Of a stretch of 64,000 nt of DNA, positions 1 through 64,000 are shown in pieces. The stretch is from Paraspadella gotoi (lineage: Eukaryota > Animalia > Chaetognatha). Position numbers and translations under genes: made by a program. The stretch covers positions 21,795,582-21,859,581 of the forward strand of contig CM119264.1 in NCBI GenBank assembly GCA_051294375.1, read 5' to 3'. Position 1 is the stretch's first letter, and the number at the start of each line of letters is the position of its first letter. The notes under the pieces are model-generated. The model was not told the DNA's origin. It made no database searches and worked only from the letters and a program-made list of their open reading frames with translations.

Positions 1-175
1 TCATCTAATTTAGTCTAATAAATAAAAACAATTACTAATCTTGCACTTCACTAAATCAGCAGCCATCAAGTTTTTTTGGCAACACTTTAGAAATACTAAG
101 CCTTCATGAATCTATCTTACTCTAAAAATTATAACGAACATGAACGGGAATTTTCGATTGCACAATTTAACGAAC

Positions 176-716
176 CTGGACGAAACTGTCCAACTCCTCA
201 GTAACTCCAACGACGAGATACTTGGAGGCGAGGTTTCTTTTGGCTTCCTCTAACGCCCACGCATTGCCAGGCTGCCAACAATCTACCTCGTGACCGCAGA
301 AAAACGGGATCTGAAATATTTTTGGTATTTTGCTAAAAATTGAGCACAATTGCTTGGAAGGAATATGAATATTTAGGAGTTAGTCAATTACTGCTCAACG
401 TAGATATTAGATAAATTTTCGTTACTTTTTTTTAAAATTACTGAGCAGAATAAGTAAAGGAAAAAAATCAATTTTCGTTTTTCGAAGTCGAAAAAAACTA
501 CTGTAGCAAAATTAATAAATAATGAAAGTGATTTAGTAGCTTGCTCGGAACCGATGTGGGCAGGAATTTGAGCGTTATAATTTTAGCGTTTAGAGAATTG
601 ACAAAGTTTTTGTTTGCAACGATTTTATTTAATTTGAACAGACATGTTTCGACTTGCTTTACAAGCCTTCATCAGCGTTTTGACAGTTTGATTTGAAATT
701 TGTGCATAAGAAGGGG

Positions 717-775
<59 letters not shown>

Positions 776-2493
776 GAGAGAGAGAGAGAAGACAGGGATA
801 AATAAATGATACATTGTGGGCAATGTACAACAAAGATAAATGCTTTGAAAAACTAAAAAATTAGTAAAATTTAACAATTATCTAATTGATAAATAGTTAA
901 CTAAGGGATAGAAAAATGAAAATGAAATTTGTGAAAATGAAATGTGAGAATTTTTAAGTGTTAAGTAAGTGATTATAAAGAGAAATTTAATTTTAGCGTT
1001 AAAAATCAAAAGCTGATTGGCAACTCCTTCAAAACAACATTCCACAGTCATGGTTTAATTCTTGCGGTTTTCTTCTATCTGGATATAGTAGAACTAAAAT
1101 ACCTGAAAATTTATATTGAAAATAATTCATAATTTTAACTTAACAATTTTAAAAATTATTTTAGAAAACGAAAAAAACAATTGTTTATTTTTCAATTTTT
1201 CAGCGCTAATGAAGACTCGCAAGAGTCGAGACATGTCCGATTGTCCATTTTCTTAAAAATAAACATCTGTTGTGATGTAATATCACTATCCGTTGGATAC
1301 GACTGTTCCTTCCATCAGCGACGTAATAGCGCAGTGGGCTCACGCTTCATCTCCGAACCTAATGGTCCCGGGTTCTAGCCCTGGTCGGAACAGTTCTTGC
1401 AAAAAGAGTGACGGGCCGGTTAGACCACCAGTAGCAAGCCTACCGCCGGATCCGAAGTTCCGGAAAGCAAGGCAACTGACAATTTTTTTTTTTCGTTTTC
1501 TAATTCTGAAACTGAACGAAATGAAAGGATTTACACAGAGTCGCGTCTAAAATTATTTTATAATACCGACATGGGACGTTCACACGACGTTCTATTTACT
1601 ACTGAAAATTTTAAATTTTTATTTTAGACAGAGAGGCAGACAGATAGTGGTGGACAGACAGATACAATAAAACCAACAAACCATAAAATCCAACAAATAA
1701 AACAACCAATCAAGCATTTCATCCACCCTTCCCAAAAGACGAACCTGCAACCAGAGGTTTTCCGCGGCACAGTCGGGTCCCGACTTTTTAACGCAATCGT
1801 CAAAGGTCTCTCGGTCGCCCATCCTCTTCCTCTTGAGGTAGGGCCGAAAGTCGTCGCCGTTACGCAGAAAGTAATAATACGAGACGAGGCGGTCGAGCGG
1901 CCGGCGAATCAAATTAATGTAGACGGGCTTCTCGGCGACGGCAAACCGGCCAAAGTCAAGGAAGGCGACGTGGCCGTGATAGATGGCGGGTTTCTTGGCC
2001 GTCCAGTTCGTCACGTTGTAGACGAAGCGGACCTGGTCAGGTAGAGAGAGAGTGTGCCAATTGCGGGTCACGTTGACGTGGAGGACGTTAAAGGCGTTCC
2101 GCCGGCAGAGGTCGTAGGCGACCCCGACAAAGGAGGTGGAGGCGGTTTTGGGTACGCGATTGTAGATGACGACGAGGTTGTCGGGGGAAGAGGTAAGCGG
2201 GAGGACTAACGGGCGGAGAATGTTTCATAAAAAGGCGGGCGATGGAGAAGAGTATTGACAAAATAGAGTTTTCATTACCGTTTAAGCGTCGTCTGGCCGC
2301 CTCCAGGTTCTCGATTTGGAGACGAGCCACCGCGGATTCGATTTTGATCTTCGCTTTTTCCAAACGAGAAATATCAGAGTGAAGATGGAGTAATACGAAA
2401 ACCGTTAAGACGATCGCTAACGCTAAGCCCGCTGAAGAAATAAACAACAGGGGAAAAAAATAATAAGTAACTTAAAACAGATTGGCGTCTCAT
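176..2493 (-). CDS. HS2ST1: Heparan sulfate 2-O-sulfotransferase (multi-exon, 3' end runs off the left edge of the window)
   Basis: Spliced translation gives MRRQSVLTGLALAIVLTVFVLL (type II membrane anchor), VVIYNRVPKTASTSF (PAPS-binding loop), IYHGHVAFLDF, YINLIRRPLDRLVSYYYFLRNGDD, LWLQ|IPFFCGH and YLVVGVTEEL. Introns are GT-AG. Confidence 0.93.
637..679 (-). ncRNA. Minimal type I hammerhead ribozyme motif
   Basis: Minus strand reads AACG-CUGAUGA-A-GGCUUG(UAAAG)CAAGUC-GAAAC-AU-GUC^UGUU. Core is intact and stem III is the palindrome ACAUGU. Confidence 0.8.
714..790. repeat. (GA)n microsatellite
   Basis: Imperfect GA dinucleotide run seen directly. Confidence 0.95.
1203..1240 (+). pseudogene. 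Degenerate minimal hammerhead
   Basis: CTAATGA-A-GACTC(GCAA)GAGTC-GAGAC-ATGTC has the same architecture as the intact copies but two core substitutions. Confidence 0.6.
1318..1493 (+). mobile_element. tRNA-derived SINE-like or Pol III element
   Basis: A-box TAGCGCAGTGG (1327-1337), B-box-like GGTTCTAGCCC (1371-1381), GC-rich body ending in a T run. No convincing full cloverleaf. Confidence 0.55.
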
Positions 2494-2776
2494 AGCCAAG
2501 TCACAGAGAAGGCGAACCTAATGCTTGTGGACTTCGAAACTGCATGATCGGACCGCGACGAAGACAAGGAATGGAAAGGGGACTCATGTCACGACGTTTT
2601 TCGCCATCGTCAGGAAAATTTGGCTCCTTTAATTTCCAGGACAGCGTCGATGAAAAGTTTAGTAAAAGAAATTTCGATTGGGAAGTGTTGAGTAGTCGTC
2701 GGCATTCCAACATGAAGAGCCATGTTGAGGACTTTCGTCCCACCGATGTTGCGAATACTTGGATTGTCAATCGCAA

Positions 2777-3073
2777 ATATTCATACTTAAAGCAGTAAAA
2801 GAAGTACTGTCAAAAATTTATGTTAAAGATAAATTTAAGTTTTTGGTCCCTTTTTAATACGCAAAATTGCTAGAAAAACAAGAAACAAGAGCGCAGCAAA
2901 AAGAGGACTCTCAAGAAAGAGATCTGATTGGTCTAAAAAGCTGAGTCACAGAGAAAAGAAACAAACCTTATTGGTTAATACAGTTTAGGTTAGGCTGCTT
3001 ATTCGACGCCATTGGTTCAAAATTCCTTCCATCCTTTAGCAATGTTACTCATCCTCAATTTTTTAAAGCAACT
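2777..3073. promoter_or_regulatory. Probable bidirectional promoter between HS2ST and MOB3
   Basis: Head-to-head ATGs about 580 nt apart, with three ATTGG (CCAAT) boxes near 2927, 2970 and 3011. Confidence 0.5.
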
Positions 3074-5105
3074 ATGGCCGCATTAAGCAGCATTTCGAGT
3101 ATTTTTTCAAAAGAAAAGGTATTATTCAATAATATTATAAGAGCGGGGCTCAGAATCTATCGCTTACATTATTTTTTTCTAAATTAATTAAACGACAAAA
3201 GCTAGTATTAAATAACAGTAAAATTTAAGAAGGTTATGTTTCTCCTCCACCTGTTAAGACGTTTCGACCAAAGAAAAAATTCGAACCGGGTACGCTTCGG
3301 TACAACCTTCACAAGCAGGCGCAAGCAACGCTCAATTCTGGAATAGATTTAAAAAGTGCTGTCAAACTCCCTTCTAATGAGGGATATAATGACTGGTTGG
3401 CTGTGCATGGTAAGCGCCCTAATATTAGTGGTAGGCAATCACTCAAAATTATAATAATCAATTCTTTTTTCACCAGTCGTGGACTTCTTTAATCGAATTA
3501 ATTTGGTGAGTTAATGTAATATAAAGTAAGAATTAAGTTTGTATAATTTACGGTTTACTTTTACCGACCAGAACCGAACTGGTCGGTTATTTTTCATTTC
3601 GCATATATAATAAAAATTATATTTTTTTTTATTGTTGTATCGAACCCCCGTAAGGTTTGGTTAAGGGTATTTGGGTTGTTACAGTTATGGGTAGTTAGGG
3701 TTACGGGTAATTAGGGTTAGAGGTTAAGGGTAATTACTAATTAGTATAATGAGTAGTTAGGGATTATTAAGGTGAGGGGTGGTTAATAGAGCGTAGTGAA
3801 AGTTACGTACGGAAATTCTAAAAGTCAATTATGAACAACGGAGCATCAGTGATCACTAATTTGTAAAAAAAAATTATTTTATGTTTTTTTTAATTTTCGC
3901 AGTAGGCTATATTTATATATAGTACTATCCTTTAAAGGAAAAACTTGTTAAACAACGCCGATGAAGGCTTGCACAAAAATAAATCGTTACTGAAACATTA
4001 AACAAGTTTTTCCTTTAAATCTACAAACGTAACGAAAAGAAAGGATCATATAGCAAAGTACTATGCTTATAAAATCGGAAAATTTCAAAATAGGCTTTTC
4101 TTAATTTTTATTGCAGATTTGAATTCCCCGTCAAAAGTCACACATGTTTTCTGAAGAGTTTTAACCAGGCCTCAGGGGTTTAAAATCAAAAATTCCCTCG
4201 ATAGTTCCATTTGTATAGCCTAAGTCTACTTTCATGCCAAATCTTATCAAATTTGATCATGTAGTTTTTGCGGAACCGATTCTCGGCTCGAAAAACGGTG
4301 TATCATTTTCTCATTTGAAGCATTCTGTAATAATATTTAGTAAATATCTCCCGTTTCAGATCTATGGAACCGTGTGCGACTTTTGCACCAATGAGTCGTG
4401 TCCTATCATGTCTGGCGGTCCCAAGTAAATACGAATAGTAGAATCACTCTTATATCCTCACCAATTATGTAGAACCTTTTATCTCTACCCAGATACGAGT
4501 ACATGTGGTGTGATGGACCTAACGGAAACTACAGGAAACCGACTCCTTTGCCTGCGCCAGTGTATATAAATCTACTCATGGATTGGATAGAAGAACAAAT
4601 CAACAACGAATCCCTTTTCCCCGGTACATTTTCCTTGATGGCTGCCCACAAAAATTGCTATGGGTTTTTGCAAAATTTGTTGCTGTATTTAACATCGAAA
4701 CGTCGAAATAAAATAAAATTTCATGAAATTCATCTTATTCTTGAATTTCAGTTCGAGTTGACGTTCCATTCCCCAATAATTTCTTGCCGACATGCAAGAA
4801 GATTCTGACCCGTCTCTTTCGAGTTTTCGTTCACGTCTACATTCATCACTTCGACAAGCTGGTGGCTATCGGGGCCGAGGCTCATGTCAATACCTGTTAC
4901 AAGCATTTCTTCTACTTCGTCACTGAATATAGTTTAGTGGAGAAAAGGGAACTGGAACCTTTGGTGAGATGAATATGCAAATGACGAAAAGTTGAAAGTT
5001 ATGAAATTGTGTAACTTTTTTTTATTACAGAGAGAAATGACGGAGCGATTAATCCATAAAAATCGACAAAGTACGAGTAGCACTGAGGGAGACTCCGGCC
5101 GTTGA
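3074..5105 (+). CDS. MOB3: MOB kinase activator 3-like (7 exons)
   Basis: Spliced: [15 protein letters not shown]|[28 protein letters not shown]...DWLAVH|[10 protein letters not shown]|IYGTVCDFC...CPIMSGGP...[14 protein letters not shown]...[12 protein letters not shown]...ELEPL|REMTERL. Confidence 0.93.
3787..4138 (+). mobile_element. hAT-type MITE family A, partial copy interrupted by a Penelope-like insertion
   Basis: Starts TAGAGCGTAGTGAAAGTTAC and is homologous to 15935-16539 and 51456-51986. Confidence 0.75.
3933..4057. mobile_element. Short Penelope-like inverted-repeat insertion with a decayed hammerhead
   Basis: Inverted arms TTTAAAGGAAAAACTTGTT / AACAAGTTTTTCCTTTAAA, a CCGATGAAGGCTTG remnant, and flanking near-duplicate AGTACTATCCTT / AGTACTATGCTT. 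The tail resembles 10928-10960. Confidence 0.55.
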
Positions 5106-5965
5106 TTTGGCCGAAAATGACTAATTCTCCTAAGATGCGAATCTTTGACGAAATCCTTTTTTTTTCCGAAGGCCTGAATACGACAGAGATTGTAGCGCGG
5201 CATATTCGCATCCTCGCTAACTTAATCTTCATCGCTAAATTGCTCTTTTTGCACACATGCCATCATATTATTGGGCACATTTTTTTTTGTTTCACCAAAA
5301 CCTGTCATTGCATTCCCCCCGATCTCTCCTATCGTTTTCATTCGTTATTACTCTACGAGGTCTCAAGGGATTTTTGTTGCATGCGTGTTAAAGGAGCTGA
5401 CGGAGGGGAACTCAAGTGTGACGAACAATATAGCTCATTGGTTGCTGTAACTGACAGCTTTTCTTTAATCTTAAAAAGGTCGCTAAAACTATTAAATAAC
5501 TGATAAAGTCAGTTTATGCTAAAAATCTGATTGGTTTAGCAAAGTAAAGTGACCCCTTTTTAAGAATAAATTGGTACTCATATTCATATTAAAGGTTTTG
5601 ACTTTTGTTTTCGCTTTTATATTAAATGCAGTTTTCACAAAACAAGTGTTTTATATGGATATTTATTTTACAAATCCGTTGGACGACAGCAAGGCTGTAT
5701 TTAATCGGGTAATCATTACTAACAGTCTTTATCTCAATTATACCTATAAAGATGTGATTTCCGGGAATAAAATTGTTAGTCAAGTCATCCATTTGTTATT
5801 TCAATCTTGGCTTTGAATGCATAATTTTTACTGACAGTGACCATAAAATATAAATCATGTAAATTTCATAAAAAATAGATTTTTTGGAAAGAATTTTAAA
5901 ACATAAAAATTAGCATAGACGTACGTAGAACAAGATAAAGCTGAGTTTAACCTAGTCATGAATCC

Positions 5966-8900
5966 TCATCTAGACGGAGCTTCCAACTCCAGGTCCAGCA
6001 GTATCTGTCCCATGGCCTTTCCTTGAGGATCGACCCTGAGCGATGCAATTCCTCCTCCTCCCAACACCTCCTTGAGCACGAAGTTGAGCCCGTGAATCCC
6101 GGGAACTTTAAATCTGTCGACATGGGATTCAGCAGAAGCAGATGGAGGAAAGAAGTGATGGAAGTGGTCGAAGACCCTTTCGGCGGTCAGTTGGCGGCAG
6201 AGTTCGGGGTAAAATTCGGGAGAACGCGCCACGACGCCAATATTGACATTGTCGCCCTTGTCGCCGCTCCGTGCGCAAGCCACGGAAGCAAGAGTGACGG
6301 TGACGCCCGAGAAACGCTGTGTTGTCTCTATTGCAGAAATTTGTATAATTAAACTGATAGAATTACGTCTACAACAAACAACAATAGTAAGGTAACTCTC
6401 AAAGTATAGATCATCTATGAACAGTTATTTCACAAAAAGTGCTTCAGTACCACCCCAATTTATTTTTAGTTATTTTCTCCCAGGTTATTTAAACGTTAAG
6501 TATTCTTCTCGATTTAAAATTAAATAAAATACCTGCGTCCGTGTCATCCAAATCATTCGCTACGTTATGAGCCGCGAAGTTGGCCTCGTCGTAGTGCACT
6601 TGATCTTCGTCTTCGTGAAACAGACTCTCCTTCCATTCGCTGTCCACGTAAATATCGACGTTTACGTCTTTTTTTGCCCACAAAAACGAGTAGAGACGAA
6701 GTACGGGTGACGCCTTAATTGTAATTGTAATTAATTAATTGTAATTCCTAATCATGCTTCAAAAAATAAAATCCCTAAGAGACCTTCGGTCTGCCGCCGA
6801 CCATTCCACAAAGCCCAGGTGCCATTCCAGTGCCGGCAGGCGCCACCTCACGCGCTAAGATTTCTAGCGCCTGCTTCTGCCGGTGGCGCACAGCCAGCCA
6901 GAGTACTACTTCTCTACTGGCCAATTCTGAAGCTCTTGCCTACGCGTCAATTACAATATGAAAAAAATGTGAAAATTAAATACATTTGCCCCCCCAAAAA
7001 ATCATAATACAAAATTAAGATTTACAAACTTTTTGTCCGTACATGTCCCCTGCTCCGTGAACTTGAATTTCAGTGGCTGTGAAATCCTCTAACCCAAGTG
7101 TACGAAAAACTACACGTGCCCGCCTTAAAATAGCGTCGGCCGTGGCCCGCGCTTTTTCGCGTGCATCTCCGCCGGCGACCGGGCACACGGCCGTGAGTTT
7201 GAAACCATCATGGTAGGTGGCGCAGACTTTAAAATTCGGCGGAGGTCGGAGTCCTTTAGCTCCTCTAAATATATAAGGAAGTTAACAATACTCATCGTCA
7301 AGAGCCTTTTTCACTTTAATCACTTTAGTTTTTGATCGCATTATGTTATGAATTCATTGACGGAAATTCACCTGACTTCGACCACATCGTCTTCAATTTG
7401 TTTAAACGTAACTTGACTAAAATCGCATGTGACGTCAGGAAGAACGTAGCGTCTGATAATTACAAAATATTTATTAAATGAATGGATATTTTTTTCTCAG
7501 GCTTATATAAATAATAATATTTTATGTTATAATAATTTAAACAGGTCATATATTTTGAAAAAAGATTTAAAATTTTAAATAATTCATTTTTGACACTTTT
7601 AATTGAAGCAAGGCTGGGCAGCTTACTTTTTATGTTAGAGCTTTCGTAAGTATATCATTCTCATTGTCAATGCTTATCTTAACTGATCAATATAAAATTT
7701 TAACACATAAATAGTTCACTCAACTAATTTTTAAAATCAATGAAATAACCGCTTATAAAATTGACACCATGTACTTAATGACATATATTTTTTTTAAATT
7801 TATATTTTCTTTCATCAACTTAAATCTTCTCAGAATTTAAAAAAACTTTTTAAATTTTATTATTATATACAAAACAAACTAACTGGGCTACTATATTTGT
7901 AAAAAAAATAACTACAGATTTACACTCACTAATATGTTAATTTGTAAAATATAACTGCTAAATTTAGATTCTAAACTTTCACTTCACCCTTCTATGTAGT
8001 ATTCCCCGATCTAATACTTAAGGGAGTGGTTTTTTCATACAATAGAAACATTCTTTGAAATATTATGCCACTTCATTGATAGGGAAGCCAGGTACTCTGA
8101 GAGTGAATAAACGAGACTGAGAGTCTTGATTGAAAGCTATGTCATTATGATTATCTTGAAAGAGTGATGGAAGCCTCAATCCACTATAGCCTGTCCAAAG
8201 TCAGGGGCAAAATAACTTATTTATTAAATGAATGAATAATTTTTATATTACTATTATTAGTTGTACCAATTTCGAAGCCTCCTCTCTGATTGGTCAATCA
8301 GAAGAAAAGACGAAGAAGCCAAGAGAGACAAGACACTTGATAATCAATTCTCTGCGTTGTTTATAAACTCATCTAAAATATAAATCATAAATATAAATAA
8401 TAATAATAATCATAAATATAAATCAAAGGATTAAAGCAACAATATTGTAACATCAGAACGTCAACCGGAGACGGCGGAAAGATTCGTAACTTTAAATTAT
8501 TGCCAAATTTCTTTTTAGTTTATGCACGTCCGAAAGGTAAATTTTAACAAAAAGGTTAAATTCCAAATGACTACAAAAAAATAAACATTAACCTAATACC
8601 AATAAAACTTTTAATGCTGATTTTTATCTTTTTTCGTCTTGGTAAATGTACAGTTGGTAGTAACATGAACATTTTTATTGCTCTTTTTCTATCTTTTCTT
8701 CTCTCTACCAACCTTGGATCCCCAATTTCGTAGAGCATCTGTTCCTTCGCCGTCATAACCGTGACGGCGCCGCCGGTGCCCTTTGGTTTCGTAAGGACGA
8801 AGGCGCCGTCGGATTTCACTTCGACGATTGGAAATCCTATAGAATCCCAGGACGGCGCCGTCGAGCGCCAGTCGGTAAGAATACCCCCTGTCGCCTGATA

Positions 8901-10168
8901 TGTAGAAACATGAAGATTAAACTTATAAAAAATTAGCCAGTTATCGAAGTGCAACAGGAAATGTTAACCTGAGCTCCGCATTCGACCAAATGCCCAGCGA
9001 GACTGCCGGCGGCGAGAAGGTCCAACTGCTCGTGTTTCCAGCCGAACCTGGAAGATTTAGATTTAAAAACCGTTTTGTCATCGCAACAAGGGCTTTACGG
9101 TTTAAACCTATGAATTAGCGGCCCGAGAACAAGAGCCGAGTCGACGCATCGACCCGTTATGACAACGTCGGCGCCCAAATCCAACGCTTTCGCCACAGGA
9201 AAAGCGCCCAAGTAGGCATTCAATGACGTCACCAGTGATGAGTCGGGAAATGGTGCTCCTTCAAAGAAAGAAAATGCTAGTATTTTTGTAAACGAGCTTA
9301 TTTAAACTTAAAACCTCTTTGTTCAAAATACATTTTAATGGATAGCTAATTTTTCATTAAAAAATTCAACTTTTTAAAAAGTATAAAAAAAGGCAAATAA
9401 TACATGCAAAAAAGCCTTACCGGAATACATTTCCTTCACTGAATCCAAGATATATTTATTTTCCGGTTTTGTCAAAGACAACAAGTCGTCCCCTTCCACA
9501 ACGGCAAGCTAAAACGTACATATAAATACCTCAAACCATATTCATAATTCAAAAACAATGTACGGGTAGTCTAATATATTCATCTTTTCCATAATTGGCC
9601 ATCAAAATAACCTTAAGCGGAATGTTAGCGGCCTTGGCGACGGCCGCCAGTTCCTGGGCACAGGCGTGAGGATTGACTCCTCCACAGTTGGCGACCACCT
9701 ACATAACAACAATGACGGGAATTCGATCGCTCGTCTCCGCCTCTACGCATCGTCATTCGTTACCTTGACGTTTTTCTCAGAGATCGATTTGAGGTGGGAC
9801 TTCATGACGAAATGGACGAAGTCGGGAGCAAAACCGGCCTTTTCAGGAGACTAAAACGAAGGGTTTCTTTACTCTTTAAGACGGAGCAGCGACCAGGGAT
9901 TCAAAAGCGAAGTCTTCCGTTCACCTTTTGCTTGGCCGCTGTCAGCAACGACATGGTGATTTCCGAGAGATAATCGAAAACGAGAAAGTCGACAGCGCCC
10001 TTGTGGATCAATTGAGGAGCCGCGACGGCGGTGTCGCCCCAAAACCCAGAAGCACAACCGATCCGCACCGAGTCGCTGCGAAAGGCGGAATTTAGAAATT
10101 CAAACAAAAGATCTCGTAAACCATGTTAGGGCCAATCGTTTTCGAATAACCTGGACGTCGAAAGACAT
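5966..10168 (-). CDS. AtuA/DUF1446-family (acyclic terpene utilization-like) protein, multi-exon
   Basis: VRIGCASGFWGD, DFLVFDYLSEITMSLL, ADVVITGRCVDSALVLGP, HLVECGAQ|ATGG, EQMLYEIGDP, ARSGDKGDNVNIGV, LGGGGIASLRVDPQGK. Introns are canonical. Confidence 0.88.
8100..8273 (+). repeat. Dispersed intronic repeat family C
   Basis: AATAAACGAGACTGAGAG...GTCCAAAGTCAGGGGCAA...GTTGTACCAATTTC recurs at 19513-19650 and 24245-24382, and inverted at ~45473-45550. Confidence 0.75.
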
Positions 10169-10746
10169 CGCGCTTGGGAGAGCGAGAATTTTTTTCGGTC
10201 GGAAACTCTTGCGCTTCTCAAGAAAGATCGAGAGACTTTGCTAGGAACAGTACATCCGTTTTTCAATCTCAGGGTCATTTCGTGACAAATCTAGAAAACT
10301 AAAACTATGTCGTACTTTCTTTCAAATCAAGAAAATAATCAATTATTAAAAATAGAAAATCAGATCTTTTTATTAATGATCGTTAAAAAAGAATTCAACA
10401 ATTAACAAGAAAAAACGTGGTTAAAACAACGTGGAATGTTTAAGAATAAAGAAACAGGTAACAATTTGGTAAATTATTCTTCGTATATTGAGTCGGAACA
10501 TGGTCTGAAACAACGATATTGTCTGTATTATGTAGTAATATCACTCCAGATTGAAGACCATGTATTAATGTATAATGCATACAAAAGTTGACAAATTCTA
10601 TTGCTAAGCGATTGTACACTCCAAAGACTAAGACGCTCATTTGCAATACATAAACGTCAGATTAAAAAAAGTAAAGTAATTGTAATATCAGCTTTAAGAT
10701 AAGTTGCCCCTCATGATTTTATCTAAATATTATAGAAATAAAATCA

Positions 10747-10960
10747 GTTAGAAGAGGTTGAAATTAATTTTCAACAACGGTTTATTTTATTTATAACGGA
10801 CATGTTTCGGCTTAGCTACAAGCCTTCATCAGCGTTAAAGCTAAGGCTTGTAGCTAAGCCGAAACATTTCCGTTATTAATGAAATAAAACGTTGTTGAAA
10901 ATTAATTTCAAACTCTTCTAATTGTTATTACACAACGAAACGAGAGGATTATACCACAAG
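10747..10960. mobile_element. Penelope-like insertion: ~80-bp inverted arms plus tail, 12-bp TSD
   Basis: Arms ~10747-10825 and ~10843-10923 are reverse complements. GAAATAAAATCA is duplicated at 10735-10746 and 10961-10972. Confidence 0.75.
10794..10837 (-). ncRNA. Minimal type I hammerhead ribozyme motif
   Basis: UAACG-CUGAUGA-A-GGCUU(GUAGCU)AAGCC-GAAAC-AU-GUC^CGUUA: 5-bp stem I, 5-bp stem II, palindromic stem III. Confidence 0.85.
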
Positions 10961-11111
10961 GAAATAAAATCAAATTGAATGAATTACTTATATTTACTAC
11001 AGTAAAGCTTTTTATCCCAAACATTATAAAGGGTGAACATTTTAAAACTAATCATGTCCCAACAATACATGTATTTAATCTAATATTGATGAACCAAAAA
11101 GACGGTTCTTC

Positions 11112-14100
11112 TCAAAAGAAATATCCCCAAATGAAGATTGCGACGACACAGAGAATTAAAGCGTTGATGTTGCAGATCCACCTGGAGGTTTTGGTTTCCC
11201 TAATGGCGCGAGGCCCGCCGATAGAGGCCAGCAAAGGGCGAGGTTCCGAGACGCCGGACCGCTTCATCTCTGATACTCCGCAGATCCAGAGAGCCGCCTT
11301 TTTCCAAAAAGGAAGGCCGTCGTATGCGGCAGCGGCGTCGATCGGCTTCGGAGTCACTTCCATATTCTTAAGATAGAAAAATTGAAGAAAATGCAGAAAT
11401 TTATGGGCCGTTGGTTGTGACATCGATATTCATACCAACTTTGATTTAAAGATTAAACTGCAATGTCATTTAAAATGGAATTCAGCATAATTAAAATTAG
11501 AAAGTTGTATTTGCAAGTGACCACTCCTAGTTACTTACTTGCGCGCCCTCGCTTAGAACGGCCGTCGACTGGTGAGAGCTGGGGGCGGTGCTCCGACACT
11601 CGGCAAGGTCATTCCTTGAAGCGAATGTAGTGTTGATGATATCTCTCCGATCTGGGGCATGAGTGAGGAGTGACACGATGATGGTGACAATGAAAACGAT
11701 TACAAAAAGTATGACCCCGAAATGGAGGTAATGCACACTCGTAACGATGGACGGAGTTGGATCGGCCTTTCCGCTCAAACAGTCGGGCATGATACCAACA
11801 TAGGTGAATTCCAAAATAAACCTGTAATAATCAAAATAATGAGAAAGAAACCTTTCTTATTATCGTTTAAACAAGTGGCAGACTATACCTGGTTAGACCT
11901 ATCGCCAATCCCACCATGAGGCCCCAAAAAGCACCTGGCTCGTTGATTCGTCCCCATGAGACGCCCAGAACAAATATCGCGCAAATGGGTGGCGCCAAGT
12001 AGGATGTTATTGACTGGATGTAATCGAACAACTGGGAACCTTGCGCCGCCTGCAAATAGAGGGTAAAGAATATTAAATGCTGTGGAAATATATATTCGTC
12101 ATGATGTTTACCTCAATAATGGGAATCCATAAAATTGAAACGACGAGAAGGGCAACGACAAATATTCTACTCACGATCATCAGTTCGATCTATTAAATCA
12201 AGGAATTAGTTTCAGGGGCAAGGAAAAGCAAAGCAATGTAATGCAAAGCTGCGGTCCTCAGTCCCCACCTCAGAGGCTGTAGATCTGATTCTTCTCCAGA
12301 TGTCCATGGTGAAAATCGTGCTTGCAGAATTAAATATGGAGGTTTGTGACGACATTAAAGCGGCCATCATCACAGCCAGCATCAAACCACGGGCACCGTG
12401 GGGCATTAATTGCATCACTAAAGTAGGATACGCCAAATTCGTGCATCCCTTCAAGTGAGGTGGTACTTAAAATCTCACAATTTGAAATTGCTTAAATTGT
12501 AGCTTGATGAAAAAACTTACCTTTCTTGATCCGCAACACGCTTCACAAATGTCCGGATCGTAACAACCCACCACATCCTGGTAGAGGATTCGGGAGATCA
12601 TTCCAGGAAAAATCATCATAAAGATTGGTAAAATTTTGATGTAGCCAGCGAAGACAGTTCCGGCCTTTGCGTGAGAAAGGTTTTTCGCCGACAGCGTCCT
12701 TTGAACTATGACTGTTAGGCGGGCCAAAATTTAACAATTTTTACAATATGAAAAAGTCTGCAATAAAAGTATTTTGTCCTTTTACAACCAAATTGCCTTA
12801 TGATGTTAGATTTTGATTAAATTAATTTTCCTCATTTTAGAATTTTAATATTTAACAATGCATAAGAAATGCTTTAAAAAATTTTTAAGAAATTTAAATT
12901 TTTAAAAATAGATTCTGATAAAGATTAAAAAGTTAAATAAAGGTTAGTACTACAAATTTAGTGAAGATTGGGAGAAAGAATTTAGTAAATTACAAAAATA
13001 TAAATAATATTTCTCTCGGCCTAAAATTCCATTCTCGTTTACATTCCTACTTTATAAACAAGTAGTTCATATAAAAGTCATTGTTATTTTATTCTCGCGC
13101 TCATTATTATTATTGCATTTCCCTTCGATGTTATACTGAAATAAACTCTCGTTCATTTTATTTGGTATCGAATTCTTTTCACTAAAAATTCCGTCCTCCA
13201 CTATTTCAAAAATTTTAATGATAAATGGGCTAAAATTTAAAAAAACCTTAAAAAATCATCATCATTCATTAAATTTTCTAGTTTTGTTAATTTTCATAGA
13301 TAAATCATTAAAATTTCAAAAAAGTTGTATTAATAACCTTCATCTAACTTTTCAAGCTCTATCAGAATTTGTTAAAAAAAAATTATTAAAAAAATTTTTT
13401 GACATTTTATAGTATTCGGATAATATATAATAGCTTCCATGCGTTTAACTGTAAGATAAATATTAAATTTATTTTTATTTTTACGATCTTTAATAAACAC
13501 ATTAACAATATTTATACCGGACTTCTGTTAGTTTGTAACCTGTTCCGCCTTAATGACTGTGAAGTGCAGTTTGATTAATATGGTCACATTCAACTTTCAA
13601 TTTATTCAACGTACTATTGCTATTTTGTCGTAATATTTGTTTTTTAAATTTACAAACCCGGAATCCGATCTAACGCACCTTGATCCGTGCACCAGTACCA
13701 AGTGGCGGAAATAGTTAGTCCGAATGTTATGCCGGTCCAAGGTAACTCTGCATCAGTCACCGGCCTCATTAAGTGCATGTAATTGGAAGGAACTCCATCA
13801 AAGCATTGTGTCAAGTTCCTTTCTGGAGTGTCCGTAGGGTAAAGCGGAATAGCTCGTGGAAACAGGCGCTCCATTTCGTTGTACCCGCCGACCTTGTAAA
13901 GCGATAAAACGCCTAAGTAAATTCCGCCGATAACCATGATAAGCGTCTCCAAGGTGTCGGTGAACATCACGGCTGTCAAACCGCCGGTGATTGTGAAAAT
14001 CGCAGAAATTACGATCCTAACGATGAGAACATTGTGCAATCGGTGATGGTTGTAACTCTTCACTAAAAAGTTTCGTACTCACAGAATGACGACCGACTCG

Positions 14101-14812
14101 TATTTGCCCTGATTCAACGCCACTTTAAGAAACAAAGCGCCGGCAAACAAATTCGCAGAAATTTTTGTGAAAACATAAAGGAGAAGGGCGAGGACGGAGA
14201 GATAAACCTAACAAAGAACAAATTAAAAGGCCAACTGAATTTATTAGAAAAAAAAGTTAAACTGTGTACTCTACTGTATGCTCTTTATATACGTAGAATA
14301 ACACTCACACTGTATATGAACAAGACTTACTTGTATTCTAGTGCCGCCAAACCGCTTTTTCAAATACTCGGGCATCGTAAACACCCCGGCGGAAAGATAA
14401 ACCGGCGTGAAAATCCAGCCCAGTAGAATTAGCACGAAAACGGCGTTCAATTCGAACATGTAGACCGCCAAGCCTGAAGCAGCCGCCGTGCCTGCTAAGC
14501 CTGCAATAATGAAAATTGCTGTTAGAAGGCTCAGCAATCACCAAACAGAGCGCGATCTATGTAGAGTCGTGGCTTACCGATGAAATGCTCGGATCCGATG
14601 CAGGAAGAAAAGAGGGATGCTCCAACCAGCAGCCAGTGCATGCTTTGACCGCCAAGGAAGAACCCATCGACGGAGCCGCGATTTTTCAGCGACGACAAGA
14701 TCCCCACGACGATGATGACAACGAAGTACAGAACGATGACGAGCAGGTCAGACCAGTGAAGATTACCGACGTCGCCCTCCCAGGCATCCGGAAGCGAAGG
14801 ACAAGTGGCCAT
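11112..14812 (-). CDS. SLC5 sodium/glucose (or myo-inositol) cotransporter-like, multi-exon
   Basis: [29 protein letters not shown]|[48 protein letters not shown]|[51 protein letters not shown]. Confidence 0.93.
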
Positions 14813-15570
14813 CGTAGCCGAAGGTTGTGGCTTTTCTGTAACGTAGGATTTAAGGCTATGTCATTGTATACCATTTCAATTCTTAGAAGTATTCAAAATA
14901 ACGTAAGCCTTACCAGAAATCCGAAAATGGAGTGTAGAGCGTATATCACAGAAACGCTGTTATGCATTGACTAGATAATAGGCACTGGTTTGAGTATAAA
15001 GTCATTACTATCAGAGAAAATCACGGGGATATTACAAAAATATCCTTTGAACAATGTAAATCTGCAAAAGGTGCTAATAAGAAATCAAAAACGATTGTAA
15101 AAATGCAGAAAACTAATCTATTATTCCGTGTAAAATTACAGATTAAATATAAATCCAAAGTAAACAAGATAAATTGGACGGATTGATGACCGCGCTTTCA
15201 AAAAAAAATTTCACAATTTCAAGATTCATTTATTTTGCAGCGTTTTCTCGTACATTTTGCTTCATTAAGGTTACACAAATTTTTTTTTTCTCGTCGAATT
15301 GAGAGAAAAAGCCAAATTTTACTGAAACTCAGCGGGAGTGCTTCGGAACCCACACTAATTTCGAGCAAATATAAGCCACTTAACGAAAGTGTATGTTTAA
15401 GATCACGAGTGGTATTCTAATTAATCTATCGACAAAATCACAAAGCCTGGAAACTAAAGTCTTTCAAAGTACTTTCAAAATACATAGGAAATAGGTTCTT
15501 CCCTTCAAGCAGGCGGATGACAAAAAATGTTTTGAGAGGCTACTATTGTTATATATATACTTTAGTATAC

Positions 15571-17598
15571 CTAATACACAAACGATCCAAAAGCAGAGGC
15601 AACGCAAAATAAGTTTTCGTTCATGTAAACATCAGATGCGAATCCGTCGGTGTCGCTGTCCCAAAAACACTTGGCCGTCGACTTGACTCCTTCGCCGCGT
15701 TGTTCCCCAATCATCACCTATAACCAGGATACGTCAGAGGAGTTGTATGAAGAAGAGGCTCTCGAAATTGCTATGGTAGTCTTTATTGTACCTGAACAAC
15801 GAACTTATAGCGCTCAAAACCGAGATCTTTCATTCTACTCTTTATATCTTCCGAAACGTCGTAGCACCAACCGGACACTTCTTTGTCGTCGTACTGCTTG
15901 CGCCCTTCGAAAAATTCCTGCAAGACCTGTGTAGTAAGGCGTAGTGAAAGTTACATACAAAAATTCTAAAAGTCAATTATGAACAACATCAGTGAATATT
16001 AATTTGTAAAAAAATTAATTTTATGTTTTTTAATTTTTGCAGTAGGCTATATTTATATATAGTACTAACCTTATAAAATCGAAAAATTTCAAAATAGGCT
16101 TTTCTTAATTTTGATTGCAGATTTGAATTCCTCGTAAAAAGTTGATAAAAGAAAATATAAGTCATTTTTAAAAATTCTTTCATTAAGTGGGTTAAAAATT
16201 AAAAAAACTATATTTAATATGGAAAAAGTAAATTTTCAGCTTAAAATATAGCTTTTTTCATTTTTGACCCACTTAATGAAGGAATTTTTCAAAAAGAGTT
16301 ATATATCTTTTTGTCAACTTTTTATGACGAATCCAAATCTGCAAAAAAATCTTACAAAAAACTGTTTTGAAATTTTAACATTTATTGGTCTAGTACTAGT
16401 ATAAATATGGCCTACTGCGTAAATTGTAAAATTTATTATAATTTATTTTATTACATAAATGTTCATTAATATAATGTTGTTCGTTCTTCACTTTTAGAAT
16501 TTTAATTAAAGTTAAATTTAGAAAATTTACTACGCCTTACTGTGTAGTAGGGTGGAGTGACGAAAAGATTGAGCGATGGAACAATTTTTTTTTTACTACC
16601 TTTGTATATGTAATAAAAAATAATTCGGCCCTTTTTCCAAAAAAAATTGTATAACAGTATCATTAATTGAATTTTTTTTATAATAATATCCCTATAAAAT
16701 CATAAAATTTCAAAATCATATTTTTTTAATTTTAAGAACAGTTTCGGATTCGCCGAAAAAAAACTGAAAAACTTTTGTAAATATGTTATATGATATTTTT
16801 AGGTTAAATCTGCGAAAAATGACCAAAACGTTTTATAATATAATAGTTTCTACTACAAAGCATAAAAAAGTAAAGAATTTGATCTTTTTTTTTCAATTTT
16901 TGACGCGGAAGACATTAAAATTTTTAATAACATATTTTATATTTTTGATCTAATTTTTTATGAAGAATCAGAATCTTTAATAAAAATTTATAAAAAATTA
17001 TTTTAAAAATTTATGATTTTATAAGGATATTATGATAAATAGGCGTAACCGCAGTCAATGGGGTGAGTCAAAAAGTTAGAGTGAATACATGCTCAAACGA
17101 CATATTTAGACATTTTTAAGAATACTTTCAACGGACAAAAAATTTCTAATATGGCTCTATACCCTAATAATTATTTTTTTAATTTTTATTTATAGATAAG
17201 AAAGCCAAACATTTTTAATTTTAAGACCAGATTTAGATAGCTCATAAAAAGTTATCTACACAAAGTATAATTCTTTTTTAAATTATTTTTACGATAAGTG
17301 TATCAAAAATAAGAAAAATTGTAAAAAATTATAATCATCATTATCTTTCGATGATTTTATCAGTTTTTTAAATTTATGTTCCCCAGTGCTCCACTCTCCT
17401 GTGCAGTGTGCAATCGAAAATAAAATCATTTAGATATAACCTTATTACATATTTTGTCGCGCATTCAAATACTTCTCTGATAGTCTCCTTAACGATAGAA
17501 CTTTTGAATTTTTGTTCGAAGGGGGGGCGAAGTTGGTATTTGCGTTGAACGTCATCCTCGTCATCTGACGCCGTCGACTTTTGAGCCGCGACACTCAT
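15571..17598 (-). CDS. TCTEX1D2: Tctex1 domain-containing protein 2 (dynein-2 light chain), 3 exons
   Basis: YQLRPPFEQKFKSSIVKETIRE|VLQEFFEG...IKSRMKDLGFERYKFVVQ|VMIGEQRGEGVKSTAKCFWDSDTD...VYMNENLFCVASAFGSFVY*. Confidence 0.9.
15935..16539. mobile_element. hAT-type MITE family A, complete (605 bp)
   Basis: TIRs TAAGGCGTAGT / ACTACGCCTTA and a perfect 8-bp TSD CTGTGTAG (15927-15934 and 16540-16547). Confidence 0.9.
17040..17372 (+). mobile_element. MITE family B, partial copy
   Basis: Homologous to the left part of 28431-28956. Confidence 0.7.
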
Positions 17599-17850
17599 AG
17601 TTCTTAGTTTACAAGACACATTACAACAACACTAGTGCGAAAGAAAAGCATATAAAAACTAAAGTTCTAATAATTCGTGCGTGTAAATATGTAAATATGG
17701 GCACAATCACAGCGATGGAATGAAATACTACATAATTTTTTTTTACGACCCAAAATAACCAGAGAAAAATTATTACCAATAAGAAAAGGAATCTTATCAT
17801 CATTATTAGCGTAAAAGGCACAAGTCGCTTGGGCTGGGTTAAGAAATATT

Positions 17851-18526
17851 TTAATAATAGTGTTTCTTGTGCTTGTGAAGTTTTTTCTGTTGTTTCTTCC
17901 ATTTTTTGTGCTCGTCATCGGAAGAGTCTGAAGAAGAGGAAGAGCTGCTGCTGCTTTTTCCGTGATGTTTTTTTTTCATCATCTTTTTTTGCTTTTTAGC
18001 CATTTTTTTCGCCATTTTAGGATCCATTCCAGCCATTGCCATGCCAGCGCCGACCCCCACTGGACCGCCCACAGGATATCCTAGATACAAAGTTATTTTT
18101 CATTGATGAATTACATGAAAGTTAAGAAACTTCAATATAACCTGGTGCCATTCCGTGACCCGGTGGGTAAGATGCTCCAGGCGCAGGTCGAGGGTAACCC
18201 CCAGCCGCTGGAGGATAGCCACTTGGAGCAGAAGGATATCCTCCTGCAGCAGGAGGGTATCCACCAGGCGGAGGAGGGTATCCACCAGGCGGAGGAGGGT
18301 ATCCACCAGGCGGAGGAGGATAGCCCCCAGGCGCAGGAGGGTGGACCCCGCCAAGTGGCGGATATCCCCCAGGAGCCTGATATTCGGAAGCTGGAGGGTA
18401 ACCAGTGCTCGCTGGAAACACCGCTGGCGGGAGAGGCTGGCCGGGCATCATAGGATTGTAGGGCGGAGCTCCAGGCGCTGGTGGAGGCACTTGACCAGGC
18501 CCCGGTGGGTATGGTTGATAAGACAT
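17851..18526 (-). CDS. PRR13: Proline-rich protein 13-like (2 exons)
   Basis: GGYPPPP repeats followed by MDPKMAKKMAKKQKKMMKKKHHGKSSSSSSSSSDSSD, matching the Pro-rich / Lys-His / poly-Ser layout recalled for PRR13. Confidence 0.7.
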
Positions 18527-18695
18527 CACAAAGCTTGGAACACAAAAACCTTTTTTCTCTTGAGAAAAAAAAATTCGGTTGAACAATGTAAAAAACATTT
18601 TAGGAAAATATCATTCGTAAATTTTGATATCATTAACGAAAAACTTCAACAAAACGGAATGCATTCATTTTTAGCAAAAACAATTTTAACGAAAA

Positions 18696-21486
18696 TCACT
18701 CCAACATGGCAACAAGTGCGTTAAAAAATTTAGCTTTGTGCTTAGTCTTTATCTCAAAGATATTAGTGTCAAAGAAGTTGTAACTTGCTTCGGCCTCTGT
18801 TTTGTCGACGGCCTGCTGAAAGGCCTTGCCAAAAAAATTTTTCTTCTCCTCAGCAACTCCGAGAGGCGGAATCCCCACCACGACGCAAACCTCTTCCTCT
18901 TGAGTCTGGGTGACGCTGTCCCGGGCGGAAATCGTCAGGGGACGGGGAACCTGCGGCATGAAGGGGTCCAGCGAAAGTACAAGTTTTTATCAACGAATAA
19001 GAAAAATTAAAAAACATACCACGACAATGAGAGGGAGGTTTTTGAATTTGCTACGATACTTTCCGCCGAGTTTGACAAAGGCTTGAAGAAGAAAATTGGC
19101 GAGACGGACGATGCCGAGTTGATGAGATATGACGGCAAGACCGGGCGCGCCTTGTTCGATCTAAAATTAAAAGACGGGGTTAAATTAAGAGGGTTTTAAT
19201 TCAACTTAACAAGACCAATTCCCGACCTGCGCGTAAAGGAAAGGGCCGGAGTTGACGATCTGTCCTAAATCGACGCATTGTTGAATGGTGTCGCGCACAA
19301 ACTCGGCATGCGTCACTGCCAGAGCTAAACCCTTGTCCAGGATATCTGGCTTTGACCGATGGTTCAGGCAATCCATCGCCAGGAGGAATAAGTCTTTCTG
19401 ACCGCTGGGGACGTTGGTGTCACTGACGTGAAGATATATTTTTATAATTACTAGTCAAATTAAATGAGCAATTGAGCAATCAGATCTATATCAAATAGGT
19501 TCGGGTAACATAAAATAAACGAGACTGAGAGAGTCTTGATTATAAGCTTGCAGGGACCTGCTATGTCATTATCTTGTGTCCAAAGTCAGGGGCAAGATAG
19601 CTTATTTATTAAATGAATGGATAATTTTTATAATGGTTGTACCAATTTCATAATAAAATAAAAATCGGCAGGGCTCGTCAGTCAATAAAGCCTCAAAAAA
19701 TTTGTCATACCCCTCTCTCACCCGCTTGTCCGCAGGGGCGAGCCGGTCTCGATTATGGCGTTGGCGGCGAGGACGACGTCAGCGGCGGAGAAGCGGTGTT
19801 TGAACCCGAACTGCGCCACGAAGGTGGGGAATAGGAGATTGGCAATGTTGAACTTGGCGCCGCCCTCGGAGATCATTTGTTTGACTTCGGCGCGAACCGA
19901 GTAGTCCATCGAATTGTACTTTTGTTTACACTGGACAAGAGGAAGGCCGATGGCGGCGAGAAACTCGTGGAGAAGCGATTGGCCTGACAGATGAGACCGT
20001 GATTAAGCGGGAGTTAGATAAAGTTACTAGATTTTTAAAATTTTAAGGTAATTCCACTACCTTTAAGTTTCCAAACTTTAAATTGGCAGGCGGTGACCGG
20101 CGAGTGGGTGAGGGAATCGTAGACAGTCCAGTGACGGTATAGGTGAAGATTCAAATCTTCCTCAAAGGATATTCGAAGGCAGTTGATCGACATTCCTTTG
20201 TTTATAAAGAACGAAGTCACAATCATATCTTGTAAAAATGAACGCCTCCAAAACAAAAGCAGAATCCAAGTTCCTCTTACCCGCTGCAGTTTGCTCTTCT
20301 CTGTTTCCGGCGTTAAGTCGTGATACGTGACTCTGAAGAGTTCCGTGAACCACTTCGCAATACGTATCTTGATCCACTACGAACAAAGAAAAATATCGTT
20401 ATACAAAATATCTTATAACCAGACGTCCGTTAAGCCCCTTCAGTCCTCGCCTTTGGACGACACAAATTGATCGGTAACACCGACGATGGCCATCCACAAC
20501 AATTCGTTGTTGTCCTTCGACATCTTTCTCGCGAGATCGTAAACGACAAGCGCCGAGGAATGTCCTGTTTACAAAAGAAGGGTGGAAAATGGTGACTTTA
20601 AAAACAAAATACGTCAAAACAAATAAGCACACACACACACCCGTAAACGTAAACTGCTCGTACTCAAAGAGAATCTTGACTTTGTTCTGCTCCCAAACTC
20701 TCCGCAATTGCTTTCTGGCGATCTTTGCCTCCAATCGGCCAAGACGATCCCCGCCATCTCCGTCTTCGTCCTCGTTTTCGACGTCGTCGTCGTCGTCATC
20801 GCGGAAGACGTCGTCAAACTCTGGATACTCGATTTTATCTTTTTCGTAAAGAAGCAGCTTTACTTGTCGGGAATTGTAGATGTTGCAGACGTCGATCGGG
20901 CGGTGACTGAAAAACAAAGGGAAACAAACGGAATATTTCAATCCATCAGTCATGGTACTGAAAGATAAACTAATAAAATGACTGAAAAAACCTGTCGACG
21001 ATGTAAAAAACAACGTCATCTGACTGTTGCAAGGTTTCCACGACGTCGATTGACGCGCCGCAGTTTATCAGCACCACGTGTTGAACCTTTGAAAAAGAGA
21101 TTTATCCAATATCCAGTTGCAATACTGCCCGGAATCGTGGCACTTGTCGGGTATCGAGGAAAACTCACCTGCTCGATGTGCTCCTCAACGCATTTTAATA
21201 AATCCAAAGGACCGGATATTGGAACGATAGTGTACCTGAGAACGCAAGGTTTTCAGTACTAACCATGCCCGAATCAAATATTTAGTTAAAACGACTTCGA
21301 AGATATTTTCGTTTATGAATTTGCAGTCGTAAAATTTTTTTTTAACAACCTGACGTGGTCAATCTGAAAGAGCGTTTGAAGAATCCTGGAGGCGCAGAGA
21401 GCGTCAACGTCGATTCCAACCAGAACGAGGACGTGCTCGTGCAGAAGAGGCACGTAAAACTCTTGTATGGGGTCTGTGATAATCAT
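18696..21486 (-). CDS. CDC45: Cell division control protein 45, multi-exon
   Basis: VLVLVGIDVDALCASRILQTLF, VVLINCGASIDV, FYIVDS|HRPIDVCNIYN, acidic loop, LLWMAIVGVTDQ, LHLYRHWTVYDSL, AQFGFKHRFSAADVV, KNFFGKAFQQA. Confidence 0.95.
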
Positions 21487-22150
21487 ATTATCTTCAAAGT
21501 CACGTTGTCACTGATCACGTTTATTCATTGTGAAGTAATTTGGCAAGCTGAAACAGATCGAAAAACAACTTTAAATGAAAAAGTGTTCATCGCAAATTAA
21601 GAAGGGCTAAATTTTACACTCGGCGACCGCGGTTTTGGCGGCTTTTGAAAAATTATTTAAAAATACTTATTTTTAAAAAAAATTTTAAAAAATATTACCT
21701 TATTACCCTAACTTTAAACCTTCCTAACCCTAACCACCCTTAACCCTTCCTAACCCCGGTCGGCGAAAGTAACCCGAAAAATTATTATTACATTCTTCGT
21801 CTTCTACATTAAAAACCTAAAAAAGTAGAGGTATAGTCTATTGTCATTGTTTATTACGTATGGAGATAAGAAGCTTCCTGGACTGAAGATGGAACTGAAA
21901 CTATGGAAGGGGGACAAAGCTGGTAACCAGGAAACTCAAAGTCAAGATGATACATATTGTTATTTCGAGCTTTCATTTCGTTGCGTTTGAAATTAGAATT
22001 AAGCAAAATTGTTTATTTTGTTAACAGACAACGAGTTATAAACAATTTCGTTAATAAACAATTTCGCTTAATTCTAAAAATATTTTTACGATAAGTGTAT
22101 CAAAAATAAGAAAATTGTAAAAAATTATCATATCATTATCAATATAATAT

Positions 22151-24420
22151 TCATTTAGATATAACCTTATTACATATTTTGTCGCGCATTCAAATACTTC
22201 TCTGATAGTCTCCTTAACGATAGAACTTTTGAATTTTTGTTCGAAGGGGGCGGCGAAGTTGGTATTTGCGTTGAACGTCATCCTCGTCATCTGACGCCGT
22301 CGACTTTTGAGCCGCGACACTCATAGTTCTTAGTTTACAAGACACATTCAACAACACTAGTGCGAAAGAAAAGCATATAAAAAACTAAAGTTCTAATAAT
22401 TCGTGCGTGTAAATATGTAAATATGGGCACAATCACAGCGATGGAATGAAATACTACATAATTTTTTTTACGACCCAAAATAACCAGAGAAAAATTATTA
22501 CCAATAAGAAAAGGAATCTTATCATCATTATTAGCGTAAAAGGCACAAGTCGCTTGGGCTGGGTTAAGAAATATTTTTAATAATAGTGTTTCTTGTGCTT
22601 TGTGAAGTTTTTTTCTGTTGTTTCTTCCATTTTTTGTGCTCGTCATCCGGAAGAGTCTGAAGAAGAGGAAGAGCTGCTGCTGCTTTTTTCCGTGATGTTT
22701 TTTTTTCATCATCTTTTTTTGCTTTTTAGCCATTTTTTTCAGCCATTTTAGGATCCATTCCAGCCATTGCCATGCCAGCGCCGGACCCCCACTGGACCGC
22801 CCACAGGATATCCTAGATACAAAGTTAATTTTCATTGATGAATTACATGAAAGTTAAGAAACTTCAATATAACCTGGTGCCATTCCGTGACCCGGTGGGT
22901 AAGATGCTCCAGGCGCAGGTCGAGGGTAACCCCCAGCCGCTGGAGGATAGCCACTTGGAGCAGGAAGGATATCCTCCTGCAGCAGGAGGGTATCCACCAG
23001 GCGGAGGAGGGTATCCACCAGGCGGAGGAGGGTATCCACCAGGCGGAGAGGATAGCCCCCAGGCGCAGGAGGGTGGACCCCGCCAAGTGGCGGATATCCC
23101 CCAGGAGCCTGATATTCGGAAGCTGGAGGGTAACCAGTGCTCGCTGGAAACACCGCTGGCGGGAGAGGCTGGCCGGGCATCATAGGTTGTAGGGCGGAGC
23201 TCCAGGCGCTGGTGGAGGCACTTGACCAGGCCCCGGTGGGTATGGTTGATAAGACATCACAAAGCTTGGAACACAAAAACCTTTTTTCTCTTGAGAAAAA
23301 AAATTCGGTTGAACAATGTAAAAAACATTTTAGGAAAATATCATTCGTAAATTTTGATATCATTAACGAAAAACTTCAACAAAACGGAATGCATTCATTT
23401 TTTAGCAAAAACAATTTTTAACGAAAATCACTCCAACATGGCAACAAGTGCGTTAAAAAATTTAGCTTTGTGCTTAGTCTTTATCTCAAAGATATTAGTG
23501 TCAAAGAAGTTGTAACTTGCTTCGGCCTCTGTTTTGTCGACGGCCTGCTGAAAGGCCTTGCCAAAAAAATTTTTCTTCTCCTCAGCAACTCCGAGAGGCG
23601 GAATCCCCACCACGACGCAAACCTCTTCCTCTTGAGTCTGGGTGACGCTGTCCCGGGCGGAAATCGTCAGGGGACGGGGAACCTGCGGCATGAAGGGGTC
23701 CAGCGAAAGTACAAGTTTTTATCAACGAATAAGAAAAATTAAAAAACATACCACGACAATGAGAGGGAGGTTTTTGAATTTGCTACGATACTTTCCGCCG
23801 AGTTTGACAAAGGCTTGAAGAAGAAAATTGGCGAGACGGACGATGCCGAGTTGATGAGATATGAACGGCAAGACCGGGCGCGCCTTGTTCGATCTAAAAT
23901 TAAAAGACGGGGTTAAATTAAGAGGGTTTTAATTCAACTTAACAAGACCAATTCCCGACCTGCGCGTAAAGGAAAGGGCCGGAGTTGACGATCTGTCCTA
24001 AATCGACGCATTGTTGAATGGTGTCGCGCACAAACTCGGCATGCGTCACTGCCAGAGCTAAACCCTTGTCCAGGATATCTGGCTTTGACCGATGGTTCAG
24101 GCAATCCATCGCCAGGAGGAATAAGTCTTTCTGACCGCTGGGGACGTTGGTGTCACTGACGTGAAGATATATTTTTATAATTACTAGTCAAATTAAATGA
24201 GCAATTGAGCAATCAGATCTATATCAAATAGGTTCGGGTAACATAAAATAAACGAGACTGAGAGAGTCTTGATTATAAGCTTGCAGGGACCTGCTATGTC
24301 ATTATCTTGTGTCCAAAGTCAGGGGCAAGATAGCTTATTTATTAAATGAATGGATAATTTTTATAATGGTTGTACCAATTTCATAATAAAATAAAAATCG
24401 GCAGGGCTCGTCAGTCAATA
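22151..24420 (-). pseudogene. Near-identical duplicate of ~17427-19687 (CDC45 3' exons, frameshifted PRR13-like, TCTEX1D2 exon 1)
   Basis: Direct sequence identity. Differences are almost all 1-nt indels that frameshift the PRR13 copy. Confidence 0.85.
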
Positions 24421-24848
24421 TTTATTTATAGATAAGAATTGTCAAAATTTTTAAAAAAATTTTGTATTTTTAAAAGCAGATTCAGATAGCTTTAAAAAAG
24501 TTGTCTACACAAAGTATAATTATTTTTTCAATATTTTGATGATAAGTGGGTCAAAATTGGGAAAAACCTAAAAAAATCATCATTCGATAATTTTAAGTTT
24601 TTGCTAATTTTTAGTAATAAAACATATTTTTAAAAACTTTTTAGCTCTATCAGAATCAACTAAAAAACTTAAATTATCTAAAAAATTTTGACATTATATA
24701 GCAATATAAAAATTTTATTTAACAAATTACTCAATACTCATGGTTCGGAAATTTCTTGCAAAAAATATTTTAACACAATAACTAATACTAATAATGGATT
24801 CGTTTAATGCTGTTCCAATTAATATTTAAATTTGGTCGGCTACCGCTA
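24421..24848 (+). mobile_element. MITE family B, right part
   Basis: Matches ~28550-28956 and ends CGGCTACCGCTA (TIR). Confidence 0.7.
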
Positions 24849-24859
24849 ATTCTACTCTC

Positions 24860-25085
24860 AACTGAACCTGTCCTCACCTCTGACAACTATCCTTTCCCTC
24901 AATTCTTTGTTGGCAACTTTTAACCTCGATCTCTCTCTTCATCCCTTTCTTTAATAATGTTTCTATTTAAAATTCACAAATTGTCTTATGCGCTGAAGAA
25001 GGTTTGAAACAAAAACGAAACAAAATTAAATAAACCAAACGTCAAAAACAAAAACTCTTACTTTGTAAACTACAACAATTATTAC
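24860..25085 (+). mobile_element. Decayed Penelope-like terminal repeat with a broken hammerhead
   Basis: Pyrimidine tract, then CGCTGAAGAAGGTTTG...GAAAC, AATAAA and CAAAAACTCT, in the same order as the 591-987 element. Confidence 0.45.
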
Positions 25086-25583
25086 AAATCGAAATAAAGG
25101 CCGATAATTTCTGCGTAGGAAAATTTCCAGGAAAAGTAAATGGCACGAATCGATTTCAAGAAGATTTTATTACTTTTAGAAAATTAACAGTAAGAAAACA
25201 AACACTGGTATGAACAGTTAGATGTAGGTGGAAGCAAAACTACACTAAAATTAAAAATTAAGTTCCCAAATGAAAATCAACTCGAAGGATTTTTTTAAAT
25301 AAAACATAAGAATTACCACATAATTGCCTAGCTTCCGAATAACTCAATTAATCAATAATCACTGTTCCGTATTTTGATTTCAAACAGCATCTGCAAGGCG
25401 ACAGTCGTAGTGACAAAAAAATTAAAAACTTGACATGGTAGAATTGGCATTTTGTACGACATTCGAAACGTGCTTAGTAGGGAAGAATGAGATCTCTTTA
25501 AAAAAAATTCACAAAACGCTAAATAAACATATTGAGTGGTGGGCACTTTTTATCGGATATTGTTTTCTACGAAAAGTTTGAAG

Positions 25584-26918
25584 TCATAACTCCGTCGTAG
25601 GTATCCCACAGTAATTGTAGGTTGGTGTTGAATATGTTGCGTTGGTTACTGTAGACTGTTCATTAAATTCTTCGCAATATATGGGATAATGAGACATCGC
25701 GGTGCTGGGTCTCACGGGCTTGTTTCTGATCGTAGTGTCAGCCACGGTGGTAGCTCCCATGTAATACGGCTGAAGCAGAGCACCAGTGTCATTCCGTAGA
25801 GGCGTGTCCCTTGCCGTGCTGTCTCTACTAGAGTATCTCATCTGGAGGTTTCTTTGAAAAATTTGATTTTTTTGATATTTTTTCAAGCAGACGTAAGTCA
25901 AAACTGCGAGGCATAAAACGATGACGAAACCGGCTAAAGCCGTTCCCACGATAACTGTGGTGAATCCGTTTTGCGGCGCGAAGGGAACGACCGTCTCGTT
26001 GCCGCTTTTCAACTCTGACGGAGAGATGGAGACATTTACTGTCGGAGCTGGAGATGAGACGTTGGAAGACCCAGTTGTCACATCATTACTCTCAAGAGAA
26101 GTGATATTGTAATAAATAACGAAACCCCGCGACCCTTTGTAATCTTTGTGCTGATAAGTGACGAATGTAATCTTTACTGCGGTGGTTTTCCTCGAGGACG
26201 AGTAAATCGATTTGGGATTCTCGCTTCCACAACGATACCACCGACGGCTCCAATGCCGGACAGAGTCGAGCACAGAATCCGTGGTGTCGGAGATGGCGAG
26301 CGATGAAGTTTTACATGATTGAGACTGAGGGAGGCGAAAGTCTGCGACCCAAAGTCGGGCTTCGGATCGAGGGGGGAGAGCGATAATTAGGGAACAGTCA
26401 GCGGCTGGAGGTACGTTACCATCCTCCCCTTTGTATGCCGGAGAATAGACGATTCCGGTGGATCCGGTCGCCGGGGACATCTCGGACACGCCCGCGAGCT
26501 CACTTTCCCGTTGTGCGAGGGAACCGCCGCACACGGACTGATGAACCACGCAAGAGTACACGACGCGAATGAAATGTCTTCGTGAGAGGCCGAAGGCGTT
26601 GACGCAACGGAAACTTGCCGGGTTCTTGCAGATATTCGATCGAAGAGGGGTCAAATCACGTCCACCGACTGGTGAGCACTCGTCAGGCGATGAAGTAGAA
26701 GCGAGCACGCCTTTTTCGGCTTGAACAACGTGAACCACTTGAGGGTAGCAGTCAAGGTTAACGTGAACGGCAAGGCCAAGGGAACAAAATGTTCTCTCTC
26801 GCGGTTGAGGCATGACAAAGTTTAAAGTCAGAGACACGAGTAAAATGAAATACATATTTCGGATAATAAAGGGAGTCATGAAGTTTAAAATGAGGAACTT
26901 TTTATCAGGCATTTTCAT
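25584..26918 (-). CDS. Intronless type I membrane protein with a CUB domain and an N-terminal Cys-containing (possibly SUEL-lectin-like) domain
   Basis: Signal-like MYFILLVSLTLNFV (ATG 26855 is the likely start). CUB motifs VCGGSL...GIVYSPAY...DCSLII...RCGS...VKITFVT...RGFVIYY, then a S/T linker, TM segment VIVGTALAGFVIVLCLAVLTYVCL and a Tyr-rich tail. Confidence 0.8.
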   Translation of the reverse strand: MKMPDKKFLILNFMTPFIIRNMYFILLVSLTLNFVMPQPRERTFCSLGLAVHVNLDCYPQVVHVVQAEKGVLASTSSPDECSPVGGRDLTPLRSNICKNPASFRCVNAFGLSRRHFIRVVYSCVVHQSVCGGSLAQRESELAGVSEMSPATGSTGIVYSPAYKGEDGNVPPAADCSLIIALPPRSEARLWVADFRLPQSQSCKTSSLAISDTTDSVLDSVRHWSRRWYRCGSENPKSIYSSSRKTTAVKITFVTYQHKDYKGSRGFVIYYNITSLESNDVTTGSSNVSSPAPTVNVSISPSELKSGNETVVPFAPQNGFTTVIVGTALAGFVIVLCLAVLTYVCLKKYQKNQIFQRNLQMRYSSRDSTARDTPLRNDTGALLQPYYMGATTVADTTIRNKPVRPSTAMSHYPIYCEEFNEQSTVTNATYSTPTYNYCGIPTTEL

Positions 26919-28430
26919 GAAAACGGGCGATCCGTTTCCGCATTTTTAGATTTTCCTTTTCGTACTAATTAGATATTTGATTTGTGAGTTTACGATTGTC
27001 CAAAAATGTCAACCTTCGCTTCAAAGTTCACTTGACGCCAAGTTTCACAATCTTCGACAACTTGGATAGGAAGGAAGAGGAGCGAAAATCCCGTCGCTCG
27101 ATCTCAAAACGTTTTATAATAACCACTCGAGATTTAAATTTTTTTAGTCAAGCAGGAAAATTGAATTAAGCGCAGAGCAAGAAGGAAAGAGCGACGTGAA
27201 TTTTTGGTTTGAGGTCGTAATTGTGGTTGATTTTTTCCCTATCGCTCTCCCGCTTCTTTATTAAGCTTCTCGGTCTCTCTCGCTCTCCATTTTCGGCTTT
27301 GGATCGAAAAGCGGAGCGTGAATTTGTTCTTGCACGACGGAGGGCTCGGTTACGGGCGACAAGACTGAGACTGCGAGGAAAGAGCGAGAGGAAGCGAAGA
27401 GAGCGAGCTGATGTTTGAAAGACACAAGAGGACCTCTTAGGGGAAGAGAGAAAGAAACGAAACGGTGAGTCAGTCTTCTCGACAAGGTTTTCTTTCCTGA
27501 GCGAACCTCTATTCTCTTCTCTGCCGGTGGTTTTATTTGTTTCGTCGTTTGATTCGAGGGCCAAAAACCCGTCCGGACCAAATAGAATTGAAGGGGGGGG
27601 AGAGAAAGAGATCGTCCCGCTAAGGTCATTGGAGACACGAGAGAAAGAGGTCGACGACGGGCAGGCCCGACCTAATTATTCGGGTTGCGGGCGGCAAAGA
27701 CTACTCCCGTTTATGGACAAGATGAGGAATAGTGCGGTGAAAGGAGAGGAAGAGCAACTACAGCGGGTTTATACGCGGTGAAGAAACTTCACCGAGACAA
27801 CGAAAAGGAAGAATGCCAAAAAAGGACGAAAAGAAAGGCTAACGGTGTTCCAATAGTTAACTGATAAAAGGAGAAACAATTTATCTTCTTCGGCTTTTTT
27901 CTCTTTTTTTTCCTTCAAAATGTACACTACTAGAAATCACTTACTAGCAACTATAGTTATTAGTAGCTATGAAACAGGCAATGTAGCCCAAAACGGCGAT
28001 ACGTGGTTCTGAACTTATTAATCGTCAAGGTCAAACGTATAAGCCAAATCAAGCCTTCACAGGCCATTAAGTTTTTTGCCTTGGGCCTTCCCCCTGACTT
28101 AGTTAAAAAGGGCAGCCTCTGACGTCATTCATTCTGGGTTGTTCGACGGAACTTCTGTCAACTTTCGACGAGGAAATGAGATAAGAGATAAAAGTCAAAT
28201 ACTTTCTAAAAGTTTCTATACAACTCTTTCCCATTACAAACACTTGCTTGTCTATATTGGTTTAGCAAAGATAATCAAGGAAAAATAAAGTACAGAAAAC
28301 TGAATGTTTGTTCTTCTTCATTCCCGGATGGATATTCCTTGGTTCATATCAATATCCTTTGCGCAAACATGGGTGAGGCCCAAAAACGTTGAGAGAAAAA
28401 AACACTTCTCGTTAGTGGCAATATCATAAA

Positions 28431-28956
28431 TAGGGGTAGCCGCACTCAATGGGGCGAGTCAAAAATTTAGAGTAAGTACAAGCTCAAACGAAAATTTATA
28501 CATTTTTAAGTATACTTTCAATAGACAAAAAAATTCTTATTTTAAATTTTAAGATCAGATTCAGATAGCTCATAAAAAGTTGTCTACACAAAGTATAATT
28601 CTTTTTTCAATATTTTTATGATACGTAGGTCAAAAATAAGAAAAACCATAAAAAATTGTCATTATCATCATCTTTTGATGATTTTATCAGTTTTTTTAAA
28701 TTTTTACTAAGAAAACGTAAGAATTTTTAAAAGCTGTAACTATATTTCATGCTAAACTTTTTATGCTCTATCAGAATCAATTAAAAAATTTTAAGATTTC
28801 ATTTTCTTTATATAGTAATATAATAATTTTAATTAGGCGAGTACCCTCAGAAAAACTAATTTTTAACAAAAAATATTTTAATATTATAATCTATGCTCAT
28901 GATAGATTATTTTAACGTTGTATACATAAGCATTTAAATTTCATCGGCTATGGCTA
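28431..28956 (+). mobile_element. MITE family B, near-complete
   Basis: Ends TAGGGGTAGCCG ... CGGCTATGGCTA. Internal sequence is shared with 17040, 24421, ~13220-13410 and ~35930-36250. Confidence 0.7.
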
Positions 28957-29323
28957 TCATTAAGAGCAATAGGTTTAACACGCTTCGACGAAATGAAAAG
29001 AGAAAAACAAAAAATTACTACCACTAATTTACTAGGTACCCAAATCTATTTTTTTTTCATTAAAAAATAGAGAAATCTAGAAAATAAAATAATTTTTCGA
29101 ATCTCAAAAGTAAAAAAATTTAACTCACTCGGCTCCAGCTGAGGTTCTGTAAGAATCTGTATTTCGTGGGGATGAATATTAAACAACTTCAAAACCGACT
29201 TTTAGTTTTGCTTCATCAAGCGTAACGAGTATTTTTCGTTTAATGGTCGGTGAGCATTCAAATCCTACAGAACAGTTTCGTAAAAATAAACGGTGAAATA
29301 ATAATTTAACCAAAAATTATGCC

Positions 29324-31119
29324 TCAATAAATTGGAAAGTTTTGGTCAACCCTTCGTTTCCACGCGTAGAGTCCCCCGGAAAGGTTTTTAAAAGCAATTC
29401 CCCGCAAACGTTCGTCCCTGAAGTTTTTCAAAACGGAAACGGCAATTTGCGAGTCGTTACCCCGTTTGCATACGACGAAGACGGTTGCGACGTCTGTACG
29501 ACCCATGGCAGCGACGATTCTATCAACGCCCTCACCGTCGCCGCCGCGGACGATATTGTCGACTGGAAGGTTTACGTACGTGGAGGAAGATGATATGGGT
29601 AGGCGACAGATCTCCGTTTCGACAATCGGACGAACGTCTAATAAAAAGTGAGGGTCGCCGCGAGCTAAAACACCGGCATAGTCCTCGACGGAGACGCTCT
29701 CTTCAGGAGAAAGGAGGGAAACCGAGAAGTTTTTGTCGTTGGCCGGAGCTCCGCAAAACTGACAAGGAAAATGAATTGTTATTGGATAGAAGAAAAACCT
29801 ATATTTAATGAAAACGAAGGGATCAAGGTTTGACCCAAAAAAAGAAACCTGTTCGTAATCAATGAGCTTTTTGACCGAGGGTAAGGATCCGCAAATACAG
29901 CAGTCGCTTTTACGCGAACGCAATTTAATACTTCTGAAGGAACCGTTCAACCCATCATAGAGCAACAGTTTTTGGGAGAAACTTGGTTGGCGACCGATTG
30001 CGATCTTGATTGCTTCCAAAGCCTACCGAACAAGAAAATACGCAATTTCGCAGACGCATATCGTAGTAAAATTTTTGAAAAGCCAACCTGGAGACTTCCG
30101 ACGACACCTGGAACGACTCCAATCACTCCACCATCTGAGCAGTTAGTCACGGTCTCCGGAGGAGGGGGTCGCGGAAAAAGGCACCGGTAACAAGGCCCTC
30201 CGTGAGAATTGTAAACCGTTAATTGACCCTCCCACCTGACAAAATAATTTTAATATTTTTTGTAAACCTTGCAACCAAAAATTTCTCACAACAAAATCGC
30301 CAAACACCTTAGTGCCGACCCGCTGACCAACGGCTTCTGGCTCAGCACACACGCGTCGTTGATGAGATACCGTGTCGCTACATTATCGGAGCAGTCGAGC
30401 GCGACGTCGTATCCAGAGAGGATTTCCATGGCGTTGGTGCTCTCGATCTGCGTCGCGTGAGTCACGACCTGACAAGAGGGATTTAAGTTGAGACACGTCC
30501 GAGCCAAGGATTCTGCCTTTCCCACGCCGAGTCGGTCCTCCCCGTGCGCGATCTGTCGGTGAAGGTTGGAAACTTCGACGGCGTCGTAGTCAACGATGCC
30601 GAGCACCCCAACTCCGGCCGCCGCCAGGTAAACCGCCGCCGGGCAACCGAGTCCGCCGGCGCCAACGACGAGAATTCTTGTCGATTTAAGCGCCTTTTGG
30701 CCGGAAACGCCAAGTTCGGGCAGAACAAGTTGTCGACCGAAGCGCAAAATCTCGGCGTTGGTCAACGTGGTAGCGTCCGTGAAGGAGGAAGACCTATTTG
30801 AATCGCTCGACTTCTCTCGAGAGTCAGAATCGTTAACACCATCGAGAAACGAAAACAAAGTATCCTCGTCGAATTGTAGAAGACTTTCATGGAAAAACTC
30901 CTGGTCGTCGTCTCCGCATCGGTGGGAAACGGTCCACGCGGCGCCATCAAAATTGACTTTGACCGAGAGCGATATTCTCGGTTTTCCGTCAACGATCTCC
31001 GCTTGGGCGAAATAACAAGAGTTTGGATTTTCGCGACATACATTCCACTTGCCGTTCAATCTCCGCCTCGCCGATTCCGAGTCAAAAATCTCTTCGCAAT
31101 TCGCGTAGTATTTCCTCAT
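29324..31119 (-). CDS. MOCS3: Adenylyltransferase/sulfurtransferase MOCS3/Uba4 (4 exons)
   Basis: [69 protein letters not shown], rhodanese loop CKRGNDS, C-terminal FPIY*. Confidence 0.95.
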
Positions 31120-31177
31120 TGTGTGATCAACCCTGAAAACGGATCAACAATAAAAATAACAAACGCAAGTAATCCAA

Positions 31178-33994
31178 CTAAAACCATTTCTTCGTCTTTC
31201 GCTTTCTTCTTCCGGCTTGTCGGTGTTTAGTCTTATACATTTCCACCAGGGCTGTTCTGTCCCTCTTCCATGCTTCGCGAATAGTTTCGTCCGTTTCGTC
31301 CGGACCTCGAAAAAACGCTCTGCCCTCCTCCAGTCGGGGATCTGACAGCGAGAGCAGAAAAAAAGTTTCTCTCGAGGTTTCAGCGGGTATTCCCAGTTTT
31401 TCTTCGACTAAAACTGCTTCCTCGAAATCATCGTCTTCATGGTCGTCGTCAGCTAATAAGTGGGCATGGTCTTTTTTGTCAACGTGGTCGTCGTCACCGG
31501 AGTCGTCAATCTCCATCGTCTCAACCGGAGATTTTAAAGTCGCCTCGTCGGTTTCCACTGCAAATCCAAAGGAAAAAGTCGGGTTGGAGTGAGGTGGCGC
31601 CACGCCCTTTTCTTCAACGTCCTTGAGAAAAAGCATTTTAAGCGACGAGGAGTCGACCTCGTAAAATCGATCGCCTAAGACCGGAGGAGGTTTGTCGAAG
31701 TCTTCGTCTTTCACTCGAGTCGCTTCCTTCTTCGATTTTTTCGGCTTTTCCGCGAGAGTTTTCTTCACTTCAAGATCTCCCCCCGTCTCCGGGTCGTATC
31801 TCAGCGCGTTTCGCTCCACCGTCGTCTGGGCCAATTTCTTTTTCTTTTTAGCGTCTTCCTCGGAGCGGGCAGGCTCTATAGACTTTCCCAGAACCCTATT
31901 GAGAATTTCCAACGCCTTTTGTTTTTCTTCCTTCAAATCGGTGTCCCTTTCCGGTTCGTTATCCCCCTCATTGTCGTCGACTGCTTCAAGGAATCTTGTG
32001 TTCAACTTAAACCTCTCGTCGCTTTTGTATTTGGCCTGGAGCTCCATCAGCCTGCGACCGGCTTCGCCTTCAAAATGCGGTTTCGGCTCGAAAGCGTCCG
32101 CAACGCTGTCTTCAACATCATCATCGTCGTCATCGAAAAGACTCATTCCAGATTTAGTTTTTCTTTTTGCAATTTCGTCAGATGGTTCAACGTTTCGATT
32201 ATATTCAGTACCCTTTTTTAAAACCTTCTCTTTTTGAGAGGTCAGAACCGCCGTTTCGTCCTCCGAGTTGTCGTCAGAATCAAAGACAATCTTTTTGTTC
32301 AAAGCAGGCGTCGTCGATCGATCTATCCCTAGTAACGCCCCTTTGACCGCCTCAGACCGTCTTTTCCGCTCTTCCTGTTGTTCTTTGACGGATTCTAAAC
32401 GGCGTTGATCGGCCATTTTTCGCTTTTCCAAAGCGGTCAGGTTTTTGCCTTTATCATTTTTGTCTTTTTTGTCCTTGTCTCTTTTCTGCGTCACGTCTTT
32501 CCCTTTGACGGTTTCATTTTGACCAGATAGACTGAGAGCAATGCTCAGGAGTCCCGACGACGTTTCTTCGCGATCGAAATCCTCGTTTTCCAACGGCGCC
32601 AGGGAATTGATCCCTTTGAATTTAGGAAGAGAGGGCCGTTTCTTTTTTCTCTTTTTAGATTTTGAATCAGTTTCGGATTCCGAGGAAGAGTCGTTGCTCA
32701 AATCTGAGAACGAGCCTGCGGCTAATTTATTCGGAACGGCATTTGGGATAGCGTTTTTTTCTGCCCTTTCCTCGTTCTCATTTTCACTATCATCATCATC
32801 ATCATCACCGTCGTCTTCATCGCCATCATCATCTTCATTATCATCGTCTTCATCGCTATCATCATTTTCTTCGTCCTCATTATCATTCATATTTGTGTTG
32901 CCGTTCTGTTCGCGAGGATCTTTGTTGGAATCCGCAGCCTTATCAAAAGAGCGCGATGCTAAGGACGTGTCGACAATGATGTCGGATCCGATCCCAATTT
33001 TTCGTTTCTTGGATCGAGAAATTATTTCGTCGGTGTCAGCCGAACAATCCGAAAGGCGATCATCATCGTCTTTGTCATTCTCGTTTCCTTGGACGATCTC
33101 GAACGAATCTTCAGGCGCAGAAGAGTCCAAGGGGACTCCAGCGTTCCAAAGATTTTCCCATCCGACGCCGACGCCAGCGTCAACCACCATTTCCTGAACT
33201 CTACCGTCCCCTGAAAACGAAAGACCCTCGAATAAGTCGTTGCTCGTCTTTTCCCAGTTGAGTTTCCACAATTTTCCACCGGTCCTTTCGGGAAAAGTGA
33301 ATTTGGTCCGGCCATTTTTTTCAACTGGCTCGACTTTCCTTTTCTTAGAAAATTTCTCTGTTAACGGTTCGGGAACCGCCTTTTGGCTTGAGTTTTCCGA
33401 ATACGAATCGACCATTTCCTTTTCGGGCTGTTTATTCGAGGCGTTGTGCGGTAATGTCCACGTTAGACTGGAGATGTCTTTGGCGACATCATTTTCCAGA
33501 TTGATTCGATTCGATTTTTTGTTTACAGTTTTTAAGTCCATATTTATCGATTTGTCTTTTTCTTTTATCCTCAAAGGTTTAGGCTCTTTCGGTAATTTTG
33601 GTTGACCGATTTTTGCAGGAAAGTTGACACCGGCCTGAAAGAAACACTCAAAACTTATATCTTGTCTCAATATAAAATGAAAAACCCCTAAACCAAATCT
33701 TACTTCTTGCCTTTCGGCCTGCAGCTTTTGTAGGAAGCTTGGACGGGCTTCCTGCAAGCAGAGGACAAACCCATTCCATTTTGCGCCGTTGTACGTAGAG
33801 AGACATTTTTTGAAGGCTTCGTCGGTGCATTCGATGTCCACGTAAGCAAATGTTTTAATAGGGACGCCGTCCGAGTCGCGCTTTGTCTTGATTTCGACAT
33901 TGGAAATATCGCCGAAGCTTTTGAATCTCCGTGAGAGACTCGGCGGGTCGACTTCGTGGTACAAACCACCCAAAAACAAACGTTTCTTTACCAT
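31178..33994 (-). CDS. NOL8: Nucleolar protein 8 (N-terminal RRM; one in-frame intron at ~33635-33703)
   Basis: MVKKRLFLGGL...KTFAYVDI...YNGAKWNGFVLCLQEARPSFLQKL, KKIVFDSDD, KPHFEGEAGRRLMELQ...DERFKL, RYDP, RFYEV, basic C-terminus. Confidence 0.9.
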   Translation of the reverse strand: MVKKRLFLGGLYHEVDPPSLSRRFKSFGDISNVEIKTKRDSDGVPIKTFAYVDIECTDEAFKKCLSTYNGAKWNGFVLCLQEARPSFLQKLQAERQEVRFGLGVFHFILRQDISFECFFQAGVNFPAKIGQPKLPKEPKPLRIKEKDKSINMDLKTVNKKSNRINLENDVAKDISSLTWTLPHNASNKQPEKEMVDSYSENSSQKAVPEPLTEKFSKKRKVEPVEKNGRTKFTFPERTGGKLWKLNWEKTSNDLFEGLSFSGDGRVQEMVVDAGVGVGWENLWNAGVPLDSSAPEDSFEIVQGNENDKDDDDRLSDCSADTDEIISRSKKRKIGIGSDIIVDTSLASRSFDKAADSNKDPREQNGNTNMNDNEDEENDDSDEDDDNEDDDGDEDDGDDDDDDSENENEERAEKNAIPNAVPNKLAAGSFSDLSNDSSSESETDSKSKKRKKKRPSLPKFKGINSLAPLENEDFDREETSSGLLSIALSLSGQNETVKGKDVTQKRDKDKKDKNDKGKNLTALEKRKMADQRRLESVKEQQEERKRRSEAVKGALLGIDRSTTPALNKKIVFDSDDNSEDETAVLTSQKEKVLKKGTEYNRNVEPSDEIAKRKTKSGMSLFDDDDDDVEDSVADAFEPKPHFEGEAGRRLMELQAKYKSDERFKLNTRFLEAVDDNEGDNEPERDTDLKEEKQKALEILNRVLGKSIEPARSEEDAKKKKKLAQTTVERNALRYDPETGGDLEVKKTLAEKPKKSKKEATRVKDEDFDKPPPVLGDRFYEVDSSSLKMLFLKDVEEKGVAPPHSNPTFSFGFAVETDEATLKSPVETMEIDDSGDDDHVDKKDHAHLLADDDHEDDDFEEAVLVEEKLGIPAETSRETFFLLSLSDPRLEEGRAFFRGPDETDETIREAWKRDRTALVEMYKTKHRQAGRRKRKTKKWF

Positions 33995-34406
33995 TTGAGT
34001 TTGTTTTTTCCTGAAAAGTAAAAAAGCTCTAAAAATCAAAAATGTAAATACCAAAAATTTTAAAAAATTATAACAATGCCAAAGGGTAAATAATTAAATA
34101 ATTCACCATCAAAAACACCTGACAAAGATTCTCAGATATAAATTTGGACGGATGCACTGATTGTAAAAATATGATTTGGAGACAATTTTGTGAAGAAGAT
34201 TTTCTAAAGAATAATTGTTTACGATGCACATTGCATAATATTCGTTATTGTTTGTCTACTCAATTTGTATCATTGTATTCTCTTTACAGCCATGAGCATA
34301 GAGTTACACATATCTAATAGGAGAGTACATGATCGAGTGTGTTATAATCTCGGTTGGCGTCCCCGTACTTCTCTCTATATAAGTTTCTGCGCCATGGCTT
34401 TAAATA

Positions 34407-35678
34407 TCACATCTGTACAATCGCTTTTCCAATATTGACTCCTCTCAGCAATTCAATGAAGGCGGCGGGGGAATTTTCAAACCCCTTCGTAATGGTTTCC
34501 TTGTATTTTATCTTGCCGTCCTTGATCCACTGGATGATGTTCATGAACGCATCTTCATACCAATTCTTTAAAGGCCATTCGTCGATCTGAAAAAATTTAC
34601 AAACAATTTATTTGACCAATTTCTCTTTCTCATCTCTCCCCGTTTCTTTTTGTTTTCTCTCCCAACTCACCAATATGCCCTGAATACGCAGACGCTTGAG
34701 AACGATCATCTCAGAATAGTCGGTGATTTTTGAAGAAGATATGGTGTTGTACTGAGAAATTGTGCCACAGACGCACACACGACCATGCTCGTTCATTTGC
34801 TTAATGACGATGCTGGCAAACTCGCCACCGACATTGTCAAAGAAGCAGTCTACTCCGCCGGGCGCCGCAGTTGCCAGGGACTCTGCCAGGTCAACTGTCT
34901 TGTAGTTGAAGGCGTGGTCGAAGCCCAACTCTTTGAGGAATTCAACTTTTTCTTCACTCCCAGCATAACCCACAACAACACAGCCCTTGATCTTGGCGAT
35001 TTGACCCACGATGCTGCCAACGGCACCGGCGGCTGCATTTACCACAACTATCTCCTTCGGCTTGGCCTCGAGAATGTTGTTAAGGCTGAAAGGTTAGGGG
35101 GGGAATAAAAAGGAAAGTATAGAGAATTGAAATGCAAAGGAATTTTAAAATGTAGCTCCATGTCTAACCCATAATAAGCAGTAGCGCCCGGCATGCCCAC
35201 CGTTCCTAAAGCCAGTGAAGCGCAAAGGTCAGACCCAATGAGCGGGTAAGTCCTGACATTCTTGTTCAGGCCATCAACAATGGCGTGGGTGCACCACCCA
35301 CATTTAGACAGAACCAAGTCACCGACTTTGAAGAGTTTACACTTGGATGCTAGCACCTTGGCGACCACTTCACCCATCACCGTTGCTCCGATAACTTGGT
35401 CCAAGGGCAAATGGCGGACAAAAATACGGACATAAGGGTCCACACTGTCGAACAAAATGATTTCAATAACAGGGATAAGAACTCTACAGAATGTCCCTAA
35501 ACTAATAATAATATAATGAGCATAAAAAGCAAACTTGCCTGAGATACAGGGTTTCTATTAAAATTTCATTTTCTTTCAAGGCATCTTTGGAGAGCTCCTC
35601 TTCCTCCAACCGAAAATTGGTTTCATCCGGAAACCCTTTCATCTCCGATGCAAAGACAATTTTTTTTGAGAGAACCAT
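34407..35678 (-). CDS. PTGR1: Prostaglandin reductase 1-like, copy A
   Basis: LYLS|VDPYVR, LGTVGMPGATAYYG, VVNAAAGAVGSIVGQIAKIKGC, DCFFDNVGGE, CGTISQYN, GVNIGKAIVQM*. Confidence 0.92.
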
Positions 35679-36244
35679 CGTTTCATTCACAACTCTAAAA
35701 TTAACTATCAAAAATTCATAGGTATATATAGTTATATATGTACAATTGTACATATAAAACTATACAAAGATAAATTCGCTTGAGGAGTATACAATATCCG
35801 ATATGAAGAACCAGGAAAAGTTCAGGGTGGATATAACTTTTTTGTCAATGCTAGAAATCAGCTGTAAATCTACAACAGGTTAGACCTGAGGGAGGTTTAT
35901 TCCTCATAAGAGTGAGACACTTTGAAAAACTGCTAAAATCATTGGATTATGATGATTTTTTAAGGTATTTCCTAATTTTGACTCATTTATAATCAAAATA
36001 TTGAAAAAAGAATTAGACATTGTAATCCTTTCGTTTTGTTGTAATTAATATTTAGAGAAAAATTTGAAATATTGTATTTTGAATTTTGAAACAAAATACA
36101 TTGTTGTCGAAATTATTTCAAACTTTTCTCTGAAAAAAGAATTATACTTTTTGTAGACAACTTTTCATAAGCTATTTGAATCTGCTTCTAAAAATACCAA
36201 ATTTTTAAAAAAATAAACATTAATCCTATCTATAAATAAATATT

Positions 36245-36580
36245 AAAAAATCTTAAAAGTATAGTGATCTCGCCAAATGTTACTATCAATTAATGAAAAA
36301 AAAAAACCGAATGATTGATGCAATAACAAATTATTGATATAATAATAATTGATTATTGATGGGATGATAACCAATTATTGATGCGATGATAACCAATTAT
36401 TGATGCGATGATAACCAATTATTGATGCAATGATAACCAATTATTGATGCAATGATAACCAATCATTGATGTGATAATTAACAAATATTGATCCGATGAT
36501 AACCAAATGATGGATGCGATGATAGTCATTGATGCGATGATAGTCAGTCCATCCATCCATCCCCCCTTAGCAAAAAAATC
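36245..36580. repeat. Minisatellite-bearing element family E (22-nt unit GATGCGATGATAACCAATTATT)
   Basis: Tandem units preceded by AAAATCTTAAAAGTATAG...CGAATGATTGATGC, a head shared with 39952 and ~60990. Confidence 0.75.
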
Positions 36581-36990
36581 AAATTACTCATGATTGGAAG
36601 GTTTGATTGGAATAAAATTTTGTGTGTGGGTAAGAAAGTGTGTGATTGAGCTGGATATAAAGTTTCGATGGAATCGAGTGAGTGGAAATGAGTTTAAATG
36701 GAAAAAACCAAAGTAAGGTTGACTTCACTTGAAAAAAAGATGCAAGTTGATAAAATAATGCAATAAAAATGATGCAAGTTAAAAAAATAATACTATTAAA
36801 AACAATTATTTGTACCATGGTATGATCTGTTATGATCAGTTCGGATGTTAAATCATGATAATTCTTTCAATTTGTAATCCTATTAGCAGATTACCACTAA
36901 GGCAGATCTGACATTATTTGCTCAAACTCGTTTTGCAGAAATTATCATAATTGGATGTTCTGACATGATTTAATGAATTATAGTTCAAAA

Positions 36991-37110
36991 TGAGAGACTC
37001 GGCGGGTCTACTTCGTTGTACAAACCACCCAAAAACAAACGTTTCTTTACCATATGAATTTGTTTTTTTTTTAAAAGCTCTAAAAATCAAAAAGGCAAAT
37101 ACCAAAAGTT
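36991..37110 (-). pseudogene. Truncated duplicate of the NOL8 5' end
   Basis: ATG at 37053 reads MVKKRLFLGGLYNEVDPPSLS, then homology ends. Upstream sequence matches ~33995-34170. Confidence 0.85.
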
Positions 37111-37285
37111 AAAAAAAATATAACAATGCCAAGGGTTAATAATGAAATAGTTCATTATCAAAAACTACTCAGATATAAAATTGGACGGATGCACCTAAAC
37201 TACTGATTGTAAAAAAATGTAATAATACAATTTTGATTCCTACATCTCTCTAATATATGTTTCTGCGGCATCGCTTTAAATATCA

Positions 37286-38569
37286 CTACATTTGAACAAT
37301 TGCTTTTCCAATATTGACTCCTCTCAACAATTCAATGAAGGCAGCGGGGGAATTTTCAATTCCCTTTGTAACGGTTTCCTTGTATTTGATTTTGCCATCC
37401 TTGATCCACTGGATGATGTTCTCAAACGCATCTTCGTACCAGTTTTTTAAAGGCCAATCATTGATCTAAAAAGATTTACAAACAATATGTAAGACCAATT
37501 TCTTTCTTTTTCTCATGTTTCTCTTCATTTTCTCTCCGAACTCACCAATATGCCCTGAATACGCAGACGCTTGAGAATGATCATCTCAGAATAGTCAGTG
37601 ATTTTCGAAGAAGATATGGCGTTGTACTGAGAAATCGCGCCGCAGACGCAGACACGGCCGTGCTCATTCATTTGCTTAATGACGATGCTGGCAAACTCAC
37701 CGCCGACGTTGTCGAAGAAACAGTCAACGCCACCGGGCGCCGCAGTTAAAAGGGACTCTGCCAGGTCGACTGTCTTGTAGTTGAAGGCATGGTCAAAGCC
37801 CAACTCTTTGAGGAATTCGACCTTTTCTTCACTCCCAGCATAACCCACAACAACACAGCCCTTGATCTTGGCCATTTGACCCACGATACTGCCGACAGCG
37901 CCAGCAGCCGCGTTTACCACAACTACTTCTTTTGGCTTGGGCTCGAGAATTTTGTTAAGGCTGAAAAGTTAGGGGGGGAATAAAAAAAAAATAAATATAA
38001 GTGCAGAGAATTGAAAAAAATAATGCAAAGGAATTATAAAATGTAACTTCATAACTAACCCATAATAAGCAGTAGCGCCAGGCATGCCCACCGTTCCTAA
38101 AGCCAGCGAGGCACAAAGGTCGGACCCAATGAGCGGGTAAGTCCTGACATCCTTATTCAGGCCATCAACGATGGCATGGGTGCACCACCCACATTTAGAC
38201 AGAACCAAGTCACCGACGTTGAAGAGTCTACACTTGGAGGCTAGCACCTTGGCGACCACTTCACCCATCACTGTTGCTCCGATAACTTGGTCCAAGGGCA
38301 AAAGACGGGCAAAAATACGGACATAAGGGTCCACACTGTCGAACAAAATGATTTCAATAACAGGGATGAGAACTCTACAGAATGTCCCTAAACTAATAGT
38401 AATACAATGAACATAAAAAGCAAACTTGCCTGAGATACAGGGCTTCTATTAAAATTTCATTTTCTTTCAAGGCATCTTCAGAGAGCTCCTCTTCCTCCAA
38501 CCGAAAATTGGTTTCGTCAGGAAACCCTTTCATCTCCGATGCAAAGACAATTTTCTTTGAGAGAACCAT
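37286..38569 (-). CDS. PTGR1: Prostaglandin reductase 1-like, copy B
   Basis: Same exon structure and motifs as copy A, with scattered substitutions. Confidence 0.92.
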
Positions 38570-38754
38570 AGTTTCGTTCACAATTTAAAAAAGCTATTAA
38601 AAATGCATACAAATATCGTTATATACGATTGCACGAATAAAACAATACAAAGATGAATTCACTTGAACCAGAGTATTACTGTATAATGAGTGAATTAGTG
38701 AATATTGAGATCGGAATTTAAATAGAATTTCGGGTAGCCTATAAAATAGTACTT

Positions 38755-41700
38755 TTAAGCAAATTTTTGGTCAAAATTCAGATCACCCACGCTACGGTCA
38801 TCATTATCGAGCACAGTTAAATGTACCGGCGTGATTCGGCCGACTGTATGGGGGACGGTTTTGATCACAGATGCCGGTTGGCTCGACTGCGACGCGACAG
38901 AAGAAAGCATACTCATCGCCGGTCTGAGACCGTCGGAGCCATACAGAGACGCCCCCTCGGATGAAGATTGCAGAGACGCATCCCGATCGATTGGCGCAAA
39001 GGACCCAGATAAAGTTGGGCTCATGTCCGTTGACGAGGCCGCAAGATGTCCTGCCTCTCGACAGACGGCTTGAGAAAGAGAAAAAGCCGTGCAATCAGTC
39101 TGCACATCTTGTTCCACTTTGAGAACTGAACGCCGACCCAGCTGAGCGTCGAACGCGGATTCCTCCGCCACGTCAGCTTCTCTCTCCGTCTTTAGTTTGT
39201 TGTTGGAAGGACTTTCTTCATTCCTCTTAACGATCTCGTCATCGTCTTCTTCGCCTTTCAACTCGACCACGTTAGTTTCGTCCAGCTCCTCCGGCGTCAC
39301 TCGCTCTCCGTCGACGATTTTTTTGAGAATAGAATCGACGAACTTTGACCCATCGGTGCCGAGGGCGAAAAAGCGAGAGAGTGACGCAGTGAGGCGTGAG
39401 AAAGGACGCGAGGCCCGAACGTCGTCCGATTTCGGCGTTTGCGGCCTTACAGATGCGGGAGATGCTCCCTCCGTTGGAAAAGGGAAATTGGCGTCTCTCA
39501 ACTGGGGTTGAGGTGAACTGGGTCCGGACAATGAGGGTAATTTCGAAATTTCATCCCGATCCGAGTTTTTGCAAGGCAGTAAAGAGGGAGATAAGGGGGT
39601 CTCCGCATCGACTTTCTTGACGTCTATGCACTTCGAAATTACGTCCTTGTCGTCGTCTTCCGGTTCGCGGACTTTAATGTCTTCAACTCTCTCCGGAACA
39701 AAGTCTTTGGTATTATTTTTGACGTCAAGATTTTTGACAAAGTCATCGACATTGTAAAGGATTCTGTCAGGCCGATCGCTAAAATATTCGCTGAGCATAA
39801 TCATCTCGCAGACGACGAAACCGCTGACGCGATCGTTGCGACGCGTGCGAAAGTCGAGGGAAACTGGAATGGGTACGTCTGCGAACTGTCGCCAAAAAAA
39901 ATTGAAATAGTAGTTTAATGATGAACGTCGTTGGAAGCAACTTATTGGATGAAAAAAATCTTAAAAGTATAGGTGATCTAGCCAGAATTTTACTATCAAA
40001 GAAAATTAATGAAAAAATCCGAAAAAAAAACCGAATGATTGATGCGATAACGAATTATTGATGTAATATTAATTGATTGATGTAATAATAATTGATTGAT
40101 TGCTGTATTAACAATTGATTGAATAATTGATGTAATAATAATTGATTGATTGGTGTAATAATAATTGATTGATTGATGTAATAATAATTGAGTGATTGTC
40201 TGGCGAGATAAAAACGACCACTAACCTGGTTATGTTTGCTCATAAACTCCTTCGGCGGCGACATCGTCCAAAATAGGATCATCTCCGAGGGTTTAGTTTC
40301 CTTCAGACCGGCCTGATTATCGGAATCCTTTTCACCCCCCTCAAGAATCTCGCTCTCATTCGCGGGACTGCAAATGAGAGCCACGATGGGGCGCGTGGCG
40401 AGAGTGACCCAACTCTTGCCCATTGGGCGGTCATGACTCATCGACTCCTCCATGATTTGTTGATAGCGAAATTGACTGCGGACGTCGTCCAGCGAAGGAT
40501 TGGCGCGGCTCGTCGGGTGAGAATGATACCAACCGACCTGCAAAGGTTTATTCCTTATGAACAATAAAACATTCCAACAAGCGTTATAAGAAACAAGGTT
40601 TTACTGCAAAGAAAAACGAACCAACTTCAATCCGGCCATCTTCATCTTTCTCTTTACTTCCGCCTCTTGTGGAGCTCCTAATTTCCGTTCACCCCGAGGA
40701 CAGTGACAGGGAAAAGCAGCTTGGACAAGCAGCTCTTGCGTGGTGGGATTCCATCGCCCGCCTACATTTTTAAGAAAACGAACCATTGTAATTTAACAAT
40801 CTTTTTCGCATAGTTTTCTATACTTTTCCAGTTCCTTTTAAAAAATAAACTGAGTTATTACAAAAAACCTTGGCTTCTACTGACCCAAATAACCCGCTAC
40901 ATCCCGGGTCGACAGATGCGCGTGAAAATCCACCAGTAGCAATGCATTAGAAGCGAACGTGACGCCAAAGGGTTGCTTCATGTGCATCGCGGGAAAGGAC
41001 AAGCATTCGATCTGGACGAGGAAGTTCGGGATACCGATTATTCTTTTTTAAATCTCTAAAGAAGATTTTAAAAAGTAGAGTGCCACCCACTTTAGTCTGG
41101 ACAGAATAATTTTTATCCGGAACCAGCGAAAAGTAAGAAATGTCGCCTAGAGGGGTAAAAGTCTTCCCGACGGGATTTTGACTGGCGGACGGCGAAGTTG
41201 ATCCAGAGGAGTAGGCCGATCCCGAAAAACCCGAACCTAATGTACCGGCGCCACCGGAACCTCCGAACCCTGAAGAGACGCTGGGAGGAGACTTGCTGCC
41301 GCCGCGCAGCAAGGCCGTCACGTCTGGCACGCGGAGAACGGTGGCCGGCGACGCGGAGTTGGAACGAGATGGCGGTTCCATCGTATTGTTCGAGATGGCG
41401 GGAGAGATAAGGTGGGCATGATGCGAAGTCTCTTCCAGCATTTTCGTTAACTTCGCTTTTTGTTTTCGATACCAAACAGCTTCAGGACCGAAAATTTATA
41501 CGATTTTTTAATAAGAGAAAGTCGGCGAATTGACCTCTCATGCGAATGATGAGTAAGACTTACCTTTGTAAGCCAGTAGCTTTTTGCCCTTGAACCGGAT
41601 CGAGTCCCAACCGCATCCGCTCCGTTTCGCCTGATTGTTTTTCTTCTTGCAGTAAACCGCCCAGGCGGAAGGCGAGTAAAATGTCAGACCGGTCTGACAG

Positions 41701-42810
41701 CATCTGATCTCTCCGGATGCTAAGAGGTCGGCGTGGAAGACTTGGCCCATGTATTCGACAGTCAGTGCCGCCTCGGCCGGCGTTACGATTCCCTCGGAAA
41801 GCAACATGTTGAGCGTAACTCCGCGACCTACTCGCCCTTTTTTGTGGGCCTCGTCGGGGCGAAAAGCACCAACTATAGGAAAGATTGCGAAATTACCTTA
41901 ATTTCAATTGACAATCTTTTTCATATCAAAACAAACCTGGACCCGAAGATTGAGATCCGTCCTCCATTCCTGAACCTATTTCTTCCTCCATTTCTTCGCT
42001 CTCGTCGTGCACTTGATACATTTCCTCTGCCGTCAAGACTTCTTCCAAATCTTCAGCCCTTAACGACGACGCACGAGGAGACATGCACGGAGCGGATGAC
42101 GGCGGCACATCTTCCAAATGTATCATGCTCAAATGAGTCATCGACGACTCTGGCACCATTTCTGATTTTGACGGTTCCTTCTCAGAAAATTTTATCGCTT
42201 CGATTTCGCGACTCGACGAAGCCAATGAGGGCATGACGGCTGACGCGAAGGACTGAGTCGGGGAAGGAGCCGACGAATTTCTCTCCTCCGCGTCTAGTTT
42301 TGGAGAAGGCGTACGATACGAGGCGGAGGCACGGTCGATTTCGACGGCTGAGGACGGTGGAGGATCGAGATATTCTGCGTTGGAATCCGCAATATTTGAT
42401 ATAAGTCGCGAAGCGGGGCTAACGGCTGGATGAAGAGAGGGAGAGGCGGCGAAGGGAGGTCGTTCCCTTGCGTTAACTGCATCATCGGGACCAGCAATGG
42501 CATCGTTGGTGGCCACGCTTTCAATCACCGATTCCATAGTTTTCATCATGTCCGAACGAGCGTCGGGAGTCATGCGAGAAAACGCCGAAGGTTCCGCGAC
42601 GGGGGAACCGGAGATATGAAGGGCCGCGGAAACTGCGCCATCTGCGTAACGTTGCGGCGTTACTGAGACGTTTCGTGGAGATGGGGAGAGCGAGGAAGAA
42701 GTGACAGTAGAAGTACCACTTTGTGTTAGATCAGTTCCAGCAGACTGACTCGATACACGTAAGAGCAAATGCCCCTGCTCGGGCGTGGTGTCCGCAGAAG
42801 TCAGATCCAT
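38755..42810 (-). CDS. MPND: MPN domain-containing protein (RAMA + MPN/JAMM) with long low-complexity extensions
   Basis: RAMA: GRGVTLNMLL...YMGQVFHADLL...FYSPSAWA...SGCGWDSIRFKGKKL. MPN: QPFGVTFASNALLLVDFHAHLS, GGRWN, AFPC, VGWYHSHP...PSLDD. Confidence 0.9.
39952..40213. repeat. Family E element with an (ATTG/AAT) microsatellite in an MPND intron
   Basis: Shared head with 36245. Ends GTCTGGCGAGATAAAA, also present at ~62567, and inverted relative to the internal ATCTAGCCAGA. Confidence 0.65.
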
Positions 42811-43428
42811 TAGACTTCGATTCTGGAAATGACAATGGCGGTCAAAGAATACGAATCACAGACGGGAAATACTTCAGAACTCGAGTCTGTTTTAATATGA
42901 GAGTACATGAATGTATGTGTTCGCGATACGGGCTCGATCCAAGCATAATCCTCGACCCAGAGACTGACGAATATATATTATCTATCGATATTAATAACAG
43001 CTTACAAAATAAATTTAATTCTTTTCTACCAAAGTTGCAATTACTTTTTTAAAGTGAACTGCTTGGCACTTTTTCTATTTCGTAAAAAATGTCATCAGTT
43101 GGAAATAACTAGTAAGTAATTAATTAAAATAAATCACGTTGCAATGATCAGAAACAAATTAATATGAGCAAGTAAAATTTCTGGAAAGACTGTTAAAAAA
43201 ACCCCTTAATAATCTAAAGGCTAACCTACAACAAAATTTATATCGTTAAAATTGATCATGGTAATGGATATTTCCATCGGAAACGCAAACGTTTTTAAAA
43301 ATGAACAAATGCGATACCAACGATGCTGCAATATTACTTATGATAACTATACGTCCTGCAATTACAAGAGGGACTAAGCGCCCACAAGTGACCGGATGAG
43401 AGAGGGAAAGGAAGGGGCGGTCCGATGA

Positions 43429-46400
43429 TTACATTTGGAATCGTCGGTTATTCGCCATAGGTCTGTTGTTCTCCTTAAATTTGCATTCGTTGCAAATGAG
43501 TTTAACGAGAAAAAGATGGAAGACGATGATGAGAAAGGCGACGGAGACCCAGAAAAACGGCGGGAGGCCTCCGAGATGGTGCCCGTGCCGATGGAGCGCG
43601 AGGACGTGATGCTCATGAGGCGGCGCCACGTCGATTTCATGAACGTGTATCGCGTGTTTCAATTCTTCCATGTGCTGTGTACAGGAAAAAAATTGACAAA
43701 ACTATGGCTAAAATCGATTATACAAGTTTTCCACCATTTTCTGTCAGATTTGCCAAACCTGCTTGTCGGCGGTAATGTAAAGAACGGCGGTTTTTGGTTC
43801 CGTCTTTTTCACCGGAAACGTGGAAAGTTCTTTGCCGAGTTTCACTGGCGGATCGAGGCACCCCGCGTCACAGGCGTAATAATCCTTGTCTTTCCTATCG
43901 AGGGCCACGAAGATCTGGGCCTTGTTGTCCTCTCCCACGTGGACGCTGATATTGAGATGAGTGGCGTTGCCATAGGAGATGCGGCGAAATGACATGAGGT
44001 CGCGGTGAAGGTCTTTTGGTTCCATGCCTTATGAATGCGCATGATAAAACAAAATGGCAATAATTACGCTTCAAATTACGTCACAAAAATCTCACCGAAT
44101 TCCAGATGATCGTTAGTAAATTTGAGTCCGCCTATCGCGAGAACGATGGCTTCGAGAACGCCGTCGGCACCGGCTCTCAGCATAGTGGCGCAACCCTGCT
44201 TTTCCAACGTCAATATCCACAAGTTGGCTAACCGGGCGATGGTCGATTCGGAGGTCATCTCCGTCCACAGACGGGGAGCTTGTCTGTAAAATTTACCATT
44301 AATATGTAAAAAGGCAGCCGCTTATTACGGCTACCCTCGGACTTACGAGGGGCATGGTATGTAGCCTTTAACTGGTACGCTTAAAGCGTCTGCCAAACGA
44401 TGAGGAAACTTTTCTGCAGCCAAATCGACTTTTTTACAAACCCAATTTCGCCAATGAGCGTCTCCGTCAAATCTTAGTCGGTCACATAAAATTGACCCGA
44501 AAATTTAGGCGAAAAAGAAAATTTGTTGGTGAAAAACTGAGTTTCACTTACAGAGTGTGGTGTCCGCTGTAGCAACGATCAGGAAAGTACAATAATTTTT
44601 CAAGATTTTGTTGATTTTCTTTTCGCAGTTGACGAGCTTGATCACCGAGGCCTTCCTCAAATGTCTCGTGAATAGGAGAGCGGACGTTAGAGATCACGTA
44701 ATACATCGTGGAGTTAATGCGGTCTCCGTTGAGAGCGCCCGTGGCTTTTGAGGTGGCAATCGTAAAACCTGTCTTCCACAGGTTGTGCCACACCTAAAAG
44801 GATATCGAGTAGGGGTTAATAATTTTCTATCATTTACTTTTTCGTGACTTTCCTCTAAAATCCCAATTTTCAATTTTTTCCGTTTTCAGTCAGTCAGTCT
44901 TTTGATCCCAGAAAGTTGCAGTTCTAAAACATTAGTTCAGTAAGGAAGACCGAGAACAACAAAGACCGAGTGGATGAGAAAACCTGGGAATGTTCGTTGC
45001 GAAGCCTTCCCGCCTCGATATTGAGGGTACGATCCAAGGACGAGATGGTCCCTTCTTCCTGCGAATTTTTCTTTTTCAAAAGTTCTTTCTCGTCGTCGGA
45101 GGCATCGCTGACAGCGACCGAAGTCACAAGATGAAGACGTGACGTTTTGCCAGGACCCACATCGACGCTCTAGAGAGAAAATAAATATTCAATGGATGCA
45201 TTAATTTATCTAATTAATAGAATTAATAAAATGCAATTAATAGAATTAAACTGGGTAAATTTACTGAACAATAAATAAATTAAGAAAAAATGACATCATT
45301 ATTGATTAACCTTCTCGTCATCTTCATGATGATCAAGAACTAAGAAGGCTTTTTCGCCTGTACGACTAATGGCAGGATCTGTTTTATTTTTATTGATGAA
45401 AAATATATATCAGGTTGTGTCACTACTATTACTAAAAAAAACTACAACGACAACTATTACTACGACTACTATGAAATTGGCACAACCAATATAAAAATTA
45501 TCCATTCATCTCATAAATAAGCTATCTTGCCTATCGTGACTTTGAACAGGTTATGGTGGTTTAATCGGCCAAAGCAAAAACTTTTTTCAGGTAATTTTCC
45601 ACACGACTTATCAGACTTACTTGTGGGGCCGTGGTAGAGGCGAGAGACACGAGCACAAAGCGTTTGTCGGCGGGCGTTGTTATGGTAGAATCGGCCTTGA
45701 GCGAGACTGACCCCGACGTCACCGAAATGTCGGTCTCGGTCTAATCGTAAAAAATCCGACATTTGCGACACAATAAAAAATACTTTTTATTGAAGAGGTA
45801 TTGCCCAACCTTGGTTCTCGACTTGACTCGGCGAGTCGTGGCCTTTTCCCACCCAGAAGACAACGTCTGCTGTAACTCGAATGTGATTCGCTTCGCCGTC
45901 GGGTTAAATATTTTTAAGTCTTGCACGAGAACTGATGGGCGACTGCGATGCGCGTATGTCAAGGTCTCGACCCAAACGCATCCATTTTGATAGAAGCACT
46001 GAAACCGTGAACCGAGATTACATTTTCGAGTGCAGCTTTATACGTATATTGTGGCAGCGCGTGTTGTTGCTGTCACAATATGATTTGGTACCTGAATCTT
46101 AATGACAACCCCGTCTTTCCAGTGCGTGACAACGGCATCCTTGGAATTCAGCCCGTCTACCGAAGCGGAAACAGTTGGATAATAATTCACCTTAAATTTA
46201 AACAAAAATTTTCATCACACAAAAAAAAACCAAGGAGTAAATTGTAAAATATTTGTCAGTGTCAGTAACCTTCAACCCGACGACTCTGCTTCCCGACGCC
46301 TTGACGTGAATCTCCTTTTCCCCGACGGGACTCAGACCGACGAGTCCGTTCCCCACGAAAGGCACGTAAACGTCGTCGTCGGCGCGCGCCGGAATTCGAT

Positions 46401-46717
46401 GGAAGGCCGCGTTAAAATTCTGCCGCGCGTCCCGATGGCGAGAGAGACGCTCTTCGAGGCACGTGCCCGAAGCGTCTCTGATTTCGTCTCCAACGCGCGC
46501 ACGGGACGTTAGCCACGGCCCGAACCAGTAAAGAAAGACGACGATGACGAGGAACGAAATGAGGACGGCGCGGCGAGATTCCGAATAACTGCACAAAAGA
46601 TAGAAACGCACGCGAGTGCTATGGGAAAGACGTACCTTGCTCAGTTCGCGCATCTTTTTTTTCTTTTGAAACTCACCGGCGAAACAAATATCGGACTAAT
46701 TCGCGCCACCGATCCAT
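43429..46717 (-). CDS. KIAA2013: KIAA2013/DUF2152 family membrane protein, multi-exon
   Basis: [28 protein letters not shown]...[82 protein letters not shown]. Confidence 0.9.
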
Positions 46718-47183
46718 ATCTACGAAAGGCGTGTCATCTCTTCGAGTCGCTGTAGTTGATCATTATAGAGATTATATTTTATTGTTATACATTCATCGCG
46801 ATTTTTGTTTTATCATTGCAGCAACAGCAGGGTAAAACATAGCCTAAAAATTTAAAAACTTTAATAATTTTTTGGGAAGTTTTGAACAATTGTGTTTTTC
46901 ATTTTTACGAAAATCATACCAAATAAGAATTTCCATATCACATCAGAAATTTCCTTTTAACAAATAGCTAATTTTCAATTCACAATAAATACGAAGTAAT
47001 TTTAATCAGTTCCATGCATAAATGATAAACACAAGTGTTAAAAGTTCGGTAGAAGGTAGAAGGTAGAAGGTAGAAGGTCGACTGTGGAATGTGAAATAAG
47101 TATAATGATTGGTGCAATGAATTTAAATGACTGGTGAGAAACATTTTAACAATTTGATAACAAATCAAAATACAATTGAGAGT

Positions 47184-49261
47184 TCAGTGCCGCAAGTTTA
47201 GGATCCTTTGTTGATTGACAGAGACTTCCTTTAACTTATTCTCAGTCATCGTGAGTCTTTGTTCTAAAATCCCAACTGTCTGCGTCAAGACGTCCATTTG
47301 CTTGATTATAGTTTCCAGCGTGTCCGCGAGCTGCTTAGGAATGTGTTTCTCCTCGGTCCGTACGGTGACGCTGGGGGAGAGACGACGGAACCGTTCCGGG
47401 GCTTCTGGCGAGACTCGCATATCCTCCGTTTCGTCACCATGAAACGCATCGCGGGAAGGTTCAACAGTGGCGAATTCCACCGGGGATTCGTTTTCGACGT
47501 CTCTGGCTACCGATTCCGAAGCAACTTCTCGCCAAACGGTATCTTCCCTTCCTTTTTCAGTAATTGCAGGGCCGACATTGACGATTGTGTCGTCACGCGG
47601 TCGCATGAGATCGGCCGGGATCAGATCAGACGCGGAGGTGAGTCGATCCGTCAAGCCGCCGTCATAGACGCAGTCGGGTGCGACGGTCCTCGGCGTAGCC
47701 ACGGCTGGGAGGGAGCCCTTCACGAAGGTTTGATCACTGGCGACGGAGTGCGACGACGCAACGGGACGAAGCCGGTGATCGGGAGGGGCAGGTGTCGGAA
47801 CTTTGACCTCGAGACGCGGTAGCCCATGGTCGTCATCGCGGACGAGACGAGGAACGCCCACGGCGTTGGGCGACTGAGCGGCTAGAACAGCGGAGTCAGC
47901 GTTGAGAACGCCCGTCCGATCGAATCGATCGAAGTTTGTACGCCAAACCAGCACCTGGTCGTCAGCCCCGCCCGTAGCAAAGAAGTCACCGTCGCGGTTA
48001 AGACAAACGGCGGTCGCGGGACCCTTGTGCGCGTGCACCGTATAAAAAAGGCGGCCTTCGAGAATGTCGAGGACTTTGATGGTGGCATCGTTGGAGCAGG
48101 AAAGTAGAAAATTGCCGTTGGGATGAAACGCAATTTGATTGACGTGCCTGAAGGAAAAAAAAAGAAATACATGTAGCCAATCTTCTTTTTATTTTTCCCC
48201 TCGAAACTAATGCAATCCTACTCGGATTATTTTAGAGCATTACCCGTTATGTGCGCTGTAATGCTGTAACAGTCTATTGGTCCTTATGTCCCAAAGCTTA
48301 ACGGTGGCGTCAGCAAGACCCGCGGCGACGACGACGCCAGCAGGGTGAAAGGCGACGTGCATCACGTTCGATCCTCCCTCCCCTCCAAACGTATGAATAC
48401 AGGAACGAGAGGAAGTGGTGCTCCATAGTTTTACGCTTTTGTCGTCGCTGCCTTAAAAACAGGTTCCAATATTCAAAGATTTTGACTAATCCCCCCCCCT
48501 TTTGATTTTTGAAGACTATTTTGATGAATACCAGTGATGACCATTTGCGCATCTGGTGAGAATCGGGCCGCGCGGACCCAGTTCTGGTGACCGACGAAGG
48601 AATACTTGAATCTTTGGCGTTGCACTGTCCAGACTTTAGCGGATTTGTCATCGGAACATGTGAGCAACTGCTGTCCGTCCTGATCATCAAGGACGGTACA
48701 TAAACAAAATAAAATTTAAATCGAACACATTCATTTTTTTATTTGTAAAATCGAGAAAAAACCTCACCGGAGAGAACTCGACGCCTCTGACTGTGGCAGT
48801 GTGCGCCTTGAACACGGTCGACTCTCCGTTGACGGTCGGCGTCCAGAGACGGACGGTTTGGTCGCGCGATGCCGACGCCACCAAGTGACCGGTCGGGGAA
48901 AAGCAAACTCCAAGGACTGAGTCTTTGTGGCCAGCGTACCTAGAGGCGAGCGGTGTTAACGATTTTAATTGGCACCAAATTGTGGACATGCATAAAAACC
49001 TATAAGCTCGCATTTGTTGCTTGAAATTCCATATCATAAGAGTGGAATCCATAGAACCCGAGGCCAATTGCTTCATGGTTGGACTAAAATGGAGCGAGGT
49101 CACCAACCCTTTGTGACCCTTGAAGTGTCTCTCCAAAGCAGGGTCCTAGAATATTAAAATAATTATTACGATTCTCTGCATAATGAAATCGAGAATATCA
49201 ATCAACTATTCAATTTTTCGAATAAAGAGTGAAGTGGACTAACCTCGTTTAATGCATTCAT
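47184..49261 (-). CDS. POC1: POC1 centriolar WD40 protein
   Basis: E|[70 protein letters not shown]-terminal [31 protein letters not shown]. Confidence 0.95.
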
Positions 49262-50327
49262 TTTCTGTGATTTGTTGGTGGACGGCATGGCGGTGTTTTA
49301 ATGGCTTTTAAGTTTCTCAAAGGCACTTGTATTCACATTTTTTCCTGCTATATTTAATGGAAAGAGGAATGATTTAGAAGTAATAATCAAAATACAAATG
49401 AGTCTGATATTTATAAAATCACTGAAACTGACAATCGCGATATTACTCGGTTATTTGAAAATATGAATACATTTCACGTTATATGAGGTCAACAATACGT
49501 AGAATATAAAAAATAAATATAAACTTTACATAGTTTGGTGAAGTATCTGTTATTGAGCGTGTTGACTGCTGGTGGGGCGAATTAAACGCTTCTAACTCGC
49601 ACAGACACAATTGATTATAAAAGTTAATAAAATAATAAAAAACTTAAACGGAAGACATAATATGAAACGTTATGTTAACAAAAACGTCTAACGAGAATAT
49701 CGCATAAGTATATAAAATTATTATTAATTTCCTTTAATATTAACGGTTAAATGCTACGTCTTTTTAATTTGTTCGAAACGCGAATCTTAACCAATTTAAA
49801 CACATTTTTGAGATCATTATAAATCCAAAATAGAGACTCACGCGATTGTACAATAGAAACCATTTACGAGGTTAAAGAGTCTGAAAGACTAGAGAGAATT
49901 ACTGTAGGTGTTAATAATATAAGTACGAAATATATCACACACACTATTTTTATAGTTATTGCTCTACTTTTATTTTGGTTTCCCGTAGTTAAAACAAAGT
50001 TAGAAACTAAACCAAAAAATACCGTCTCCAAATTTACCAAACTAAAATCAAGACCATCGAAAGAATGAAAAAGAGCATTTGTTGCCCATGTGAAGGAACT
50101 GAAAGAAGAAAATAAAGCACTTTGAGAGTTAAATCTAGTACACTATAATCTCCGCAGCAAAAAATAGCCAAGAAAGAAAATTAATTGACTAGAATACGAA
50201 CGCAGGATTGTTAAAATTCGCCTGACCATCTTGGGACTTCCTAAGAGTCAACACCATATTTCAGAGCGATGGTTGTCTTGATTTGCGAGTACTAATAGCG
50301 TTTTTAACGTAGTGGGGCGCTTTCTTT

Positions 50328-53622
<3,295 letters not shown>

Positions 53623-53787
53623 CTTTACTATCGATCAACACTAAATCTAAAACGGTTGAATCGTTTATAAATTCCTTTACAGCTGAGTATAAAAAAAATC
53701 ACTCGTATGACTTTAGGACAAAAATACGACAAAAACACCGCATTCTTGATTATAATTTTACAATCCAAAATAATATAGTTTGTTCAT

Positions 53788-54632
53788 CTATTTTGCCTCA
53801 TTCTCTCCTTCGGCCCCAGGAATAGTGTACTGAATTGGATCGCAGGGACAAACTTCGGGATTCGGGAACGGGGGCTTGGGATCTCGTTCGGGGAGGATCA
53901 TTGGTGCGAAGGTGGCTTCTTCGATTTCAGGTCCCTGAAGAATCTCGACGATCTTGAGGGCAAAGTCAAAGGCGCATCCGGGTCCCCGTGCGGTGATGAA
54001 ATTGCGGCAGACGCACACGCGAGCTTCGCTGAATCGAAAAAAAATTGTTGAGCTAAAAGTCATTTTCTATAGAAGCGCGTCCATCATTCAACTTATACAA
54101 AGCGCGCACCTGTAAAAATATCCATCCAATACTTCCTCCACCGACGGATGACTAGTGAGAGTAACGAACTTTGTCCCCTCCATCATTTCTGCTTTGGATC
54201 CTTTGCCGACGTCGTGACGATCAAGGGCGACCGGGCCGGCACAAATGGCCCCGATCCAACCGCCCCTCTTATCCTGTTCCTTCAAAATAGCGCCGACTTT
54301 CTCCGACAAGGCGAGTGCCTCCGCGCCGTGCGCCCCGCCAGGGACGATAACAATGTCGTAAGGACCTTTTTTGACGGCGTCGTCGAGGAGGGCGTCGGGG
54401 AATATCTTGACCCCGCGACTGCATTCGCACAGACTGAATCCCGCTAAGCCGGCGATAACAGTCTCGATGCCGCCTCGGCGGAGAACGTCCACGGTGATAA
54501 CTACCTAGAGTGATGTTTCGAGATCGGGAAAAAATTGGATCCAAAGTAATTCTGACTGACAACGCGGTAGAGCTACTTTACCTCCATCTCCTCAGCGCCT
54601 TCCGCCAGGAGAACTAACGCCTTTTTGGACAT
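53788..54632 (-). CDS. PARK7: DJ-1/PfpI family protein (3 exons)
   Basis: MSKKALVLLAEGAEEME|VVITVDVLRRGGI, CSRGVKIFPD, YDIVIVPGG, GAICAGP (conserved Cys), TSHP, ITARGPG..FDFAL. Confidence 0.93.
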
Positions 54633-54867
54633 TTTCGTCCTTAAGAATGGGCGATGTTGGTCGATATTGTTGATATATGCCCCTGTATCAATATCATTAT
54701 CTTGAACGATTTTCTTTTTTCTAAAAATCATGGGAGAAAATAAATAACATCAAAATCAAATAAATTAATTATAAAATCCGTAGAAGAAATAGAAAAAAGG
54801 ATTTCACGATTCTTTAAAAAAGGGCAATAACATAAAAATTACAAAACAACAAAAAAGGTATCAGTAG

Positions 54868-55785
54868 CTGGGTTGGCAAAAACCTGGGTTTTTTTGGGGT
54901 TTTTTTGGGGGGTTTTATTGGGTTTTTTTTAAATTATAGAATATAGATAGCAGACTGTCATATTAATTCTTTTTAATATACAAATTTAAAATATTTATAC
55001 TTCTTAAGTGATTACTGATAAAAATATATAAAAATATACTGATTATATTTAATAATAGTATTAATTAATTAATATTTTTTATGGTAAAGAGAAATGTAAT
55101 AAATATAAATATTATATTTTCTAAATAAAACCTGTTACGAAAAAAGTGTATAAACTTAATTTTATTAGAAAAATTGGGCTAAAAATAAATTTTGATGTTC
55201 AAATACAATATTTGAGTTAATAAAATATTAAGGCGTTTAATTAAGCTAAGATTTTTTCCTGACGTCAATATATTATTTTCCTGCATTCTCGTTACTTTAC
55301 TCCTGGTTAGGATACCTTTTCAGAGAATTCTTTAACGTGTGACAAATATTCAAATATATAATTATATTGAAGTTTATTTTTTTCTGATAAATAGCTTTAA
55401 AAGAACCCTAACCTTGTGTTAAATAATAACGAAAGACTAGCAATCATTTTTAATGTGTTGCTCTTAACATAATTTGCGATTCATGATTAGAATTACTTAA
55501 TATAAGGAAAATGGTAGAGAAGCCAGCAACGAAAGTAATCCTGATGTAAAACATAGGTTTAGGGTTATTTTTTATCATTAAATTATATATTAAGCTTTGT
55601 AAAAATGATAGAACTGATATGATTTAAATTTTTGCTTCAACAATTTAATGTTTCATATTAAAAAATTTAAGTAATTTAAAAAAAAACAAAAAACCCCAAA
55701 AAAACCACTTTTTAGTAGGTTTTTTTGGTTTTTTTTAGCTGGGTTTTTAAAATTTTTTTGGGTGTGTTTTTTAATGCCAACCCTG
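54868..55785. mobile_element. hAT-type MITE (918 bp)
   Basis: TIRs CTGGGTTGGCA / TGCCAACCCTG, perfect 8-bp TSD ATCAGTAG (54860-54867 and 55786-55793), and subterminal GGGTTTTTT repeats. Confidence 0.9.
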
Positions 55786-55862
55786 ATCAGTAGTGTGAAA
55801 GAAACATTTAGATTTTCATTTTCAGAAAACGAATTTTCTCTTAAACTGATTCGGTCTAAGAA

Positions 55863-58800
55863 TTATTTTTCTTTAGTTGATTCGGTTGGTTTTGGAATGA
55901 AGAGGGGCTGAATGTGCGGCGCTTTGAAAGAAGAGTAAGGGGACGCCGGGACGCCGACGATGAAGAAAGGGGCCTCCTTCACAAAGAGGCGCCAAGATGA
56001 CTTATGTAGCCCTCGAACGTCAAGATCCCATATGCGCAGACATTTGGCGACCGATTTCCAAGTCTCAAAATCGCCCTCATGCCGCATAACGATGTACAAG
56101 ACGCGAGGACGCCTCTTAACGGCGGGGTTGACTGTAGCGGTGGTGAAGAAGACTTCCAAAGAAATATTGCAAGGATTGCGAGCGTGATCGAGCGGAAGCG
56201 AGGCTGAAAGGAGCTGACGTATTTGTTTCTCGTATTCGGTTTGAACGAGTTTGTCCAGGTCATTTAGAACGATGTGAGGCAGGGTGTTTACGGAATGCTT
56301 TTTAAAGTAAAGCTCTTGGAAGAAGGGATTCATATTGAGTCCCTTAGAACCAAAGTGATAGGTTCGCGAAACATCGGGAATAAGGCACTCGCGGCTTTTG
56401 CGGATCGCCGGTTGGCGCATCCACATGTCCCAATCCCAGAGTTTGTCAGGAGAAGGCCAATTAGGCTCTAGTTCTTCCTTTACGGTTAATAAAAAAAAGT
56501 TTCTTCAGTGCAAGGTCGCCGGTTCAAAAATATTTGTTCATACTCCATACCTACCTCAAAAATAGACCTTTTCAGAACCCAGCCCAAACCGGGCATAGTT
56601 TCGACCCTAGTAACGAGGGAGAGATCTCCACAAGTGTGGTCGTAGCCGTGATCGTTCCACGCGGACACGCAGTAAACAGTCGGGTCGGATTCGTAGATGG
56701 GAAGCAATTGTCCGAAGAAGTAAAGAGTATCAGGTGCAACATCAAGATCCTCCTCGAAGACAGCCGTATATCTGGGTAAAAACAATGAACGAGTCCGAAA
56801 CATAGGACACTCATGTAAGGAGGTAATCTCACCGAGCTTCTGGGAAAAGAGAGAAGACTGACGAAAAGGAATGTTTATAGTGCTGCGATATTCGGGCATT
56901 CTTTTCACTTAACGGCGCATGATGTATGCTCTGAGAAGAAACACATTTGTAGGACATACAAAGATATATCCTTTTAATATTCATTCATCCTAAATATGCA
57001 CTATTATGCAGTTAAGTTAAAATAAATAGTTATCTGTTAGTTTTTAACCTTTATGCCAAAGAGATTGGCGACTTGCATAGGCTCTTGGAAGTATCCGTCG
57101 ATAAAAATGACGATCTAAAAACAAATAAATATTTAAAAATAAACGAAAACCTAATAACCTCAACTACATTTTCAACCACGAGGTTCGTACTTGAGAAGCT
57201 TCGACTCCTGAAACCGCCAACAATGACCTAAGCATCCGGTAAAGATAATGCGGCCTGTTCGAAGCGATTACAATGATCGGGAGCGCCTTGACGCGTCGAG
57301 CAACCGCGGCGTCGGGTATTGGATCTGGACGGAAAGAGACTGGCGCCGGATCGGTGCAGCTGCACACGCTGCCGTATCCTTCCAAACGGTCGCAAAAAGC
57401 GCGACGACGATCGTTTTCTGCATCCTGAAACGAAAGGTAAATCCGTGGGAAAGTGATCAAAGATTTGGAGATGAAAAGAAAATTTACTTTGGCCCACTGT
57501 TGACACTCCGTCGTCGAAAAGTTCGCCAGCAGCAGTCGAACAGTAAGCGTGACGGGGCGCGCCCACTCGGCGAGAGAAGGAGATTTCGTCGCCAATTCCC
57601 CCAAATTTTTGGGAGGAGACTGTTTTTTAGTCACGAAAGCCCACATGTCTCTCCATCCTGTAATCATTTGGTGGGGTTGAATCAATAGATATCAGAATAA
57701 TTTGAGCTCCTCAATCTCATTTGCATATTGTTGTATTCTGTTTAAGCTTTGATAAATTTTTGTTCTATTGCCCTGCAGGTTTAATATTAATATTTTACAT
57801 TGATAAATGATCATGTTTGTTTGTGATTAAAATTAATAGCTATATAATTAATGATTTAATTATCATAATTATCAGTTTACAACTTTGATTATTCTTATAT
57901 TTCCAGTTTAGTCAGTTTGAACCACTATGCCCTTACTCGCTCAACACTTAGGTTTAGCAGTCATTAAGAAAGTAACATGTAATAGCTATCCTTTCACAGG
58001 TCTATACTTGAATACATTGAAAGACTAGTTCATTAGTCTTACCAAGAAGCCAGTCAAGTAGCTTTCAAACCATTGAGTCAGTAGTTTATTCTCCACTGAA
58101 CTTAAATTAACCGATGTGTATAATCAGGGTAACCATTCTCATACAGATATACCACCCTCCAGTAGTGGTGCTTCACCCTGTTTTATCAATCAGTGTTTTT
58201 TGAATTTTTACCTAAGGCTTGCGCATAACTGCTGCCAAACTCGTCCCGTAAGAGATCTTTTGCAGGTTTTTTTAGTTGAAAAGTGCCTGTAAAAATTACA
58301 TAAAAAAAACTTAAAAGCATAAGGATCGTCGCAATCGCATAAAAAAAATCTGGATTGATAACAAATATTGATACTAAAAAAATAAAAATTGAGAAAAGAA
58401 AATTAATTTATAAACAGAAAAAAAATTATATTTTGCGATTGTAAATTTAAAAAAATAAATTATTGTATAAATTATTGTCAATTGTCATTGTCAAATAAAC
58501 TGATCAGCAGATGCAGCCCTTAAGAAAAAAAATTTAAAAAAAGAAAATTAATTTATAAACAGAAAAAAAAATTTATTTTGCGATTGTCAATTAAAAAAAT
58601 TAATAAAGTACCGAAGAAAATTAAAGTTACAGTTTCTAAAAAAAAAAAACCTTTTGTCAAAAAATAAACTGATCAGCATACACAAAAAAAAATAAATAAA
58701 AACCCGATGTTGCGATTGCGATGCCTAATTTTACGAGTTTAATCCTAATTCAATTTTTTTTTAATAAAAACGCAGAGAGAGAAAGAAAAAAAAAAGAATA

Positions 58801-60529
58801 AAATCAAAAGGCAGCAGAAGCAGCAGGAGAAAAGGGAGAAAAAGAGAGAGCCCCTGCAGACTCAGAAGGCAGCAGCAGAAGCAGCAGGAAAAAAGAGAAA
58901 AAAAGAAAGAGCCCCTGCAGATTCGTTTTTTTCCCGAAGAATCAACACTGAGGAAAAGAGAGAGTGAGCTACATATAATTAAAAGAGAAAAGAGAGAGAG
59001 AAGGAAATATAAAAATAAAAGAAGAAATTTGTTTGCTTTGATAAAACGTAAACAAAACATATTTAATAACTGTCCTGACCCAATTTTAAGCACATCGATG
59101 ATAAGAAGCTGTATAGAGATTTTCAGCCTTATACACCCAAATTTAATCATAAAAAAGGCAATCTATAATTTGGAACGCCGACGACAACGACGACGCCACT
59201 TATTCGCAATATCGTCGCAAACGCTAAGCGATTGCGACAGTAAAAAACCAAAAGGTTATGAGAATAATGCTTTTACAAAACTTAAGCTTGCTTAAGAAGT
59301 GTATTCTACCTTCATCCAAAATGGCTAAGATAAGGACTCGTCCAGGAGAGATCATATTGAGAAATAAGATTAAAGCTTCGTCTTCATGGTTAGAATATGT
59401 GTCAAAGTAACGACGAGCCATGACAGCGCCAGTGGCCTGAAAAAAAAGGGGGGAAAAATGAACAAACAACGTCGGACCTATGATAATATGGCTCATTACT
59501 AAAATCAGCTAATTTGATAAGGAGAAATCTTACAAAATTTTTTCAAGTTTATAACAAGATTTTAATTAACGAAATAGTTGTTGCGGTTGGGGTAGTTACG
59601 ATGATTAATTGATTATACTAATAACGGTAGCAGTGTGTGTTGCGGCCAATATATTGCTTTTAACTATTATTTTTAGAATTATAGTTATTGGGGTGGTTAT
59701 GGTCGTTGTTAAGTCATGATAGTGGTAATTATGGTAAATGTATTGATTGAAGGCATGTTTGGTTAATGGTTAGTAGTCTTCGTGATTATAGTATGGTTAT
59801 TGTTAACATTGCATCAGATGTTATCGTTGTGCCTGTTATGGTTGATGTGGTGATAGTTGATATGTAGTTTGTTGTTTAATTAAAGATTCAAGTTCAAATA
59901 AAATATAAAAATTCCATTAATTTTTTAAAATTATAAACATCAATGATAATTAATATAAAATTGTTTTTCTGTAGCTGTTCAACTTTTCTATTTCGTAGTC
60001 TAAAACCTGATGTAAGACAACGATGTGAATGCCGCGATTAATCCTGTCTTCCAAAACGGTCTCTCCTCCAACCACCACCTCGACGATTTCTTTTGAGGAA
60101 GTGACTTTAACGTCGACAGAGCGTCGGCTCTTCGAGGGAACGATAACGTTATGACTCGAGGGTTCGTCCACCTCATTTTCCTTTTTCTTTCATGATTTTG
60201 AAATAAATGAGAAAGATTACAAATTATAATTATTATTAATTATTACACATTATTACTCAATTATCACACCTGGACGGGAATAACATCATTTTCACTTTTA
60301 ATCTTGGACCCGTTTTCCACGAGGAATAATACATTAATGACGATACTCAAAATGAACACTACCAAAAGGAGGTAACGCACGAATGCTCCTAAATTGATTA
60401 TTTAGCAATTATTTTCTTTCCCAGATACATCTGTCGTTTTTTGCCCCAGTAGGGAAAAAATATTCATTTCTGATAAACACCTGAAGCATAATATCGCCGG
60501 CGACACCGACGGCAGCAGCATACAATCAT
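55863..60529 (-). CDS. POMGNT1: Protein O-linked mannose beta-1,2-N-acetylglucosaminyltransferase 1
   Basis: Type II TM segment, [10 protein letters not shown]|[111 protein letters not shown]. Confidence 0.95.
58311..59245. mobile_element. Helentron/HINE-like non-autonomous element family D
   Basis: Subterminal inverted repeats GTCGCAATCGC (58328-58338) / GCGATTGCGAC (59228-59238) and a terminal hairpin GTCGCAA...TTGCGAC. Second copy at 61447-62510. Confidence 0.65.
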
Positions 60530-60834
60530 TGATGAAAAGGTTTTAAAGAAAGCTTGTCCCTTCCAATAACTTTCCCCTTTTCTTTGAAGTGATTTTTGAT
60601 TACGTGCATCTGAAATTATGAAGCAACCGATTTCACGGTAGCCGCAACATCTGGCATAACAGATTCGGGAAATTGAATGATTATAAATATAAACGAACAA
60701 ACAAATTAAATAAGCAAAATAATAAATCATGTAAATCTCCGAAAATAAATATATAAAACAATAGGAGCAGCAAACACGGCGATGAGAGAACGAATATAAA
60801 AAATAAAAAATATTCATTATTCGAGCTAGAGTAA

Positions 60835-63800
60835 CTAATCCAACTCATTCCCGTCGAGATAAGAATCTTCATCGGACGAAGGATCGCCGAATGTCTCATC
60901 TGTAGGTTCGGAGGGAGCGCACATTACCTTTACTTTTTTCTTCCGAAATTCTGTAGGGGCGATAAAAAAATAAATGAATTGAAAGAAATAAAAAAAATCC
61001 TAAAAGAATAGTGAAAAAATCTGAAAAAAAACGAATGATTGATTCGATAACGAATTATTTATGTAATAGTAATTGATTGATTGATTGATGTAATAGTAAT
61101 TGATTGATGTAATTGATTGATTGATGTAATTGTAATTGATTGATTGATGTAATTGATTGATTGATGTAATTGTAATTGATTGATTGATGTAATTGTAATT
61201 GATTGATGTAATTGTAATTGATTATTGACGCGATGATAACCAAATGATTGATGCGATGATAACCAAATGATTGATGCGATGATAACCAAATGATTGATGC
61301 GATGATAGTCATTCATTGATGCGATGATAGTCATTCATTGCTGCGGTGATAGTCATTCATTGCTGCTGTGATAGGCATTCATTGCTGCGGTGATAGGCAT
61401 TCATTGCTGCGGTGATAGTCATTCATTGCTGCGGTGATAGTCATTCTTATAAGCATAAGGATCGTCGCAATCGCATAAAAAAAATCTGGATTGATGACAA
61501 ATTTTGATACTAAAAAAATCACATTTGAGAAAAGAAAATTAATTTATAAAAAGAAAAAAAAAGAATAATAAATATAAAACAATAAAATTACTTATTTTCG
61601 AGTTTAATTTTTTGCAAGTGCTAAGTCTGGAGAGACATTATTGAAGGTACTTTTGTTTTACTTTTAGCCCGCATAAGCAAGCAGTTCGATCGAATGCAAC
61701 CTCTCTAAACACTGTCAACATTCCCAGACAAAAGACAAAGTAATACTTGAATCAGACTGACGAAGTGAAGTAAAGTCTAAAGTGAAGTAAAATGAAGTAA
61801 AATAAAATAATAAAGTAAATATATTTCAAAAAAAATATTATTCTAATTGATATTTAGAAAAAAAATCCACGAAAATCTCGGATAAAAATTTGGGAATAAA
61901 TGGCGATAATAAAAGTTTTTAGAGGGAAAAAATTAATCAGAGAGAAAGAGAGAGATAGAGAGAGAGAGATAGAGAGAGAAAGAAGCCAAATCATTTTCAG
62001 CAGCAGAGGCACCCAGAAAAAAAGAAAGAAATCAGAAGGCAGCAGCAGAAGCAGCAGGAGAAAAGAGAGAAAAAGAGCCCCTGCAGAGCCAGCTGCAGAC
62101 TCAAAAGGCAGCAGCAAAAGCAGCAGGAGAAAAGAGAAAAAGAATAAGCCCCTGCAGAGCCAGCTGCAGACTCGTTATTTTCCCCTATGATTATGAATCA
62201 GTTACTAGGGAAAAGAGAGAGGGAGAGAGACATGTAATTAAAATAGAAAAGAGAGAGAGAAAGAAATATGAAAATAAAAGAGAGAAAATTTGTTTGTTTT
62301 GATAAAACGTAAACAAAACATATTTAATAACTGTCCAGACTCAATTTTAAGCACATTGATGATGAGAAGCTGTATATAAATTTTCAGCTTCATACACCCA
62401 AATTTAATCATAAAAAAGGCGATCTATAATTTGGAACGCCGACAACAACGACGACGACGACGCCACTTATGCGCAAAATCGTCGCAAACATTAAGCGATT
62501 GCGACAAAAAAAATTTTCACACGGCACAAAGATGCAATACTAAATGGTTATCTACGCCCAAGCCCGTCTGGCGAGATAAAAATTAATCTTAGAAAAAATA
62601 TGAAAAAAGAGAAATTTACTCCAATAAACGAAAACAGGAAAGGACAACCAACCTGCGGACTTGGCAACGGCCAGGTGTGCAATGGTTTTGTTAAAGGCGT
62701 AGGATCCTGCCATAGGCGGTGATGCCGTCGCAGGCATTGGACGAGAGAGGGGTGAGACGTTGGCCGATAGAGAGCATCTCTCTCCCGGCAAAGGCTTCAC
62801 CTCCGCTTTTATGACCATTGCATTAACCAGATTGGCTTGCGGGGATTCCGCCTTCGTAGAATCGTCAAGGAGAAAGTCATGGCTCAATTGTACCGTCTGT
62901 GTTTCATCGTCGTTAGCCATTTCTTCCATATCGTCTTCTTTAAAACAACTATCCTTTTCCTCAATATATTTCTGAGGAGCCGGAACCGGCATCCGGTTTT
63001 CGATGCCAATGCCCGATTCGCCTTCGTCATCGCGGAGGAGGATCAGAGTGTCGATCTCGTTGGCCACAAGCCTTTCCTCCGACAAATCTGTCGACAGAAT
63101 TTCCAGCGTCGACGTCACGAGCGACGGGGAAGAGTTTGGCGTATCCAAAACTTGAAGCGGATTCTTCGGTTCCGAATTCGTTTCTTGATCCATACTAACA
63201 AACGAGTGAGACGGTATCAAAGATTTAGTTTTTTCGCCAATGTCGATGTCGACGATCAAATTGCGTCGCCTCTCGAACTCGGCTCCGCCACAAGATATGT
63301 TAAGCATTTCCTGACTGCGTTTCCACGACGAAGATACCAAGGGGACTGGCGCTAAAGACGAAGCAGTGCCGCCTGGTGAATAATCGATCCCACTTTCACT
63401 CTTAGCACGCGACAACGGAAATGGACCGAGAAGATCACAGGGAGATTTCGATCTATCGGGGCATTTCTTATTTGTCGTCGATGTCGTAGCCGTCGACCTT
63501 GTGAGTTTCGACGTGAGATCGTCGTTGTCGGGCTTCAGTTTCTCTTCCATGACCTCCCTGATGTCCGCAATACAGTCAGGTTGATCGTCGGGACATTTTG
63601 ACTCGACGAAGACAAGTTCTCTTGTTGCAACTTCGTCTTTAAAATCTGTAGACTTGCCCCACCGCTTTTCGTCTTCCGCATCGCGATCTATTCCCAACGC
63701 CCTCTTCTCTCTCTCCTCCCACAGATCTGCCCGTTCTTTGAGCCAGGGTCGTAGTTCTGTCAACACCCTCTTCATATCCTCACTTTTCTTTTTGCCAGCA

Positions 63801-64000
63801 CCGGCCTCGGGCCAATCGTTCAAAGCACCTGTCACCGATTCCTCTTGGTCGACAACATCCTCAAAAACTTCGTCTCGCGGCTCATAGGCAGCGATTTCAG
63901 GGAGATCGTTCGGGTCTACAAACGATAGCGGAGCCGCACATGGCGTATCAGGCCCTGGGAAGGTGTCGATAGAGTCGGAAGAATCCAGGACACGGCTCGC
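60835..64000 (-). CDS. Unidentified acidic, low-complexity protein (3' part; starts beyond the window)
   Basis: Open frame of more than 400 aa. A donor at ~62652 splices in phase to a last exon (~60950-60835) encoding EFRKKKVKVMCAPSEPTDETFGDPSSDEDSYLDGNELD*. Confidence 0.7.
60990..61446. repeat. Family E micro/minisatellite array (ATTG-rich plus 22-nt units)
   Basis: Tandem GATGCGATGATAACCAAATGATT-like and GCTGCGGTGATAGTCATTCATT units. Confidence 0.85.
61447..62510. mobile_element. Helentron-like family D, second copy, apparently nested in a family E element
   Basis: Same ends as 58311-59245. Flanked by the family E satellite on the left and the GTCTGGCGAGATAAAA end at ~62567-62582. Confidence 0.65.

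What the first reader, a model, noticed from the sequence alone, without database searches (positions are those of the whole stretch)
5966..64000. 17 consecutive same-strand genes with tiny spacers: probable polycistronic operons with SL trans-splicing
Seen: every gene over 58 kb is on the minus strand and the genes are functionally unrelated. Stop-to-next-ATG gaps are NOL8-MOCS3 58 nt, DJ-1-ATP6V1B 165, CDC45-PRR13 169, MPND-PTGR1B 185, PRR13-TCTEX1D2 252, unknown-POMGNT1 305, POMGNT1-DJ-1 ~304 after removing a MITE, PTGR1A-NOL8 412 and POC1-KIAA2013 466. Acceptor-like sites sit just before ATGs: TTTTCAG 13 nt before MOCS3, TTTTCAG 16 nt before NOL8, TTTCCAG 12 nt before MPND, CACAG 3 nt before POC1. 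Known: nematodes, larvacean tunicates and some other animals resolve operons by spliced-leader trans-splicing. Inference: at least two operons, ~64-29.3 kb (up to 11 genes, which would be long) and CDC45-PRR13-TCTEX1D2.
Basis: partly seen in the sequence, partly recalled or inferred. Interest (0 to 1): 0.8.

Follow-up and report, generated by a model that had tools for sequence, protein, structure and literature searches.

The report
Tightly packed same-strand genes, likely operons
In an unidentified small-genome animal, 17 mostly unrelated genes lie in a row on one DNA strand, some only 58-300 bases apart, and assembled RNA runs across the short gaps, so they are likely read as several small operons, but no spliced leader was seen and how a shared RNA would be cut into single messages remains untested.

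Summary
Seventeen intact minus-strand genes run from 5966 past 64000 (16 counting the PTGR1 pair once), bounded by a plus-strand Mob1 gene. All nine quoted gaps are exact; the seven others measure 618-4097 nt. Spliced RNA contigs of run X1 cross 5 of 8 laid junctions through the genome's own spacer, including NOL8-MOCS3 (58 nt). Short-read contigs cannot prove one transcript, and such fusions are a known artefact in compact genomes. No leader was seen (1 loose end in 29150-35900, not a leader), but contigs drop such tips. The acceptor argument is weaker than claimed. Acceptor-like AGs are modestly enriched before start codons (p 0.005-0.015), but only MOCS3 has a strong one with no donor in the spacer. 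NOL8's has a strong donor 108 nt upstream, POC1's probably lies in coding sequence, and contig arithmetic implies a cis-spliced 76-nt intron in the POC1-KIAA2013 spacer. Best reading: several 2-4-gene operons resolved by leader trans-splicing (0.45), not one 11-gene unit. Rivals: dense, separately promoted genes with read-through (0.3); leaderless polycistronic mRNA (0.15). The lineage could not be named.

The parts
60835..64000 (-). Unknown gene (3' part; runs off the window); last exon 60950-60835
   Evidence: Open 449-aa frame, no Pfam hit; last exon in frame; contig continues 4591 nt upstream of 60953
55863..60529 (-). POMGNT1, 11 exons, 649 aa
   Evidence: GNT-I and ILEI; named homologues; exon sum equals contig geometry, 1286 nt
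54868..55785 (.). MITE in the POMGNT1-DJ-1 spacer, 8-nt target duplication CTACTGAT, 11-nt terminal inverted repeat (hAT-like, label recalled)
53788..54632 (-). DJ-1/PARK7, 228 aa; contig begins at 54683, the G of an acceptor-like CAG
   Evidence: PF01965; model; contig arithmetic; site score 6.9
50328..53622 (-). V-ATPase subunit B, 494 aa; 165 nt behind DJ-1
   Evidence: ATP-synt families; all 8 introns match RNA joints; 53551-54028 contiguous in one contig
47184..49288 (-).
46844..46919 (-). 76-nt GT-AG intron inside the POC1-KIAA2013 spacer, cis-spliced in the contig (inferred)
   Evidence: Piece ends at 46919; KIAA2013 part sums to exactly 1778 nt with this intron; bin depth 182.9 fits removal, 209.7 expected if retained
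43429..46717 (-). KIAA2013 (DUF2152), 632 aa
38755..42810 (-). MPND (RAMA + JAB), 1093 aa; AG at 42823, 12 nt before ATG
   Evidence: 41937-43674 contiguous in one contig
37286..38569 (-). PTGR1 copy B, 336 aa, followed by a dead NOL8 5' stub (37053-36991)
34407..35678 (-). PTGR1 copy A, 336 aa
   Evidence: 3 introns seen as joints
34011..34118 (-). Predicted 108-nt intron in front of NOL8 (donor 9.2, acceptor 9.9); both sites absent in the copy before the dead stub
   Evidence: not seen in RNA, where the contig carries the B-type spacer
31178..33994 (-).
31120..31177 (-). 58-nt NOL8-MOCS3 spacer with a strong acceptor (G at 31133, 91st percentile), no donor in the spacer, no AATAAA/ATTAAA; best trans-splice candidate
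   Evidence: 30305-32767 contiguous in one contig
29324..31119 (-). MOCS3, 522 aa, with a roughly 115-aa N-terminal extension
   Evidence: ThiF and rhodanese; named homologues; N-terminus aligns weakly with that of P0002, E 0.007 pairwise; 3 introns seen as joints
25584..26943 (-). Intronless CUB-domain membrane protein gene
   Evidence: PF00431
22141..24420 (-). Broken duplicate of CDC45 3' half, PRR13 and TCTEX1D2 exon 1 (not counted among the 17); likely assembly artefact or dead copy
   Evidence: 99% identical to 17417-19687; 3 substitutions, 19 one-base indels
18696..21486 (-). CDC45, about 586 aa
   Evidence: PF02724; model
17851..18526 (-).
   Evidence: model
15571..17598 (-). Tctex-1 family gene (TCTEX1D2-like), 135 aa
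   Evidence: PF03645; model
11112..14812 (-). SLC5 sodium:solute symporter, about 670 aa; predicted 78-nt 5' UTR intron 14913-14836
   Evidence: PF00474
5966..10278 (-). AtuA-family gene; AG 12 nt before the ATG
   Evidence: PF07287, PF23544; start frame
3229..4969 (+). Mob1/phocein gene: ends the run on the left
   Evidence: PF03637

Best explanation
Seventeen genes lie head to tail on one strand, and the tightly spaced ones are likely transcribed together as several small operons whose shared RNA would be cut into single messages by spliced-leader trans-splicing, a step that is inferred and was not seen. The likely units are unknown-POMGNT1, DJ-1-ATP6V1B, POC1-KIAA2013-MPND(-PTGR1B), (PTGR1A-)NOL8-MOCS3 and CDC45-PRR13-TCTEX1D2. 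Shown: orientation, gaps, gene models, spliced RNA contigs that cross five spacers. Inferred: one promoter per unit, 3' cleavage of the upstream message in or at the end of the spacer, and addition of a capped leader at an unpaired AG such as 31133 before MOCS3. Genes whose acceptor has a donor just upstream (KIAA2013, probably NOL8 and SLC5) would be cis-spliced there and take a leader, if any, further up.
For: A run of 16 independent co-oriented genes has P 5e-5 to 8e-4 per window at 50-60% same-strand bias. Four stop-to-ATG gaps under 200 nt and nine under 470 nt (one after MITE removal) must hold 3' UTR, promoter and 5' UTR if the genes are independent; NOL8-MOCS3 leaves 58 nt. The MOCS3 start is supported by a weak N-terminal match to P0002. 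X1 is spliced RNA (15 of 15 joints shown and 7 of 8 fall on modelled introns). Its contigs cross 5 of 8 laid junctions through the genome's own spacer: 60480-60953, 53551-54028, 46919-48146 plus the joint into KIAA2013, 41937-43674, 30305-32767. Best acceptor scores in the 30 or 60 nt before 16 start codons exceed other spacer windows (p 0.005 and 0.015; 7 of 16 score 6 or more against 18.5% expected). MOCS3's acceptor is at the 91st percentile of 58 modelled introns with no donor in the spacer. None of the 7 shortest spacers holds AATAAA or ATTAAA (shuffled mean 2.45, P 0.03), as reported for Ciona and Oikopleura upstream cistrons (PMC1488885, passages). The well-characterised animal operons in the papers read are SL-resolved (PMC7986045 Background; PMC12460157, PMC3273482 passages).
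Against: No leader was seen: in 29150-35900 all loose ends were shown (1 among 18 records) and it lies on the 3' side of PTGR1A; in 41001-61000 only 6 of 173 were shown, all in repeat-rich introns. The test is weak because contigs drop tips. A contig across two genes shows no single transcript, and false fusions are most common in compact genomes (PMC6105091, passages). DNA in the library was not excluded by laying a silent stretch. A compact annelid genome has short intergenic regions without operons or leaders (PMC7854359, passages). Acceptor evidence is thin: 6 of 16 genes have only weak sites (14th percentile or lower) within 60 nt; NOL8 and SLC5 have strong paired donors; POC1's site is probably coding; KIAA2013's spacer intron is cis-spliced. 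AATAAA is missing within 300 nt of all 17 stops, so its lack in short spacers says little. Per genome, 0.3-3.8 such runs are expected without operons. One run, one study; the lineage is unnamed, so no prior knowledge of a leader applies.
Confidence: 0.45

Rival explanations
1. An ordinary dense genome: each gene has its own short promoter (MOCS3's inside the last NOL8 exon), 3' UTRs overlap the next gene's 5' end or read through, and the assembler fuses neighbours. The long run is a chance extreme picked out by the scan.
For: No leader seen. Cis-spliced spacer intron before KIAA2013 and paired donor-acceptor sites before NOL8 and SLC5 look like normal 5' UTR introns. Seven gaps are 618-4097 nt. 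0.3-3.8 runs of 16 or more are expected per genome. Fusion artefacts (PMC6105091) and operon-free compaction (PMC7854359) are documented.
Against: Per window the run is improbable. 58 nt cannot hold a 3' UTR plus promoter, and its strong unpaired acceptor is left unexplained. Initiator-like TCAKTY, DRE and TATA motifs (recalled) are not enriched upstream of the genes: 5 of 16 against 5.8 shuffled for TCAKTY.
Confidence: 0.3
2. Leaderless polycistronic messages: mature, spliced, polyadenylated RNAs keep two or three reading frames, as in green algae, with introns also removed from the spacers and downstream frames translated by leaky scanning or re-initiation.
For: Fully spliced contigs cross five spacers with no leader trace, and one spacer is itself cis-spliced. 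Arithmetic allows further gene-to-gene joints, none displayed: the MOCS3 contig has 1982 more nt, and a joint from donor 29128 to acceptor 27436 or 27371 would end it 109 or 174 nt after the CUB stop.
Against: Contigs are not molecules. Upstream frames are long (915 aa NOL8, 551 aa POC1) with many ATGs, whereas algal polycistronic frames are small (PMC7896298, passages). A spliced intron 265 nt after the POC1 stop would invite nonsense-mediated decay (own knowledge).
Confidence: 0.15
3. One very long SL-resolved operon of 11 or more genes from beyond 64000 to MOCS3.
For: All genes are co-oriented; the POMGNT1-DJ-1 gap shrinks to 304 nt without the MITE; a nine-gene operon is reported in a chaetognath (PMC12460157, passages).
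Against: Gaps of 1230, 1039-1066 and 1607 nt interrupt the block, and the first two hold several ATTAAA/AATAAA hexamers; no leader seen.
Confidence: 0.07

Closest known systems
Chaetognath operons (Paraspadella gotoi; PMC12460157, passages read)
   Same: Co-oriented, broadly expressed metabolic genes; operons called at under 250 bp between genes; up to nine genes.
   Different: There leaders are read directly on nearly half the genes; here none was seen. A search of its 3 supplementary text files for six of the gene names gave 0 hits, so neither kinship nor shared gene pairs could be tested.
Ciona intestinalis and Oikopleura operons (PMC1488885, passages read)
   Same: Very short or no intercistronic DNA; upstream cistrons mostly lack AATAAA; unpaired acceptor before the downstream gene, as at NOL8-MOCS3.
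   Different: SL-full-length cDNAs prove the leader there. Here most spacers are 165-618 nt stop to ATG and several acceptors have cis donors, which in SL systems favours cis-splicing.
Hydra RFC140-flp operon (PMC3273482, passages read)
   Same: A spacer of a few hundred AT-rich bases with an acceptor AG is enough to make a bicistronic unit.
   Different: Shown by transgenics and acceptor mutation; two genes only.
Green-algal polycistronic mRNAs (PMC7896298, passages read)
   Same: Closely spaced co-linear genes on one spliced RNA with no leader in evidence.
   Different: Shown by long reads, H3K4me3 and proteomics; frames are small. Here only short-read contigs, and large frames.
Compact annelid genome without operons (Dimorphilus gyrociliatus; PMC7854359, passages read)
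   Same: High gene density, short introns (median 66 bp there; most 60-100 nt here), short intergenic DNA.
   Different: Leaders were searched for and not found there; no such long same-strand run was mentioned in the passages read.

Membership tests
SL-resolved animal operons | Co-oriented genes lying very close together | tested here: met
   17 minus-strand genes; nine gaps 58-466 nt, one after MITE removal
SL-resolved animal operons | Transcription across the gene boundary on one pre-mRNA | tested here: inconclusive
   Contigs cross 5 of 8 laid junctions through the genome's own spacer, 1 through the paralogue's spacer; contigs are not single molecules
SL-resolved animal operons | Shared non-genomic leader on downstream messages | tested here: inconclusive
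   None among 1 of 1 loose ends and 6 of 173 shown; contigs drop tips; no raw reads were offered
SL-resolved animal operons | Unpaired splice acceptor before each downstream start | tested here: inconclusive
   Modest enrichment (p 0.005-0.015); clear only for MOCS3; paired for NOL8, SLC5, KIAA2013
SL-resolved animal operons | SL RNA gene in the genome | not testable with these tools
   No genome held; Rfam finds nothing above chance in the window
SL-resolved animal operons | Promoter only at the head of each unit | not testable with these tools
   No CAGE, ATAC or ChIP data; motif scans uninformative
Green-algal-type polycistronic mRNA | Single poly(A) molecule carrying two or more frames | not testable with these tools
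   Needs long reads; only contigs available
Green-algal-type polycistronic mRNA | No trans-spliced leader | tested here: inconclusive
   None seen, low power
Green-algal-type polycistronic mRNA | Poly(A) signal depleted behind upstream genes | tested here: inconclusive
   0 of 7 short spacers hold AATAAA/ATTAAA (P 0.03), but the organism's own signal is unknown

The most novel reading that the evidence does not exclude
This animal lineage, which has no named protein relatives in the searches made, expresses runs of unrelated housekeeping genes as mature, spliced multi-gene messages without a spliced leader, splicing from one gene's 3' UTR into the next gene's acceptor and so skipping MITEs in the spacers: widespread leaderless polycistronic expression in an animal.
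Probability: 0.12. Interest if true: 0.88.

Novelty: new member of a known kind. Interest (0 to 1): 0.45.

Why it matters
Operons and leader trans-splicing are patchy across animals and thought to have arisen several times. The window's POMGNT1 and DJ-1 group with unnamed transcript-derived proteins, apart from all named animals in the hit lists, so this could add a lineage to that map (about 0.3, interest about 0.6). If the lineage is one already known to trans-splice, the finding is ordinary. The public run X1 makes the question cheap to settle from raw reads. Leaderless multi-gene messages in an animal would be far more surprising.

Tried and rejected
Whole genome: none held, so no genome-wide strand statistics or SL RNA gene search. 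Parts without cover, no evidence either way: the long contigs do not cross POMGNT1-DJ-1 or ATP6V1B-POC1, and by arithmetic record 1 ends near 38631, before PTGR1B. Nothing left of 29150 was laid, so CDC45-PRR13-TCTEX1D2 has no RNA test. Contig ends as start sites: contigs cannot show starts, so these stay hints. DJ-1's begins flush at 54683 with no foreign letters, at an acceptor-like site of a kind found at 0.24% of spacer positions. POC1's has 129 nt before exon 2, fitting a genomic start at 49372, or 101 nt from AG 49345 plus 28 foreign nt. PTGR1-NOL8 bridge: rejected as evidence, since the contig carries the B-copy spacer (11 of its 15 substitutions match exactly, gap sizes too) and can jump through 36 identical bases. 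NOL8-MOCS3 fusion by a 52-nt splice would be in frame, but the donor scores 1.2, the intron is shorter than any of 58 modelled, and no such joint was seen. Promoter motifs: no enrichment. Relatives' loci: the one metagenome scan kept 80 of 152 POMGNT1 loci; none of those placed on a tree (41 of the 80 were picked) fell in the window's clade, and none of the 80 held a neighbour gene among the nine others tested. Naming the lineage: three protein searches, two cluster look-ups and two Atlas searches gave no named close relative. The POMGNT1 tree is a quick tree; the clade has support 100 but its place among animals is unsure. Literature on candidate phyla: searches listed no paper on leaders in gastrotrichs, catenulids, xenacoelomorphs or similar groups (listings only); with the lineage unnamed this is no claim of novelty. 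A representatives search for the MOCS3 extension never left the queue.
Full report
Setting. The window is 40% G+C with no CpG depletion (observed/expected 1.25). Of 58 modelled introns, 43 are 60-99 nt. No whole genome is held. The last POMGNT1 exon is 57-65% identical to six unnamed transcript-derived proteins and at most 59% to named animals. In a 53-row quick tree the window's protein and those six form a clade with support 100, drawn outside the named bilaterian groups; its position is unsure. A second, faster tree with 63 rows kept the clade. DJ-1 shows the same pattern: nine unnamed relatives at 65-72%, named ones at 55% or less. No cluster member of these relatives carries a name. The organism is an animal with a compact genome; I could not name the lineage.

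Observation. Pfam scans of 146 plus 7 minus-strand frames and 214 plus-strand frames support 17 intact genes on the minus strand from 5966 to beyond 64000, and no plus-strand gene inside the run. A plus-strand Mob1 gene ends it on the left. Open exon models were built for 15 of the 17 (the CUB gene is one open frame); for AtuA only the start was modelled and for the first gene only its end. All nine quoted gaps are exact; the other seven are 618-4097 nt. PTGR1A and B are tandem paralogues (91.4% nt; 61 synonymous and 20 non-synonymous codon changes). A broken copy of part of CDC45-PRR13-TCTEX1D2 (22141-24420) differs by 3 substitutions and 19 one-base indels, which looks like unpolished long-read sequence or a dead copy. 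A run of 16 or more in 18 genes has P 5e-5 at random orientation and 8e-4 at 60% bias; per 20,000 genes 0.3 and 3.8 are expected. So the run favours a genome with a same-strand bias but does not prove one.

RNA. One run, X1, holds 0.78 of the words of 29300-36300. It is spliced RNA: all 15 joints shown for 41001-61000 (of 55) and 7 of 8 for 29150-35900 fall on modelled introns. Four long contigs cross gene boundaries: unknown-POMGNT1 (60480-60953 unbroken), DJ-1-ATP6V1B (53551-54028), POC1-KIAA2013-MPND (46919-48146; 41937-43674) and NOL8-MOCS3 (30305-32767), the last continuing 1982 nt past 29150. Of 8 junctions inside the laid ranges, 5 are crossed through the genome's own spacer. One (PTGR1-NOL8) is crossed through the spacer of the other PTGR1 copy and is probably an assembly chimera. 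Two are not crossed by the long contigs, which proves nothing. The tool warns that a contig across two genes shows no single transcript, and false fusions are commonest in compact genomes (PMC6105091, passages). DNA in the library was not excluded.

Leader. In 29150-35900 the only loose end among 18 records lies on the 3' side of PTGR1A and is not found in the window. In 41001-61000 only 6 of 173 loose ends were shown, all in repeat-rich introns. Depth bins over the POMGNT1, KIAA2013, MPND and MOCS3 starts are explained by the long contigs alone. Contigs drop short side branches, so a leader at a crossed junction would probably be lost; the result is inconclusive, not negative.

Splice signals. 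Matrices from the 58 modelled introns were used to score AGs before 16 start codons. Scores are higher than in other spacer windows (p 0.005 for 30 nt, 0.015 for 60 nt; an earlier pass with two wrong starts gave 0.045), but 6 of 16 genes have only weak sites. MOCS3 and NOL8 have strong ones (91st percentile). NOL8's has a strong donor 108 nt upstream, SLC5's one 78 nt upstream. POC1's CACAG is weak and lies within an in-frame extension from ATG 49288. In the POC1-KIAA2013 spacer the contig leaves the genome at 46919; the KIAA2013 part sums to exactly the 1778 nt required if a 76-nt GT-AG intron ending at 46844 is removed, and the bin depth agrees. Paired acceptors are cis-spliced in SL organisms (PMC1488885, passages), so these three sites are poor trans-splice candidates. 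The MOCS3 site is the good one: 58 nt between stop and start, no donor in the spacer, no poly(A) hexamer, and a start supported by a weak N-terminal match to P0002. None of the 7 shortest spacers has AATAAA or ATTAAA (P 0.03), but AATAAA is absent within 300 nt of all 17 stops. Recalled promoter motifs are not enriched. Rfam finds no SL RNA in the window.

Mechanism. Most likely the close genes form several units of two to four genes, each from one promoter, with upstream messages cut in the spacer and downstream ones capped by a trans-spliced leader (0.45). Orientation, gaps and contig bridges are shown; shared promoters and the leader are inferred from the fact that the animal operons in the papers read work this way (PMC7986045, abstract and Background; PMC12460157, PMC3273482, PMC10282587, passages). 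A dense genome with separate promoters and read-through stays a strong rival (0.3; compare PMC7854359, passages). Leaderless multi-gene messages as in green algae (PMC7896298, passages) would fit the cis-spliced spacer and the missing leader but have only contig support (0.15). One 11-gene operon is unlikely (0.07), given gaps of 1230, 1039-1066 and 1607 nt.

Novelty. Operons resolved by leaders are known from nematodes, tunicates, flatworms, chaetognaths and Hydra. This would be a new member of that kind, and news only if the lineage is one without a record. Earlier notes of this scan hold nothing for this genome and three similar unproven candidates in other genomes. Interest 0.45: a real and testable arrangement, with partial RNA support and no direct sign of the proposed mechanism.

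Noticed in passing
window 30772-31119 (-): MOCS3 carries a roughly 115-aa N-terminal extension with no Pfam or Atlas hit; an unnamed relative (P0002) has a weakly similar N-terminus (E 0.007 pairwise). Possibly a lineage-specific domain.
   Followed up: partly
window 22141-24420 versus 17417-19687: 99%-identical duplicate of CDC45 3' half, PRR13 and TCTEX1D2 exon 1 with 19 one-base indels and 3 substitutions, flanked by pieces of an AT-rich repeat; likely assembly artefact or dead copy.
   Followed up: partly
window 36991-38666 versus 33932-35783: The PTGR1 tandem duplication copied the NOL8 start as a dead stub; the spacer before the stub lacks both the donor and the acceptor found before the real NOL8.
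   Followed up: partly
window 34162: A contig of the PTGR1A 3' UTR continues into 31 letters not found in the window: structural polymorphism, a repeat copy elsewhere, or a chimera.
   Followed up: partly
window 54868-55785: 918-nt MITE with an 8-nt target duplication; a donor-like GT at 55781 in its left end, if joined to the CAG at 54683, would remove almost the whole element and would match where the DJ-1 contig begins. Not seen as a joint.
   Followed up: partly
window 49529: The ATP6V1B contig ends 798 nt after the stop, at the G of a weak GT and 19 nt after AATAAC; extra unexplained depth lies in 49005-49671.
   Followed up: partly
window 58310-59246 and 61446-62513; 15960-16503, 51538-51977: Several AT-rich repeat families, some palindromic, fill the long introns; some carry TTAGGG-like tracts (51511-51539, 21700-21760).
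   Followed up: no
window 25584-26943: Intronless CUB-domain membrane protein gene among intron-rich neighbours, with strong splice sites upstream at 27371-27506 suggesting 5' UTR exons.
   Followed up: no
window 170-2700 (-) and 3229-4969 (+): A sulfotransferase gene (HS2ST1-like, label recalled) lies head to head with Mob1, so divergent pairs do occur next to the run.
   Followed up: no
P0264: A related DJ-1 sits on a 2588-nt contig, long enough to hold a second gene, while most relatives' contigs are about 1 kb; its DNA could not be fetched.
   Followed up: no
window 53018-52948, 38429-38336, 35538-35445: GC-AG introns in ATP6V1B and both PTGR1 copies; two of the three were laid and seen as RNA joints.
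   Followed up: yes
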